Shown here one piece after another: positions 1-64,000 of a stretch of 64,000 nucleotides of DNA (its first letter is position 1; each line of letters starts with the position of its first letter). Under the pieces are notes generated by a model. The model saw only the letters and a list, made by a program, of their open reading frames with translations. It did no database searches and had not been told where the DNA came from. Position numbers and translations under genes: made by a program. Source of the DNA: Acidimicrobiia bacterium (lineage in GTDB: Bacteria; Actinomycetota; Acidimicrobiia; Acidimicrobiales; CATQHL01); assembly GCA_009840735.1 (NCBI GenBank), contig VXNF01000102.1, forward strand, positions 5,038 through 69,037. The letters are read 5' to 3'.

Positions 1-210
1 GGGCAGGTGGACGTGGTGAGACTGGATGCCCAGTTCGGCGCAGTCGCGGCGCTTCATGGCCACGTAGTTGGCCGAGGGGCCGTCGTCGCCCACCAGCACG
101 GTGCCGAGCCCCGGCGTCACGCCGCGGCGCGCCAACTCCTCGACGCGCCCGCGCAGCTGCTCGCGGATCTCCGCGGCGAGACGCTCACCGTCGAGGACAG
201 TGGCGCTCAT
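1..210 (-). CDS. folD: Bifunctional methylenetetrahydrofolate dehydrogenase/cyclohydrolase, 5' part (continues beyond the window start)
   Basis: Manual translation of the minus strand from ATG at 210 gives MSATVLDGERLAAEIREQLRGRVEELARRGVTPGLGTVLVGDDGPSANYVAMKRRDCAELGI, a typical FolD N-terminus. Not in the ORF track because it is truncated. Confidence 0.93.
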   Translation of the reverse strand, partial: MSATVLDGERLAAEIREQLRGRVEELARRGVTPGLGTVLVGDDGPSANYVAMKRRDCAELGIQSHHVHLP

Positions 211-241
211 CGGAGCCTCATGGGCCGGACGCCGCGGCGGC

Positions 242-919
242 TCAGCGGGCGGCGGCTTCTGCGCCGGTCCGCGAACCCTGCATCTCCGGCAGCGACAGGC
301 CGGTCCCGCCGATGCCGCAGTAGCCCCAAGGGTTTTTGGCGAGGTACTGCTGGTGGTAGTCCTCGGCGTAGTACAGCGTGGGCGCAGGCGCGATCTCCGT
401 GGTGATCGGTCCGAAACCGGCGGCCGCCAGCACCGGGGCGTACCGATCCCGCGACAGCTCCGCGGCGCGCCGCCGGTCGTCGTCGGCGGCATAGACGGCC
501 GAGCGGTACTGGGTTCCCATGTCGTTCCCCTGGCGCATGCCCTGGGTGGGGTCGTGGTTCTCCCAGAAGATCCGCAACATGGCGTCGAGGTCGGTCACCT
601 CGGGGTCGAACACCACCAGCACCACCTCGGCGTGGCCGGTCCGCCCCGAGCACACCTCCTCGTAGCTGGGGTTCGGCGTCCCGCCCCCGGCGTAACCGAC
701 TGCGGTGGTGTAGACGCCCTCGGCCTGCCAGAACAGCCGCTCGGCCCCCCAGAAGCAGCCCATCCCCACGATCAGGCTCTGCATCTGCGGCGGGAAGGGC
801 GGCTGGGTGGGCGTGCCGAGCACCGCGTGGGCAGCGGCCACCGGCATGGCCCTGGCGCGGCCGGGCAGCATCTCCTCGGTGGTGGGCATGCGTCTCTTGT
901 CCCTGCCGAAAGGCGCCAT
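242..919 (-). CDS. msrA: Peptide-methionine (S)-S-oxide reductase
   Basis: GCFWG active site, [38 protein letters not shown]. Start placed at MAPFG (919). Confidence 0.96.
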
Positions 920-1029
920 GGGGATCCCTCGCTGTCTCGATTCCTCAGCAGCCGGCTCGTTGGGCCGACCTGTGTCGACGCAGTCTCGCGCGCCGCGGGC
1001 GTCGGCCGGTCGCGGCCGAGAATGCCCCG

Positions 1030-1150
1030 CGCACACCTGCTCAAAGCAACGACTTGCGAACCCAGCGCCATACCGCTATGGTGGGGATCCACCATCACCG
1101 CCCTGAGCAGCGGACCGGCCCTTCTTCGCCGGTCCGCTGCTCTTCTTTTC
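1030..1150 (+). ncRNA. Candidate small RNA (or small-peptide transcript), opposite in orientation to both neighbours
   Basis: Intergenic. A -10-like GAGAAT at 1018-1023, internal alternative hairpins, and a perfect 15-bp terminator stem with its U-tract on the plus strand although both flanking genes are on the minus strand. Confidence 0.4.
1105..1150 (+). terminator. Intrinsic terminator
   Basis: GAGCAGCGGACCGGC-ccttcttc-GCCGGTCCGCTGCTC followed by TTCTTTTC. Confidence 0.8.
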
Positions 1151-1188
1151 GGGCTCGAAGCCCGGGGGCGCCCGGCCGTCGCCCGGCG

Positions 1189-1884
1189 TCAGAATCGATC
1201 CTCGGGCACCCAGGCGGACTCGCGGATCCAGCGGTAGACGCCGGCGAAGTCCTCGTTCACCTTCTCGGGAACGCTTCCGGGCGACCCGAGCAGCCGGGCG
1301 CCCCAGACGATGTGGGCGGTGCGCTCGACGACGAGCGCGGCCCGCAAGGCCTCCGCGGGGTCGCGTCCCACCGTCACGAGGCCGTGGTTGGCCATCAGCA
1401 CGGCGCTGCGGCGCCCGAGCGCGCCAGCGACGGCCGCGCCGAGCTCGTCACTGCCGGTGAGGTGGTAGTCACAGACTTCCACGTCGCCGCCGATGTAGAT
1501 CACGACCTCCTCGATGGCGGCTGGGATGGGCTGGCGCGCCACGGCGAACATCGAGGCGTAAAGCGGATGGCAGTGGACCACGCCGCCCACTTCGGGCCAT
1601 TGTCGGTAGCAGGCCAGGTGCAGCGCCTTCTCGCTGGAGGGATGGCCGTCGCCTGCGACCAGCGAGCCGTCGAGGTCCACGAACACCAGGTCGCCGACAC
1701 GCATCGCCTCGTAGCCCAGCGACGACGGCGTGAGGCAGAGCGTGCCGTCGCCGACTCGCCCAGAGACGTTCCCGGCGGTGCCCTCGACGAGCCCTTTGGC
1801 GTACATCGCCTGCGCGGCCGCCAGAACCGCCTGGGCGGTCCGAAGGCGTGGCTGGGCCAGGTCGTCGGCACCGTCGGCGTTCAC
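1189..1884 (-). CDS. Class II aldolase/adducin family protein (fuculose-1-phosphate aldolase-like)
   Basis: GTAGNVS, TPS, PSSE..LH, VVHCH, LMANHG zinc-binding motifs. Confidence 0.9.
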   Translation of the reverse strand: MNADGADDLAQPRLRTAQAVLAAAQAMYAKGLVEGTAGNVSGRVGDGTLCLTPSSLGYEAMRVGDLVFVDLDGSLVAGDGHPSSEKALHLACYRQWPEVGGVVHCHPLYASMFAVARQPIPAAIEEVVIYIGGDVEVCDYHLTGSDELGAAVAGALGRRSAVLMANHGLVTVGRDPAEALRAALVVERTAHIVWGARLLGSPGSVPEKVNEDFAGVYRWIRESAWVPEDRF

Positions 1885-2873
1885 GCCAGGACCTCCGGGT
1901 TGGCGATGTGGGCGGGCCGCTCGCCGCTGAGCAGGCGCCGCAGATCGTCGGCCACCATCGAGGCCTGCACCTGCTCGGTGTGGTAGCTAGCCCCGCCGAT
2001 GTGCGGCGTCAGCACCACGTCGTCGCGCCCGCAGAGCGGGTGGCCCTCGGGCAGCTGCTCGCCGTCGAAGTGGTCGAGTGCGCAGCCGCCGAGGTGGCCG
2101 GACTCCAGCGCGGCCACGAGCGCATCAAGGTCGTGGAGCGCGGCGCGGGCACAGTTGAGGTAGACGGCGCCGGGCCGCATGGCGGCGAACTGCGATGCGC
2201 CCATCATGTGCGCGGTCTCGGCGGTCGGCGGGGCGTGCATCGAAACGATGTCCGCGGCGGCCAGCAGCTCCGCGAGGCTGTGCTGCGCCTCGCCCACGTA
2301 GGGGTCATGGGCGATGACCTGCAGGCCCAGCCCTGCCATCCGCCGGCGCACCGCCCGACCGACCGCCCCCAGCCCGACGATCCCGAACGTCTGCCCCGCC
2401 AACAAGTCGCTGCGGTAGCGCTGATACGGCAAGGTCTCGGTGAAGACCTGCCCGGTGCGCACATCGCGGTCAGCGGGCACGATCCGGCGGTTCAGGGCGA
2501 ACAGCAGCCCGACGGTGAGCTCGGCCACGGCATCGGCGTTGCGCCCAGGGGTGTACAGCACCGGAATGCCAGCGGCGGTGGCGCCGGGCACATCCACGTT
2601 CGACGGCTCGCCGCGGGTGGCCACGATGGCCCGCAGCGGCAACTCCATCACCTCCCCGGAGCAGAAGTCGGCCTCGCAGATCAGCAGTTCGGCGTGGGTC
2701 TCGGCCAGCCGCTGCGCCAGACGGGGCGGGTCGTAGAGGCGGATGGGGGTGTACTCCAGCCACGGCTCGTAGACGACGTCGACCATTTCGCCAAGCGCCG
2801 CGAAGCCCGGTCCGCGCAGCGGCGCCGTCACGAGCGCCCGAAGCCGGGTGCCCCCAGCCGCCTCAGAGGTCAT
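1881..2873 (-). CDS. D-isomer-specific 2-hydroxyacid dehydrogenase (SerA-like)
   Basis: TPGRNADAVAE, GIVGLGAVG, NCARA, LDHF, TPHIGG motifs. Confidence 0.9.
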   Translation of the reverse strand: MTSEAAGGTRLRALVTAPLRGPGFAALGEMVDVVYEPWLEYTPIRLYDPPRLAQRLAETHAELLICEADFCSGEVMELPLRAIVATRGEPSNVDVPGATAAGIPVLYTPGRNADAVAELTVGLLFALNRRIVPADRDVRTGQVFTETLPYQRYRSDLLAGQTFGIVGLGAVGRAVRRRMAGLGLQVIAHDPYVGEAQHSLAELLAAADIVSMHAPPTAETAHMMGASQFAAMRPGAVYLNCARAALHDLDALVAALESGHLGGCALDHFDGEQLPEGHPLCGRDDVVLTPHIGGASYHTEQVQASMVADDLRRLLSGERPAHIANPEVLA

Positions 2874-3549
2874 CGGCCGCGGACCCGCCCCGATGGCGGT
2901 AGAGGCGGCGGGCGAGGCGGTCCGCGCCGGGGTCGATGCCGGGGAGCTGCATGGGGAAGCTGCCCGTGCGCTCCACCACGAGGTCGCGCACCAGCTCCTC
3001 GACCTCGCCCCAGTCGGTGGCCCGCGGGTCCCCCAGATGGCGGTTGTAGGGCTGATCGAACACGATGACGGTCTGGCCCGCGGCGCGCAGGTCCTCGATC
3101 TGATGGGGGGCGTCGTCCACGAAGGCGTCGGCGTTCACCGACGACTTGGCGGCGATGAAGCAGAGGTCGCGGTAAGGGATCTTGGCTGTGTCGAGCCACT
3201 CGGCGGTGTCGCCGGCGGTCACGGCATGCCCCCAGTTCACGTAGAGCCGGTGCGTCACGATGCGGATCCACACTCCGGCGTCGGACAGCCGCCACAGCGC
3301 CTCGGCGGCGCCCGGGATCAGGTCCATGTGCCGCAGCATGTGGCGCTCCAGGACGGCGTGGCGGTGCAGGTCGTCGAACTCCTCGGGGGTCTGGATCCCC
3401 CACTCCTCGCATCCCCAGGAGACATCCCGCGTGAGCGACTCGGCGGGGACGCCCCACCTCTCCGCCGCGATGCGCCGGAACGAGCCGATGTAGTCGCCGC
3501 AGGTGCCGTCGAGGTCCACGCCCAGCACGAACCGCCCGCCGCTGCTCAT
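2863..3549 (-). CDS. HAD-superfamily 5'(3')-deoxyribonucleotidase (NT5C-like)
   Basis: GVDLDG motif I, FVDDAP, FDQPYNR. Confidence 0.8.
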   Translation of the reverse strand: MSSGGRFVLGVDLDGTCGDYIGSFRRIAAERWGVPAESLTRDVSWGCEEWGIQTPEEFDDLHRHAVLERHMLRHMDLIPGAAEALWRLSDAGVWIRIVTHRLYVNWGHAVTAGDTAEWLDTAKIPYRDLCFIAAKSSVNADAFVDDAPHQIEDLRAAGQTVIVFDQPYNRHLGDPRATDWGEVEELVRDLVVERTGSFPMQLPGIDPGADRLARRLYRHRGGSAADDL

Positions 3550-3607
3550 CGCCCGGGTGCCTCGGTGCGGGCCGCGCCCAGCGGCGACGTCGTGCGCACG
3601 GGACCGC

Positions 3608-4564
3608 TCAGCGGCCCTTCGGGTGCCACACCGTCTTGTACTCGCAGAAGGCCGAGATGGCGTGCGGGCTCTGCGCGGACGGCGCCAGCCAGCGGCGCTC
3701 GCCGGCGGCGGCGCGCACCACTCGGGTCACAGTCGCCGCCGCCAGCCGCTCGGCCTCGGTCACCAGGTCTACGCCGGGCGGGTCGGCGCCTGCTGGGTCT
3801 ACGCCCGGCGGGTCGGCGTCCGGCGGGTCGGCGTCCGGCGGGTCGCAGCCGGTCAGGTCGACGCAGTCCACGTCGCCGACTCCGGCCAGCGCCCGCACCA
3901 GCGGCGCCCGCCGCCCGGTCAGGATGTTCACGACGCCTGCGGGCACGTCGCTGGTGGCCAGGATCTCCCCCAGCGTGACCGCCGCCAGCGGGCAACGCTC
4001 ACCGGCCAGGACCACCGCCGCGTTGCCCGGCACCAGGGCCGGCGCCAGGCGCGACACGATCCCCAGCAGCGGCGCCTCGTCGGGTGCCGCCAGACCCACC
4101 ACCCCCATGGGCTCGGGCACTGTGAAGTTGAAGTAGGGCCCCGCCACGGGATTCGCCCCGCCGAGCACCTGCGGGTACTTGTCGCACCAGCCCGCGTACC
4201 AGATCCAGCGGTCGGTGGCCGCGTCCACCTCGGCGGCAGGGTCGGCAGCGCTCTGCCCGCCGGCGGCGGCGCGGGCCAGTTCGCCTACCAGCTCGGCCCG
4301 ACGGCTGTCCATGACCTCCGCCACCCGGTAGAGGATCTGCCCCCGGTTGTAGGCGGTGCGGGCCGCCCAGGCCGCCTGCGCGCCCCGCGCCGCCCGGACG
4401 GCGTCGCGCACGTCCTTGCGCGATCCCGCCACGGCGTGGGCCAGCAGGTCGCCGCCCGCCGAGCGCGCCGGGTAGGTGCGGCCCGACTCTGAGCGCACGA
4501 ACGCCCCGCCGACGTACATCTTGTAGGTCTTGGGGACCCCGAGGCGGCCGTCGCCGCCGCTCAT
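3608..4564 (-). CDS. Short aldehyde dehydrogenase-family protein (NAD-binding domain only), partner of the upstream ALDH
   Basis: PKTYKMYVGGAFVRSESGR, WYAGWCDK, EPMGVVG, C-terminal EYKTVWHP. No ELGGK or catalytic Cys region. ATG overlaps the upstream stop. Confidence 0.85.
   Translation of the reverse strand: MSGGDGRLGVPKTYKMYVGGAFVRSESGRTYPARSAGGDLLAHAVAGSRKDVRDAVRAARGAQAAWAARTAYNRGQILYRVAEVMDSRRAELVGELARAAAGGQSAADPAAEVDAATDRWIWYAGWCDKYPQVLGGANPVAGPYFNFTVPEPMGVVGLAAPDEAPLLGIVSRLAPALVPGNAAVVLAGERCPLAAVTLGEILATSDVPAGVVNILTGRRAPLVRALAGVGDVDCVDLTGCDPPDADPPDADPPGVDPAGADPPGVDLVTEAERLAAATVTRVVRAAAGERRWLAPSAQSPHAISAFCEYKTVWHPKGR
3766..3845. repeat. 15-bp in-frame tandem repeat (about 5.3 copies) encoding DPPDA/DPPGV units
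   Basis: ggtctacgccgggcg/ggtcggcgcctgctg/ggtctacgcccggcg/ggtcggcgtccggcg/ggtcggcgtccggcg/ggtcg. Confidence 0.9.
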
Positions 4565-6117
4565 CGGTCGCCTCCCGCCGCTTGCCGGCCATGCAGATCC
4601 AGGTACCCCAGCAAACCCTGGCGACCACCCTCGCGCCCGAAACCGCTCTCGCGGTAGCCGCCGAAGGGGCTGGCAGGGTCGAAGCGATTGAATGTGTTGG
4701 CCCAGACCACACCGGCCTGCATCCGCTCCGCCATCCACAGAATGCGCGAGCCCTTCTCGGTCCAGATGCCCGCCGACAGGCCGTAGGGGGTGTTGTTGGC
4801 CTTCTCGACGGCCTCGTCGGCCGTGCGGAAGGTCAGCACCGACAGCACCGGGCCGAAGATCTCCTCCCGGGCGATCCGGTGCGAGGGGGACACGTCGCAG
4901 AACAGCGTCGGCGGGAAGAACCAGCCTCGCTCCGGCAGGGCGCACGACGGCTGGTACAGCTCGGCGCCCTGCTGCACGCCCGACTCCACGAGTTCGCTGA
5001 TCTTGCGCAGCTGGGCCGCCGAGTTGATGGCCCCAATGTCGGTGTTCTTGTCCAGCGGGTCGCCGACGAGCAGCGTGTCCATGCGGCGGCGCAGCTTGGA
5101 GACAACCACCTCCGCCACGCTCTCCTGCACGAGCAGGCGCGAGCCGGCGCAGCAGACCTGCCCACCGTTGAAGTAGATGCCGCCGACGATGCCCTCGGTC
5201 ACCTGATCCAGCGCCGCGTCCTCGAAGACGATGTTGGCCGCCTTGCCGCCGAGCTCGAGGGTGAGCCGCCGGCCCCTGCCGGCGAGCGTGCGCTGGATCT
5301 CCTTGCCGACCGCCGTTGAACCGGTGAACGCCACCTTGTCCACCCCGGGATGGGCCACGGTGGCGGCCCCGGTGGCGCCGTCGCCGGTGACAATGTTGAC
5401 CACCCCCGGCGGCAGGTCGGAGTCTTGCAGCACCTCGGTCAAAAGGAGCGCCGTGAGCGGCGTCGTCTCGGCCGGTTTCAGCACGACGGTGTTGCCCGCA
5501 GCCAGCGCGGGGGCCAGTTTCCAGGCGGCCATCAGCAGGGGAAAGTTCCAGGGGATCACCTGCCCCACCACGCCGAGGGGCCCAGGCGAAGCCCCGGTGA
5601 AGGCGTAGTCCAGCTTGTCAGCCCAGCCGGCGTGGTGGAAGAAGTGCGCCGCCGCCAGCGGAAGGTCCACGTCGCGGGACTCCTTGACGGGCTTGCCGCC
5701 GTCGAGGCTCTCCAGCACGGCGAACTCCCGCGACCGCTCCTGCAGCAGCCGGGCGATGCGGTACAGGTAGCGCGCCCGCACGCTGCCCGGCGCGTCTCGC
5801 CAGTGCGACTCGTAGGCGGCGCGGGCCGCCAGCACCGCCCGGTCCACGTCCTCGGCGCCTCCCAGGGAGAACGTCGCCAGCGTCTCGCCGGTGGCGGGGT
5901 TGACGGTGGGCGCCAGCTGCTCGCTGCGGGCCGGAACCATCTCGCCGCCGATGAAGAGGCCGTAGACGTCCTCCAAGCGCACCAGGTCGGTGCCTTCCGG
6001 CGCCGGGGCGTAACAGTCGGGACCAAAGCCAGCCGAACCGGTGACCCTCTCGGGGACCTCAGCAGCCGCTGCGGCATCGGGCCGCGTGGCGGGCAGACGG
6101 TCGCTGGGGCCGCTCAC
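4561..6117 (-). CDS. Aldehyde dehydrogenase (likely acetaldehyde-oxidising, next to deoC)
   Basis: IPWNFP, KPAE, FTGST, LELGGK, GQVCCAG, EEIFGPV, PFGG. Confidence 0.95.
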   Translation of the reverse strand: MSGPSDRLPATRPDAAAAAEVPERVTGSAGFGPDCYAPAPEGTDLVRLEDVYGLFIGGEMVPARSEQLAPTVNPATGETLATFSLGGAEDVDRAVLAARAAYESHWRDAPGSVRARYLYRIARLLQERSREFAVLESLDGGKPVKESRDVDLPLAAAHFFHHAGWADKLDYAFTGASPGPLGVVGQVIPWNFPLLMAAWKLAPALAAGNTVVLKPAETTPLTALLLTEVLQDSDLPPGVVNIVTGDGATGAATVAHPGVDKVAFTGSTAVGKEIQRTLAGRGRRLTLELGGKAANIVFEDAALDQVTEGIVGGIYFNGGQVCCAGSRLLVQESVAEVVVSKLRRRMDTLLVGDPLDKNTDIGAINSAAQLRKISELVESGVQQGAELYQPSCALPERGWFFPPTLFCDVSPSHRIAREEIFGPVLSVLTFRTADEAVEKANNTPYGLSAGIWTEKGSRILWMAERMQAGVVWANTFNRFDPASPFGGYRESGFGREGGRQGLLGYLDLHGRQAAGGDR

Positions 6118-6121
6118 CGCC

Positions 6122-7090
6122 TCACACCACCGTCTTGTCCGGCCGCGGGTAGCCGCCGTTGCCGAGACGGTCGAGTTGCAGCAGCACGTCGTTCAGCAGG
6201 CTGGAGGCGCCGATGCGGAACAGGTCGGGGTGCAGCCACGGCGCGCCGAGTGTCTCGGCCATGACCACCAAGTACTGCCAGGACTGCTTGGCTGTGCGGA
6301 TTCCCCCGGCCACCTTCAAGCCCACGGCGCGGCCCTCGGCGTCGGCGTAGTCCCTGATGGCCTCGGCCATGCACAGGGCCACGGGCAGCGTCGCCGACGT
6401 GCCGATCTTGCCGGTGGAGGTCTTGATGAAGTCCGCGCCCGCGGCCATAGCCAGCATCGAGGCCTTGCGCACCGCGTCATAGGATCCCAACTCGCCGGTC
6501 TCCAGGATGACCTTCAGGTGAGCGTGGCCCGCCGCCGCCTTCGAGGCCGCCACCTCATCGAAAGCCTGCCGGTAGCGCCCGGCCAGGAACGCCGAGCGGT
6601 TCAACACGATGTCGATCTCATCCGCGCCCGCTTGCACGGCGTCGGCGATCTCATCGAGGCGCACGCCGATCGGACCGAGGCCCGCGGGGAACGAGCCCGC
6701 CACGCTGGCGACCCGCACCGGCGTACCGGCTAGGGCGGCGGCGGCGACCGGCACCAACTCCGGGTACACGCACACCGCCGCCACCGCAGGCACGTCCGGA
6801 TCGGCCGGTTCGGGCCGCAGCGCCTTGGCGCAGAGCGACAGCACCTTGCCGGGGGTGTCGGCGCCTTCCAGGGTGGTGAGGTCCATGCAGCGCACCGCCA
6901 GCGTGAGCGCGGCGCCCTTGGCCGTCGTCTTGATGGACCGCTTGGCTAGGGCGCCGGCGCGTTCGGTCAGCCCCACCGCGTCGGTGGGCGTGATGGGCAG
7001 ACCGGAGAGGCGTTCGGGAAGCAGTCCGACGCCCTCGTCGTGCCCTGCCAGCTCCGCCGAGGGGACCGCCCGTGTGGCCACGGTGTTCAC
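6122..7090 (-). CDS. deoC: Deoxyribose-phosphate aldolase
   Basis: MDLTTL, AAVCVYP, GADEIDIV, LKVILETGEL, DFIKTSTGK, GLKVAGGIR, RIGASSLL. Start at GTG 7090 is estimated. Confidence 0.95.
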   Translation of the reverse strand: MNTVATRAVPSAELAGHDEGVGLLPERLSGLPITPTDAVGLTERAGALAKRSIKTTAKGAALTLAVRCMDLTTLEGADTPGKVLSLCAKALRPEPADPDVPAVAAVCVYPELVPVAAAALAGTPVRVASVAGSFPAGLGPIGVRLDEIADAVQAGADEIDIVLNRSAFLAGRYRQAFDEVAASKAAAGHAHLKVILETGELGSYDAVRKASMLAMAAGADFIKTSTGKIGTSATLPVALCMAEAIRDYADAEGRAVGLKVAGGIRTAKQSWQYLVVMAETLGAPWLHPDLFRIGASSLLNDVLLQLDRLGNGGYPRPDKTVV

Positions 7091-7244
7091 GGGCCAGACA
7101 CTAGAGCCCGCACCCCGGATTCGGACAGTCGACACCCGCCGACAGAGGTATCTCCACCCGCCTCGCGCCACCCGAACGCCGTGACCGCCGCCACCATGGC
7201 CCGGTTGCGGCGGGGCTTGCGAGCGGGGGGCAGCACCATCGGGC

Positions 7245-7880
7245 ATGCTGAAGGTCGTGAACGTCATCATCGTCGAGCATCCCCTCGTAGCCGAGAGGCT
7301 GACCCGCCTGCGCCGCACCGACACCAAGCGAGCCGGCTTCCGGCGCAACCTGTCTGAGTTGTCCACGTTCTTGGTCTATGAGGCGCTGCGGTCTCAGCCC
7401 ACCACGGCCGTCCAAATCGACACGCCGATGGCGCCGACGACCGGCGTGCAGATCACCGACCCGCCGCTGGTGGTGCCGGTGCTGCGGGCCGGGTTGGGGA
7501 TGCTCGACGCCACGCTGCAGATGCTCCCGAACGCCCGGGTCGGCTTCGTGGGCGCCAAACGCAACGAGGCGACCCTGCTGCCCGACGCCTACGTCAACAC
7601 CGTCCCCGAGGAACTAGCGGGCCACCCGGTGCTGGTCCTCGACCCGATGCTGGCCACCGGCGGGTCGCTGATCCACACCTGTCGACTGTTGACAGACTCC
7701 GGTGCCGGACCGATCACGGTCGTGTGCGTCCTCGCCGCACCCGAGGGCATCGAGGCGTTCCGGGCCAAAGGCTTCGACGCCAACGTATACACCGCCGCCG
7801 TCGACAGCCACCTCAACGAAACAGCATTCATCGTCCCAGGCCTAGGAGACGCCGGCGACCGCCAATTCGGCCTCGCGTAG
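7245..7880 (+). CDS. upp: Uracil phosphoribosyltransferase
   Basis: HPLV, VPVLRAGLGM, VLDPMLATGGS, IVPGLGDAGDR. Confidence 0.97.
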   Translation: MLKVVNVIIVEHPLVAERLTRLRRTDTKRAGFRRNLSELSTFLVYEALRSQPTTAVQIDTPMAPTTGVQITDPPLVVPVLRAGLGMLDATLQMLPNARVGFVGAKRNEATLLPDAYVNTVPEELAGHPVLVLDPMLATGGSLIHTCRLLTDSGAGPITVVCVLAAPEGIEAFRAKGFDANVYTAAVDSHLNETAFIVPGLGDAGDRQFGLA

Positions 7881-8013
7881 ACAGCGAGTCAGTCGTGCAA
7901 GCCCGTTAGCCACGCCAGTCTCGCCTTCAGTTGCGTCCGAAAGGGAGCTCCGCAACTGTTTGAGCCGGTAGGATTACTCGCCGCACGGGGCGGTAGAGAG
8001 AAGGGCACAGGAG

Positions 8014-8148
8014 ATGGTCGTCACTGCCGACGAATTAGCAAGCTTGGTTGCGGTGGCCGAGAAGGCAACCGAGAATCTCGACGATCAAGCATTGCGCCGG
8101 ATTGCGTTCGAACAGGGGCGAACTCCATCGGTGGTTGCGACTGGCTGA
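8014..8148 (+). pseudogene. Probable N-terminal gene fragment (44 aa), convergent on and overlapping the endonuclease remnant
   Basis: AGGAG immediately upstream of the ATG (unusually short spacing for an RBS). Helical-looking MVVTADELASLVAVAEKATENLDDQALRRIAFEQ, then runs into the antisense of the endonuclease fragment. Confidence 0.35.
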
Positions 8149-8432
8149 TCAACTGTCCATTCAACTGCTTCGCAGGCATTGCGGAACGCGACCTCGAAAC
8201 CGGTTAAGCCAAGAGGTTCAACGGTCGCGCCGTGGTGCACCGAGATCGTCGGACCGAAGTACTCGACCCACTCTGGATTGGCCGTAAGCCAGGTGCTAGT
8301 TATGTCGGCTCGCGGCGGCGAAGCCAGCGACTCGATCAGCCGGGCGACGAAACGGACACCCATCGGTGAGAGTGTCTCGATGCGGGCCTGCAGGTCAGCG
8401 AGACTTGTCGGATCGCTGGCACCCGGGGTCAC
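8085..8432 (-). pseudogene. Truncated SmaI-like type II restriction endonuclease (N-terminal about 100 aa)
   Basis: Translationally coupled to the methylase (4-bp overlap). The pattern FG-x5-HH-x6-L-x4-FE-x-AF matches the R.SmaI N-terminal half as I recall it. The ORF ends before any PD-(D/E)xK core. Confidence 0.6.
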
Positions 8433-9442
8433 CGCGTAATCCGTCGTTCGATGAGGTCCACGTACTTGGGTTTCAGTTCAATGCCAACCCAATTCCGCCC
8501 GAGTTCCTGGGCTGCGAGCAATGTCGTACCGGATCCTGCGTACGGGTCCAAGACCACTTCGCCTGGGCGGCTGGTGATCTGAATGCAGCGCCGCGCGAGG
8601 GTCATCGGCATGACCGCTGGATGGTCGTCGACGCCACCCGAGTCGCGTGGACGTGGTTCGGTATTGATGTCCCACATCGTGCGGAGCCTCCTGCCATTCG
8701 GACCCTTCATGGCAGCCACGTCGTAGTAGTAGTCCTGGTTCTTCGAGAGCAGGAACACTGTCTCGTGCGATTTCGTGGGGCGGTCTCGCACCGACTCCGG
8801 ATGTGCGTTCGGCTTGTACCAGATGACCTCAGATCGCACCCACCAACCCGCGTCCTGCAGCGCGAACGCCAAGCGCCACGGCACGCCGATCAAATCCTTC
8901 GGCTTCAGACCTGCCGGAGTTGGCGGGCGAACCGACATTGCGCGCGCTCGGTTCTTACGGTCGGGTGCGCGGTATTTCCGGTTTCCCGACGTATAGCTGT
9001 CGCCGACGTTCAGCCATACGGTGCCGTCATCAGCGAGAACTCGGCGGAGTACATCGAAAGTGAGCACAATACTCTTGACGTACTCCGCGAGCCCGTCGTC
9101 ACAGCCGATCTGCTCTGCAATCTCGTAGTCGCGCAGCGACCAATACGGTGGCGAGGTCACCACCGTCTGCACGCTGCGGGGAGGCAACAAGTTCAAGGCC
9201 TCGGCAGCATCTCCAGCCACAAGTACCGGCTCGTTCAGCGAATTCAGCGGAGCATCCACACCAACATCCAGCCGCGTGTGCGGCCCGACCGGCGGCGACT
9301 CCGCGCCACGCAGCGGTAGGCGCACCGGGCGTGTGTGCTCGCTTCGGCTCACGTCCCGAACCTTAGTTTCGGGTTTCGCCCCAACACGCTCTTTTGCGAC
9401 CGGAAGAAGTTGGCCGACCGAGTGACTCCAATCCTCGCTCAT
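8429..9442 (-). CDS. Beta-class N4-cytosine DNA methyltransferase, M.SmaI/M.Cfr9I-like
   Basis: VTSPPY before VLDPYAGSGTT (beta order). GDSYTSGNRKYRAPD-KN-ARAM-VRP-TP-GLKPKDLIGVPWRLAFALQ is characteristic of the CCCGGG-specific family as recalled. GGAG RBS before ATG 9442. Confidence 0.9.
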   Translation of the reverse strand: MSEDWSHSVGQLLPVAKERVGAKPETKVRDVSRSEHTRPVRLPLRGAESPPVGPHTRLDVGVDAPLNSLNEPVLVAGDAAEALNLLPPRSVQTVVTSPPYWSLRDYEIAEQIGCDDGLAEYVKSIVLTFDVLRRVLADDGTVWLNVGDSYTSGNRKYRAPDRKNRARAMSVRPPTPAGLKPKDLIGVPWRLAFALQDAGWWVRSEVIWYKPNAHPESVRDRPTKSHETVFLLSKNQDYYYDVAAMKGPNGRRLRTMWDINTEPRPRDSGGVDDHPAVMPMTLARRCIQITSRPGEVVLDPYAGSGTTLLAAQELGRNWVGIELKPKYVDLIERRITR

Positions 9443-9544
9443 GGGCAATCTCCAGGGGTGAGATGGGCTCAGGTCGACGATGTCGACAAGCCGGCCGTCC
9501 AGATCCGTAGCCCAGCGCATCGGACCTCGGTGGCGGTTGCGCAG

Positions 9545-9566
9545 AACCTAGACGCACCCTGCGACA
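9545..9566 (-). promoter_or_regulatory. PafBC/RecA-NDp-like DNA-damage promoter motif upstream of the methylase
   Basis: Minus strand reads TGTCGC-N10-TAGGTT; the mycobacterial consensus is TGTCGG-N10-TA-N3-T. Confidence 0.45.
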
Positions 9567-9618
9567 GCACACGCGGCTACTCGTGTCAGGTTGATGACTA
9601 CCTCGCCGACTGTGGTCG

Positions 9619-9933
9619 TCATCCGGTTGCCTGCATGGGTTCGGCGGGCCGCACTTGGCGCGCGATCTCGCTTCCGGATCGAGTCTCTGCGACCCGCAGC
9701 TCGAACGTCTTCTGCAGGTTCAGCCACAGCTGTGGCGTCGTGCCGAAGTATCGAGCCAAACGCAGGGCGGTGTCCGCCGTGACTCCGCGCTGGCCGTTCA
9801 GAATTGCCGTGACCCGATTGGCCGGTACACCGAGGGCTGCCGCAAGGGCACTGGCCGATAGCCCTCGCTCGGCTAGTTCCTCGCCCAGAATCTCCCCGGG
9901 ATGCACCGGCACCATGCCGCTACCGCTGCTCAT
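9619..9933 (-). CDS. higA: HigA family antitoxin (Xre HTH)
   Basis: HPGEILGEEL, R-VTADTALRLARYFGTTPQLWLNLQ. Confidence 0.93.
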   Translation of the reverse strand: MSSGSGMVPVHPGEILGEELAERGLSASALAAALGVPANRVTAILNGQRGVTADTALRLARYFGTTPQLWLNLQKTFELRVAETRSGSEIARQVRPAEPMQATG

Positions 9934-9952
9934 ATTTCGACTCTCCTTCCGC

Positions 9953-10234
9953 TCATCGGTGATAGTCCACGATCTCCACGTCGTACAGCCCGTCGGTTCC
10001 CCAGTAGAAGCAGACCCGCCACTGGCGGTTGATTCTGATGCTGTGGCTGCCCGCGCGGTCGCCCGACAACGATTCCAACCTGTTGCTGCGCAGTTCGGCC
10101 AGATCCCGAAGCGACTCCGCGCTGTCCAAGAGCGTCAATCGCCGCGAGGCCTGCGCGGCGATCGCGCTGAAGCGCGGCTCGGGCTGACCCCGGTAGAAGC
10201 GCTCTGTGCGGCGATCCTTGAATCCTCGGATCAT
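9953..10234 (-). CDS. higB: HigB (RelE/ParE superfamily) toxin, plasmid-maintenance killer type
   Basis: MIRGFKDR, NRLESLSGDRAGSHSIRINRQWRVCF, VEIVDYH. Toxin gene precedes the antitoxin gene. Confidence 0.93.
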   Translation of the reverse strand: MIRGFKDRRTERFYRGQPEPRFSAIAAQASRRLTLLDSAESLRDLAELRSNRLESLSGDRAGSHSIRINRQWRVCFYWGTDGLYDVEIVDYHR

Positions 10235-10503
10235 ACCCCGTACCCCTTACGTAACGGGCAACCTCATCGGTTGCGGGGTTGCGATGTGCCGAGCGTCGCT
10301 GCCTGAGCGGCCGCCGCAAGCACCTCATCGCTGCTAATTCCATGAGTTTACAGGGTTATTATTTATATTCCAGCCCACACCCTGTTCCGCTCAAGGCGGA
10401 TCGGGGGTTTGGAGACGCGTTCTCTATCCGACCACCGCGGCGCTTGATGGCGCTTCGGCGGCTCAGCAGGTACGTTGCTGCTCAGCGTCCCCGAGGAGTG
10501 CCC

Positions 10504-11376
10504 ATGAAGTCGCCACCGTTTGCGTATCACCGGGCCGCCTCCGCCGCTGAGGCGGCGGCGCTGCTGGCCGAGTTCGGGGCCGACGCCCGGATCCTCGCCG
10601 GGGGCCAGAGCCTGATCCCGCTGATGAACCTGCGTTTGGCGTCGCCGGGCTGTCTCGTCGACATCACGACTGCGGCGGACCTCGACGGCTGCGGGTCCAA
10701 CGGCGGCGGGCTGGACGTGGGCGCCGCGGCCCGCCAACGCAGCGTGGAGCTGCACGCCGACACGTTGGCGACAGCGCCCGCGCTGGCCGAGGCGATCGCC
10801 AATGCGGGCCAAGTGCCGGTGCGCCATCAGGGCACGGTGGTGGGCAGCATCGCCCACGCCGATCCGAGCGCGGAGATGCCCGCCGCGTTCAAGGCCCAGG
10901 GCGGCACGGTTCGTGTGCTCGATGCCAGCGGCAGCCGGGAGATCGCCTCGGAGGACTTCTTCGAGGGCTACTTCACGACGGCCCTAGCCGAAGGCGAGTT
11001 GGTGACCGGCGTGACGTTGGACGCCTGGCCAACAGGCAGCGGGCATGGGTTCCTGGAGTTCAGCGTGACCGCTGAGAGTTGGCCGATCGCCTTGGCGGCG
11101 GTGCTGATCCACGTCGCCGGCGGGACCATCGACCGGGCTTCGGTGGTGCTGGGCGGGGTGGCGGAGGTGCCGCTGCGCCGCCCGGAGGCAGAGGCGATCC
11201 TGGTGGGCGCAGCGCCGGGCGCCGCGGCGTTCGAAGCTGCGGCGGAAGCGGCGGCGATGGGCATCGAGCCGCTGTCGGACTCGTTCGGTTCGGGCGCCTA
11301 CCGCAAGAAGCTGGCCCGAGTGATGACGCGGCGGGCACTCACAGCGGCCGCCGAGCGGGTGGGAGGCGAATCATGA
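10504..11376 (+). CDS. Molybdenum hydroxylase FAD-binding (medium) subunit, CoxM/CutM family
   Basis: MKSPPFAYHR, LAGGQSLIPLMNLRLA, GTVVGSIAHADP. Confidence 0.92.
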   Translation: MKSPPFAYHRAASAAEAAALLAEFGADARILAGGQSLIPLMNLRLASPGCLVDITTAADLDGCGSNGGGLDVGAAARQRSVELHADTLATAPALAEAIANAGQVPVRHQGTVVGSIAHADPSAEMPAAFKAQGGTVRVLDASGSREIASEDFFEGYFTTALAEGELVTGVTLDAWPTGSGHGFLEFSVTAESWPIALAAVLIHVAGGTIDRASVVLGGVAEVPLRRPEAEAILVGAAPGAAAFEAAAEAAAMGIEPLSDSFGSGAYRKKLARVMTRRALTAAAERVGGES

Positions 11377-11903
11377 GCACCCATGAGATCAACGTGACCG
11401 TCAACGGTGCGGCCGCCTCGGCCAGCGTGGAAGCGCGCCGCAGCCTGGTGGACTTCCTGCGCCACGACTTGGGGCTCGTGGGGACTCACGTCGGCTGCGA
11501 GCAGGGCGCCTGCGGGGCATGCACCGTGCTGCTGGACGGCCGCAGCGTGCGCTCGTGCATCATGTTCGCGGTGCAGGCCGACGGCGGCGACATCCAGACA
11601 GTCGAGAGCCTGGCCCCCGGCGCCGACCTGCACCCCCTGCAGGAGGCGTTCCGCCGCCACCAAGGCCTGCAGTGCGGCTTCTGCACACCGGGGATGCTGC
11701 TGCGCAGCCTGGAACTCATCAACGCCAACCCTGAGCTGAGCCCCGAGGAGGCCCGCGAGGGCATCTCCAGCAACATGTGCCGCTGCACCGGCTACCAGTA
11801 CATCGTCGACGCGGTGCTCGACGCCGCCGCCGAAATGCGCGGCGACACGGCCGGCGGCGACACGGCCAGCGGCGACACGGCCAGCGACGGCGAGGAGGGC
11901 TGA
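11373..11903 (+). CDS. Molybdenum hydroxylase 2Fe-2S (small) subunit, CoxS/CutS family
   Basis: GCEQGACGACTV, QCGFCTPG, NMCRCTGY. Confidence 0.95.
   Translation: MSTHEINVTVNGAAASASVEARRSLVDFLRHDLGLVGTHVGCEQGACGACTVLLDGRSVRSCIMFAVQADGGDIQTVESLAPGADLHPLQEAFRRHQGLQCGFCTPGMLLRSLELINANPELSPEEAREGISSNMCRCTGYQYIVDAVLDAAAEMRGDTAGGDTASGDTASDGEEG
11841..11885. repeat. 15-bp tandem repeat x3 in the small-subunit C-terminus (GDTAG/GDTAS/GDTAS)
   Basis: ggcgacacggccggc ggcgacacggccagc ggcgacacggccagc. Confidence 0.9.
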
Positions 11904-11904
11904 C

Positions 11905-14322
11905 ATGACTGTTCCGAAAGTTCGCCAGCACCCCGAGCACCTGGAGTGGGTGGGCAAGTCGATCCCCCGCGTGGAGGACCCCAAGTTCCTGCGCGGCCGG
12001 GGCAACTACATCGACGACTACGAGGTGCCGAACATGCTGGAGGTGGCCGTGGCGCGCAGCACCATGGCCCACGCCAAGATCCTCAGCATCGACACCTCCG
12101 CCGCCGAGGCGGTACCGGGGGTGGTGGCCATCGTCACCAGCGAGAACGTCGCCGACCACGTGAACCCGAACCCCGACTTCGGGCCCTCGCCGGAGAGGCA
12201 CACCTGGCACTGCCTCGCAGTCGACAAGGTCCGCTACATGGGCGAGGGCATCGCCGCCGTGGCGGCCACCTCTCGCGCTGTCGCCGAGGACGCCGCCGAG
12301 CTCATCGAAGTGGAATACGCGCCCCTCGAGCCGCTGACCGACATGCACGAAGCCCTCGAGGACGACGCCCCGCTGGTCCACGAGGCGTTGGGCTCCAACA
12401 TCCCCTTCCAGCGCAACTTCGTCTTCGGCGACGTGGAGGGCGACTTCGCCGCCGCCGATGTGATCGTGCGGGACACGCTGCGCTGGGGACGCTCGGGCGG
12501 CCAGCCACTAGAGACCGTCGGGGCGGTCGCTGACTACGACGCCGCCACCGGGATGATGACCATCCACGCCAACTCGCTCACGTTGACGCACTTTCTGTTC
12601 ACGATGGCGAACACGCTGCGGGTGCCCAGCAACAAACTGGACATTCACCCCCACCCCGCCGGCGGCAGCTTCGGGGCCAAGTTCTGGGAGGTAAAGACCG
12701 CCATCATCGCGGGCATGATGGCCCGCGTCACCGGGCGACCGGTCAAGTTCCTCCAGGACCGCCTCGACAACATCGCCAACGGCGACCACCACGGCTCCGA
12801 CCGTTACTACGAGGTGGAGCTGGCCGCCCGCTCCGACGGCACGATGCTCAGCGTGCGCTACAAGGTCGTGGACAACTACGGCGCCTACATCCAGTTCGGC
12901 GTGGGCCAGCACGGCAACTCCCTCGCCCAGGCCATCGGCCCGTACCGCATGAACAGCCTCCAGTACGACCTAACCGCGGTGCTGACCAACAAGTGCCAGC
13001 AGGGTGCCTACCGAGGCTTCGGCTCGGAGGTCGGCAACTGGATTCTGGAGCGCATGGTGGACCTGCTGGCCGCCGAGTTGGACATGGACCCCGTGGAGCT
13101 GCGGCGCAAGAACTTCATCGGACCCGAGGAGTTCCCCTACTTCATCCCCACCGGCAACGTCTACGACAGCGGCGACTACGAGGCCGTTCTGGCCAAGACG
13201 CTGGAGCTGTTCGACTACGAGGGTTGGCGTCGCCGCCAGGCCGAGATGCGCGCCGAGGGCCGCCACGTCGGCATCGGTGTGTGTACCTGCCAGGAGCGCA
13301 GCGTCTTCAGCGCCACCGAGTTCTGGTTCTGGTTCGACGAGCCGGTGGCGGCGCCGGTCACCAGCGCGCCCGAGAGCGTCACGCTGCGGGTGGACCCCAT
13401 GGGCGCGGTCACCGCCACGCTGTACTCCAACGCCTCGTGGGGAAACAGCGCCGAGACGATGGTGGCGCAGTTCGTGGCCGAGGAACTGGGGGTACACCCC
13501 GAGGACGTCACGATCGTCTACGGCGGCACCAGCCAAGGCATGCCCGCCACCGGCCCCGGCGGGAGTCGCTTCACGATCATGGCGTCAGGCGCCGTGGAGG
13601 GCGCCGCCCAGAAGATCCGCGCCAAAGCTGCCAAGATCGCCGCCCACCTGCTGGAGGCCAACGAGGACGACCTCGTCTGGGAGGACGGCGGGTTCGTCGT
13701 GCGCGGCAGCCCCGACCGCCGCAAGGAACTGGCCGAGATCTCCCTGGCGGCGCACATGTTCAAGCACTCGCTGCCCGAAGAGATCGAAACCGGCCTGGAG
13801 GCCGCCCACGTGCAGGACCACCCCTACACCACCATGCCCAACCCCGAGCGCACCGACCTCGGTGTGTTCTACCCGTTCGTGGGCCACGCCAGCCACATGG
13901 TGGTCGTTGAGGTGGACCCCGAGACCGGGCGGGTGGAGTTCCTGGACTACACCGCGGTCCACGACTGCGGCACGGTCGTGAACCCACGCTCGGTCGGCGG
14001 GCAGGTCATCGGCGGCACCGTGCAGGGCCTCGGCACCACGCTGTACGAGGAGTTCCTGTACGACGCCGACGGGGTGCTGCGGACGCCGTCCTTCGCCGAG
14101 TACCTCATCCCCTCCGCGCTGGACTCCCCCACGCTGCGGGTGGGCCACAACGAGACGCCCTCCCCCTACACGCCCTACGGCATCAAGGGCGGCGGCGAGG
14201 CTGGCCGCATGATGGCGCCCTCGGCCATCTGCGCCGCCATCGACGACGCCTTAGGCATCCGCATCCGCCGCCTGCCCGCCACCCCAGAGCGCATCGTGGA
14301 GATGGTCGACGCCAAGGACTGA
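11905..14322 (+). CDS. Xanthine dehydrogenase-family molybdopterin (large) subunit, substrate unknown
   Basis: RVEDPKFLRGRG, GGSFGAK, GAYRGFG, DCGTVVNP, GQVIGG, KGGGEAG. Confidence 0.93.
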   Translation: MTVPKVRQHPEHLEWVGKSIPRVEDPKFLRGRGNYIDDYEVPNMLEVAVARSTMAHAKILSIDTSAAEAVPGVVAIVTSENVADHVNPNPDFGPSPERHTWHCLAVDKVRYMGEGIAAVAATSRAVAEDAAELIEVEYAPLEPLTDMHEALEDDAPLVHEALGSNIPFQRNFVFGDVEGDFAAADVIVRDTLRWGRSGGQPLETVGAVADYDAATGMMTIHANSLTLTHFLFTMANTLRVPSNKLDIHPHPAGGSFGAKFWEVKTAIIAGMMARVTGRPVKFLQDRLDNIANGDHHGSDRYYEVELAARSDGTMLSVRYKVVDNYGAYIQFGVGQHGNSLAQAIGPYRMNSLQYDLTAVLTNKCQQGAYRGFGSEVGNWILERMVDLLAAELDMDPVELRRKNFIGPEEFPYFIPTGNVYDSGDYEAVLAKTLELFDYEGWRRRQAEMRAEGRHVGIGVCTCQERSVFSATEFWFWFDEPVAAPVTSAPESVTLRVDPMGAVTATLYSNASWGNSAETMVAQFVAEELGVHPEDVTIVYGGTSQGMPATGPGGSRFTIMASGAVEGAAQKIRAKAAKIAAHLLEANEDDLVWEDGGFVVRGSPDRRKELAEISLAAHMFKHSLPEEIETGLEAAHVQDHPYTTMPNPERTDLGVFYPFVGHASHMVVVEVDPETGRVEFLDYTAVHDCGTVVNPRSVGGQVIGGTVQGLGTTLYEEFLYDADGVLRTPSFAEYLIPSALDSPTLRVGHNETPSPYTPYGIKGGGEAGRMMAPSAICAAIDDALGIRIRRLPATPERIVEMVDAKD

Positions 14323-14355
14323 AGGGCGACCATCACCACCGATTCCCGAGACGCC

Positions 14356-14721
14356 TTGCACGCCGAGGTACACGACTCCTGGACGACGGTCGCGGCGGCC
14401 GCTGCGGTGGCGCCCGGCGAGGTTCTCGAAGCGACCCTCGGCGGCGCCGAGGTGGTTGTGTGGCGCACAGACAGCGGCGTCGCCTGCGTGATGGAGGCCC
14501 GCTGCCCGCACCAGTGGTCCCACCTCGGCGGCGCCGGCGCCGTGGCGGGCGAAGAGATCGTGTGCCTGACGCACTTCTGGACCTTCGGCACCGACGGCCG
14601 GGGTTGGAAGGAGAACCTCCACGGCCGGCGCGACCGCAAGGGCGACATCGAGGTGTACCCCTGCCGGGAGGAGGCCGGGCAGATCCAGGCGCGTCGGCGG
14701 GCCCCCGGAGGCGCCGAGTGA
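14356..14721 (+). CDS. Rieske (2Fe-2S) ferredoxin
   Basis: CPH-x17-CLTH motif in a protein of about 120 aa. Start uncertain. Confidence 0.85.
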   Translation: MHAEVHDSWTTVAAAAAVAPGEVLEATLGGAEVVVWRTDSGVACVMEARCPHQWSHLGGAGAVAGEEIVCLTHFWTFGTDGRGWKENLHGRRDRKGDIEVYPCREEAGQIQARRRAPGGAE

Positions 14722-15434
14722 GCGCCGCCGAGATCGTCCTGGCCATCGCCGCGGTGGCGGGCGGCGCCATCGTGCAGGGCTCGGTGGGAGTGGGGCTCTC
14801 GCTGGTGGCGGCCCCGGCACTGGTGGCCATCGACCCCTCGTTCATCCCCGGACCGCTGCTGATCGTCGGGCAGATCGTCGGCATCCGCCACATCATCGTG
14901 GAGGGCCGCCACATCGACTGGCAGGCGCTCCGGCACGCGCTCTGGGGCTTGCCGGTGGGAATCGCGGCCGGTCTCGCGGTCGTGGAATTCGTGCCCTTGC
15001 GAATCCTGGCCCTCATCGTCGGGATCCTGACCGCGGTCTCGGCTGCGGTCCTTCTCGGGGGATTCCGGCTCCCTCAGACCCGCAAGACCGAGATCGCTGG
15101 CGGACTGACATGCAGCTTCGGGGGCCTGGCCGCGTCGCTGCCAGGTGCGCCGCTGGCGATCTGCTTCAGCGAAATGCGACCTCCGGCGCTGCGCTCCACG
15201 TCTTCGCTGTTCATCGGCATCGTCGGCGTCGTGGGCATTGCGTTGCTCGCGGCGCGGGACCGCTTCGGCCTGCACGAGCTGACGCTGATCGGCTACATGG
15301 CGCCGGGGATGTTCATCGGGCTCGGCGTCTCGCGGCTGACGCGGCCGCTACTGGACCGAACGTGGTTCCGCCCGGCGGTGCTCAGCGTCGCCCTCGCCGG
15401 CGGCTTGGCGCTCATCATCGGCCAGTTGGCCTAG
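14718..15434 (+). CDS. TSUP (TauE/SafE) family membrane transporter
   Basis: Hydrophobic throughout; VQGSVGVGLSLVAAP, SLPGAPLAI. GTG overlaps the upstream stop. Confidence 0.82.
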   Translation: MSAAEIVLAIAAVAGGAIVQGSVGVGLSLVAAPALVAIDPSFIPGPLLIVGQIVGIRHIIVEGRHIDWQALRHALWGLPVGIAAGLAVVEFVPLRILALIVGILTAVSAAVLLGGFRLPQTRKTEIAGGLTCSFGGLAASLPGAPLAICFSEMRPPALRSTSSLFIGIVGVVGIALLAARDRFGLHELTLIGYMAPGMFIGLGVSRLTRPLLDRTWFRPAVLSVALAGGLALIIGQLA

Positions 15435-15457
15435 CGGCGACGCTGGCTTCGGCGCGG

Positions 15458-16369
15458 TCAGCCCCCGAAGGCCGCCAACGGGTCGGCGTGGCGGCGGTGC
15501 AGCCAGGGTTTGATGTCGTCGGTGGAGGTGACGACGTTGCGCATGCTGGCGATGTCGTCGATGGCGATCTCGATGACGTCGCCGACTTCGCTGGGGCAGT
15601 CCAGCGGCGGCACCAGGCAGGTGCCGGTGGAGAGCACCGCCCCGTCGGGAAAGGCCACCGCACAGAAAAGGCACTCCACCAGCTCCTCGAGCGTGCGCGC
15701 CAACTCGGAGGTGGACGTGGACCCAGCGAACAGCACGTCGGCGCCGCGGCTGAGCCGCAGCCGGATCGTCAGGCCGTACGGGTTGGGCACCTCCCAGGCC
15801 GGCCGCATCGCCGGCGCCAGCACGCAGGACCCGGCGAAGATCTTGGCCTGGGGGATGTACAGCGGGTTCTCACCCTCGATGGCGCGGGCGCACATGTCGT
15901 TGCACGCGCCGTAGGCCACGATCTCGCCGCCGGCGTTCAGCAACAGGGCCAGCTCTGGCTCGGGCGTGTCGTTGGCCGAGTCCGGGCGGCGCCCCACCGG
16001 CTCGCCGTCGGTGACGACCTCGTGCGCTGCACACTTGAGGAACAGCTCGGGGCGCTGGGCCTTGTACACCCGGATGTAGACGTCCTCATCGCCGCTCTCC
16101 TCGACCCGCGCCTCCTGGGACACCCGGTAGGTGACCCCCGCCCCCCACACCGGCGTGTCGCCGTCGATGGGGCTCAACAGCCGCGGCACACCGTCGACAG
16201 GCGGGTTAGCCCGAGCCGCCTCAAGTTGCTCGCGGATCGCCGCGAGCGGGTGGCGCAACAGCTCGGCCAAGGTGGCGACGCTCTCGACGGGATGGATACC
16301 CGCCTCGTCAAGCACCCCCGGCCTGGCCACCCCAGCAGCCAAGTCAACGAACCGAACGATCGACGTCAT
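15458..16369 (-). CDS. Fumarylacetoacetate hydrolase family protein
   Basis: WGAGVTY, RPELFLK, PEPEL, NDMCAR-IEGENPLYIPQAK, LSTGT. Confidence 0.88.
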   Translation of the reverse strand: MTSIVRFVDLAAGVARPGVLDEAGIHPVESVATLAELLRHPLAAIREQLEAARANPPVDGVPRLLSPIDGDTPVWGAGVTYRVSQEARVEESGDEDVYIRVYKAQRPELFLKCAAHEVVTDGEPVGRRPDSANDTPEPELALLLNAGGEIVAYGACNDMCARAIEGENPLYIPQAKIFAGSCVLAPAMRPAWEVPNPYGLTIRLRLSRGADVLFAGSTSTSELARTLEELVECLFCAVAFPDGAVLSTGTCLVPPLDCPSEVGDVIEIAIDDIASMRNVVTSTDDIKPWLHRRHADPLAAFGG

Positions 16370-16442
16370 CGCAATACCCGCCGAGCCCGCAGCATCGAGC
16401 CGGCGAGCCGCGCCCTCGCCCCCGACCGGACCGAGGCGCCCA

Positions 16443-17531
16443 TCAGTTCATAACGACGACGGAGCGCAGCACCTCGCCGTTCTCCATCTTGTGGAACGCT
16501 TCCTCCACCTCGTCGAGGGCGATGGTCTCGCTCACGAAGCCGTCCAGGTTCAGTCGCCCCTGCAGGTACAAGTCGATCAGCATCGGGAAGTCCCGGCTGG
16601 GCAGGCAGTCCCCGTACCAGGACGACTTCAGGGCACCGCCCCGGCCGAACACCTCGATGAAGGGCAGTTCGATGGTTGCGGTGGGGTTCGGCACACCCAC
16701 CAGCACCACCGTGCCGGCGAGGTCCCGCGCCTCGAAGCACTGCCGGTAGGTCTCGGGCAAGCCGATGGCCTCGATGGCCACGTCCACCCCGTTGCCGCCG
16801 GTGAGCTCCCTTATGGCTTCCACCGGGTCGCCTGCGCGGCTGTTGACGGTGTGGGTGGCACCGAACTGGCGCGCCCAGTCCAGCTTGCGGTCGTCGATGT
16901 CCACCGCGATAATCGTGGTGGCGCCGGCCAAGCGGGCACCTTCGATGGCGGCGTCGCCCACGCCGCCGCAGCCGAACACGGCCACCGAGTCGCCCCGCCC
17001 CACGCCGCCGGTGTTCATGGCGGCGCCCAGGCCGGCCATGACCCCACAACCCAGCAGCCCAGCCGCCGCCGCGCTGGCCTCGGGGGACACCTTTGTGGCC
17101 TGCCCCGCGGCGACGAGCGTCTTCTCGACGAACGCTCCGATCCCCAGCGCCGGCGACAGTTCGGTGCCGTCAGCGAGGGTCATCGGCTGCTGCGCGTTGT
17201 GGGTGGCGAAGCAGTACTGGGGGCGACCACGGTCACAGGACCGGCACTGGCCGCACACCGCCCGCCAGTTGATGATCACGAAGTCGCCCGGCGCCACTTC
17301 GGAGACGCCCGACCCGACGGCCTCCACGACACCGGCGGCCTCGTGGCCCAGCAGGAACGGGAAGTCGTCGTTGATGGCGCCCTCGCGGTAATGCAGGTCG
17401 GTGTGGCACACCCCGCAAGCCTGGATCGCCACGAGCGCCTCACCGGGCCCCGGGTCGGGCACCAAGACCGTCTCCATCTCCACCGGTTCGCCCTTGGACC
17501 GGGCGATCACGCCGCGCACGCTCTGGGTCAT
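16443..17531 (-). CDS. mscR: S-(hydroxymethyl)mycothiol dehydrogenase (mycothiol-dependent formaldehyde dehydrogenase)
   Basis: [62 protein letters not shown]. Confidence 0.92.
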
Positions 17532-17632
17532 GACAAGGCTCCCTCCGCGCTGCCTTCAGATATCGGGCAGGTTAGCCCCGCCGGAATCGCCGGTCCGAAC
17601 GCCCCGGCGGCGCGACACGACGCCGCACGGCG

Positions 17633-18526
17633 CTACACGTCGAGGAAGCGCCCCACCGCGAACAGCGAGCCCAGCACCCCCACCGCCGCGCCGATCCCGG
17701 TGACGAGCAGCGAGGTGTTCCACACCACCGCGCTGTCCACCACGAGGGACCGAAGCAGCTCCAGGTAGTCCTCCTGCACGAACCCGGCCATAAGGTTGTT
17801 CATGAGGAACAGCATGGGGATCGCCAACGCCCCGCCGATTACCCCCTGCACGGTGCCCTCCACCATGAACGGCAGCCGCACGTACCAGTTGGAGGCGCCC
17901 ACCAGTTTCATCACCTCAATGTCCTGGCGCCGGGCGAAGATGGCGGTGCGGATGGTGTTGGCGATCAGCATCAGCGCGGCGAGCAGCACGACGATGGCGA
18001 TGACCAGCACGAACACGCTGACCTTCTGGCTGTTCTGCTGGAGGGTGCGGATCACCTCCACGGGCAGGGTCACCTGCCGCACGCCCGGTCGGGTCTCGAA
18101 CTGCGCCGCGAGCGCCTCGATCACATCCGCGTCGCCCACGGTGGGCTTCACCCGGTAGGACGGCGGCAGGATCTCCGGAGTGACGTTCTCGATCAGTTCC
18201 GGGCGGTCGGCGAACTCGGTGATGAACTCGTTGAAGGCGCCCTGCTGGTCGACGTAGTCGTAGCCGCCGATCTCGGGGTTCTCCTCGAGGGCGCTGCGCA
18301 CAGCGGCGTGCTGGGCCTCCTCGGCGTCGGCGTTCATGAACACGATGAACTCGATGCCGCCCTGCCAGCGCCCCGTGGCCTGCTCCACCCCCTCGCGGAT
18401 CAACAGCGACGAGCCGAACAGCGTCAGCGACACCCACACGGCGACGATCGTGGCCGCGAACAGGGTGACGTTCCAGCGCAAGTTGCCGCGCGTCTCGCGG
18501 AAGACGTAACCCAGGGAGACCGCCAC
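17633..18526 (-). CDS. ftsX: Cell division permease FtsX
   Basis: IANTIR-AIFARR-IEVMKLVGASNWYVRLPF-EG; lies downstream of ftsE. Confidence 0.93.
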   Translation of the reverse strand: MAVSLGYVFRETRGNLRWNVTLFAATIVAVWVSLTLFGSSLLIREGVEQATGRWQGGIEFIVFMNADAEEAQHAAVRSALEENPEIGGYDYVDQQGAFNEFITEFADRPELIENVTPEILPPSYRVKPTVGDADVIEALAAQFETRPGVRQVTLPVEVIRTLQQNSQKVSVFVLVIAIVVLLAALMLIANTIRTAIFARRQDIEVMKLVGASNWYVRLPFMVEGTVQGVIGGALAIPMLFLMNNLMAGFVQEDYLELLRSLVVDSAVVWNTSLLVTGIGAAVGVLGSLFAVGRFLDV

Positions 18527-18535
18527 AACGCGCCT

Positions 18536-19231
18536 CTAGGTGTAGCGGCCTGCGGCGGTGTAGCGGCCCCGGGCCTCGTCGCCGGTGAGCCGGCCCCTGT
18601 CGAGCCGCAGCACCCGGCGGCGCGCCGCGTTCACGATGTGCTGGTCGTGGGTCGCCATCACGACGGTGGTGCCCCGCTTGTTGATCTCGGCCAGCAGCCG
18701 CATGATCCCGTTGGAGGTGTCGCCGTCAAGGTTGCCCGTCGGCTCGTCGGCCAAGAGGATCGGCGGTCGATTGACGAAGGCGCGGGCGATCGAGACGCGC
18801 TGCTGCTCCCCGCCGGAGAGTTCGTGGGGGAAGCTGTGAGTCTTCTTGGAGAGCCCCACCAACTCCAAGAGCGACGGCACCTGGGTGCGCACCTGATGGC
18901 GGGACCGCCCGGTGACCTCCAGAGCGAACGCCACGTTCTCATAGACGGTGCGGTTGGGCAGCAGTTTGAAGTCCTGGAAGATGCAGCCCACGAGCCGGCG
19001 CAGCTTGGGCACGCTGGAGCGGGGCAGGGCGCCCACCTCCTTGCCGGCGATCCACACCGCGCCCTGGTCGGCGGTCTCCTGGCGGTTCAGCAGCTTCAAG
19101 AACGTGGACTTGCCCGACCCCGATGGGCCCACGAGGAACACGAACTCGCCTTTGCTGATCTTGCAGGACACGCCGTAGAGGGCGAGCACCTCGCCCTTGT
19201 AGATCTTGGTGACCTGATCCAACTCGATCAT
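18536..19231 (-). CDS. ftsE: Cell division ATP-binding protein FtsE
   Basis: [43 protein letters not shown]. Confidence 0.95.
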
Positions 19232-19436
19232 GAGACGCCGGCCTGCCGCACTCCGCTCACCGATCTCCGCTCTCTCCGATGCTGGCGCGCCGGGGATGTG
19301 CCGGCCAGATCACGCTACCACCGCGCCCCGCCGGCTCGGCGGAAGCCGCCCCGGCCGAACACGGCCGGAGCGCATGCGTTAGCATGCCGCCTTGACGGCC
19401 CCGGAAAACCCGGCGTCGAGCCGACAGTGAATTGAC

Positions 19437-20660
19437 ATGGCCCACGACGGCGACCACATCATCGACCTCGACGGGGTCTACAAGATTTTCGGGCCCCAGC
19501 CTCGCGGGCGGGCCTACGACCTGCTGCGTTCGGGCGCCTCCAAGGACGAGGTGCAGGCCGAGACCGGCCATGTCGTCGGCCTCGACGACGTCAGCTTCAC
19601 GGTGCTGCGAGGCGAGGTGTTCGTGGTGATGGGCCTCTCCGGCTCGGGCAAGTCCACCGCCATGCGCACCGTCAACAAACTGATCGACATCACCGCCGGC
19701 TCGATCACCGTCGCCGGCACCGACGTGCAAGCACTCGAGGGAACCGAGCTGCAGGCCTTCCGTCGGACCCACATGGGCATGGTGTTCCAGCATTTCGCGC
19801 TCTTCCCGCATCGCAACGTCATCGACAACGTGGGTTACGGGCTTAAGGTGCAGCGAGTGGCCCGCGACGAGCGCGACGCTGCGGCGCTGCGGGCGCTTTC
19901 GCTGGTGGGCCTCGGCGCCTACGCCTCCAACATGCCGGCCGAGCTCTCCGGCGGCATGCAGCAGCGGGTCGGGCTGGCCCGCGCCCTCGCCTCAGACCCG
20001 GACATCCTGCTCATGGACGAGGCCTTCAGCGCGCTCGACCCGCTGATCCGCCGCCAGATGCAAGACGAGCTCATGGAGATCCAAAGCGAGCTCCACAAGA
20101 CGATCCTGTTCATCACCCACGACCTGAACGAGGCGCTGCGCATCGGCGACCGGGTGTGCATCATGAAGGACGGAGCGGTCGTCCAGGTGGGCACCCCCAC
20201 GGAGATCCTCACCGAGCCCGCCACCGGCTACGTGGCGGAGTTCGTGCAGGATGTGGACCAGGGCAGGGTGATCCTTGTGGACGAGGTAATGCTCCCGCCG
20301 GCGCCCGTGGCGGCCAACGCCACCCCGGCGGAGGCGCTGGCGAGAATCGGCGAGCGGGCGGGGGCGTTCACCGTCGACCGCCGCGGCGTCCCGGCAGGGG
20401 TGCTAACCGCCCCCGACGCGGTGCGCGCCGCCGCTGACGCGGCACCCGACGTGGCCGCCGCCCTGCGGACCGACTTCGCCACCTGCGCCCGCGGCAGCAC
20501 CCTCAACGAGGTGTACGCCCAGGCCGGGCGGGGTCTGCCCATCGCGGTCTGCGACGAGAAGGGATCGCTCATCGGCAACCTGGACCCGCGCCGCATCATG
20601 GAGGAGATGGGCCGCGTCGAGCGCCTGTCGGAGCGCTTCGAGCGAGAGGTGTACATGTGA
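19437..20660 (+). CDS. proV: Glycine betaine/proline ABC transporter ATPase with CBS-like C-terminus
   Basis: [47 protein letters not shown]. Confidence 0.93.
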   Translation: MAHDGDHIIDLDGVYKIFGPQPRGRAYDLLRSGASKDEVQAETGHVVGLDDVSFTVLRGEVFVVMGLSGSGKSTAMRTVNKLIDITAGSITVAGTDVQALEGTELQAFRRTHMGMVFQHFALFPHRNVIDNVGYGLKVQRVARDERDAAALRALSLVGLGAYASNMPAELSGGMQQRVGLARALASDPDILLMDEAFSALDPLIRRQMQDELMEIQSELHKTILFITHDLNEALRIGDRVCIMKDGAVVQVGTPTEILTEPATGYVAEFVQDVDQGRVILVDEVMLPPAPVAANATPAEALARIGERAGAFTVDRRGVPAGVLTAPDAVRAAADAAPDVAAALRTDFATCARGSTLNEVYAQAGRGLPIAVCDEKGSLIGNLDPRRIMEEMGRVERLSERFEREVYM

Positions 20661-22783
20661 AGGTTCTGGCTCAGGACCCCGCTCCGGGCGTCGCCGACAA
20701 CGCGGTCTTGGACCAGTGGACGATCACGTTCGGCGCCTGGATCGACCAGATGGTCCGCTGGATCGATCAGAACATGGCACCGGTGCTGGACGTCATCGAG
20801 TGGCCCTTCACGTTCCTGTTCCGCAACTTCGTCTTCGGCTCCGGCCACCATCCCTTCTGGGAGATCTCCGACATGCCCTGGATCGCGGTGTGCGCCATCT
20901 TCCTGGTCATCGGCACCTTCACGCGGAACATCCGGGTCGGCGTGACCGTCGCCCTCGCCCTCGCCGGCTGCGGCATCCTCGGCGCCGAGTACTGGAAAGA
21001 GACGGTCATCACCCTGGGCATCATCATCGTCGCTGTGGTGCTGTGCGCCGTTATCGGCATCCCCCTCGGCGTGCTTTGCGGCCGCTTCGACGGGGTCTGG
21101 AACGTGGTCCGGCCGGTCTTGGACGCCATGCAGGTGGTCCACCCGTTCATCTACATGCTGCCGATCATCTTCTTCTTCGGCATCGGCCCGGAGCCCGCCA
21201 CGATGGTGACGATGGTGTTCGCGCTGCCGCCGCTGATCCGGCTCACGAACCTCGGCATCCGTCAAGTGCCCGCGGACGTCGTGGAGGCCAGTCGCGCCTA
21301 CGGGGCCTCCGAGGGCCGGGTGCTGCGAGACGTGCAGCTCCCGTTGGCCCGCCCGGCGATCATGACCGGCCTCAACCAGACGCTGCTGCTGTCGATCTCC
21401 ATGCTGGGCATCGCCGCCATCATGGCCTCCGGCGGACTGGGGCGGCCGGTGTTCCAGGCGGTCCAGAACCTCGACACGGCCCAGGCTGCGTCCTCGGGCC
21501 TGGCGCTGTTCATCGTGGCGGTGGTCCTCGACCGCATCTCCCAGACCGAGGCGAGCGACGGCGAGTTCCTGCTGACCCGCATCCGCAAGGCTTGGCGGCA
21601 TCGCCGCGACCCCGAGGCGCTGCTGCCCGCCGCGGCGACCATCGGCGCGGTGGCGGCCACCGAGGCTGTGCCCGCGCCCGCCCGCGCCCGCGAGCGGCGC
21701 AGCGCCGCGGCGGCCCTGGCGGGGGCGCTGCTGGCGACGTTGGCGGTGTTCCTGCCCTGGGGGGCCGACTCGGGGCTGATCTCTGGCTACGCCCGCTTCG
21801 CCGATCTTGACCTCGGCGGGCGGAGCTTCAACGGGCTGGCCGCCGAAGGCGGCTCGGTGTACGGCTACGGCGTCCTGGGCTTCAGCCTGTTCGTCGCCGC
21901 CGCCGCGTTGGCCACCTTGCGCGGGCCGAGCCGCTTCGGGCGCCGACTGGGCGCCGACGGCGCCATGGTCTGCGCCCTCGGTGCCTTTACCTGCACCGTG
22001 GCCTACCTCTGGGGCTCGCCGCCAGAGGCGAGCGCCGCCTACCGCGACCGCGCCGGCGTCTGGCTGGCCCTGATCGGCTGCGCATTGGCGACGGCGGGCG
22101 CCGCCGCATGGGTCTGCCGCGCCCCGTTCAGCCCGCGGCGCCCGCTGCCGCGGGTGATCGCCGTCGGACGCATCGCCGGCGCGGCCGCGGCCGTGTGCCT
22201 CGTGGTCATCTCCGGGTTCTCGGGATGGACCTTCGACGAGCGGGCACAGTCGGTGGTGACCCCCGAGCTGGAAGCGGAGATCGAGGAGCTGCGGCGGCAG
22301 GCCGAGGCGGACCCGGCGCTGCGCAACGAGACGGCGCTGAAGATCACCGCCCTCGTCAACGAAGCCGAACGCAGCCAGCGGATCATCACCGACGGGTTCA
22401 CCGACCGGGGACCGAGGTTCGGCTTCTTGGCGCTCATCGTGGTCGCCCTCGGCGCCGCTAGCGCGCTCGCGGCTTCGGGCCTCGCCGGCCACGACGAGCG
22501 GCGCAAGTGGCGTTGGAGCACCGTCACCGCCGGGCTCGGCGTCGGGCTGACGATGATCGCGGCCGCGTGGATTGGGACCCTGACACGGGTCGCCGACCCC
22601 AGACTGCTCACCGGCGCGGGCGCCTTCTTGTGCCTTCTGGCAGGGCTGGTGCTCCTAACGACGACTCGCTCGGTGCTGAACGAGTTCCGCCGCTCCGAGG
22701 TGTACCTGGAGATCCACGACGGAAACCCCGCCCACTCCGATGCGGCCGGCGCCGCGTACCCGCTGGCGCAGGCAGCCGACTAG
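20657..22783 (+). CDS. proW: Betaine/proline ABC permease (ProW-like) with a long extra C-terminal membrane region
   Basis: RPVLDAMQ, PPLIRLTNLGIRQV, EAS-AYGA, VQLPLARPAIMTGLNQT. About 380 additional residues follow the core. Confidence 0.88.
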   Translation: MKVLAQDPAPGVADNAVLDQWTITFGAWIDQMVRWIDQNMAPVLDVIEWPFTFLFRNFVFGSGHHPFWEISDMPWIAVCAIFLVIGTFTRNIRVGVTVALALAGCGILGAEYWKETVITLGIIIVAVVLCAVIGIPLGVLCGRFDGVWNVVRPVLDAMQVVHPFIYMLPIIFFFGIGPEPATMVTMVFALPPLIRLTNLGIRQVPADVVEASRAYGASEGRVLRDVQLPLARPAIMTGLNQTLLLSISMLGIAAIMASGGLGRPVFQAVQNLDTAQAASSGLALFIVAVVLDRISQTEASDGEFLLTRIRKAWRHRRDPEALLPAAATIGAVAATEAVPAPARARERRSAAAALAGALLATLAVFLPWGADSGLISGYARFADLDLGGRSFNGLAAEGGSVYGYGVLGFSLFVAAAALATLRGPSRFGRRLGADGAMVCALGAFTCTVAYLWGSPPEASAAYRDRAGVWLALIGCALATAGAAAWVCRAPFSPRRPLPRVIAVGRIAGAAAAVCLVVISGFSGWTFDERAQSVVTPELEAEIEELRRQAEADPALRNETALKITALVNEAERSQRIITDGFTDRGPRFGFLALIVVALGAASALAASGLAGHDERRKWRWSTVTAGLGVGLTMIAAAWIGTLTRVADPRLLTGAGAFLCLLAGLVLLTTTRSVLNEFRRSEVYLEIHDGNPAHSDAAGAAYPLAQAAD

Positions 22784-22854
22784 TCTCTCTGCGACCAGGG
22801 GTGCGCGACCGTGGACCCGTTGCCAAGCAAGCTCGTTCAAGGGGAGAACTCGCA

Positions 22855-24426
22855 ATGACACTGTCAAGCAGGAAACTGATTTCAGCGGGGGTCGCGCTCG
22901 CCGCGACGCTCGCGCTAGTGGCCGCTTCGTGTGCCACTGAGGACACCGCGGCGCAGGACGCCGCCGCAGCCGCCTCGGGCAACGCGTCCGCGGCGCTGGC
23001 AGCCGCTCAGGGCGCGCAAGCCGGCGCCGACGCGGCCGACGCCAGGGCCGCAGCCGCAGAGGCAGAGGCCTCCGCAGCCGGCGCCGCAGCCGCAGCCGCC
23101 GCGGCAGCTGCGGCGGAAGCGCAGGCAGCCGCCGACCTAGCCCAGGCCACGGCCTCGGGCAGCGCGGATGCCATCGCCGAAGCCGAAGCCGCGCTAGCAG
23201 ACGCCCAAGCGGCCGCCGAGGCCGCCGGCGAGCAGGCGGCTGCCGCGCAGCAAGAGGCCGCCGCGGCACAGGAAGAAGCCGCCGCGGCGCAGCAAGAGGC
23301 AGCATCCGCCCAGCAGGAAGCAGCAGCGGCACAGGAAGAAGCAGCAGCGGCACAGGAAGAAGCCGCGTCGGCCCAAGCCCAGCTGGAGGAGATGGAGGCG
23401 GCCGCGATGGAGGCCTACATGCACCCCGGCGCCGGCGTCTCAGTCAACCAGGGTCGAGCCAGCTGGTCCACGGGATACATGCAGGCCGCGATCTTCCACC
23501 ACCTTTTGGAGGAGCTCGGCTACGAGGTGAGCGAGCCGGCCGACAACGAGCTGGGGAACGACATCTTCTACGTGGCGCTCGGCGAGGGCGAGTTGGACTT
23601 CTGGGTCAACGGCTGGATCCCCAACCACCTCAAGTTCTTCGAGGCCGAGCTGTCAGACGGCACCACTGTCGCCGACAACGTGTCGATCGTCGGCTGGGAG
23701 ATCCCCGCCGCCGGGCTGGAGGGTCTGCTGACCAACAAGGACATCGTCGAGGAGTACGGCATCAACACGGTCGGTCAGATCAACGACGACCCCGACCTGG
23801 TTGCTCTCTACGACGCCACCGACACCAACCCCGGTGACGGCGTGGTGCAGCTACTCGTGTGCCCCGACGGGTGGACCTGCGACGACATCTTCGCTGAGAC
23901 GGTGGAGTTCAACGGCTGGGAGAACCTCGAAGTGGTACGGGCCGGCTACGACGCCATGTTCGCCGACGCGGTCGCCAAGATCGAGGACGGCGATCCCGTC
24001 ATCGTCTACTCCTGGTCGCCCAGCGGCTACCTGACCTCACTGATCCCCGGCAACAACGTCGTGTGGCTCTCCGTGGGCGGCGCCGAGAACGTCCTCGACG
24101 GTTCGACGGCCGGCGGATTCAACTTCGCCGACCTGCCCCCGGCGGCGCTCGGTCCCGAGTATTGCACCAACGACCCGTGCTACACGGGCTGGCCCGCAGC
24201 CGACATTCGGGTCGTCGCCAACAACGATTTCCTGGCGGCCAACCCGGCGGCTAAGGAGCTGTTCGAGCACGTGACCCTCAGCGTGGTGGACGTCGCTCTG
24301 CAGAACGTGCGCTACGACGGCGGCGAGAACACCACCGCGGACGTGAACCGTCACGCCAGCGAGTGGATCGAGGCCAACCGGGCGACAGTCGACGAGTGGC
24401 TGACCGCCGCCCGCGACGCCGCCTGA
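22855..24426 (+). CDS. proX: Betaine-type ABC substrate-binding lipoprotein (ProX-like) with an Ala-rich N-terminal stalk
   Basis: Lipobox LVAASC, about 160 aa Ala/Glu/Gln stalk, then RASWSTG, FWVNGW, CPDGWTC, YSWSP, FLAANPAA. Confidence 0.88.
   Translation: MTLSSRKLISAGVALAATLALVAASCATEDTAAQDAAAAASGNASAALAAAQGAQAGADAADARAAAAEAEASAAGAAAAAAAAAAAEAQAAADLAQATASGSADAIAEAEAALADAQAAAEAAGEQAAAAQQEAAAAQEEAAAAQQEAASAQQEAAAAQEEAAAAQEEAASAQAQLEEMEAAAMEAYMHPGAGVSVNQGRASWSTGYMQAAIFHHLLEELGYEVSEPADNELGNDIFYVALGEGELDFWVNGWIPNHLKFFEAELSDGTTVADNVSIVGWEIPAAGLEGLLTNKDIVEEYGINTVGQINDDPDLVALYDATDTNPGDGVVQLLVCPDGWTCDDIFAETVEFNGWENLEVVRAGYDAMFADAVAKIEDGDPVIVYSWSPSGYLTSLIPGNNVVWLSVGGAENVLDGSTAGGFNFADLPPAALGPEYCTNDPCYTGWPAADIRVVANNDFLAANPAAKELFEHVTLSVVDVALQNVRYDGGENTTADVNRHASEWIEANRATVDEWLTAARDAA
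23242..23370. repeat. 21-bp (heptad) tandem repeat, about 6 copies, encoding AAQ(Q/E)EAA
   Basis: Repeated gcggcacaggaagaagcagca-like units in the proX stalk. Confidence 0.85.
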
Positions 24427-24476
24427 GCCACCGGCCAGCGGGCGCCGCCCCGCCGCACTGAACCGAAGAACACAAC

Positions 24477-24504
24477 CGGGGCGGGCCTTTCCGGGCCCGC
24501 CCCG
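24477..24504. terminator. GC-rich hairpin between convergent genes
   Basis: CGGGGCGGGCC-tttccg-GGCCCGCCCCG, downstream of proX. Confidence 0.6.
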
Positions 24505-24608
24505 CCGCGTCCACTGCTCACGCGCCGTAGAGCGCACGATCTCGCCATGCCGAGCCGCCAATAAACGGATCCCGAGTTCCCCGCCGGCCCTGACGACTCG
24601 ACCAGCGC

Positions 24609-25517
24609 TCAGCGCGGCGACGGGGCGGAGCCGGGGACGATTCCCTCCGGCAGGCCCATCACGTGGGCGGCCACGTCCTCGGGCCTCGCCAGCCACACGT
24701 CGTCGCGCCGCGCCGCGATGTGCTCGAGGGCGGCGCGCAGGTGCTTCAGCCGGAAAGGCTGGCCGACCAGGAAGGTGTGCAGCGAGACGGAGTACACCAG
24801 CGGCTGCTCGTCGGCGAGGCGGAGCATCTCGTCGAACTGGTCCATCATCATCTCCGCGAAGACCGGCGCGGAGTGATGCCGCCGCACGTAGACACCCACA
24901 TCGTTCAGTTCCAGCGGGTACGGGATGCTCAACAGCGGCCCCGACCGTGTCCTGAGCCAGATCGGCTGGTCGTCGCACGGCGACTGCAGCGTGTACTGGT
25001 AACCGGCCTCCACGAGCAGGTCGCTAGTGACCGCCGACTCGGCGATGTAGGGGCCCATCCAGCCGCTCGGGCGGCGGCCCCAGTGCTGTGTGATGACCTC
25101 GGTGGTCTCGGCGATGAGGCGGGCCTCGTCGGGCTCCCAGAGGCCGTCGCTGCGTTCGGAGTTCGTCCGCCCGTGGGCGATGATCTCGTCACCGCGCTCG
25201 ACGATCTTGGCCACGATGTCGGGGTAGAGCTCCATCACCGTCGAGTTGACGTTGTGCGACCACGGGATGTCCAACTCGTCGAATGTGTCGAACATGCGCC
25301 AGATGCCGATCCGGTTGCCGTAGTCCCGCCAGGCGTAGCTCCGGTAGTCGGCCGGCGCGCTCACCGCCGAATCGTTGAGACCCAGACCCGCCTTGTAGGC
25401 GAAGTGCTCGACGTTGTTCGACAGGCAGACGGCCAGACGGGTGCCGTTGGGCCAGTCGTAGGGAACGCGGTCCTTGATCGACACGTAGTCGTAGCGGTCG
25501 TTCGCCGGGAGCTTCAT
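24609..25517 (-). CDS. Polysaccharide deacetylase (CE4) family protein, PuuE-like cyclic amide hydrolase group
   Basis: WPNG-RLAV, WRDYGNRIG-WR, EIIAHG, P-GWMGP, DDQP, IPY-ELND, SLH-F-GQPFR. Confidence 0.87.
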   Translation of the reverse strand: MKLPANDRYDYVSIKDRVPYDWPNGTRLAVCLSNNVEHFAYKAGLGLNDSAVSAPADYRSYAWRDYGNRIGIWRMFDTFDELDIPWSHNVNSTVMELYPDIVAKIVERGDEIIAHGRTNSERSDGLWEPDEARLIAETTEVITQHWGRRPSGWMGPYIAESAVTSDLLVEAGYQYTLQSPCDDQPIWLRTRSGPLLSIPYPLELNDVGVYVRRHHSAPVFAEMMMDQFDEMLRLADEQPLVYSVSLHTFLVGQPFRLKHLRAALEHIAARRDDVWLARPEDVAAHVMGLPEGIVPGSAPSPR

Positions 25518-26338
25518 GCGAAGAACTCCTCGAAGTACTCGGCGATCTCATCGGCGGCGGTCGTGAAGAGCTCCAGCACGTCGGTCAGGTCCGGCCGCGA
25601 GACGACGCGGGTGTGAGCCGGCAGCAACGGCATCGCCCGAGCTGTCTGGGCGGTCAGATCGTCGTGGACGTCGACTACCAGGAACGGTTGGCGGATCTTC
25701 GAGACGAACTCGCCGGTCGGATGGTCGAAGACGGCGTGGTACGTCATCCAGGGATCGGGCTGCGCCCCCAGATGATCCATCATGAACTCGTGCAGCAGGT
25801 CCGGTGACCAGGCGCGCGAGCGCTCAGCGGCGCCCCCGAACCCACCGTCACGCCACCACCGCCAGTACCAGTCGAGATGGGTGCCGTCGGCCTCGGGCCT
25901 GGGTTCGTGCAGGTAGTTGTCCTTGTACTGGGGGATCTCCTCCGGCGAGAACACCGGCACGGTCACCACGGCGATCCGCCGGATCCGGTCCGGGTAGCGC
26001 ACCGCCAGATCGATCGCCTCGCACGAACCGGTGTGGACACCGGCGACGTCGAACTGGCCGACTCCCATGGCGTCGAGCGCCTCCAGGGTTGCGTCGGCGT
26101 AGTCACCCAGCGACAGCCCGGCCCGCGGGTGGTCCGAGCACCCGAACCCCAGCCGGTCCGGCACAATCACCCGCCTCCGGGCCGACAGCCGCGGCGTGAT
26201 GTGGCGGTACATGCGACCCGACGAGAGGCCCATGTGCAGCAGCACGAGCGGTGGCTCACCCTCGCCGTTGCTGCGCACGTGCAGATGGCCGTGACGGGTG
26301 CTGATGAGCTTGCGGCTCGTTCCCTCCGCTTCCAGCAT
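25514..26338 (-). CDS. Alpha/beta-hydrolase-fold protein with a non-canonical nucleophile elbow (G-V-H-T-G)
   Basis: PPLVLLH, PDRLGFGCSD, AGVHTG, YPDRIRR. Start MLEAE estimated. Confidence 0.85.
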   Translation of the reverse strand: MLEAEGTSRKLISTRHGHLHVRSNGEGEPPLVLLHMGLSSGRMYRHITPRLSARRRVIVPDRLGFGCSDHPRAGLSLGDYADATLEALDAMGVGQFDVAGVHTGSCEAIDLAVRYPDRIRRIAVVTVPVFSPEEIPQYKDNYLHEPRPEADGTHLDWYWRWWRDGGFGGAAERSRAWSPDLLHEFMMDHLGAQPDPWMTYHAVFDHPTGEFVSKIRQPFLVVDVHDDLTAQTARAMPLLPAHTRVVSRPDLTDVLELFTTAADEIAEYFEEFFA

Positions 26339-26435
26339 CGTGATCCCCTCCGCCGCAGGCCCCTCCGCCGCCGGCATCCGGTGCGCGGGGTACTGTACCC
26401 CACGTCCTGCACCCGGACTGTTGCTAGGGGGTCCA

Positions 26436-27260
26436 ATGAGGCGAGGGTACGCCGACACCGCGGTCGGGCAGGTTCACTACGTCGAGGCCGGCGAGGGCCC
26501 CCCGTTGATCCTGCTGCACCAGACCGCCAGCAGTTCGGTCATGTGGCTGCGGGCGATCCCCTACTTCGCCGAGCGCTACCACACGATCGCCATGGACACG
26601 CCCGGGTTCGGGATGTCCGACCATCCCGCCGAGCAACCGACCGAGGGCATTCCGTACTACTCCCAGGCCGTCATCGGCCTGCTGGACCATTTGGGGTACC
26701 GGCAGGCGAACATCGTCGGGTTCCACACCGGCGCCAGCATCGCGGTGGACGTGGCGGCCCACTCTCCCGAGCGGGTCAAATCGCTCGTGATCGCACCGAT
26801 CCTCGCTGTGGACGACCAGGCCGAGCGCGACGACTGGCTGTCCCGTGACGACTTGAAGTCGGGCTGGGTGCCCGACGGCAAGGGCGAGTTCCTGGCGAAC
26901 GACATCCTGGACTACGTCGCTCACTTCGCCACCGAGAACGACGGCGAGACATACCTCCGAGAGCTCATCGCCAAGCTGCAGGCCGGGCCGAACTACTGGT
27001 GGACGTACGTGGCGGTCGTGCAGTACGACCACTACGCGGCGTACCCCAAGCTGCAGTGCCCGGTACTGGTCCTCAACGTGACCGAGGAGGTTCTGTACTC
27101 CTACACCACCAAGGCGCACGCCGCGATCCCCCACAGCGAGTATGTGGAGATCCCCGGCCCCGAGCCCAACATCCGCGGCTGGGTGGCAGTCGTGCCGGAG
27201 TTCCCGAAGGAATTCTCCGACGCCGTGATGTCCTTCGTGGACCGCGTCGAGGGAGAGTGA
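26436..27260 (+). CDS. Alpha/beta-hydrolase-fold protein with a non-canonical nucleophile elbow (G-F-H-T-G)
   Basis: GQVHYVEAGEGPPLILLH, DTPGFGMSD, VGFHTG, PERVKSL. Confidence 0.87.
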   Translation: MRRGYADTAVGQVHYVEAGEGPPLILLHQTASSSVMWLRAIPYFAERYHTIAMDTPGFGMSDHPAEQPTEGIPYYSQAVIGLLDHLGYRQANIVGFHTGASIAVDVAAHSPERVKSLVIAPILAVDDQAERDDWLSRDDLKSGWVPDGKGEFLANDILDYVAHFATENDGETYLRELIAKLQAGPNYWWTYVAVVQYDHYAAYPKLQCPVLVLNVTEEVLYSYTTKAHAAIPHSEYVEIPGPEPNIRGWVAVVPEFPKEFSDAVMSFVDRVEGE

Positions 27261-27289
27261 CCAGTCCGGCGCGGGTGCCCTGACCGCGC

Positions 27290-28834
27290 ATGACAGCCGA
27301 ACGATCCCACTGGTGGGTGACCGCAGCAGGAGCACTCACCAGCCTCGTCCTGAATCTCGACCAGGCGACGGTGCTGCTGGGGGCGCCGACCATCGCCGAG
27401 GCGCTCGGCGCCGACCTCTCGGCAACCCAGTGGATGTTCTCGGGATTCCTCCTTCCGTTGGCGGCACTGGTCATGCTGGGGGGCGGCCTGACGGACCGCT
27501 TCGGCGCCTCGCTGATGCTCCGCTCCGGACTGACGCTCTTCATTGCCGGCACCGTCGGCAGCGCCTTCGCCGGCAGCATGGGACTGTTGATCGGCCTGCG
27601 GGCGGTGTCGGGCACCGGAGCCGCGCTGGCCTTCCCGGCCTCGGTGGCGCTGCTGCGTGTGCACCTGCCGGCCGGGCGGCCGCTCAACATTGCGCTGGGC
27701 CTGTGGTTCACCGGCGCGCTCGGGGGTTCGGCGATCGGCCCCCTCATCGGCGGGCTGCTGCTGCGGGCCTGGCCGTGGTGGTCGATCTTCTGGCTGTCGT
27801 GCGGCTTCGCACTGGCCGCCCTTGTACCCGTGCTGATCGGAGTGCGGGAGGATCCGGCACCCTCGGCTGCAACCGACCTTCGCGTGCTGCCCAGTCTTGC
27901 GGGCGCGGTCGGACTGGCCCTGCTGATCTGGGGCCTCATCAGCGCCGGCCAGGAGGGCTGGGGCTCCGGCTCGGTGTTGTGGCGGATGCTCGGAGGACTC
28001 GGGGTGCTGGCGCTCATGACAGCGGCCCTGCGCCGCGGGGCCGGCTCCCGCCCCGAGGTGGGGATCGACCGCCGGCGCCTCGCCGCGGGCCTCATCATCA
28101 TGCTGCTGGCGATCGTCTCGGTGGTCGGGACGATGTTCTTCGTGATCACCTACCTGCAGGGCATACTCGGTTTCTCGCCCCTGGTGGCGGGTGCCGCGTT
28201 CATGCCCTTCGGCGTCGTGGCCGCCCTGATCTCCCCCTTCGCCATGCGCCTGCTGGAGAGGTTCGGCTTCGGCCGCATGCTGGGATCGGCCGTGCTGTTG
28301 GAGGTGGCCGGCCTGGTGCTGGTCTCCCGGATGACCCCCACATCGCCCTACCCCGTCGTCGGCATCGCCCTGGCGCTGGTTGGGGGCGCCATGTCGGTGT
28401 TCCCGGCGGTCTCGCTTCATCTGGCGCTCAGCGCCGCGCCAGCCTCCCGCGGCGGGATCGTCTCGGGCGCGCACACCGTGGCGATCCAGCTCGGCCAACT
28501 CCTCTCGATCGCCATCATCGGCTCGCTGGTCGCCTCGCGGGTCGGCGGCATCTACCGCTCGCTGCTGGGAGACGCCGGTCTCGACCCGGATGTGCCCAGC
28601 GAGATCACCACCGACCTGGCGTTGGGGCGCAGCGCCGCGCCCCCGGGCGTCTCGGAGGCGGACGGCCTGCTCTACAAGATCGCCGGCGAGAAGGCGTTCA
28701 CCACCGCCGTGGGCCAGGCCGCCCTGATCGTGCTGGCCGCCATCGCCGTGGTGGCCGTCGCCGCGCTGGCCGTCCTACGGCCGAAGCGCGACCACTCCCC
28801 GGCGGTCAGCCGGACGGAGCCGTCAACTCCCTGA
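27290..28834 (+). CDS. MFS transporter, 14-TMS (DHA2/EmrB-like)
   Basis: LD-T-V-PTI, GGLTDRFG motif A, GPLIGGLL, YLQGILG-SPL-AG. Confidence 0.88.
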   Translation: MTAERSHWWVTAAGALTSLVLNLDQATVLLGAPTIAEALGADLSATQWMFSGFLLPLAALVMLGGGLTDRFGASLMLRSGLTLFIAGTVGSAFAGSMGLLIGLRAVSGTGAALAFPASVALLRVHLPAGRPLNIALGLWFTGALGGSAIGPLIGGLLLRAWPWWSIFWLSCGFALAALVPVLIGVREDPAPSAATDLRVLPSLAGAVGLALLIWGLISAGQEGWGSGSVLWRMLGGLGVLALMTAALRRGAGSRPEVGIDRRRLAAGLIIMLLAIVSVVGTMFFVITYLQGILGFSPLVAGAAFMPFGVVAALISPFAMRLLERFGFGRMLGSAVLLEVAGLVLVSRMTPTSPYPVVGIALALVGGAMSVFPAVSLHLALSAAPASRGGIVSGAHTVAIQLGQLLSIAIIGSLVASRVGGIYRSLLGDAGLDPDVPSEITTDLALGRSAAPPGVSEADGLLYKIAGEKAFTTAVGQAALIVLAAIAVVAVAALAVLRPKRDHSPAVSRTEPSTP

Positions 28835-29519
28835 GCCGATCGATGACCGCTTCCGTCGACATGACGTCGGCGTACTTGGCGTCGAGGTCGAACAGCCCCA
28901 CGTCGTGGCTGGCGCCGATGCGGTCGTAGACGCACTCCTCAGCCACGATCGTCCGGAAGTTGTAGGAGAAGGCATCCACGGCCGTGGCCCGGATGCAGCC
29001 ACTGGTCGTGCAGCCGACGAGGATCACCGTGTCCACACCGAAGTCCACGAGGTAGCTCACCAGGGCCGTGCCGAAGAAGGCGCTGGCGTGGCGCTTGGGC
29101 AACAGCACGTCGCCCTCCTCCGGAGCCACCTCGGCCACGAACTCGTAGCCCCGGTCGCTAATGGATGTGATCTGCGGGTTGATGCTGCCGAAGCGCCCCG
29201 CGTCGACGGCCTTCTTGGGTGCCACGTACGGATAGACGATCGGAATTCCGGCCGACCGCGCGGCGCCGATGAGCCGGGCGATGTGGGGGATCGCCGCCCA
29301 CGCCCTGTGGCCGCAGGCCGTCGGGTACATGGTGGTGATGGCCTCGCGGATCGGCGCCGGGCGGTCGCCGGCTGTGCGGTACTGCACGTCGATGACCAGC
29401 AGCGCGGGACGTTCGCCGAAACCCGAGGGACCGCCGAATCCCGACAGCTCGTACACATCGAGGTCATCTCCGGGGATCGACGCCAGCCACGACCGCCGGC
29501 CCTCTGGCTGCCCGCTCAT
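28806..29519 (-). CDS. Isochorismatase-family cysteine hydrolase (N-carbamoylsarcosine/maleamate amidohydrolase-like)
   Basis: PALLVIDVQ, K-ASAFFGT, GCTTSGCIRATAVDA, DLDAKYADV. Confidence 0.9.
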   Translation of the reverse strand: MSGQPEGRRSWLASIPGDDLDVYELSGFGGPSGFGERPALLVIDVQYRTAGDRPAPIREAITTMYPTACGHRAWAAIPHIARLIGAARSAGIPIVYPYVAPKKAVDAGRFGSINPQITSISDRGYEFVAEVAPEEGDVLLPKRHASAFFGTALVSYLVDFGVDTVILVGCTTSGCIRATAVDAFSYNFRTIVAEECVYDRIGASHDVGLFDLDAKYADVMSTEAVIDRLRELTAPSG

Positions 29520-29531
29520 GAGTTCTCCCCC

Positions 29532-29611
29532 TTGCTCGGTGGATTCATTGCTTGGTGGATTCAGTGCTCAGTCGTTTCAGTGCTCAGTCGGTTCATTGCT
29601 CAGTCGGTTCT
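29532..29611. repeat. 16-bp tandem repeat x5 spanning the lyase stop codon and the intergenic gap
   Basis: ttgctcggtggattca/ttgcttggtggattca/gtgctcagtcgtttca/gtgctcagtcggttca/ttgctcagtcggttct. Confidence 0.85.
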
Positions 29612-30518
29612 CGAGGTCGTCGAACCGCTCCAGATCCACGAGGGCCTGACGCTGCGCCCATCCGAGCACCCGGTCGCCTAACTCGACGGAGTCGCCGTGC
29701 TCGTACAGGTGCGCCAGGGCGTCCTCACCGGCCTTGAGCATGACCCGCAGCAGCAGGTTGGCATGCAGGATCAGCCGGTAACCCATCTCCGCCAGTTCCT
29801 CGCGGGGCAGCTGCGGGGTCTTGCCGCCCTCCACGACGTTGAGCAGCACGGGCGTGCCCCCCAACTCGGCGGGAATCCGGCGCATCTCCTCCACCGTGCG
29901 CGGCGCCTCCACGAACAGGACGTCGGCGCCGGCCTCTGCGTAGAGGCGCGCCCGGCGGATCGCCTCGTCGAAGCCCAGCACCGAGCGGGCGTCGGTCCGG
30001 GCGATCAGGACCAGGTCGGGATCGGCGCGGGCGCTGAGCGCGGCGTCGATCCGGGAGATCATCTCTCCCGGCGCCACGAGTCGCTGCCCGGCGAAGTGCC
30101 CGCACCGCTTCGGCATTGCCTGATCCTCGATCGCCACGGCGGCGGCGCCCGCCCTCTCCAGCAGGTGAACTGTGCGCATGACCGACAGCGGCCCGCCGAA
30201 GCCACAGTCGGCGTCCACGATGACCGGAATGGCAACGGCGTCGCAGATTCTGGCGGCGCCCTCCACCACCTCGGTCATCGAGACCAAACCGATGTCCGGC
30301 AGCCCGAACTGTGAGTTGGCGAGCCCCGCCCCGGTCACGAAGCAGCAGTCGAAGCCTGCCCGCTCCACGAGGCGGGCAGACAGGGCGTTCACCGCGCCGA
30401 CCACAATCGTGGCCTGCGGACGCGCCAGCAGAAACCGCAGGGCGGCACTACTCGACGGGATCGGCGGACCTCCGAGACCGTGGGGGATTCTCGAGCCGCC
30501 GCCCTCGCCGCGGACCAT
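29577..30518 (-). CDS. Isocitrate lyase/PEP mutase family protein (PrpB/2,3-dimethylmalate lyase-like)
   Basis: GLPDIGL, DADCGFG, IEDQ-PKRCGH, IARTDA, GADVLFVEA, NVVEGGKTP. Start estimated. Confidence 0.9.
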   Translation of the reverse strand: MVRGEGGGSRIPHGLGGPPIPSSSAALRFLLARPQATIVVGAVNALSARLVERAGFDCCFVTGAGLANSQFGLPDIGLVSMTEVVEGAARICDAVAIPVIVDADCGFGGPLSVMRTVHLLERAGAAAVAIEDQAMPKRCGHFAGQRLVAPGEMISRIDAALSARADPDLVLIARTDARSVLGFDEAIRRARLYAEAGADVLFVEAPRTVEEMRRIPAELGGTPVLLNVVEGGKTPQLPREELAEMGYRLILHANLLLRVMLKAGEDALAHLYEHGDSVELGDRVLGWAQRQALVDLERFDDLENRLSNEPTEH

Positions 30519-30620
30519 CAACGCCGCCGGGCCCCAGCCCGTCCGCGCGTCCCTAGCGCCGAGAGTACGGTTGCAACTCGTGCGGGTGGCCGTGCGGGAG
30601 CCCAAGAGAAAGACAGCGTT

Positions 30621-31640
30621 GTGAGGGCGCGGCAATGGGCGTGGCTCATCGTAAAGCGCGTCCTCTTCATGGCCCCGATCCTATTCGGCGTGGCGACAGC
30701 GACTTTCTTCCTCACCCGGCTGGCCGGCGGCGACCCGGCCTATCTGGTCGCCGGCTCCTTCGCCACCGAGGAGGTGATCGCTAGCGTCCGAGCCCAGCTC
30801 GGCACGGACCGCCCGCTGGGCGAGCAGTACGGCGAATTCCTCAGCGACACCATCCGGGGCGATCTCGGCACGTCACTGTTCACCGACCGCCCCGTCACCA
30901 CCGACCTGGCCGACCGACTGCCCGCCACCTTGCAGCTAGTCACCCTCGCCCTGGCCTTCTCCCTGGTCTTCGGGCTGGCGTTGGGCAGCTACGCGGCCCA
31001 CCGGCGGGGCAGGGCAGGCGACAGAGCAGTCCGCTTCGGCAGCTTCTCGGCGCTCTCGGTGCCCGACTTTTGGCTAGGGCTGGTGCTGCTGTTCGTCTTC
31101 TTCTTCAAACTCGACATCGCGCCGGGCCCCACGGGCCAGATCGCAGCGGGCGGACCGGCGCCCCAAGACGTCACCGGCGCCGTGCTTTTCGACGCGATGA
31201 TCACCCTGAACGGCGCGGCCTTCAAAGCGTCGCTGCATCAAATCTGGCTGCCGCTCATGACGATGGTGCTCATCTTCACCGCACCCATCGCCCGCCTGGC
31301 CCGCTCGGCGGCCATCGAGTCGCTGACTTCGGACTCCATTCTCTTCGGACGGGCCTGCGGGCTGTCGAACCGCAAGCTCTGGACCTACGCCACCCGCGGC
31401 GCCCTGCCCCCAGTGGTGACCTTCGTGGGGATCCTCTTCAGCGTGCTGCTGGGAAGCGCCGTGCTGGTCGAGACGGTGTTCTCCTGGGGGGGTGCAGCCC
31501 AGTACGCCGTTAACGCCATCCGCCAGAGCGACTTCCCGGCCGTGCAGGGGTTCGTGCTGGTTGCCGGGGCGCTGTCGGTGGCCATCTTCTTCGTGGTCGA
31601 CCTGCTCTACCGGGTCATCGACCCCCGGGTGCGGCTGTGA
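30621..31640 (+). CDS. Peptide/nickel-family ABC permease (DppB-like)
   Basis: GDLGTS, RLPATLQL, SVPDFWLG, VETVFSWGG, DFPAVQG, DPRVR. Confidence 0.92.
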   Translation: MRARQWAWLIVKRVLFMAPILFGVATATFFLTRLAGGDPAYLVAGSFATEEVIASVRAQLGTDRPLGEQYGEFLSDTIRGDLGTSLFTDRPVTTDLADRLPATLQLVTLALAFSLVFGLALGSYAAHRRGRAGDRAVRFGSFSALSVPDFWLGLVLLFVFFFKLDIAPGPTGQIAAGGPAPQDVTGAVLFDAMITLNGAAFKASLHQIWLPLMTMVLIFTAPIARLARSAAIESLTSDSILFGRACGLSNRKLWTYATRGALPPVVTFVGILFSVLLGSAVLVETVFSWGGAAQYAVNAIRQSDFPAVQGFVLVAGALSVAIFFVVDLLYRVIDPRVRL

Positions 31641-32551
31641 CCCCCCCTCCGGAGACGGACGCCACCCCCGCGACCGCCAGCGGCACCGCGGCGGACTTCG
31701 TCCTGCCGCGGCACGCCGACAGCTTCGGCCGGAGGCTGCGGCGGCGCCTCAACCCTCCGCTGCTGTGGGGCGCGTTCATCATCTTCGTGCTCGCGCTGGG
31801 CGCTTACGTGGTGCCGGCGATCTGGCAGTTCGGCGCCGAGGCCGCCAACCCGCGCGAGGCGCTGCTGCCGCCCAGCGCCCGGCACCCCTTCGGGACCGAC
31901 CGCTCGGGCTTCGACATCTTCGTGCGGGTGTTTCACGCCCCACGGATCGACTTGACCATCGTGGTGCTCGGCGTCGGCCTCGGGGCGCTGATCGGCATCG
32001 TCCTGGGAGTCGCCGCCGGCTTCTCCCGTCGCCTCATGGGCGAGTTCTCGATGCGCCTCGCCGACATCGTGCAGGCCTTCCCGCTGCTGATCCTGGCCAT
32101 CGCCCTAGTGGCCCTCGGCGGCAACAACCTGACCAACGTGGTGTTCGTGCTGGCCTTCGTGAACGCGCCGGTGTTCTTGCGTCTGGTCCGCAGCCGCGTG
32201 CTGACCGTGCGCGAGCAGCGCTACATCGCCGCCGCGGCGGCGCTGGGCAACTCCACGACGCGTCTCGTGTTCCGCCATGTGCTGCCGAACTCGCTCGGAC
32301 CCGCCGTCGTGCAGTTCGGCATCTCAATGGGCTACGGGATCCTCACCCTGGCGGGCTTGGCCTACCTGGGCGTGGGAGTGCAGGTCCCGACGCCCGAATG
32401 GGGTTCGATGATCCTCGGAGGCGCCAGCTACATCACAACCGGCCAGTGGTGGATATCGATCTTCCCGGGCATCTTCCTGGCCATCGCCGTGTTCGCATTC
32501 AACCTGCTCAGCGAGGGGATCGAGCAGGCTCGGGAAGTGCATCTGCGGTGA
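31637..32551 (+). CDS. Peptide/nickel-family ABC permease (DppC-like)
   Basis: HPFGTD, AFPLLILAI, HVLPN, LAYLGVG-PTPEWG, WWISIFPG. Confidence 0.92.
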   Translation: MTPPPETDATPATASGTAADFVLPRHADSFGRRLRRRLNPPLLWGAFIIFVLALGAYVVPAIWQFGAEAANPREALLPPSARHPFGTDRSGFDIFVRVFHAPRIDLTIVVLGVGLGALIGIVLGVAAGFSRRLMGEFSMRLADIVQAFPLLILAIALVALGGNNLTNVVFVLAFVNAPVFLRLVRSRVLTVREQRYIAAAAALGNSTTRLVFRHVLPNSLGPAVVQFGISMGYGILTLAGLAYLGVGVQVPTPEWGSMILGGASYITTGQWWISIFPGIFLAIAVFAFNLLSEGIEQAREVHLR

Positions 32552-33372
32552 CCGGACCAGCCCTCGCCGTGAGGGAGCTCAGCGTAGAGATAGCCGGGCG
32601 CGATGGTGTCGCCTCCGTGCTGGACGGCGTCGGCCTCGCCCTCGCGAGGGGCCGGATGCACGGGCTCGTGGGCGAGACCGGCTCGGGGAAGTCGATGACG
32701 GCGCGCTCGGTCATCGGGCTGTTGCCGCCGGGCGGGCGGGTCACCGCGGGCTCGGTGCAACTCGGCGGGCGAGAGTTGCTCGGGCTCGACGCCGACGAGC
32801 TGCGGGAGCTGCGCGGCGCGGCCATCGGCATGGTGTTCCAGAACCCCCGGACCGCGCTGTACCCGTTGATCACCGTCGAGACCCAAATGGCAAACGTGCT
32901 GAAGGCGCATCTGAACCTGGACCGGCGCGGGCGCGCCGCCCGGATCCGCGAGCGGCTGCGCCTCGTCGGCGTCGACGACGTGGACCGGATCGCCCGGTCG
33001 TACCCCCACGAGTTGAGCGGCGGTCTGGCGCAGCGGGCGGTGATCGCCACGGCGCTGCTCTGCGATCCGGAGGTGCTGATCGCCGATGAGCCCACCACCG
33101 GCCTCGACGCCACGATCCAGCGCCAAATCCTGGAACTGATCGCCTTCTTGCAGTCGGAGTTGTCGCTGTCGGTGCTCATCATCACCCATGACTTGGGCAT
33201 CATCGCCCAGTACTGCGACACCGTCTCGGTCATGCACGACGGGCGGGTCGTCGAGGACGGCGAGATGCGCCGGGTTCTGCTGTCGCCGCAGCACGACTAC
33301 ACCCGACGGCTCATCGCCGCCTCGGACCTGCGCGAGCTGCGCAACGAGCGAGCAGCGAGCGCCGGCCGATGA
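32548..33372 (+). CDS. Peptide-family ABC ATPase (DppD-like)
   Basis: GETGSGKS, VFQNP, YPHELSGG, ADEPTTGLD, ITHDLG. Confidence 0.93.
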   Translation: MTGPALAVRELSVEIAGRDGVASVLDGVGLALARGRMHGLVGETGSGKSMTARSVIGLLPPGGRVTAGSVQLGGRELLGLDADELRELRGAAIGMVFQNPRTALYPLITVETQMANVLKAHLNLDRRGRAARIRERLRLVGVDDVDRIARSYPHELSGGLAQRAVIATALLCDPEVLIADEPTTGLDATIQRQILELIAFLQSELSLSVLIITHDLGIIAQYCDTVSVMHDGRVVEDGEMRRVLLSPQHDYTRRLIAASDLRELRNERAASAGR

Positions 33373-34406
33373 GCGACCCGTCGCACGGCGCCGCGGCGAG
33401 CGACGGCACCGTCGCCGTCGCCGTGACAGGTCTGAACAAGACCTTCGGCACCCGGCGCGGCGTGCCCGACGTCGTCGCCGCCGAGGACGTCGGCTTCACG
33501 GTGCCCTACGGGCGGACCCTCGGCATCGTGGGCGAGAGCGGCTCGGGGAAGTCGACCGTCGCCCGCTGCATCCTGGGGCTCACCCCGGTTGATTCCGGCA
33601 GGATCGAGGTGCTCGGCCGTTCCATCGCCGACGCTCCGGCCCGGGCGCTTCGCTCGTGGCGCAGCGAGATGCAGATCGTCTTCCAGGAGCCGTACGAGTC
33701 GCTGGATCCCCGCTACCGCGTCTGGGAGGCGGTCGCCGAGCCTCTCCTCCTGCACACCGACCTGCGCGGCGCCGACCTGGCTCGGCGCGTCCATGAACTG
33801 CTGGAGCAGGTGGCGCTCTCGCCGGATCTGGCGGGCCGCTATCCCCACGAGCTCTCCGGGGGACAGCAGCAGCGAGTCAACATCGCCCGAGCCTTGGCCA
33901 CCTCACCGCGGGTCCTGGTCCTCGACGAACCGACGGCCTCACTCGACGTGTCGGTGCAGGAGGGCGTGCTGCGCTTGCTGCTGCGGCTGCAGCGAGAGCT
34001 AAACCTCACCTACGTCCTCATCTCGCATGACCTGAAGGCGATCCGGGCCGTCTGCGAACGCGTGGCGGTCATGTACTTGGGGCGTCTCGTGGAGATCGGG
34101 CCCACCGAAGAGGTGCTGTCCAACCCGAAGCACCCCTACACCGAGTTCCTCATCGGCGCCGAACTGTCCGTGGACCCCGACACAGCCCCCGCCGCGAGCG
34201 TCGTGCGCGGCGAGGTGGCCAGCACCGAACGGCCCGCCGGTTGCGTATTCACGGCGCGCTGCCCACTGGTCTCCAGCGCCTGCCACGAGGCGCAACCCGC
34301 GCTGGTCGAGGCGGCGCCGGACCACACCGCGGCCTGCATCCTCGTCGAGCCGATGGCGCCGAGTCAGACGAGTGCTCCGCGCGCAGAGGCCAATCAGGGC
34401 CCCTGA
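33369..34406 (+). CDS. Peptide-family ABC ATPase (DppF-like)
   Basis: GESGSGKST, YPHELSGGQQQR, DEPTASLD, HPYT, C-terminal GC-F-RC motif. Confidence 0.93.
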   Translation: MSDPSHGAAASDGTVAVAVTGLNKTFGTRRGVPDVVAAEDVGFTVPYGRTLGIVGESGSGKSTVARCILGLTPVDSGRIEVLGRSIADAPARALRSWRSEMQIVFQEPYESLDPRYRVWEAVAEPLLLHTDLRGADLARRVHELLEQVALSPDLAGRYPHELSGGQQQRVNIARALATSPRVLVLDEPTASLDVSVQEGVLRLLLRLQRELNLTYVLISHDLKAIRAVCERVAVMYLGRLVEIGPTEEVLSNPKHPYTEFLIGAELSVDPDTAPAASVVRGEVASTERPAGCVFTARCPLVSSACHEAQPALVEAAPDHTAACILVEPMAPSQTSAPRAEANQGP

Positions 34407-34555
34407 TTCCCGGACCGGCGATCCCGCGCCGACTCCTTTGCCCGGCCCCGACGAGGCGACTACCCTTCCGGCGTCATCTCCGAAATCCGGAAACTCGACC
34501 CTTGACGGGGTTCGAGCGCGGGCGCGTCGGAGCAGAACCGATGGGGAAGGGAACC

Positions 34556-36592
34556 ATGCACCAGAACTCCGGAACCTCGAGCGAACTCCGCTGCGGGCGA
34601 GTGTCGGGACGGGCAGGCTGGATCGCCGTCGTGGGCGCCTTGGCGCTGCTGACGGCCGCCTGCGCCGCAGACGACGGCGCGGCCGACACTGCCGACTCGG
34701 CGCTGGGCGAAGCGCAAGCCGCGCAGGCCGAGGCCAACGTGGCCCTCGCCGACGCGCAAGCGGCTTCCGCCCAAGCTGACGCGGCGCTCGCCGCCGCTGA
34801 AGAGGCCCAGGCCGCAGCCAACCTGGCGCAGGCCACCGCCGAAGGCAACCAAGAGGCCGTGGCCGAGGCAGAGGCGGCGCTGGCCGACGCGCAGGCAGCC
34901 GCCGATGCCGCGCGCTCGCAGGCGGCCGCTGCCCAGAGCGAGGCCGATTCGGCGCGGGCCGCCGCGGAGCAGGCCCAAGCGGAGGCGGCGGCCGCCGCCG
35001 AGCGCGAGGCCGCAACGCCGTCGCCGGAGCCGCCCGCACCGGCACCCGAGCCGCCTCCGCCGCCGCCCGCTGCGGTGCCGGCCGTTCCCGACGAGGTCGT
35101 GTTTGCTTTGGCGGGACCCGTGCTGGCCATCAACCCCGACGGCCCGGGTCAGAACAACCTGCCGTCGGTGGGCATCTTCTTCGCCACCTACGACAGCCTC
35201 ACGAACTGGGAGATACCCGCTGACCGCGACGCGCTCTACGCCAGCCTCGCAGACGGCAACGCCGGCCAAGCCCAGCCCGAGCTGGCCGAGAGTTGGGAGA
35301 TCTCCGAGGACGGCAGCGTCTACACCTTCCACCTCCGCGAGGGCGTGATGAGCGACTTCGGCAACGAGATGACCGCCGAGGACGTGCGCTGGTCGCTGGA
35401 GAAGTCGATGTCCGGCTTCACCACGGGCGCCTTCTGGGTCTCGCTCGCCGGCTTGGTGAGCATCGATCAGGTCGAGGTCATCGACGACTACACGCTGCAG
35501 ATCAGCGGGATCTTCGGCGACAAGCTTCTGCCCTCGCTCGGTTCGGGCTGGCTAGTCGTCTATGACTCGACCGAGGTCGCCAGGCACGCCACCGAGGAGG
35601 ATCCGTACGCCAACGAATGGCTCAACCAGAACACCGCCGGCTTCGGTCCGTACCGGGTCGTGGACTTCGGCCCAGGCGGCGACGAAGTCACCCTCGAGGC
35701 GCGCGAGAACTACTGGGGTCCCCAGCCGGCCCTGCAGCGGGTCATCCAGCGCAGCGTCCCCGACGCCAACTCGCGGCTGCAGCTCCTGCTCTCAGGCGAC
35801 GTGGCCTTCGCCGCGGAGCTGACGACGCTCGGCGTCGAGCAGGCCAAGGCAACCGAGGGGGTCGCGGTCACCCGCATGCCGACCACAACCGGGGCGTTCC
35901 TGGCCCTCACCTACGAGCCGCCGTTCGACGATCTGGCCGTGCGCGCCGCGATCGCCCAGGCGATCCCCTACCAGGACATCGTCGACGTGGTCTTCCAAGG
36001 CGAGGCCCTCATCTGGGACTCGATCCTGATCCCGCCGTCACCGGGCTACACCAACGAGTTCTTCCGCGGCTACGACATCGAGGCGGCTGGTGCGGTGCTC
36101 TCGGGCATCGACGCGCCGCTGACCTTGGCGTATGCGGACGGCCTGCCGCTGGACGAGGAGATCGCCATCTTGGTGCAGAACTCGATGCGCGAGGCCGGGT
36201 TCGACCTCAATATCGAGAAGCAGCCACGCGCCACGTTCGACGGACGCAAGTACGGCCGCACCGGCGAGCTGCAGTTCTTCGTCGACGTGATCGACACGCC
36301 CGGCTACTACGACGCCAACTACTACGGCTTCATCTACGGCGGCGTCGGCGGCTTCTTGAACTGGTTCGGCTACGAGAACGAGGAACTGAACGCCGCTCTC
36401 GCAGCCACAGCCGATCCCGCCACGGCCGACGAAGCGGCACGGGAGATCCAGAGGATCTACGCCGAGGACTACCCCATCCACCCCATCGCCTGGACCGGGC
36501 TCGACTACGCCCACGCCGACTACCTGAAGCTGACCCGCGCCATCACCGGAAACGGACTGGTGCGGATCCAGGACTTCGAGGCGGCCGGTTAG
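34556..36592 (+). CDS. Family-5 ABC substrate-binding lipoprotein with an Ala-rich stalk and Pro-rich linker
   Basis: Lipobox LTAAC, Ala-rich helix, PSPEPPAPAPEPPPPPP, then LAESWEIS-DG-YTFHLR, TAEDVRWS, GFGPY. Confidence 0.9.
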   Translation: MHQNSGTSSELRCGRVSGRAGWIAVVGALALLTAACAADDGAADTADSALGEAQAAQAEANVALADAQAASAQADAALAAAEEAQAAANLAQATAEGNQEAVAEAEAALADAQAAADAARSQAAAAQSEADSARAAAEQAQAEAAAAAEREAATPSPEPPAPAPEPPPPPPAAVPAVPDEVVFALAGPVLAINPDGPGQNNLPSVGIFFATYDSLTNWEIPADRDALYASLADGNAGQAQPELAESWEISEDGSVYTFHLREGVMSDFGNEMTAEDVRWSLEKSMSGFTTGAFWVSLAGLVSIDQVEVIDDYTLQISGIFGDKLLPSLGSGWLVVYDSTEVARHATEEDPYANEWLNQNTAGFGPYRVVDFGPGGDEVTLEARENYWGPQPALQRVIQRSVPDANSRLQLLLSGDVAFAAELTTLGVEQAKATEGVAVTRMPTTTGAFLALTYEPPFDDLAVRAAIAQAIPYQDIVDVVFQGEALIWDSILIPPSPGYTNEFFRGYDIEAAGAVLSGIDAPLTLAYADGLPLDEEIAILVQNSMREAGFDLNIEKQPRATFDGRKYGRTGELQFFVDVIDTPGYYDANYYGFIYGGVGGFLNWFGYENEELNAALAATADPATADEAAREIQRIYAEDYPIHPIAWTGLDYAHADYLKLTRAITGNGLVRIQDFEAAG

Positions 36593-36640
36593 CGCGGCCC
36601 CGAGCCCGAGCCGCCCAGACCCGCGAACGCCGGAGACGAG

Positions 36641-37768
36641 ATGCCCGAGCTGCCTGCTCCCACCCAGGAGCAGGCAGCTCACTTCGACTATCTCGAGGGT
36701 CTGCGGGGCTACAACTACACCGTGCACGTGAAGGGCATCCTGGATGCCTACGAGCGTGCAGCGGCCGCAGGCGGATCGGCCCCGGCCACCATGGCCGAGG
36801 CGGGCGAGATCATCGCCCCCAGCCCCCTCTACCGGTTCGCCGCCGCCACCCAGCACCAGGCACAGAAGATGGGCTGGGCCGCGGCAAGGCGCTCGCTCGA
36901 GGGTCACACGAACCGGCTCGCGGAGGTTCTGGACCGGATGCCCGTCGAACCCCTCGGGCGGCTCGTGCTGGATCCCGCCTTGGAGCTGCCCGAGTACTAC
37001 ACGGAGCGTGACAGCGAGGGCCTCGACGACATCCACCTCGTACCCGGTGGGTACTGGGGTGATCCGCTCGTCGGCCCGGTCTACGAGCGGGGCGGGGCGC
37101 TGTACCGCATGGCGTGGCGCACCGGCTACACGGGCAGTCCCCCCGGAGCGCTGATGGCTTTCGCTGCGGGGGCGCCGGCAGGCGAGTACCGGCGCATCTT
37201 GGACCTGGGCTGTTCCTTCGGCGGGCTCACGATGGCCCTGCGGGAGGCCTACCCGGACGCGGAGGAGGTAGTGGGAATCGACATTTCCTCCGCCGCCCTG
37301 CGCTGGGCTCACCTCACGGCGGAGGAACGCGGCCTAGCCATCGCCTTCGAACAGCGGGACGCCACCGACACGGGATATCCCGACGGGAGCTTCGACCTCA
37401 TCGCCGGCTTCCTGCTCCTGCACGAGCTGAGCGCCGAGACCCTCGACGCCGTCATGGCCGAGGCGCACCGGCTCCTGCGACCGGGCGGTCACCTGCGGTT
37501 CCTGGACATGCCCCCGTATGAGGCACTGCCGCCCGAACGCGCCTTCCTGCAGTCCTTCGACTGCGAAGGCAACGGCGAGGCCTTCTGGGACGAGTTCCTG
37601 TCCCGCGACTTCAAGGCCGTCTTGAGTGGCTGTGGCTTCGTACACGTAAGCGACGGTCCGCTGGACTACGACGAACCGGGCTACTGGGGCACCGCCGCGC
37701 TGCTGCGCACCGGCGAGTTCCGGATCGAGAACCGCTGGGTGAACGCCGCCGACAAGCCTGCTGCCTGA
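36641..37768 (+). CDS. Class I SAM-dependent methyltransferase with an extended N-terminal domain
   Basis: ILDLGCSFG, GIDIS, DA-DT-YPDGSFDL, LLHE, RLLRPGG. N-terminal DIHLVPGGY. Confidence 0.88.
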   Translation: MPELPAPTQEQAAHFDYLEGLRGYNYTVHVKGILDAYERAAAAGGSAPATMAEAGEIIAPSPLYRFAAATQHQAQKMGWAAARRSLEGHTNRLAEVLDRMPVEPLGRLVLDPALELPEYYTERDSEGLDDIHLVPGGYWGDPLVGPVYERGGALYRMAWRTGYTGSPPGALMAFAAGAPAGEYRRILDLGCSFGGLTMALREAYPDAEEVVGIDISSAALRWAHLTAEERGLAIAFEQRDATDTGYPDGSFDLIAGFLLLHELSAETLDAVMAEAHRLLRPGGHLRFLDMPPYEALPPERAFLQSFDCEGNGEAFWDEFLSRDFKAVLSGCGFVHVSDGPLDYDEPGYWGTAALLRTGEFRIENRWVNAADKPAA

Positions 37769-37775
37769 GGGTTCG

Positions 37776-38072
37776 GTGTCCTCGCCCCCGGATCGCTCCC
37801 CTGCGGCCGCCGACCCGACCAGCCGGGGATACCACGCCTTCGAGGACCCTGTCCACGACCGCCTGTTCGGAGTGATCCTGACCCTGGGAGCGGAGGTGTG
37901 GAGCCTCCGGGACAGGCTCAACCTCCTCGAGAGCGCCCTCGCGGACCAAGGGATCGCGGTGTCCGCTCTCATCGAGGAGCTGGCGCTCGACCCGGAGCGG
38001 GCGCACGCCACAGCCGCCGACCGGGACGCCTTCTTGGCGCGATTCCTGCGCGCCATCAGCGCCGACGGGTAG
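37776..38072 (+). CDS. Small helical hypothetical protein, probable methyltransferase partner
   Basis: Starts 7 bp after the methyltransferase. Amphipathic DRLFGVILTLGAEVWSLRDRLNLLESAL. Confidence 0.75.
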   Translation: MSSPPDRSPAAADPTSRGYHAFEDPVHDRLFGVILTLGAEVWSLRDRLNLLESALADQGIAVSALIEELALDPERAHATAADRDAFLARFLRAISADG

Positions 38073-38079
38073 GGAGCGA

Positions 38080-38985
38080 GTGCCCCCGAGTCCTGACCGA
38101 GGAGTCGCACAGTTCTTCCGGATCGACGACGTCCCGCCGGCAGCAGTCTCCGAGCCCGAGATGCTGGTCGGCTGCTCCGGGCGCCTCCTGTCGCATGACC
38201 CTCGAACGGGGCAGCGGACTCTCGTGGCGCACATCCCCGCCGGCTGGTCGGCACCGCTGGGCGGCGAGTTCGGAACGCTGGAGCTGCTGATCCTCGAGGG
38301 TTCGCTGACCGTTGGGGGCAGGCGACTGGGCGCCGGGGGTTTCGTGGCCCTCCCCACAGGCTGCGACCCACTGGAGGCAACCGCCCGCCGAGCGGCCCGA
38401 GCCGTGGCGGTCTGGAGCCCCCACTTCGCAGCGGGCGACTACTACGACGCGGTACCGCGGGTCCTGCGCACGGTCGACCTGCCCTGGGCACCCACGGTGT
38501 TCCCCGCCGAACTGCAGAAGCCGGGACGCCTACATGGCGTGTGGTCCAAGTCGTTGCGCCTCCCCGACCCGGTGCGCGGCGACGTCCACGGCGGACCGAA
38601 GGGCCTGCTTCGCATCGTGAACCTTGTGGCGGGTTTCGTGGGCGATCACCGCCAGGAGTCCCATCCGAGCTGCTGGGAGGAGATTATCTGGCTCGCAGGG
38701 GACTTCTTCATGCCGGGGACCGGCCGGCAGGCGGCGGGCAGCTACGTGGGAAATCCGCCGCACCACCGCCACGGACCGTTGCTGACCCAGCGAGGCTGCA
38801 TCCTGCTGGTCCACACCGACGCCCCGGCAGACTTCTGCTTCCACGATCCACCCGTTCCGGAGTCTCAAATCTCCGTCTACATGGACGGCGTCTCGTGGCT
38901 CGAGGACCCGGTACACGTTCGCTCGCCGGAGGGATCGCTGGCCGTTCCCCCCAGCGGAATGCTCCGCGCGGCATCCGCGGACTAG
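38080..38985 (+). CDS. Bicupin-like protein (DUF4437/ChrR-like cupin)
   Basis: ELLILEGSL-VGG, QESH-WEEIIWLAGD, NPP-HGP. Paralog of 45974-46885. Confidence 0.7.
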   Translation: MPPSPDRGVAQFFRIDDVPPAAVSEPEMLVGCSGRLLSHDPRTGQRTLVAHIPAGWSAPLGGEFGTLELLILEGSLTVGGRRLGAGGFVALPTGCDPLEATARRAARAVAVWSPHFAAGDYYDAVPRVLRTVDLPWAPTVFPAELQKPGRLHGVWSKSLRLPDPVRGDVHGGPKGLLRIVNLVAGFVGDHRQESHPSCWEEIIWLAGDFFMPGTGRQAAGSYVGNPPHHRHGPLLTQRGCILLVHTDAPADFCFHDPPVPESQISVYMDGVSWLEDPVHVRSPEGSLAVPPSGMLRAASAD

Positions 38986-39032
38986 ATTCCCCGGCGAATC
39001 ACCGGTCGAACAGGTCCGAGGAGCACAGAGTC

Positions 39033-41084
39033 ATGGCAGACGTATGGGTGGGAGTCGACACGGGTGGCACGTTCACCGACCTCTTGGCCTTCAACGCCGA
39101 CGGCCAGCTGTTCGCCGCCAAGACGCCCTCGACGCCTGATGACGACACCGAGGCGTTCCTGACGGGGCTCGCCTCCCTGCAGGCCTCGGCGGACTTCGAG
39201 CCGGGCGACGTCGTCGGGCTGCACTACGGCACGACGGTCGCCCTCAACGCGGTTCTCCAGAAGCGCTGGCCGTCGCTGGGGCTGATCGTCACCGACGGCT
39301 ACCGCGAGATGATCGAGATCGCCCGCCAGACGGTCCCCGGCGACTGGGGCGCCATCTACACCTGGGTCAAGCCGCCCCGAGTCGTGCCCCTGGAGAACGT
39401 CCGACAGGTTCGCGGGCGCATCACCCACACCGGCGAGGTGCTCGAGGAGATGAGCGCCGGCGACGTGCGCTCGGCGGCGGCGTTCTTCAAGGAGAAGGGC
39501 ATCAACGCCGTCGCTCTGTGCTTCATGCACAGCTACCTGGATCCCTCCCACGAGCAGCGGGCGCGCGACGTGTTCCGCGAGATCCACCCCGACTGCTTCC
39601 TGACGATCTCCTCGGACGTCCTCCCGGAGTTTCGCGAGTACGAGCGGGCCATGACGACGTGCCTGAACGCGGCGCTGATGCCGCTGGTCACCGACTACCT
39701 CGACAGCCTCGACAGCCGCCTCAAGGGGGCCGGCTACTCCGTTCCGCTGCTGCTCATGCGCTCCTCAGGGGGTCTCTCCCAGAGCGACCGCGTCGTGGAG
39801 CAACCCGCCACCATCGCCTATTCCGGGCCCAGCGCCGGCGTCCTGGGCATGGCCTGGCTAGCTGAGCAGATCGGCGAGGACAAGGTGCTCACCTACGACA
39901 TGGGGGGAACGTCCACCGACGTGGCGCTCGTCGAGGACGGGCGACCCCTGCTGACCACCGAGGGGCTGCTGGACATCTACCCCATGGGCATGCCCTCGAT
40001 CGACATCGTGTCCATCGGCGCCGGCGGAGGGTCGATCGCCTCGCTGGGCACCGGCGATCGCCTCCGGGTCGGTCCCGAGAGCGCCGGCGCCGACCCCGGG
40101 CCGGTGTGCTACGGCAATGGCGGTACCCAGCCCACCGTCACCGACGCCAACCTGGTCCTCGGGCGCATCCCCGACTACCTGCTCGGCGGCGACATGCCGC
40201 TGAACGCCGAAGCGGCACGGGAGGCGGTCGGCACCATGGGCGGGAAGCTGGGCCTCGGGCCTGAGGAGTTCGCCCACGGCATCCTGCAGCTGGCCGCCGC
40301 CCGCATGTCCGCGGCGGTGCGCCAGGTCTCCATCGCCCGAGGCCGCGACCCGCGCGAGTACGCGCTGTTCGCCTTCGGCGGGGCCGGTCCGCTGCACGCC
40401 GCCGAGTTGGCCGACCAACTAGGAATCCGCAGGATCGTGATTCCGCCGCGTCCCGGTCTGGGCTCCTGCCTGGGCCTGCTGGCGGCGGACATCCAGGCCA
40501 GCGCGGTCCAGACGGTCAACACGCGTGCCGAGAGCATCTCCCCCGGCAGGTTCGGCGACACGTTCGCCGAACTCGAAGCGAAGGTGGTCGACGACATCTG
40601 TGGCCAAGGCATCGCCGCCCCCTCTACGGAGCGATTCGCCGACCTGTGCTATGTGGGCATGGCCACGGAATTGACCGTCCCGGTGCCGGACGGGCCGGTC
40701 TCCGCCGCCGGCCTCGACGCCGCCGTCGAGGCGTTCCACGCCGAGCACCAGCGCACCTACGGGTACCACTACGCCGGCGAGCAGCCCGTGGAGTTCGTCA
40801 ACCTGCGCGTGCGGGGAACCGGCCCGCTGCCCCGCATCGAGCTGGCCGAGACCACTCCCCGGGAGGGTTCGGTGACAGACGCCGCCCTCGGAGACCGCGA
40901 CGTGTACTACGGACCCCGGCACGGCAAGCAGACGACCCGCCTCTACGACCGGGACCGGCTGGCGGTCGGCCACGAGGTGGCGGGCCCGGCGATCATCGTG
41001 GAGTACGACTCCACCGTGCTGGTGCCGCCTGCCGCCAACACCCGGGTGGACGCCCTCGGCAACCTGCTCATCCACCTGGGCTGA
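39033..41084 (+). CDS. hyuA: Hydantoinase/oxoprolinase A subunit (ATP-dependent cyclic amide hydrolase)
   Basis: GVDTGGTFTD, GTTVALNA, EFREYER, SGPSAG, DMGGTSTD, IGAGGGS, GPESAGADPGP, FGGAGPLH. Confidence 0.93.
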   Translation: MADVWVGVDTGGTFTDLLAFNADGQLFAAKTPSTPDDDTEAFLTGLASLQASADFEPGDVVGLHYGTTVALNAVLQKRWPSLGLIVTDGYREMIEIARQTVPGDWGAIYTWVKPPRVVPLENVRQVRGRITHTGEVLEEMSAGDVRSAAAFFKEKGINAVALCFMHSYLDPSHEQRARDVFREIHPDCFLTISSDVLPEFREYERAMTTCLNAALMPLVTDYLDSLDSRLKGAGYSVPLLLMRSSGGLSQSDRVVEQPATIAYSGPSAGVLGMAWLAEQIGEDKVLTYDMGGTSTDVALVEDGRPLLTTEGLLDIYPMGMPSIDIVSIGAGGGSIASLGTGDRLRVGPESAGADPGPVCYGNGGTQPTVTDANLVLGRIPDYLLGGDMPLNAEAAREAVGTMGGKLGLGPEEFAHGILQLAAARMSAAVRQVSIARGRDPREYALFAFGGAGPLHAAELADQLGIRRIVIPPRPGLGSCLGLLAADIQASAVQTVNTRAESISPGRFGDTFAELEAKVVDDICGQGIAAPSTERFADLCYVGMATELTVPVPDGPVSAAGLDAAVEAFHAEHQRTYGYHYAGEQPVEFVNLRVRGTGPLPRIELAETTPREGSVTDAALGDRDVYYGPRHGKQTTRLYDRDRLAVGHEVAGPAIIVEYDSTVLVPPAANTRVDALGNLLIHLG

Positions 41085-41126
41085 AGACAGCCGCTACAAC
41101 CCGACGACGACCTGAAGGAGCCGACC

Positions 41127-43016
41127 ATGTCACCTACCGGCAACGGATCATCCAACGGCGACAGCTCGGAGGCGACCACCGAGTTCGAGCCGATCCTCTT
41201 CGAGATCATCGAGGGCGCCATCGAGTCGGCGCGCCGCGAGATGGAGATACAGGTGGAGCGAACCGCCCGCTCCACGATCGTGCGCGAGCAGCACGACCAC
41301 CGGTCGGGCATCTTCGACTCGCACGGCAACAGCGTGACGGCCCTGTCGTTCGCCTCGGTGCCGACGCCGATCATGAACAAGTTCGGGGCCAACATCCACG
41401 CCGACGACGTATTCCTCTACAACGACCCCTACAAGTCCGACGGGGGCATCACCCACCTCGGCGACATGTGCATCACGCGCCCGGTCTTCGCCGACGGCCA
41501 GATCGTGGCCTACGTGCAGGTGTTCGGCCACGTCAACGACATCGGCGGCCTGACTCCGGGCAGCGTCCCGCTCACGGCCTTCGAGATCTTCCAAGAGGGC
41601 TTCGTCGTCCCGCCGGTGAAGCTCTACGATCGCGGGCAGCTCAACGAGGCGCTCTTCGAGACCATCTTGAACAACTCGCGTTTTGCCGACGACCTGCGCG
41701 CCGACATCGACGCCTTCGTGAACGCCTGCGGCATCGGCGTCGTGCGGGTGCAGGAGCTGTGCGAGCGCTACGGATCTGAGGCGCTGGCGCAGACGTTCAA
41801 GGGCCTGCTCGACCGTTGCGCCCGGAGCCTGCGCGAGACGGTGCTGCCGATGATCCCCGACGGCTCGTACACCTTCGAGGACTTTTGCGAGTACGTGGAC
41901 GTGCAGCCCCGCGAGCCGCGCCACTACGTCAAGCTGCGGGCCACGATGACCAAGACGCCCGACGGCATCAACTTCGACTTCTCCGGCACCGACCCACAGA
42001 TCAAGGGATCGCTCAACTGGCCGGCGAACGACCGGTACTACGCCAAGTCGCTGGGAACGCTGTTCATCGCCTTCGCGCCGGACATGGTCATCAACGACGG
42101 CGTGAACGAGGTGATCACCTGCACGCTGCCCGAACGCACCGTGCTGAGCCCCGAGTGGCCCGCCGCCTGCGGCTGGCGCACGTTCCCGCTGCTGCGCATC
42201 TTGGACCTGGGCCTGGGCATCCTGGCCAAGGCCTCGGGCGGGTTCGTGCCGGCGCCGTCGGAGTCCATCTCCTCCTACGGGCTGTTCGGCCACAACGCCG
42301 ACGGCGACTACTTCCTGCTGCGGGAGATCACCGGCGCGGGCTCCGGCGCCCGCCCGTTCGCCGACGGGGCCGACACCGTGGACGTGGCACCGGAATCGAG
42401 GAACATGCCGGCGGAGTTCGCCGAGACGAACTTCCCGGTCCGCATCGTCCGGTTGGGCCTGCGTCAAGACTCCGGCGGGGCGGGGACGTTCCGGGGGGGC
42501 CTCGGCTACTTCAAGGACATCGAGATCCTCGTCGACGGGGAGATGCTCATCCACTCCGACCGGGCCACGCTGCAGCCGTGGGGGGTCAACGGCGGCCGCG
42601 CCGGGTTGGGCTCGGTCTGGCTCCTGAACCCCGACACTGCCGACGAGACGGTGCTGCCGGGCAAGTCCGATTCGATCCCCGTGCGCAAAGGCGACATCCT
42701 GCGGGTGCTCAGCCCCGGAGGCGGCGGCTGGGGCGATCCTCTGAACCGGGACCGCGAGGCGGTGCTGCTCGACGTGCGGCGGGGCCTGGTGTCGCCCGAG
42801 AGCGCTCGCGACGACTACGGCGTGCTGTTCCTGCCCACCGAGGATGACTACGAGCTCCAACTCGACGCCGAGGCAACCGAGGCCCAGCGGGCCGCCATCC
42901 GCGCCGAGCGGCCGCCGCTGAAGCTGTTCGACCGCGGCGAGAACTTCTATCGGCTCGTCGAGGAGGGAAAGATCACCCTGACGAGCAGTGACGAGGCCCT
43001 GGCCCCGGCGGGCTGA
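41127..43016 (+). CDS. hyuB: Hydantoinase/oxoprolinase B subunit
   Basis: RTARS-IVRE-D, NDPY-THLGD, GHVNDIGG, FDFSGTD, DSGGAGTFRGGLG, PGGGGWGDP. Confidence 0.93.
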   Translation: MSPTGNGSSNGDSSEATTEFEPILFEIIEGAIESARREMEIQVERTARSTIVREQHDHRSGIFDSHGNSVTALSFASVPTPIMNKFGANIHADDVFLYNDPYKSDGGITHLGDMCITRPVFADGQIVAYVQVFGHVNDIGGLTPGSVPLTAFEIFQEGFVVPPVKLYDRGQLNEALFETILNNSRFADDLRADIDAFVNACGIGVVRVQELCERYGSEALAQTFKGLLDRCARSLRETVLPMIPDGSYTFEDFCEYVDVQPREPRHYVKLRATMTKTPDGINFDFSGTDPQIKGSLNWPANDRYYAKSLGTLFIAFAPDMVINDGVNEVITCTLPERTVLSPEWPAACGWRTFPLLRILDLGLGILAKASGGFVPAPSESISSYGLFGHNADGDYFLLREITGAGSGARPFADGADTVDVAPESRNMPAEFAETNFPVRIVRLGLRQDSGGAGTFRGGLGYFKDIEILVDGEMLIHSDRATLQPWGVNGGRAGLGSVWLLNPDTADETVLPGKSDSIPVRKGDILRVLSPGGGGWGDPLNRDREAVLLDVRRGLVSPESARDDYGVLFLPTEDDYELQLDAEATEAQRAAIRAERPPLKLFDRGENFYRLVEEGKITLTSSDEALAPAG

Positions 43017-43921
43017 TGCTGCGCGCCGCCGCCGTTCAGATCTGCCCGGTTGACGGGGACGCTGGCGCCACCCTCGACAAGGCCGAGCAGTGGCTCGCCA
43101 CTGCCGGCGAGGGCGGCGTCAAGCTGGCGGTCCTCCCCGAGGGCTACCTGCCGGGCTTCGCGGAGATCCGCGAGGCCAAAGCCTCGGGCAACCCCGGCCG
43201 GCTGGCAGAGGTGTTCGCGGCCTTCGACACGGTTCCCGGCACCGCCACCGACCGTGTGGGGGCCATCGCCCGCCGCTACGGCATGGTGGTCGCCTTCGGG
43301 ATGCTGGCGCGGGCCGCCGAGGGTGAGCGGCCCACCAACGTGTCGGTGCTGATCGACGAGAGCGGCGCCGTCGCCAACATCCATCGCAAGATCCACCTCA
43401 CCCCCACCATCGAGTCGCCCGACTTCACGCCGGGCGACTCGCTCGCCGTGGCCGACACGGCCGCTGGCTGCGTAGGCAACATGATCTGCGCCGACTTCTC
43501 CCTCCCCGAGACCACTCGAATCCTGGCGATCAAGGGTGCCCGGATAATCTGCGGCTCCCTGGCGGGCTTCTACGTGCCCGGCCCCGACGCCGAGCAGGTC
43601 GTGCTCCACCTCTTCGAGCACTCGCACACATCGCCCACCCGCGCCATCGACAACTCCGTGTACCTCGTGCTCGCCAACATGGTCGGGCGCAGCGGCGACC
43701 TGGAGTTTTTCGGCAAGAGCCGAATCATCAGCCCCGAGGGGCGCATCCTGGCCGAGGGCGGCGAAGGCGTCGACTGCGAGGAGCTAGTCGTCGCCGACAT
43801 CGACCCCGACATCGACCGAGGGGACATGCCTTTCCGACTCATCGACCGCCGCCGTCCCGACCTCTACGAGGACATCCTGCTGCCGAATCCCGACGTCGGG
43901 GCGGTCGAATGGCGGAGCTAG
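43016..43921 (+). CDS. Carbon-nitrogen hydrolase (nitrilase/amidase/carbamoylase) family protein
   Basis: Glu-Lys-Cys triad contexts LPEG, HRKIH, ICAD; G-SRIISPEG. Confidence 0.9.
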   Translation: MLRAAAVQICPVDGDAGATLDKAEQWLATAGEGGVKLAVLPEGYLPGFAEIREAKASGNPGRLAEVFAAFDTVPGTATDRVGAIARRYGMVVAFGMLARAAEGERPTNVSVLIDESGAVANIHRKIHLTPTIESPDFTPGDSLAVADTAAGCVGNMICADFSLPETTRILAIKGARIICGSLAGFYVPGPDAEQVVLHLFEHSHTSPTRAIDNSVYLVLANMVGRSGDLEFFGKSRIISPEGRILAEGGEGVDCEELVVADIDPDIDRGDMPFRLIDRRRPDLYEDILLPNPDVGAVEWRS

Positions 43922-45840
43922 CCGAGGCTGTCACCCACCCACTAGACCCGCTGACCGCGAGCGAGATCGAGCGGGCCGCGGCAATCATCCGCCGCCAGCG
44001 CCCCGGCATGGATCGGTTGCGCTTCCCGCTGCTGATGCTGGCCGAGCCGGCGAAACAGGAGGTCTACGCGTTCCGGGCAGGCGATCCGATCCCCCGCCGG
44101 GCACGCGCCACCTTGCTGGACCGCGCCGACGGCGCAGCCTATGAGGCCGTCGTGTCGCTCGAGGAGGACCGGCTCGAGTCCTGGCGGGCACTGCCGGGGG
44201 CGCAGCCTCCGATCCTCATGGAAGAGTTCGCCGCCGTCGATGCGCTCGTGAAGAGCGACGAGCGTTGGCTCGCCGCCCTGGCTCGACGGGGCATCACCGA
44301 CGCGGACCTCGTGCAGGTGGACCTCTGGTCGGTGGGCGACTATCCGATCCAAGGCGTCGACTCCGCTCGCCGCCTCGTGCGGGCGGCGTCGTACCTGCGG
44401 AATCGGCCCAGCGACAATGGCTACGCAAAGCCCATCGAGAACGTCGTCGCCATCGTGGACCTCAACGAGAACCGGGTGCTCCAGATCCTCGACGGCGACG
44501 TCGTCCCGCTCCCCCCCGAGTCGGGCAACTACGACGCCGCCTCGGTGGGCGAACTGCGCACAGACCTGATGCCGCTCGACATTCTCCAGCCCGAGGGCCC
44601 CAGTTTCTCCATCGAGGGGTGCCTGCTGAGTTGGCAGCGCTGGAGCATGCGGGTGACCATGCACCCCACCGACGGGCTCGTCCTGCATCAGGTGGCCTAC
44701 GACGACGGCGAGCGGCGCCGCCCGATCCTGTACCGCGCCGCCCTGTCGGAGATGGTCGTGCCCTACGGCGACGGCACCGACGCCTTCCACTGGCGCAACG
44801 CGTTCGACGCGGGCGAGTACGGAATGGGCCGGAACATGGGCTCGTTGAGCTTGGGCTGCGACTGTCTCGGCGAGGTCCGCTACCTCGACGCGGTAGTGGC
44901 GGGCGACGACGGCGAACCCATGCTGTGCCCGAACGTGGTCTGCATCCACGAGGAGGACTACTCAATCCTCTGGAAGCACTACGACTTGAGCACCGGCTCC
45001 AGCGAGGTGCGGCGCTCCCGCCGGCTCGTCGTCTCCTCCATCGCCACCCTGGGCAACTACGAGTACGGCTTCTACTGGTACTTCTATCAGGACGGCCACA
45101 TCGAGTTCGAGATCAAGCTCACCGGCGTGGTGCAGACGCGCGCCCTGCCGCCGGGCGGCAGCGACGACTACGGCACCATCGTCAGCACCGATCTCAGCGC
45201 TGTGAACCACCAGCACATCTTCAACATGCGCCTCGACTTCGACGTGGACGGCACCGGGAACTCCGTCGTGGAGGTGGACACGGTGCCGCTGCCCCCCGGC
45301 GAGGCCAACCCGCACCGCAACGCCTTCGCCGCCCAGGAGACGCTGCTGGAGACCGAGCAGCAGGCACAGCGCATCATCGACCCCCTGAAGTCCCGCTGCT
45401 GGAAGATCGTGAACCCGACCAAGCTCAACCGCTTCGGCGAACCGGTGGCCTTCAAGCTGCTCCCCGAGGCGAGCTCGCTCATGCTGGCGGCGGCGGACTC
45501 GCGGGTGGCGGCACGGGCCCGCTTCGCCCAGAACCACCTCTGGGTCACGCCGTATGACCCCAACGAGATGCACGCGGCCGGCGACTACCCCAACCAGAGC
45601 ACCGGCGAGGACGGGCTGCCCCGCTGGACCGCGCAAGACCGCGGCATCAGCGACACCGACGTGGTGCTGTGGCACACGTTCGGGGTCTCGCACATCCCCC
45701 GGCCCGAGGACTGGCCGATCATGCCCGTGGAGCGGATCGGCTTCCAGTTGCTGCCGGTGGGGTTCTTCGATCGCAACCCGTCGCTGGACGTGGCGCCACC
45801 GCAGCCCGCCTGCCATCCCGGCGGCGAGCCCAACGAGTGA
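43909..45840 (+). CDS. Copper/TPQ-dependent primary amine oxidase
   Basis: HPLDPLT, FDAGEYG, LGCDC, TLGNYEY (TPQ consensus), HQH and H-PRPEDWPIMP copper ligands. No signal peptide. Confidence 0.95.
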   Translation: MAELAEAVTHPLDPLTASEIERAAAIIRRQRPGMDRLRFPLLMLAEPAKQEVYAFRAGDPIPRRARATLLDRADGAAYEAVVSLEEDRLESWRALPGAQPPILMEEFAAVDALVKSDERWLAALARRGITDADLVQVDLWSVGDYPIQGVDSARRLVRAASYLRNRPSDNGYAKPIENVVAIVDLNENRVLQILDGDVVPLPPESGNYDAASVGELRTDLMPLDILQPEGPSFSIEGCLLSWQRWSMRVTMHPTDGLVLHQVAYDDGERRRPILYRAALSEMVVPYGDGTDAFHWRNAFDAGEYGMGRNMGSLSLGCDCLGEVRYLDAVVAGDDGEPMLCPNVVCIHEEDYSILWKHYDLSTGSSEVRRSRRLVVSSIATLGNYEYGFYWYFYQDGHIEFEIKLTGVVQTRALPPGGSDDYGTIVSTDLSAVNHQHIFNMRLDFDVDGTGNSVVEVDTVPLPPGEANPHRNAFAAQETLLETEQQAQRIIDPLKSRCWKIVNPTKLNRFGEPVAFKLLPEASSLMLAAADSRVAARARFAQNHLWVTPYDPNEMHAAGDYPNQSTGEDGLPRWTAQDRGISDTDVVLWHTFGVSHIPRPEDWPIMPVERIGFQLLPVGFFDRNPSLDVAPPQPACHPGGEPNE

Positions 45841-45973
45841 GCCAGCCGCGCATGTACGGCAACTTTGGAGCTGCACAGGAACTCGACTGACTGGTCTGGC
45901 CTGGGGTAGGACTGGCGCAGCGCGGGCGCACTGATTCGGCTAGAAACTTGACCCGGCTAGGGAGGGAAACAGC

Positions 45974-46885
45974 ATGGACCATCGCAACCGTGACGATCCG
46001 CAGTTCTTCGACGTGTGGACGCTGCCGTGGGAGACGGCGCCCGGCGCCGAATTCCTGGGTGGCGTCGAGGCGCGGACCATGTCCGAGCGCCCCGAGACGG
46101 GCGCCGGCACCTACATGGTGAAGATGCCGCCTGGTTGGTCCCACACCGAGCAGGCCGACGAGGGGGCGCTGGAGATCTTCGTCGTGGAGGGAGACCTAAC
46201 CGCCAACGGCCGCACCGTCGGCGCCGGCGGCTACGCGGCGGTGCCGAAGGGCTGCGGCCCGCTGGAACTCGCCACCGAAGGGGGCTTCCAGGCCTACGCC
46301 TTCTGGAACCCCGTCTGGGCCGATGGCTACTACTACGACAACCAGCCCTTCGTGGCCAAGGTGTGGGAGATCGACTGGATCCTCACCGAGATGCCCGGTC
46401 TGCGCCACGGGATCATGCACAAGTCGCTGCGCTGGCCCGACCCGGCCGAAGGGCTGTTCCACGGCGGCCCCAGCGGGATGCTGCGCTTCATCCAGATGGC
46501 GCCCGGCTTCGGCGAGCCCCGCCAGGAGGTCCACTGGGACACCTGGGAGGAGATGGTCTGGCTGGCCGGCGACCTGCTCATGCCCGAGCGGGGCATGCAC
46601 GCCCCCGGATCGTTCCTCGCCAATCCCGCGGGGCTCAAGCACGGTCCGCTGCTCACCGCACGCGGCAGCCTGCTCATGCTCCACTGCGAGGCGCCCATGG
46701 GCGCGCAGTTCTACGAGCTGACCAACGACGACGGCACCGACGTCGGCGCGCAGCTGGTCGCAGACTTCCACGACGGCGAGTCGTGGCTGGAGGCACCCCG
46801 GCACACCGACTGGGACAAGCGCCGCGAGCAGCCCATCTATCCCAGCACGACGCCGGTCTACGCCGGCCCCGACGGCGACGCCTAA
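45974..46885 (+). CDS. Bicupin-like protein (DUF4437/ChrR-like cupin), paralog of 38080-38985
   Basis: EIFVVEGDL, KSLRWPDP, HGGPSG, QEVHWDTWEEMVWLAGD, NP-HGPLLT. GGAGG RBS. Confidence 0.72.
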   Translation: MDHRNRDDPQFFDVWTLPWETAPGAEFLGGVEARTMSERPETGAGTYMVKMPPGWSHTEQADEGALEIFVVEGDLTANGRTVGAGGYAAVPKGCGPLELATEGGFQAYAFWNPVWADGYYYDNQPFVAKVWEIDWILTEMPGLRHGIMHKSLRWPDPAEGLFHGGPSGMLRFIQMAPGFGEPRQEVHWDTWEEMVWLAGDLLMPERGMHAPGSFLANPAGLKHGPLLTARGSLLMLHCEAPMGAQFYELTNDDGTDVGAQLVADFHDGESWLEAPRHTDWDKRREQPIYPSTTPVYAGPDGDA

Positions 46886-46918
46886 GACAACCGCTCGAGC
46901 AGCCGAGGAGGGCACGAC

Positions 46919-47365
46919 ATGGCGGAGTTGAGCAACAGCGACCTGGTCCGCAAGACCTACGAGGCGTTCAACAGCCGCGACTTCGAGGCGGCGATCAGCT
47001 GCGTCCACGAGGACCTGGACTGGACCGAAGTGGCCAGCGGGCGGCGCTACCGGGGCCCAGAGGGGATGCTGCGGGAGTACCGCGAGTGGGCGCGGGCCTT
47101 CCCCGACGGCGCCGCGGAGATCACCAACCTCATCGAGGGCGGCGAGTGGGTGGTCGTGGAGTTCACGGTGCGGGGCACCAACACAGGTCCGATGATGGGC
47201 CCCGACGGCGAGATTCCTCCCACGAACGCCAAGATCGAGTTGCAGTCCTGCGACGTGCTGCGGGTTGTGGACGGCCGCGTCGCCGGCGGACGCAGCTACT
47301 TCGACCTCAACACGATCACGCGCCAAGTCGCCGGGGACGCACCGGATCAGACGCCGCTGCTGTGA
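46919..47365 (+). CDS. SnoaL/NTF2-like (ester cyclase family) protein
   Basis: YEAFN-RD, AFPD, VVVEF-RGTNTGP, IPPT, R-YFD. Confidence 0.85.
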   Translation: MAELSNSDLVRKTYEAFNSRDFEAAISCVHEDLDWTEVASGRRYRGPEGMLREYREWARAFPDGAAEITNLIEGGEWVVVEFTVRGTNTGPMMGPDGEIPPTNAKIELQSCDVLRVVDGRVAGGRSYFDLNTITRQVAGDAPDQTPLL

Positions 47366-47455
47366 CGTCCCAGCCGCCGCGGTGGTGCGGGGGCGTCGTG
47401 TACCTGGCGCAGCGACGCAGGGATCGTTTGGCTTGACAGGCCCGGCGCCGAGTCG

Positions 47456-48661
47456 TCAGATGATGCCGTCGGCGGCGAGTCGGGCCAGCTCGTCGGCGCC
47501 GAGGCCGAGGACGCCCGACAGGACCTCCTCGTTGTGCTGTCCGAGCTGCGGGCCGGGCCAGCGGAGCCGACCCGGCGTCTCGGACAGCTTCGGCACCACG
47601 TTCTGCATGGGCAGTTCGCCGATCTCCGGATGGGCCAGACGCACGATGGCCTCCCGAGCTGCGAAGTGGGCGTCGCGCAGCATCTCCGGCGCCCGGTAGA
47701 TGTGGCCGGTGGGCACCCCGTGGCGCTGGAGCACCTCATCGAGTTCCCCAGCGGCCAGGCCGGCGCTCCAGGCGGCGATCAGCTCGTCTAGCTCGCCCTG
47801 GTGGGCGCCGCGGGCCACATGCGTGGCGTAGCGCTCGTCTTCGGCTAGCTCGGGGCGTCCCATCGCCTCAGCCAGCCGACCGAAGACGGTGTCCTGGTTG
47901 GCGGCGATGATGACCATCTGACCGTCCGCGGTGGGATACACGTTCGAGGGTGCCACGTTGGGAATGATGGCCCCGCTGCGCTCACGTATGTATCCGGCCA
48001 CGGCGTACTCGGGTATGAGCGACTCCATGACCGCCAAGACGGCCTCGTAGATGGCCGAGTCCACGATCTGGCCCCGGCCGGTGCGCTGTCGGGCGTGCAG
48101 TGCGCACAGGGCGCCGAGGGAGGCGAACGTGGCCGCCAGCGTGTCCCCGATGCTGATGCCGACCCGGCTCGGCGGGGCGTCCGGGTCGCCGACCACATAG
48201 CGCAGCCCCCCCATGGCCTCTCCGACGGAGCCGTAGCCGGGACGCCCGGCGTAGGGACCGGTCTGGCCGAAGCCCGTGACCCGCACCAGGATCAGGCGCG
48301 GGTTGATAGCCGAGAGCTCCTCGTAGCCAAGCCCCCAGCGCTCCAGCGTTCCGGGCCGGAAGTTCTCCACCATGATGTCCGCGGTGGCCGCGAGCTGCCG
48401 CAGAATGTCCTGGCCACGGGGCTCGCGCAGGTTGAGCGTCAGCGACTTCTTGTTGCGGGCCACCACGGGCCACCACAGCGAGTGCCCGCCGGCGCGCTCG
48501 CGGCCCCACTGGCGCATGGGGTCGCCGACGCCCGGTTGCTCGATCTTGATGACCTCGGCGCCGAAGTCGGCTAGGAGCTGCCCGCAGAACGGCCCCGCTA
48601 GCAGGACGCCCGTCTCCAGGACGCGCAGACCATCGAGCGCCGGGGTCACGGGTTGCTCCAT
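47456..48661 (-). CDS. Family III CoA transferase (CaiB/BaiF)
   Basis: LDGLRVLE, AGPFC-LADFGAEVIKIE, RNKKS, ENFRPG, GFGQTGPY, P-LGQHN. Confidence 0.93.
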   Translation of the reverse strand: MEQPVTPALDGLRVLETGVLLAGPFCGQLLADFGAEVIKIEQPGVGDPMRQWGRERAGGHSLWWPVVARNKKSLTLNLREPRGQDILRQLAATADIMVENFRPGTLERWGLGYEELSAINPRLILVRVTGFGQTGPYAGRPGYGSVGEAMGGLRYVVGDPDAPPSRVGISIGDTLAATFASLGALCALHARQRTGRGQIVDSAIYEAVLAVMESLIPEYAVAGYIRERSGAIIPNVAPSNVYPTADGQMVIIAANQDTVFGRLAEAMGRPELAEDERYATHVARGAHQGELDELIAAWSAGLAAGELDEVLQRHGVPTGHIYRAPEMLRDAHFAAREAIVRLAHPEIGELPMQNVVPKLSETPGRLRWPGPQLGQHNEEVLSGVLGLGADELARLAADGII

Positions 48662-48688
48662 TTGCTGCTGCGTTCCCCGCACACGGTT

Positions 48689-48724
48689 CCTGATGGCCGC
48701 CCTGATGGCCCCCCTGATGGCCCT
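48689..48724. repeat. 12-bp tandem repeat x3 upstream of the CoA transferase
   Basis: cctgatggccgc cctgatggcccc cctgatggccct. Confidence 0.8.
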
Positions 48725-48879
48725 CAGCGGTACCATCGGCGCGGGTCACGCTAGGAGTGGGCGCCGGCGCCGTCAAGGTGCGCCGGGCGGCGCCCGCAGA
48801 GAGGCCGGCGACGTCACGGCAGGGCGCTGGCCGCCGGCGTAGACGAGGTCAACGCCGTGGTGGTCTGCTCGGACACCGG

Positions 48880-50013
48880 TCAGCGGGCTGGTACTGCGTC
48901 GGTCGTGACCTCTTGGGCGCGCCGCCAGCGCAGGTAGGCGGCGATGAAGTCCTCGAGGTCGCCGTCGAGGACCGCCTCGGGGTTGGACGTGGCGTGCTCG
49001 GTGCGCAGGTCCTTCACCATCTGGTAGGGGTAGAGCACGTAGGAGCGGATCTGGCTGCCGAAGCCCATCCGCTGGGCGGCACCGGCGATCTCGGCCACCT
49101 CCTGCTCGCGCTTGCGGCGCTCTAGGTCCAACAGCTTGGCGGCGAGCATCTGCATGGCGCGCTCGCGGTTCTGGTGCTGGCTGCGCTGAGCCTGGCTGGA
49201 GGTCACGAGACCGGTCGGCAGGTGGGTGATGCGCACCGCCGAGTCGGTGACGTTGACGTGCTGGCCGCCGGCGCCCGAGGAGCGGTAGGTGTCGATCCGC
49301 AGGTCACCCTCGTCGATCTCGACCTCCTTGGCCATCTCCGGGAAGAACGGCACCACCTTCACCGAGGCGAAGGCGGTCTGGCGCTTGCCCTCCTTGTTGA
49401 ACGGCGAGACACGCACCAGCCGGTGGATGCCGTGCTCGCTGCGCAGCAGCCCGTAGGCGTGGCGCCCCTTGACGCTGAACTCCGCCGAGGTGATGCCGGC
49501 CTCGCGGCCCTCGGTGACCGACTCCACCTCGAAGCTGAAGCCCCGCCGCTCGGCCCAGCGGCCGTACATGCGCAACAGCATGGACGCCCAGTCCTGGGAG
49601 TCGGTGCCGCCCTCGCCAGACTGGATGCCGCACACGGCGTCGCGCTCGTCGTAGGCGCCAGCGAGCAGCGACCGCAGCTCGAGGGCGTCGAAGTCCCCCC
49701 GCAGCGAAGCGACCGCCTCGGCGATCTCCGCCAGCACCGAATCGTCGTCCAACTCCACAGCCAACTGCCAGAGAGTGTCGGCGTCCTCCAGACGGGCCCC
49801 CAGACGCTCGCAGCGGTCGATGTCGTCGTTCACCGCCGCCAACTCTTGGGAGACCGAGCGCGCCCGCTCGGGGTCGTCCCAGAGCTCGGGGCGCGCCGCC
49901 TCGGCCTCCAAAGCCGGCCGCCGGGCGCGCAAGGCGGCGATGCCCAGATACTGCTCGGACTGCTCCAGGCGCCGGCGCAGCTCGGCCAACTCGTCGCTGA
50001 AGTCCTCTTTCAC
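48880..50013 (-). CDS. prfB: Peptide chain release factor 2
   Basis: GGTDSQDWA, HRLVRVSPF (SPF), GAGGQHVN, RSQHQN, GSQIRSYV. Confidence 0.97.
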   Translation of the reverse strand: MKEDFSDELAELRRRLEQSEQYLGIAALRARRPALEAEAARPELWDDPERARSVSQELAAVNDDIDRCERLGARLEDADTLWQLAVELDDDSVLAEIAEAVASLRGDFDALELRSLLAGAYDERDAVCGIQSGEGGTDSQDWASMLLRMYGRWAERRGFSFEVESVTEGREAGITSAEFSVKGRHAYGLLRSEHGIHRLVRVSPFNKEGKRQTAFASVKVVPFFPEMAKEVEIDEGDLRIDTYRSSGAGGQHVNVTDSAVRITHLPTGLVTSSQAQRSQHQNRERAMQMLAAKLLDLERRKREQEVAEIAGAAQRMGFGSQIRSYVLYPYQMVKDLRTEHATSNPEAVLDGDLEDFIAAYLRWRRAQEVTTDAVPAR

Positions 50014-50038
50014 GGGCGCACCGGCTGTGAGAGGTTCG

Positions 50039-52792
<2,754 letters not shown>

Positions 52793-52850
52793 GGCGCGGT
52801 GGAGTCTACGAAGCGGCGCGCCCGCTCACCGCGCCGGCAGTGCCCACCGC

Positions 52851-55406
52851 CTAGGCGCTGGCGGAGCCCGTGCTTCCGTTGCGGTGCGCCGCCGCCTGCT
52901 CGACGGCGAACTCCTGGGGCGTCATGAGCACCTCGCGGGCCTTGGAGCCTTCCGACGGCCCCACCACGCCGCGCTGCTCCAGCAGGTCCATGAGCCGCCC
53001 GGCGCGGGCGAAGCCCACCCGCAGTTTGCGTTGCAGCATGGAGGTGGAGCCGAGCTGGCTGTCCACCACCAGCTCCATGGCCGCCTCCAGCAGCTCATCG
53101 TCGTCGGGGTCGCCCGAGTCGCGACCGATCGGCAGCGTTGGCGTGGCCAAGTCCTCGGCTGTGATTGGCTCGTCCTCTGTCTGGCGCACGTTCTGGCGAC
53201 GCCAGACCGCCGTCACGCGGCGGATCTCCTCCTCGCTCACCCAGGCACCCTGGATGCGCTGGGGCGTCCCCGCAGTGCCGTCCAGCAGCAGCATGTCGCC
53301 GTGGCCCACGAGGCGCTCGGCGCCGGCCTGGTCCAAGATGACCCGGCTGTCGGTGAGGCTCGACACCGACAGCGCCATGCGAGCCGGGATGTTGGCTTTG
53401 ATGACGCCGGTGATGACGTTGGTGGAGGGTCGCTGCGTGGCGATCACGAGGTGGACGCCCACGGCGCGGGCCATTTGCGCCAGCCGCCAGATGGCGTCTT
53501 CCACCTCACGCGGCGCCACCATCATCAGATCCGAGAGCTCGTCCACCACGATGACGATGAACGGCAGCCGCTTCAGCGCCTCGTCCTCGTCGTCGGGTGC
53601 CCCCTCGCCCGCTGCCTCCTCGCCCGCCGCCAGCGACGCCTCATACATCTCGTTGTATCCGGTGATGTCACGGCAGCCCACCCGTGACAGCAGCTCGTAG
53701 CGGCGCTCCATCTCCCGCACGGCCCAGCCGAGCGCGTTGGCCGCCTTCTTGGGATCGATGACCGGCTGGGTCAGCAGATGCGGCACGTTGGCGTACTGCC
53801 GCATCTCCACCATCTTGGGATCGACGAGGATCAGCCGCACCTGATCGGGGGTGCAGCGCATGAGGATCGTCGTGATGATCGAGTTGATGCTGGAGGACTT
53901 GCCCGACCCGGTGGCCCCGGCGATGAGGATGTGCGGCATCCGCCCCAGGTTGGCCATAACTGCCTGCCCGGTGATGTCGCGCCCGATGGCCACGTCGAGG
54001 GGGTGGCCGGCGCCCAGGCCATCCTCGGAGGCCAGGATGTCGCCCAAGGTGACCGTGCAACGCGCCGGGTTCGGGACCTCCACGCCGATGGCCTGCCGGC
54101 CGGGTATGGGCGCCAGGATGCGCACCTCCGCCGACGCCAAGGCGTAGGCGATGTCGCGGGACAGCGCGGTGATCCGAGCCACCTTCACGCCCTCCGCCAG
54201 GACCAGCTCGTAGCGGCTGACCGTCGGGCCGACTACTACGTCGGCCAGCGTGGCCTCCACACCGTGGGCGGCCAACGCCGCCTCCAGGGACCGGCCGCGC
54301 TCGGCAATGAGACGACCGTCCACTTCTTGGGCGGGCGTGCGCTTCAGGATCCCCAGGTTGGGGCGGCGCCATTGGCCGCTGTCGTCGCCTTCGGTCGGCA
54401 GTTCGGCCGGCGGTTCGGGCGCGGCTAGCGGGCGCGAGGCTCTGCGCCGGGGGGCGGGGGCTGCCTCGGGAGCCGCGGCGGCATCACTCGCAGCCAGGTC
54501 GGCCGCGCCGCCGGCTAAGCCCCTGTTCGTCGGCGGCGGACCGCCCGAGAGCGGCGCCGCGGCGGGCAGCGGAACCGGCGCGGCGACGGGGGCCGGCTGC
54601 GGAGGCTGGCTGAGACGAATCGTCTCGTCGGGCTCGTCGCCGGCCGACTCGGCGTCTCGCTCTCGACGCCGCTCGCCAGCGACGAGGCGCCCCAGGGCGG
54701 CCGAGGCGGGGCCGGTGCGCCGGAGCGCCCGCCACACTCCCAGCCCGACGGTGCGCAGCGACATGCCGCTGAGCGCCAGCCAACCCAGCAGGCCCACCGC
54801 CACCAATATGACGACCGCGCCGGCCAGCCCGGCCAGCAGCGCCAGCGCCCCGCCGCCGGCGAACCCCACGTAGCCCCCGGCACCCTCGAAGTCGCCCAAG
54901 GCGTCGCCCCAGGTCGGCCGTCCCGCCGCCAGGTGAAGGATGCCTGCGAGCGCCACCATGACCAGGCCGGCGCCTAGGATCCGCACCGCCGGGGAGCGGT
55001 CGGGCTCAGCCGGCTCGCTCTCGTGTTCCGGCGGCTCGCCCTTTGGCTCGCCCCGCTCGCCGCGGGATCGGCCCGAGACCAGCAGCACACCGGTGGCCGC
55101 CAGCGCTGGCGGCACCAGCAGGCGGCCCCAGCCGAAGATCGCGCCCGAAGCCCGCCGGAACGCCGTGCCCACGAGCCCGCCGACGCCGCCGTAGATGCCC
55201 AAGGCGCACAGCAGCGCCAGCACGAAGGCCGCCAGCGCCCAAATCTCGGCCCGATACGCCCGGTAGAAGCGCGCGAACGCCGACGGCTCCTCGTCCGGGG
55301 CGTCGCTGCCCGGCTGGCGTGCCGGCGGCTTCGATCCGGCTGCAGGCGGGCTTGAGCGGCGTGCGGGCGCGCCAGAACCGCTGGCTTCCGAAGTGGACTT
55401 TGCCAT
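52851..55406 (-). CDS. ftsK: DNA translocase FtsK/SpoIIIE
   Basis: N-terminal TM segments, GVEVPN, PHILIAGATGSGKS, DPKMVE, ATQRPS, gamma domain STSMLQRKLRVGFARAGRLMD. Start uncertain (55406-55463). Confidence 0.96.
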   Translation of the reverse strand: MAKSTSEASGSGAPARRSSPPAAGSKPPARQPGSDAPDEEPSAFARFYRAYRAEIWALAAFVLALLCALGIYGGVGGLVGTAFRRASGAIFGWGRLLVPPALAATGVLLVSGRSRGERGEPKGEPPEHESEPAEPDRSPAVRILGAGLVMVALAGILHLAAGRPTWGDALGDFEGAGGYVGFAGGGALALLAGLAGAVVILVAVGLLGWLALSGMSLRTVGLGVWRALRRTGPASAALGRLVAGERRRERDAESAGDEPDETIRLSQPPQPAPVAAPVPLPAAAPLSGGPPPTNRGLAGGAADLAASDAAAAPEAAPAPRRRASRPLAAPEPPAELPTEGDDSGQWRRPNLGILKRTPAQEVDGRLIAERGRSLEAALAAHGVEATLADVVVGPTVSRYELVLAEGVKVARITALSRDIAYALASAEVRILAPIPGRQAIGVEVPNPARCTVTLGDILASEDGLGAGHPLDVAIGRDITGQAVMANLGRMPHILIAGATGSGKSSSINSIITTILMRCTPDQVRLILVDPKMVEMRQYANVPHLLTQPVIDPKKAANALGWAVREMERRYELLSRVGCRDITGYNEMYEASLAAGEEAAGEGAPDDEDEALKRLPFIVIVVDELSDLMMVAPREVEDAIWRLAQMARAVGVHLVIATQRPSTNVITGVIKANIPARMALSVSSLTDSRVILDQAGAERLVGHGDMLLLDGTAGTPQRIQGAWVSEEEIRRVTAVWRRQNVRQTEDEPITAEDLATPTLPIGRDSGDPDDDELLEAAMELVVDSQLGSTSMLQRKLRVGFARAGRLMDLLEQRGVVGPSEGSKAREVLMTPQEFAVEQAAAHRNGSTGSASA

Positions 55407-55587
55407 CGTTGCCAACATTAGCACCACGGGCCACAGCAGCCCCGCGCCGTCGGTGGCGGGCATGGCGCTTCGCCCGGGGCGCCAAGGTCAGCTTCGATCC
55501 GTTATCGAGCTCCCCTCGGGCCAGCGGTAGCCGGTGGACCGGCGCGCCAAGCTGGCCCGCCGCGTCAGGGCTCTTCGGCGGCGGGGC

Positions 55588-55881
55588 TCAGTACTCGAAC
55601 TGCACCGCGGCCCGCTCGGCCAGGATCGGGCGCACCCGCGAGGCGATGAAGGCTTGATGGCCGGCGTCGTCGCGGTAGGAGACGAACCCCGCTTCGTCGT
55701 CGAAGTCCACGGTCACGGCGTAGTCGTGGTTGCCGGCGTTGATGGCGGCATCGGCGCCGTGGGCGTAGCTTCGCACCGCCTCGTGGGTCTCGAGCAGTTC
55801 CGCTAGACCCTCCTGGAAGGCCGCCCGCTTGGCGTCGTCAACCTCGTCGTTCCACTTGAACAGCACGCAATGGCGGATCAT
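55588..55881 (-). CDS. Dabb family (stress-responsive A/B barrel) protein
   Basis: MIRHCVLFKW, DYAVTVDF, Y-H-F pattern. Confidence 0.85.
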   Translation of the reverse strand: MIRHCVLFKWNDEVDDAKRAAFQEGLAELLETHEAVRSYAHGADAAINAGNHDYAVTVDFDDEAGFVSYRDDAGHQAFIASRVRPILAERAAVQFEY

Positions 55882-55961
55882 GGCCGCTCCTTCGCTCGGG
55901 GCCGGATTACCCCGCGAGGATAAACTGCCCCGGCACCCAGCGCCGCCGAGAGCGACCGACC

Positions 55962-57323
55962 ATGAGCACACCGGGAACCAGCGACACCGCCCCCCGCACC
56001 GGCGGCGGCGAGGTCCTCATCACCGGGGGCACCCTCATCGACGCCACCGGCGCCCCGGCGCGACCCAATCCGGGCGTGCTGCTGCGCGGCGACAACATCG
56101 AGGTCGTGGGGCCAACCGGCGCCGACGCCGCCAGCGTTGACGCCGAGCTCATCGACGCCACCGGCCGGACGGTGATGCCAGGGCTCATCGACGCCCACTG
56201 CCACGCCACCTTCGACGACGTGCAGTCCAACGACGAGCTGTTCTTCCACCGCGACGCCGCCACCGCCGCGCTCGTGGCGGGCCAGAACCTCACCAAGCTG
56301 CTGCGGGCGGGCGTCACTGCCTACTGCGACCCCGACACCCTGTTCTCGATGGGGCCGTCGCTTCGCAACGCCGTCGAGGCGGGCGTCGTGGCGGGCCCGC
56401 GCATCAGCACCGGCGTGCAGGCGCTCGTCACCGCCGTCGGCGGCACGGCCGGGCGGCTCATCCCCGACGAGGGCGTGGTGGGCTACGCCCAGGTCGTCAA
56501 CTCGCTGGACGAGGCGGTCATGTGGACCCGCCGGCACATCAAGTACGGCGCCGATTGGATCAAGGTCCACGCCACCGGGCTGGTGCCGGGGCGGTCCGGT
56601 GAGGTGCTGGTCTGGAGCCGCGACGAGCTGCGGGCGGTCTGCGACACGGCGCACGAGCTGGGCACCTCGGTGATGGCGCACTGCCGCAGTCCCGAGAGCA
56701 TCACCGCCTGCGCCGAGGCTGGCGTGGACATACTGCTGCACGCCTCGTTCATGGACGACGAGGGGCTCGAGGCGGTCATCGAATCCGGCAGCGCCCTCTG
56801 CCCCACCTTCACGTTCCTGGCCAACCTGGCGGACTTCGGCACCTCGGTGGGCGCCGGCGCCGGCATGGAGGACATCTTCCGGGGCGAGATCGCCGCCACC
56901 GCCAAGATGATGCGGGCCGCCTACGACGCGGGCGTACCGCTGCTGTGCGGCTCCGAGGCCGGCTTCGCCCTCACGCCGTACGGGCACTGGCACGGACGGG
57001 AGGCCGAGATCCTTGTGGACGAGCTGGGCCTCAGCCCCATGGAGGCCATCGTCTGCGCAACCGCCAACGGGGCGATCGCCATGCGGCTCGAAGGCCGCAT
57101 CGGCACCGTTGCCGAAGGCCGCCTGGCCGACGTGTTGGTGCTCGACGGCGACCCGCTGGCCGACATCCGGCTCCTGAACGACCGCAGCCGCATCGTCGAG
57201 GTCGTCAGCCGCGGCCGGCGGGTGGACCTCAGCGGACCGTGGCCAGAGCACGGGCCGATCCCCGGCGCCAAGGTCCGCAACTGGGCCGAGGAGATCCTCA
57301 CCTACGAGCGGGCCTACCGCTGA
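55962..57323 (+). CDS. Metal-dependent amidohydrolase (prolidase/imidazolonepropionase-like)
   Basis: MPGLIDAHCH, GADWIK, VMAH, G-IG-GRLADVLVLDGDPL-DI. Confidence 0.9.
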   Translation: MSTPGTSDTAPRTGGGEVLITGGTLIDATGAPARPNPGVLLRGDNIEVVGPTGADAASVDAELIDATGRTVMPGLIDAHCHATFDDVQSNDELFFHRDAATAALVAGQNLTKLLRAGVTAYCDPDTLFSMGPSLRNAVEAGVVAGPRISTGVQALVTAVGGTAGRLIPDEGVVGYAQVVNSLDEAVMWTRRHIKYGADWIKVHATGLVPGRSGEVLVWSRDELRAVCDTAHELGTSVMAHCRSPESITACAEAGVDILLHASFMDDEGLEAVIESGSALCPTFTFLANLADFGTSVGAGAGMEDIFRGEIAATAKMMRAAYDAGVPLLCGSEAGFALTPYGHWHGREAEILVDELGLSPMEAIVCATANGAIAMRLEGRIGTVAEGRLADVLVLDGDPLADIRLLNDRSRIVEVVSRGRRVDLSGPWPEHGPIPGAKVRNWAEEILTYERAYR

Positions 57324-57396
57324 GGCGCCGGCCGAACACGGCCATCGCGCAACCCGCTGTGTCTCGCGGCGCGGGTGGTCGGACTGGGGAAGGCTG

Positions 57397-57633
57397 ATGC
57401 TGGAGTACAAGGGTTACCGCGGCGAGGTGGTCTACGACGACGACGCCGAGGTACTGCACGCGAGAGTGGTCAACAGCGGCGCCTATCCCGTCGCGAACGC
57501 CGAAGCGGCCGACGTGGAAGGCATCAAGCGGGAGTTTCGGAGATCGATCGACGTCTATCTCGCGGGATGCTCCGAACTCGGCATCGATCCCGTGCAGCCA
57601 TCAGCAGTACCGCTGCGGGCCCGCGCGAGTTGA
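57397..57633 (+). CDS. hicB: HicB-family antitoxin, short form, with no adjacent hicA
   Basis: MLEYKGYRGEVVYD-LHARV, FRRSIDVYL-C-ELGIDP. Confidence 0.8.
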   Translation: MLEYKGYRGEVVYDDDAEVLHARVVNSGAYPVANAEAADVEGIKREFRRSIDVYLAGCSELGIDPVQPSAVPLRARAS

Positions 57634-57778
57634 CGCTCTGCTGATGCCGTCGCAGAACGCCGTAGGCGACGCCGTTGCACCCGTGCCAGCTGAGTGAGCC
57701 TGCGCCGATTTGTGGGCAGGGGCTGCTGAAGGGTGACAGCGAGCAAACTGTCGCCCGATGGATTCCGACGGTGGAGCA

Positions 57779-57889
57779 GGCTTCCGACAACTAGTCCTCA
57801 CCATCCTCCCGTGACCTCAAGGACCCGGACGCCGCGGCGCCGGGACCGGACCGGCTTCCGACAACTAGTCCTGACCATCCTCCCGTGAC
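57779..57889. repeat. Two 37-bp direct repeats (1 mismatch) separated by a 37-bp unique spacer
   Basis: ggcttccgacaactagtcct(c/g)accatcctcccgtgac at 57779-57815 and 57853-57889. Confidence 0.9.
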
Positions 57890-58050
57890 TCCCGAGCAGT
57901 CGCCTGCGATCGCTTCTCAACGATCGGGGCGCTGCGGCGGCCGTGCAGCGCGCTCCCGGAGGTTCGCCGCTGTCCGCCGGGCCGCCTGAATCCGATTTGT
58001 GGATAGATCACAATATATTTAGTTGCTCTGACATACAGATGTTGTGGCCA

Positions 58051-58072
58051 TGTCACACCCATGTTCTAGATT
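58051..58072 (+). promoter_or_regulatory. PafBC/RecA-NDp-like promoter motif upstream of the DUF222 gene
   Basis: TGTCAC-N10-TAGATT within an AT-rich stretch. Confidence 0.45.
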
Positions 58073-58136
58073 GCAGTCAAGTACTGAACAGCGTCGCCCG
58101 CCGCCGGAGGGGGCGGGGCACCGGGGATCGATAAGG

Positions 58137-59147
58137 ATGGTCGAGGGCGAGATGGCGAAGGACACGACCAGCGGCGGCGGGGCCAGCGCCGGCGTGACGG
58201 GCGGGGACCCGAGGAGCGGCGTCGTCGCGGCGGTCGGCGGATCCCGCGAGTGGGACCTGTTGGGAAAGTGGCTGTCCGCTCCGGCGGAGTCGCTGCGGGA
58301 GATTGATCTGGCGGTGTTGCGGGAGCGATTGTCGTACATCGGGCGGGCGCGGGCGGCGATCGCCGCGTGCGAGGCTCTGGTGGTCTCCGAGGTGGCGCGA
58401 CGGGAGGGCGAGCGCGCCGCCGAGGAGATGCTGCGCCAGGGCCAGAAGCGCTCCCGCTCCGCCGCCCGCAAGACCGTGAGGTCCGCGGGTCAGCTCGAGT
58501 GGTCCCCCGATGTGGCTGACAAGCTCGCCGCGGGCGCGATCACCGCGGAGGCAGCGGGGATGATCCTCGACGCCGCCGCCGAGGCGACCCTGGACCGCCG
58601 CGCGCTGCTCGACGCCGCCGAGGCCGAGCCCGCCGACGAGCTACGCCGCACGATCAAGCAGATGCTCAACAACGTCACCACCGCGCAGCAGCTCGAGGAG
58701 CGGCGCGCCGCCCAGCGTCGGCGGCGACGCGCCTCAATCAGCGAGCAGGACGACGGCATGTACCACCTGTTCGCGCAGTTCGACCCGCTCACCGGCAACA
58801 GGGTCCGTAGCGCGCTGCTGGCCACGAGCGACAAGCTGTACCGCTCCGAGGACTCCGAGGACCGCCCGACGCCCGCCCAGCGCTCCGCGGACGCGCTCGC
58901 AGAACTCATTTGCGACAGCAGCGCCACCCGCCGCGGCGTGCGGCACTGCGCGCGGGCAACGCCGTCACGATCACTGTCGCTCGCCCGCTGGCACCGCCGC
59001 GCGCCGCGCCGGGGCACCGGCCGAGCGCAAGGCGCGGGGGCCGCTCAGGCCGTCGGGGCCGTCGGAGGCGCCATGCCGGGAGGGAGTTTCATGCCCGCAG
59101 GGAGTCGGCCGCGCATCCTCGCGTCGGTGGCGGAATCCTCCTCGTAG
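58137..59147 (+). pseudogene. DUF222 (13E12-repeat/Rv1128c-like) protein, apparently truncated before the HNH nuclease domain
   Basis: L-AGAIT, QRRRR-S-DDGM-FDPLTG, TPAQRSADALAELI. After about 58930 the frame reads as non-coding filler with no C-x-PGC or H-H-x-W HNH motif. Confidence 0.7.
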
Positions 59148-59242
59148 AAGCGCACCGTGCATCGCCGCGGGGGCTCGCCCAGCGCCACCAGGACCGTCTG
59201 CTGCTGCTCGTACGAGACCCTCAGGCCAGGGTCATTCGTCAT
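59045..59242 (-). CDS. Small hypothetical protein overlapping the DUF3467 gene end
   Basis: MTNDPGLRVSYEQQQTVLVALG..., preceded by GGAGGTG. Overlaps the upstream gene by 11 bp. Confidence 0.45.
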   Translation of the reverse strand: MTNDPGLRVSYEQQQTVLVALGEPPRRCTVRFYEEDSATDARMRGRLPAGMKLPPGMAPPTAPTA

Positions 59243-59543
59243 CGCCGGGCACCTCCCACCACGAGCCATCGCGCAGGCTCTCGGACTGCTGTCGCTCGAA
59301 AATTGAGAAATCCTCATTGAGCACGTCGATCAATTGTGCCACAAACATCGGAGACATATTGACCCGCTGCACAAGCACGCCCCGCACCGGCGACTCGCCC
59401 TTGAAGTCCAGACGGACAAAGTCGAGCGTGAATTCATACGGTGAGTGTCGAATCGTCGCGAAATTTGCCCACACCCCGCTCTCCAGGTCACCTGGAATGC
59501 GGACATCGAACCGTGGTCTAGCTGCTTTATTCATCAGTGTCAT
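59232..59543 (-). CDS. DUF3467 domain protein
   Basis: GVWANF-I-HSPYEFTLDF, RVNMSP pattern. Confidence 0.75.
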   Translation of the reverse strand: MTLMNKAARPRFDVRIPGDLESGVWANFATIRHSPYEFTLDFVRLDFKGESPVRGVLVQRVNMSPMFVAQLIDVLNEDFSIFERQQSESLRDGSWWEVPGDDE

Positions 59544-59605
59544 AGCTTATCATGATGTTTCCATCATAGCAACATCGGCCGCGCCGGCCGTCGGTGTCTC
59601 GTCGC

Positions 59606-60067
59606 TCAGAGGACGTGGCGGGTGGTTTCATGCACGGTTCGGATGGCGAAACTGGACCGCAGGCGGGCCACTCCGGTGAACCGCGTCAGGTAGCGGTTGA
59701 AGATGCGTTCGAAGTCTCGCTGATCCTTCACCGCTAGGTGCAGCAGGTAGTCGGCGTCGCCGGCCACGAGGTGGCACGACATCAGCTCGGGGCAGTCCCC
59801 CACCTCTGACTCGAAGAGCTTCAGCGACTCCTTGCTCTGGCTGAGGAGCGACACCTCCACGAACACGTCCACGTCGCGCCCGATCGCTCGGCGGTTGACG
59901 ATCATCACGTAGCCGTCGATGACGCCTTCGGCCTCCAAGCGGCGTACCCGGCGGTGACAGGCCGAGGCGGAGAGCCCGACGCGGGCCGCCAGTTCGGCGT
60001 GCGAGACCCGTCCGTCGAGCTGCAGCTCGTTCAGGATCTGAAGATCGATGGCGTCCAGTGAGTTCAC
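59606..60067 (-). CDS. Lrp/AsnC family regulator, divergent from ald (AldR-like)
   Basis: LDAIDLQILNELQ-DGR-S-ELA-VGLS-S-C-RRV-LE-GVI-GY, G-DYLL. Confidence 0.93.
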   Translation of the reverse strand: MNSLDAIDLQILNELQLDGRVSHAELAARVGLSASACHRRVRRLEAEGVIDGYVMIVNRRAIGRDVDVFVEVSLLSQSKESLKLFESEVGDCPELMSCHLVAGDADYLLHLAVKDQRDFERIFNRYLTRFTGVARLRSSFAIRTVHETTRHVL

Positions 60068-60199
60068 GCTCACTATTATGCGCGAGATCCCCTGAGTGTG
60101 CAAGATCTGTGCGCTATTGCACTTGAGCTAGCCACAGCTGCCTTGCTATTGAGGCTGCTCTGTCACTATTCTTGCTAGCTAGATCACGAGGAGGTGACC

Positions 60200-61315
60200 A
60201 TGCGTATCGGTGTCCCCAAGGAGATCAAGAACGAGGAACGGCGCGTGGGCCTCACCCCCGACAGCGTCGGCGACCTGACCGCGCGCGGCCATGAGGTCTT
60301 CGTCGAGGCTCGTGCGGGCGACGGCGCCGGGTTCTGCGACGAGGACTACGCAGCGCGGGGGGCGACGATCCTGGCGAGCGCGGAGGATGTCTTCGACGCC
60401 GGCGAGTTGATCGTCAAGGTGAAGGAGCCGCAGGCCGTCGAGCGCGCCCGCCTGCGACCACACCACACGCTGTTCGCCTATCTGCACCTCGCGGCCGACC
60501 CCGAGCAGGCGTCGGAGTTGCTGGCCAGCGGCGCCGCCGCCATCGCCTACGAGTCGGTCACCGACAGCGCGGGCCGGCTCCCGCTTCTGGCGCCCATGTC
60601 GCAGGTGGCGGGGCGGATGTCGATCCAGGCCGGCGCCCACTGCCTCGAAGGCGCCGCCGGCGGCCGGGGCGTGCTCCTTGGCGGCGTGCCCGGCGTGGCC
60701 GCCGCCCCGGTGGTGGTGGTCGGCGGCGGCGTGGTGGGCAGCAACGCCGTCCAGATGGCGCTCGGGCTTGGCGCCGATGTCACCGTGGTGGACCGCAGCC
60801 CAGTTGTATTGGAGAACCTCGCGGCGCGCTTCGGCCCGTCGCTTCGGACCCTCTACTCCAATCCGACCTCGCTGGAGCGCGCCGTGGCCGGCGCCGATCT
60901 AGTCATCGGGGCGGTGCTGATCCGAGGAGCGCGGGCGCCGCGGCTGATCACCGAACAGATGGTCAAGGAGATGCGACCGGGCACCGTCATCGTGGACGTG
61001 GCGATCGACCAGGGCGGCTGCGCGGCCACGTCGCACCCCACGACCCACGCCGACCCTACCTACACGAGCGACGGGGTCGTGCATTACTGCGTGGCCAACA
61101 TGCCCGGCGCCGTGCCCCGCACCGCCACCCTGGCGCTCAACAACGCCACCCTCCCCTATGTGGCCGCGCTCGCCGAGGAGGGCCCGACGGCAGCCATGCG
61201 CGCCGACGCCGGGCTGCGCAACGGCCTCACTGTGTACAGGGGCCGCATCGCCGAGCCCGCCGTAGCCGAGTGCCTGAGCCTCCCCTACACCGCCCCCGAG
61301 GTCTGCCTGAACTGA
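60200..61315 (+). CDS. ald: Alanine dehydrogenase
   Basis: MRIGVPKEIKN-E-RV, VKVKEP, YLHLA, LPLLAPMS-VAGR, DVAIDQGGC, HYCVANMPGAVPRT. Confidence 0.97.
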   Translation: MRIGVPKEIKNEERRVGLTPDSVGDLTARGHEVFVEARAGDGAGFCDEDYAARGATILASAEDVFDAGELIVKVKEPQAVERARLRPHHTLFAYLHLAADPEQASELLASGAAAIAYESVTDSAGRLPLLAPMSQVAGRMSIQAGAHCLEGAAGGRGVLLGGVPGVAAAPVVVVGGGVVGSNAVQMALGLGADVTVVDRSPVVLENLAARFGPSLRTLYSNPTSLERAVAGADLVIGAVLIRGARAPRLITEQMVKEMRPGTVIVDVAIDQGGCAATSHPTTHADPTYTSDGVVHYCVANMPGAVPRTATLALNNATLPYVAALAEEGPTAAMRADAGLRNGLTVYRGRIAEPAVAECLSLPYTAPEVCLN

Positions 61316-61438
61316 CCGCCCGCCGCCACCGCCCGGCCAGCGTCTCAGCGGAGGCTTCGGTCCGCCGGGCGTTACGGGGAATCCGACGCGAATCCGAGAC
61401 CGCGCTCAAACGCCCGAACGATCTGCGGGGGCCGCTTC

Positions 61439-64000
61439 TCAGTCCGGCAGCGTGACGACCTTGGCGTTGCCGACCTGGGCGTAACGGCCGGGAGTGCAGG
61501 TCAGCACGATGACCTGGCACTCACGGCCAGCGGCGGCGATGGCGGCACCCATGCGGGCCAGACGGCCGGGGTCGCTCCAGCCGAGGGCATCGTCGAGCAC
61601 CACGGGCGCACCCCCGCCGTGGGGGCTGACGATGGCGGCGCAGGCCAGCCGGGCCAGCACGCCGAGCTGCTCGCGGGCACCGACGCTGAGCTGCTCTACC
61701 TCCAGGGTGGTGCCTTCGAGCGTGCGGCGCACCAACCGCAGGTCGTCATCCAGTTCAACCTCGAAGGTCGGCCCGAACACGATTCGTCCGAACCTTTCGA
61801 TGCGCTCCTTGAAAGGGGCGAGGTAACGTCTGCGGCTCTCGGCTCGACGCCGCTCGAACGTGTCGTGGAGGAGCTGCGCTGCCTGCGCCCTCGACTCGGT
61901 GCGCTCTTGATCTCGCTCGAGGCGCTCGCAGTGACTGCGGGCCTCGCTCAGCTGCTCGTGCAGGCCTGACTCACCCTGAACCTCCAAGCGGGCCAGCAGG
62001 GTCAGCAGCGAGCCCTCGTTGTCCTCGAGTTCGGCCGCAGCCCGCGTTGCGGCGGCACGGGCGTTGTCCACCAGCAGCTTCAGCGAGCCGGGGTCGGCCT
62101 CCTCGACAGCCGCCTGCGCCCCGCCGAGGGCGGATTTGGTCCCGTCGAGGGCCTGTTGAGCCGACGCCAGCGAGGCGCGCAGGTCGGCGTCGGGGCGCTC
62201 GCGCCGCGCAGCCGCCAACGCTTCCTGCGCCTCGCCCCTGCCGACCTCGGCGTCACGGACCCTCGCGGCGTGAACCGCCTCTTCCTGCCTGGCAGCCGTG
62301 AGCGCTTCATTCGCCTCGGCGGCGCCTTGGCGGCATCGCGAGTGGTCAGAGTCGCGGTCAGCCAGCAGCTTCTCGGCCGCCGACGCGCGTTGCTTGGCCT
62401 CCTCGAAGTCGCTCGGCAGGGCTGGGTCGGCGGGACGTTCAGCGGCGTAAGCCTCGATCCGACCAGATAGCCCGGCGATCTTCTGCGCGAGGACATCCAC
62501 CGTGAGGTCTCGCTGGTCTCGGTTGATCGTTCTGGTCGCATCGTCGCGAGCGCGCTCAGCCTCGCTGCGCTGCTTGGCTGCGCGTCGTGCCTCTTCGAAT
62601 CCTGAGACACCGCCTTGCTCACAGAGTTGAGCAAGCCGGGCCTCAGCAGCTTGCAATTCGACCGCCTTGCCCTGCGAGCCGCCGCCGGCGGTCACGTCCA
62701 CCTGCACCACACCGGGCAGCGTCAGCCTCGCCTCGTTGGCGACGGTGAACTCACGGTCGCTGCCCACGGGCAATTCCACCGCCTCGCCGGAGACAGTCAT
62801 CTCCAGGTCAGCCAGCGCGGTCACGACGAGGGTGGCCGCCGCGCTCTTGGCGGACGCTTCGGCGCCGACCACTTCAAGGTTCGCCGCTTCGATTCGCCCA
62901 AGCAGTTCGTCGTCCACTCGCGCCGCCTCCAGGTGGGCCTCCGCCGCGGCCAAGGCCTTCTGTGCCTCAACGACGCGACCGTGCCGCTCTCGCAGTTGCT
63001 CCACCTCGATGAGCCGCCGATGATGGTCGCGGTCCTCGTTCGCCTGCTTCTGCTCCACCCTGGCCGTCTCCAGCGACGCCGCGGCCGCCGCGAGTTCCTC
63101 AGCAGCTGCGGTGTCACGGGCGACGGCTGCCGCCAGCACTGGCATCGAACGCTCCCCCGCGGCCTGGAGTTCCCGCACTTTCCCCTCGGCGCTGTCCAGG
63201 CTCTGGAGCAGCTCGTTGCGGCGAGTCGCCTCGCTGTCCACCCGGTCACGTTTCTGGACTGCGGCCTGATGCTCTGCGGTGAGTCTGGCCAGTTCCCCCT
63301 CAAGTCGCTCCAGTTCCTTGCACCTCTCGCCGAGCGCCCGCTCATCGCGCTCGGCGGCATCCCGACCCTGCTCCAGTCCCCCGCGGTCGATGACGCGCCG
63401 CTCGACCTCCGCCGCGTCGCTGGCGATGTCGGCGAGTTGTCTCTCGACGTCCGCAACGTGGCGACGAGCCTCGTCTAGGAGGTTCTCGGCGTCCTTTCGG
63501 TCGCCTCTCGGCCGGCCCACAGGTGTCCAATAGCGCTCCCGCTCGGCGCATATTCGGTTCCAGAGGTCGTCGTCTTGATCTCCGAGGTCGCCGCCAGCGG
63601 CAGCGACGTCGAGCGCCCTGCCCAACGACGACACGTCGAAGTCGGGCAAGCTCAACTCAGTGCCCTGGTCGATCCTGAGGGCGTCCCAGAGGGCCTCGTC
63701 GAGCGTCTCCTTCAGAATCTCCTCCGCTCGGTCATGCGCTTGCCGCCCGGTTAGCTGCTCGTGGCGGGGCGCGGCGACCTCGAGGGTCGTCTGGGGCTGT
63801 CGGTGCCAGCGCTTGGAATAGACGAACCGGTAGGGGCCTGTCGTGAGTTCCACCTCCACTTCGGCACCGACGTCTCGGCCCTCGGGCTGCACTCTCGACA
63901 CGTCCCGATGCCTCGATGAGTCCTGAAACCGCAGGATGAGCCTCAGAGCCTCTGCGATGCTGGTCTTGCCGACCTCGTTGTCCCCTTCGATGATCGTGAC
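61439..64000 (-). CDS. Rad50/SbcC-like (YhaN-type) coiled-coil ATPase; 5' end lies beyond the window
   Basis: The frame is open to the window end, with Walker A VTIIEGDNEVGKTS, a long coiled coil, signature LSVGAREQL, Walker B VVLDDALG and QVIVLTC. Confidence 0.9.
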   Translation of the reverse strand, partial: VTIIEGDNEVGKTSIAEALRLILRFQDSSRHRDVSRVQPEGRDVGAEVEVELTTGPYRFVYSKRWHRQPQTTLEVAAPRHEQLTGRQAHDRAEEILKETLDEALWDALRIDQGTELSLPDFDVSSLGRALDVAAAGGDLGDQDDDLWNRICAERERYWTPVGRPRGDRKDAENLLDEARRHVADVERQLADIASDAAEVERRVIDRGGLEQGRDAAERDERALGERCKELERLEGELARLTAEHQAAVQKRDRVDSEATRRNELLQSLDSAEGKVRELQAAGERSMPVLAAAVARDTAAAEELAAAAASLETARVEQKQANEDRDHHRRLIEVEQLRERHGRVVEAQKALAAAEAHLEAARVDDELLGRIEAANLEVVGAEASAKSAAATLVVTALADLEMTVSGEAVELPVGSDREFTVANEARLTLPGVVQVDVTAGGGSQGKAVELQAAEARLAQLCEQGGVSGFEEARRAAKQRSEAERARDDATRTINRDQRDLTVDVLAQKIAGLSGRIEAYAAERPADPALPSDFEEAKQRASAAEKLLADRDSDHSRCRQGAAEANEALTAARQEEAVHAARVRDAEVGRGEAQEALAAARRERPDADLRASLASAQQALDGTKSALGGAQAAVEEADPGSLKLLVDNARAAATRAAAELEDNEGSLLTLLARLEVQGESGLHEQLSEARSHCERLERDQERTESRAQAAQLLHDTFERRRAESRRRYLAPFKERIERFGRIVFGPTFEVELDDDLRLVRRTLEGTTLEVEQLSVGAREQLGVLARLACAAIVSPHGGGAPVVLDDALGWSDPGRLARMGAAIAAAGRECQVIVLTCTPGRYAQVGNAKVVTLPD

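Follow-up and report, generated by a model that had tools for sequence, protein, structure and literature searches.

Background

Several described systems resemble parts of the locus considered here. The fermentation of nicotinate ends with a LeuCD-like dimethylmaleate hydratase and a 2,3-dimethylmalate lyase, the aerobic maleamate pathway uses NicF and NicE, and maleamate chemistry also ends pyridine pathways. Lactams are opened by the caprolactamase CapAB and, in the case of N-methylpyrrolidone, by NmpAB; the creatinine route combines N-methylhydantoinase, N-carbamoylsarcosine amidase and sarcosine oxidase; PuuE and ureidoglycine aminohydrolase serve allantoin/ureide degradation; and chlorophyll breakdown by the plant pathway of PAO and red chlorophyll catabolite reductase (RCCR) stops at linear tetrapyrroles. 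Maleimides are typical tetrapyrrole oxidation products, and to our knowledge the bacterial finishing of tetrapyrrole and other N-heterocyclic organic matter by heterotrophs is poorly described.

We analyzed a cluster (24609..47365; Table 1) in a 64,000-nucleotide stretch (the window) of an Acidimicrobiia genome, which the original prediction had put forward as the best candidate for an undescribed system, importing and converting a cyclic amide or amine. Like nicotinate fermentation and the maleamate pathway, it has an ICL-family lyase with the KRCGH loop and a NicF-like amidase, and related clusters have LeuCD or maleate-isomerase-like genes; unlike them, it lacks a ring hydroxylase, the NicX dioxygenase, a Ser-type deformylase and a hydratase, and adds a methyltransferase pair, bicupins and an amine oxidase. 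The aerobic route as such was rejected, NicE also being absent and the elbows of the alpha/beta-fold proteins carrying His. HyuAB beside an amine-oxidizing enzyme recalls the lactam pathways, with ring opening followed by deamination, but an identity as CapAB fails on its scores (NF050156/NF050157; 494 bits for CapA and 216 for CapB against a cut-off of 1000), and many additional enzymes are present. The best PDB names of HyuB (7hk5, 5e-76; 6yra, 4e-55) and of the isochorismatase-family protein evoke the creatinine route; these matches are, however, distant, neither creatinine deaminase nor sarcosine oxidase/dehydrogenase occurs among the 20 genes, and a C-C lyase does. Ureide degradation shares the CE4 and bicupin folds, whereas the CE4 protein misses the PuuE cut-off of 424.6 bits and the nearest fold to the cupin is the uncharacterized Npun_F5605. 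Plant PAO/RCCR breakdown has a parallel in relatives, where a linked locus pairs an RCCR homologue with a Rieske oxygenase, but RCCR is absent from the window, that Rieske protein has no PaO domain match at E 0.05, and the route proposed here would continue to small acids. A gene-for-gene match to a characterized pathway was not found in the literature searched, which covered few subscription journals, and the cluster is retained as a candidate for an undescribed system.

Table 1. Genes of the cluster and its neighbor
Feature	Position	Strand	Remarks
CE4/PuuE-like hydrolase	24609..25517	-	PF01522; TIGR03212 120 bits
Alpha/beta-fold protein ABH1	25514..26341	-	PF00561; nucleophile elbow His, GVHTG
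Alpha/beta-fold protein ABH2	26436..27260	+	Nucleophile elbow His, GFHTG
MFS transporter, EmrB/QacA exporter type	27290..28834	+	Best TcmA, 151 bits, under cut-off
Isochorismatase-family cysteine amidase (NicF/N-carbamoylsarcosine amidase group)	28806..29519	-	PF00857
ICL-superfamily C-C lyase	29577..30455 (start approximate)	-	KRCGH
Dpp-type ABC importer	30636..34406	+	Pfam, NCBIfam
Dpp permeases	30636-31640, 31637-32551	+	First start approximate
Dpp ATPases	32548-33372, 33369-34406	+	
Family-5 solute-binding lipoprotein, Ala-rich linker	34556..36592	+	PF00496; lipobox-like LLTAAC
Class I SAM methyltransferase-fold protein, uncharacterized N-terminal helical domain	36641..37768	+	Pfam, model
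98-aa helical putative methyltransferase partner	37776..38072	+	No Pfam family
DUF4437-type bicupin 1	38080..38985	+	E-x-H-x4-E-E...H motif
HyuA-like ATP-dependent cyclic amidase subunit	39033..41084	+	Pfam
HyuB-like subunit	41127..43016	+	Pfam; best PDB N-methylhydantoinase
Nitrilase-superfamily amidase/carbamoylase	43016..43921	+	C-A-D at catalytic Cys
Copper/TPQ primary-amine oxidase	43909..45840	+	NF008559 926 bits, cut-off 651
DUF4437-type bicupin 2	45974..46885	+	Model pLDDT 93.9
SnoaL/NTF2-fold protein	46919..47365	+	PF07366
Class III CoA transferase	47456..48736	-	Outside the span first described

Organization and conservation of the cluster

A recount gives 20 genes, 16 of them on the plus strand, instead of the 19 and 15 first reported; the cluster itself stands, and Pfam and NCBIfam profile searches placed every claimed family where it had been assigned. 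The spacing is tight, as had been stated, with 15 of the 19 internal junctions overlapping or at most 57 bp long; the wider ones are the divergent junctions ABH1/ABH2 (94 bp) and ICL/DppB (about 180 bp, both starts being approximate) and two others of 149 and 133 bp. This layout suggests four transcription units. The absence of an internal regulator was likewise borne out, none of the 20 proteins matching a regulator family in Pfam, while a promoter scan of 24000-43000 gave no sigma-70-like site (shuffle mean 0.7) and five terminator-like sites (shuffle mean 5.5). Catalytic motifs are intact in the amine oxidase, nitrilase, isochorismatase and ICL proteins and in the methyltransferase (motif I). 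The neighboring CoA transferase gene, which adjoins the cluster in five of five same-genus and none of three sister-genus relatives and has a 69% match within the related cluster of G377, is a probable accessory member in this genus.

The order of the 20 genes is identical in all eight relatives compared, which were picked for having the methyltransferase. Five marker genes are co-located in 11 of 20 genomes of the family and all absent from six near-complete ones; the cluster is thus kept or lost as a single block within this family of Acidimicrobiia. The fixed order and all-or-none presence indicate a grouping beyond chance, and the predicted co-conservation holds. That unrelated catabolic genes accumulated here by chance, or that the pathway is already characterized, might be suspected from the many hydantoinase paralogues of the source genome (eight HyuA and seven HyuB matches, including the cluster's own) and from a literature search without most subscription journals. 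We consider this highly improbable, and chance association already largely refuted, given an order fixed at 40-70% GC, the all-or-none presence, recurrence in another phylum and the failed membership tests. The same order recurs on contigs of 40-62% GC, some with TARA names, and hence a role specific to a host alkaloid is unlikely.

Predicted functions of the encoded proteins

Our preferred reading, held tentatively and at somewhat less than even confidence, is that the 20 genes, as a single conserved unit, serve to import and degrade a five-membered nitrogen ring with alkyl substituents (a pyrrolinone or maleimide, perhaps released when chlorophyll, haem or bilins decay), which would pass through an alkyl-maleamate to pyruvate and a short acid. 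The Dpp importer would take up the compound, HyuAB would open a lactam at the expense of ATP, the amine oxidase would convert the freed CH2-NH2 group to an aldehyde, and the CE4 enzyme may open an imide. The nitrilase-type and NicF-type amidases would then release ammonia, yielding an alkyl-maleate whose hydration to an alkyl-malate would permit cleavage by the ICL-family lyase, with pyruvate and a short acid as end products. The original idea of an uptake-and-conversion unit survives in this form, with the chemistry refined to maleamate and alkylmalate; its creatinine analogy is weak, the gene context favoring a maleamate/alkylmalate lower pathway.

The lyase combines the ICL fold with the catalytic loop of the petal death protein/dimethylmalate lyase type, and its best PDB match is the petal death protein (5e-60); from its sequence it is a candidate alkylmalate lyase. 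It was rejected as the methylcitrate-cycle PrpB (TIGR02317, 275 versus 354 bits; no prpC or prpD neighbors) and also lies under the CPEP-mutase cut-off. In both FastTree trees the lyase and the isochorismatase cluster with those of L046, L047 and N. resinovorum L096, and the pair therefore travels together across phyla. The isochorismatase (residues D44/K142/C175) matches 26st, 4l07, 3ot4 and 1nba, and the nitrilase retains E42/K125/C158. The amine oxidase, best matched in the PDB by an Arthrobacter-type enzyme, has the TPQ consensus TLGNYEY (Tyr384), three copper ligands (His434/436/595) and the base Asp300.

We infer that the CE4 protein is a candidate cyclic imide hydrolase. Six related clusters have a dihydroorotase-like amidohydrolase, and pTomTYG65b and the window have CE4; in 23 stretches the two never occur together. 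This PuuE-like protein also lends itself to a scavenging scheme, in which serial hydrolysis would win nitrogen from a poly-nitrogen heterocycle (of the hydantoin, cyclic ureide, purine/deazapurine or imidazole type) and the lyase would handle the leftover carbon. Its 51% relative in Sulfitobacter is grouped with a dihydropyrimidinase, carbamoylase, racemase and HyuAB; the bicupins are near (S)-ureidoglycine aminohydrolase (4e2q, Z 19.2); and the isochorismatase and HyuB have N-carbamoylsarcosine amidohydrolase and N-methylhydantoinase as best matches. All such matches are, however, distant or under family cut-offs, uricase and allantoate amidohydrolase are missing from the cluster along with the creatinine enzymes, and the recurring pairing of a hydratase with an alkylmalate lyase suggests a branched carbon skeleton; we regard scavenging of this kind as unlikely.

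The methyltransferase-fold protein (model pLDDT 89.8) has a Rossmann-like core, motif I and an acidic motif II, from which methyl transfer is predicted; its best structural matches (Z 16.1, tied) are generic, with no specific relative. Of 67 methyltransferase matches of the family, 61 have the 98-aa partner no more than 200 bp away, but none of seven generic ones does; relatives of the partner make up 1,097 clusters (50% identity) at E<=0.001. ABH1 and ABH2 were rejected as classical alpha/beta hydrolases (Ser/Asp/Cys nucleophile with a C-terminal His), the elbow residue of ABH2 aligning to the nucleophile position of fluoroacetate dehalogenase while the canonical column lacks His. The bicupins, 41% identical, score just above the PF14499 cut-off and match Npun_F5605 (2qdr) in sequence (E 1e-10) and fold (Z 21.5, rmsd 2.9, 232 aligned for bicupin 2), with a metal site predicted in the C-terminal barrel of the bicupin 2 model (E185/H187/E192-193/H223). 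The ring or its side chains may be the target of all these proteins and of SnoaL.

For the importer, no ligand can be named from the remote PDB matches of the binding protein (best, heme-binding protein A, E 6.5e-26). The MFS protein may export a by-product. Its exporter type, with SnoaL, cupin and methyltransferase folds common in tailoring, could instead mark a biosynthetic or detoxify-and-export locus, in which these proteins and the ABHs would tailor a small molecule for export. This is very unlikely, in view of a full importer, five hydrolase/oxidase genes and no scaffold-forming enzyme; the PEP mutase score (TIGR02320, 124 versus 320 bits) and the KRCGH motif speak against phosphonate synthesis, and the TonB receptors and dehydrogenases of related clusters are typical of catabolism.

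Related clusters and the hydratase

In soil Actinobacteria and cultured sphingomonads, HyuAB, the NicF-like amidase and the ICL-family lyase recur in reshuffled clusters together with the methyltransferase, its small partner, the His-elbow folds and the bicupins; the latter four are the mark of a broader cluster family that spans Actinomycetota and Alphaproteobacteria. The remark that methyltransferase, cupins and SnoaL fit no recognized pathway stands insofar as no described pathway was matched in the literature searched, the methyltransferase with its partner and the bicupins now being part of a family signature. DUF1838, DUF1330, EthD-like and racemase-like genes were also seen in related loci. 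The nearest plasmid HyuB relatives (Rhodococcus, 41-45%) lie in unrelated gene contexts.

Among the 20 genes Pfam detected none for a hydratase, an aldehyde dehydrogenase or a ring oxygenase from a known family, and the single aconitase and single MmgE/PrpD of the source genome lie outside the cluster, without cluster-like neighbors; both points weigh against the preferred reading. A hydratase is usually present in the reshuffled clusters, namely LeuCD adjoining the ICL-family gene in pTomTYG65b and pSA1, and AcnA or MmgE/PrpD in others. A second cluster of this genus has a fused aconitase/LeuCD, and a second ICL paralogue, considered as a housekeeping PrpB, lies instead in a second HyuAB/isochorismatase/aconitase cluster. 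G053, G377 and G519 lack the ICL-type lyase and have a CoA transferase and a CitE/HMGL lyase. In our cluster the missing hydratase may be among the methyltransferase and its partner, the His-elbow folds, the bicupins and SnoaL.

Related clusters also have maleate-isomerase-like, FAD-monooxygenase, LLM and aldehyde-dehydrogenase genes, and that of G519 an NMT1/THI5-type binding protein. Together with the NicF-like amidase, and an amine oxidase suited to an aminomethyl side chain, these would fit catabolism of an aminomethyl-pyridine or -pyrimidine (either a fragment of the vitamin B6/B1 type or a pyridinium with an N-methyl group) with the same maleamate ending, where methylation could activate the ring. 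Such a substrate seems improbable to us: the 20 genes encode neither a monooxygenase nor a molybdenum hydroxylase nor a 2,5-dihydroxypyridine dioxygenase, a deformylase would require a Ser nucleophile that is missing from the ABHs, and the link to the RCCR locus is left unexplained.

The RCCR locus and a possible link to tetrapyrrole decay

The RCCR homologue scores above the PF06405 cut-off, matches Arabidopsis RCCR at E 5e-8 and adjoins the Rieske oxygenase in three of three annotated loci. In plant chlorophyll breakdown RCCR acts after pheophorbide a oxygenase (PMC10151467). In G001 about 260 bp separate the end of the RCCR locus from the CE4 gene of the cluster. The methyltransferase clusters of G053 and G519 have 49-62% matches to the MmgE, cyclase, CoA transferase and IclR of this locus, and that of G519 also matches its FAD monooxygenase (52%) and Amdase-like protein (48%). 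RCCR was found in five of 21 family genomes, adjoining the cluster in G001, elsewhere in G018-G020, and in G011, where the cluster is absent. It was not found in the source genome (84% complete) or in seven other cluster carriers, several near-closed, nor, in a search without a positive control for RCCR, in pSA1, pTomTYG65b, G053, G377 and G519; CpeT was not found in these five either. These absences count against the tetrapyrrole lead, and a suspected link of the gene set with CpcT/RCCR is borne out only by the RCCR occurrences given above.

Oxidized pyrroles are the best substrate lead. Under a more specific form of the five-membered-ring reading, which we consider rather doubtful, pyrrole fragments from chlorophyll, haem or bilins would be mineralized by a bacterial pathway of which the cluster is the downstream half. 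This pathway would employ a two-subunit methyltransferase-fold enzyme (apparently in a microcompartment in one relative), alpha/beta-fold chemistry that is His-based instead of nucleophilic, and DUF4437 metallo-bicupins, and would be fed by an RCCR/Rieske locus, either of the same cell or of neighbors.

Implications

The cluster family supplies concrete genes, and its two cultured, non-pathogenic carriers, N. resinovorum SA1 and Sphingobium sp. TomTYG65, would allow a direct search for the substrate. Whatever that substrate, functions would be assigned to three widespread uncharacterized families, namely the methyltransferase/small-partner pair, the His-elbow alpha/beta-folds and DUF4437.

Gene content and organization of the cluster

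G000, the genome with the window on its contig C81, spans 2.7 Mb (84% complete) and belongs to a typically sponge-associated lineage; methyltransferases 85-93% identical to that of the cluster occur in records titled Acidimicrobiales or Acidimicrobiia. The cluster has a GC content of 67-71%, similar to that of its flanks. Pfam and NCBIfam scans recovered every family named in the original prediction, including a Dpp-type ABC importer, and matched no regulator family among the genes, as had been noted; the count is 20 genes with 16 on the plus strand rather than 19 and 15. Apparently, these are arranged as four transcription units (see table). That they constitute a locus for biosynthesis or export is very improbable. 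Catalytic motifs are intact in the amine oxidase, nitrilase, isochorismatase, isocitrate-lyase-superfamily lyase (ICL) and methyltransferase. The CE4 hydrolase, isochorismatase, ICL, methyltransferase, small protein, amine oxidase and SnoaL protein have no close paralogue elsewhere in G000, and the ATP-dependent cyclic amidase pair (HyuAB) is one among 7-8 paralogues there, at 26-39% identity.

Elsewhere in the window, a glycine-betaine-type ABC transporter, whose binding protein has a long Ala-rich linker, does not adjoin the cluster in the 8 relatives. A further stretch encodes a molybdopterin hydroxylase large subunit, a small Rieske protein and an FAH-family protein, and another shows a GC drop to 62% and contains a 93-aa ORF that, judged by eye, resembles a RelE/HigB-type addiction-module toxin.

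Coordinates and layout of features in the window and in compared genomes
Feature	Location	Strand
Unit 1, ABH1-CE4		minus
Unit 2, ABH2-MFS		plus
Unit 3, ICL-isochorismatase		minus
Unit 4, DppB to SnoaL		plus
Glycine-betaine-type ABC transporter	window 19437-24426
Molybdopterin hydroxylase stretch	window 11905-16369
Low-GC stretch	window 8001-10234
93-aa ORF	window 9953-10234	minus
HbpS-like gene and SDR, low-GC relatives	L068:11216-12390; L073:9281-10452
Sister-genus flanking genes	L016:5484-8074; L018:8195-9214; L021:10949-11947
Insertion in G007	L024:8403-10240
Second cluster in genus	G007 L123; G015 L124
N. resinovorum SA1 island	NZ_CP017076.1 ~1.03-1.14 Mb (L096-L098)
Microcompartment-associated pair	G377:C9 ~140-160 kb (L104:17716-19999, L105:1-904)
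RCCR loci	G001:C206:2.7-33.7 kb (L125, L126); G018 L127; G011 L128; G020 L129

Conservation and phyletic distribution

The order of all 20 genes is kept in 8 of 8 relatives from two genera, selected by possession of the methyltransferase, which bears out the expectation that the genes would be co-conserved in other genomes. Within the family, 11 of 20 genomes carry the methyltransferase, amine oxidase, cupins, CE4 and cluster-type ICL together at one site; all five markers are absent from 6 genomes (91-94% complete), and 3 fragmentary genomes hold only pieces of the set. No full-length orthologue was found in 20 genomes from other families. Contigs with a GC content of 40-62%, some of them TARA-named (L039, L065, L066, L068, L071, L073), show this gene order as well. 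The small-protein profile was positive in 2 of 400 other genomes of the class and the methyltransferase profile in 2 of 400 genomes of the phylum, with one genome, G053, common to both sets. The cluster is one unit, and the module is rare.

Several local variations accompany this order. Two low-GC relatives have a gene of the haem-degrading HbpS-like family and an SDR gene inserted after the amine oxidase, and in a third, L071, this site is occupied by two ORFs of similar length. In the sister genus, an Amidohydro_2 gene and an MFS gene flank the cluster in 3/3 genomes, and a diaminopentanoate-dehydrogenase-like gene follows SnoaL in 2/3. An insertion of ~2 kb with an unrelated ORF separates cupin 2 from SnoaL in a same-genus genome, G007.

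The Pfam and NCBIfam scans placed the cluster outside the creatinine pathway, the caprolactam system, PuuE, PrpB and PEP-mutase, and, together with the alignment of the alpha/beta-fold proteins, outside the nicotinate system. The original prediction of a candidate undescribed system agrees with the open-access literature searched, where no description of this gene set was found (subscription journals lying mostly outside this scope). Chance assembly, or a pathway that is already known, is a reading to which we assign very little probability. We regard a pyridine or pyrimidine fragment as an unlikely substrate.

The signature families

In its structural model (pLDDT 89.8), the methyltransferase combines a class I core with a helical domain at the N terminus, and structure and fold searches recovered no specific solved relative. 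At 61 of 67 family methyltransferase hits, a redundant set of which 27 trained the profile, the gene for the 98-aa small protein is no more than 200 bp away; the same holds for 0/7 generic methyltransferases. Among the six exceptions three are at contig ends, one has its partner 2.3 kb off, one has an unrecognised 108-aa neighbour and one was cut by a stretch boundary, its partner being adjacent in the small-protein profile search. When the training set is left aside, 10 of 13 distant hits have an adjacent partner. The small protein matches no Pfam family, and its own family comprises 1,097 clusters at E<=0.001. This gene adjacency suggests that it is a candidate partner of the methyltransferase.

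In G377, a distant genome, the pair lies between microcompartment shell genes (BMC domain, EutN and a probable trimer), and the partner has an N-terminal extension resembling encapsulation-peptide helices. The neighbourhood also encodes HyuAB, an alpha/beta-fold protein, a cupin, HMGL and a CoA transferase (69% match). Judging from sequence, this locus possibly represents an undescribed microcompartment type.

Both alpha/beta-fold proteins, ABH1 and ABH2, have a His at the expected nucleophile position, and the G-x-H-T-G motif is present in 16 of 20 aligned neighbours. The canonical C-terminal His is retained by the three Ser-type sequences in the alignment and missing from both ABH1 and ABH2; it is unlikely that these two are classical hydrolases. 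Two-domain fusions of such proteins exist elsewhere. The cupins have a bicupin architecture, and it is the C-terminal barrel that bears a conserved E-x-H-x4-E...H set. By fold they come nearest to Npun_F5605 (Z 21.5), followed by DR1152 (19.7) and ureidoglycine aminohydrolase (19.2). A ureide-type heterocycle as the substrate appears improbable. The methyltransferase pair, the His-elbow proteins and the bicupins are three uncharacterised signature families.

Related clusters in other bacteria

Soil actinobacterial and metagenomic loci unite the methyltransferase pair and His-elbow proteins with ICL, isochorismatase and MmgE/PrpD, and add amidohydrolase, aldehyde dehydrogenase, LLM and racemase-like genes. 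The gene set is plasmid-borne in cultured Alphaproteobacteria. Plasmid pSA1 of N. resinovorum carries six methyltransferase paralogues, HyuAB, a nitrilase, an ICL (45%) followed directly by an isochorismatase (50%), and a second ICL after LeuCD. One cluster is common to pTomTYG65b and pJE1; the former's version comprises ICL, two LeuCD pairs, two CE4, isochorismatase, HMGL, CoA transferase, alpha/beta-fold proteins, a cupin and the methyltransferase pair, and HyuB lies farther round the circle. Antarctobacter pSMS3-3 encodes AcnA, NTF2, a dihydroorotase-like enzyme, isochorismatase and the pair. In both FastTree midpoint-rooted trees, the window ICL and isochorismatase cluster with their counterparts from loci L046, L047 and L096. 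Three genomes (G053, G377, G519) have CoA transferase and CitE/HMGL in place of ICL. The dihydroorotase-like amidohydrolase occurs in 6 clusters and CE4 in pTomTYG65b and the window, the two being together in 0 of 23 stretches, which suggests that they are interchangeable imide hydrolases. From gene context and general biochemistry, these clusters would converge on a substituted-maleate amide, with hydration and finally C-C cleavage to follow.

The island of N. resinovorum SA1 is a ~110-kb unannotated catabolic region that carries the six methyltransferase paralogues and also encodes flavin amine oxidases, FAD oxidases, TonB receptors, DUF1838, DUF1330 and HapK. Records L048, L051 and L049 include Melainabacteria-titled entries with 70-73% GC and actinobacterial-type genes, and one Dormiibacterota-titled entry with outer-membrane receptors; mis-binning is possible.

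A second cluster in the genus encodes an amidase, a two-domain ABH, a family-5 binding protein, ICL, isochorismatase, HyuAB, enoyl-CoA hydratase and a flavin oxidoreductase. Searches for its marker ICL were positive for 12 of 17 genomes within the genus and negative for G000 and for the sister genus.

A locus with red-chlorophyll-catabolite-reductase homologues

Homologues of red-chlorophyll-catabolite reductase (RCCR) are present in 5 of 21 family genomes, that of G018 matching the Arabidopsis protein at E 5e-8. In three of these (G001, G018, G011) the gene adjoins a Rieske oxygenase, which has no PaO match, and the loci share CitE, nitrilase, IclR, CoA transferase, cyclase and MmgE/PrpD, followed by HyuBA in G001 and G018 and by amidohydrolase and HMGL in G011. 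DUF3891 and several proteins without a Pfam match, one resembling by eye a second RCCR-type protein, are also encoded. RCCR acts downstream of pheophorbide a oxygenase, and related sequences are reported from non-photosynthetic bacteria, in the passages of PMC10151467 consulted, which describe no cluster like this one. The conserved RCCR/Rieske locus is a candidate for bacterial chlorin/bilin catabolism.

The G001 locus is extended by isochorismatase, FAD monooxygenase and an Amdase-like gene and ends ~260 bp from the cluster CE4. Its enzymes are 48-62% identical to those of the G053 and G519 methyltransferase clusters, excepting CitE (35-38%) and the FAD monooxygenase (36% in G053). Speaking against this lead towards tetrapyrroles are the lack of a PaO match in the Rieske protein and the distribution of RCCR, which was not found in G000, 7 other carriers of the cluster or five distant carriers, and in G011 is present though the cluster is absent. 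The locus and the cluster have a common lower-pathway logic, yet do not appear to be co-inherited.

A proposed pathway

From the observed genes, motifs, folds, synteny and co-occurrence, we tentatively propose that the cluster imports and degrades an alkylated pyrrolinone- or maleimide-type compound. After uptake, the lactam ring would be opened in an ATP-dependent step, and oxidative deamination, followed by imide and amide hydrolysis, would yield an alkyl-maleate that might be hydrated and cleaved by the lyase. None of the 20 genes belongs to a known family of hydratases, aldehyde dehydrogenases or oxygenases; the single aconitase and the single MmgE/PrpD of G000 are encoded outside the cluster, and the second cluster in the genus encodes a fused aconitase/LeuCD. 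The cluster is real and conserved, an apparently undescribed catabolic system that joins known chemistry with three uncharacterised families.
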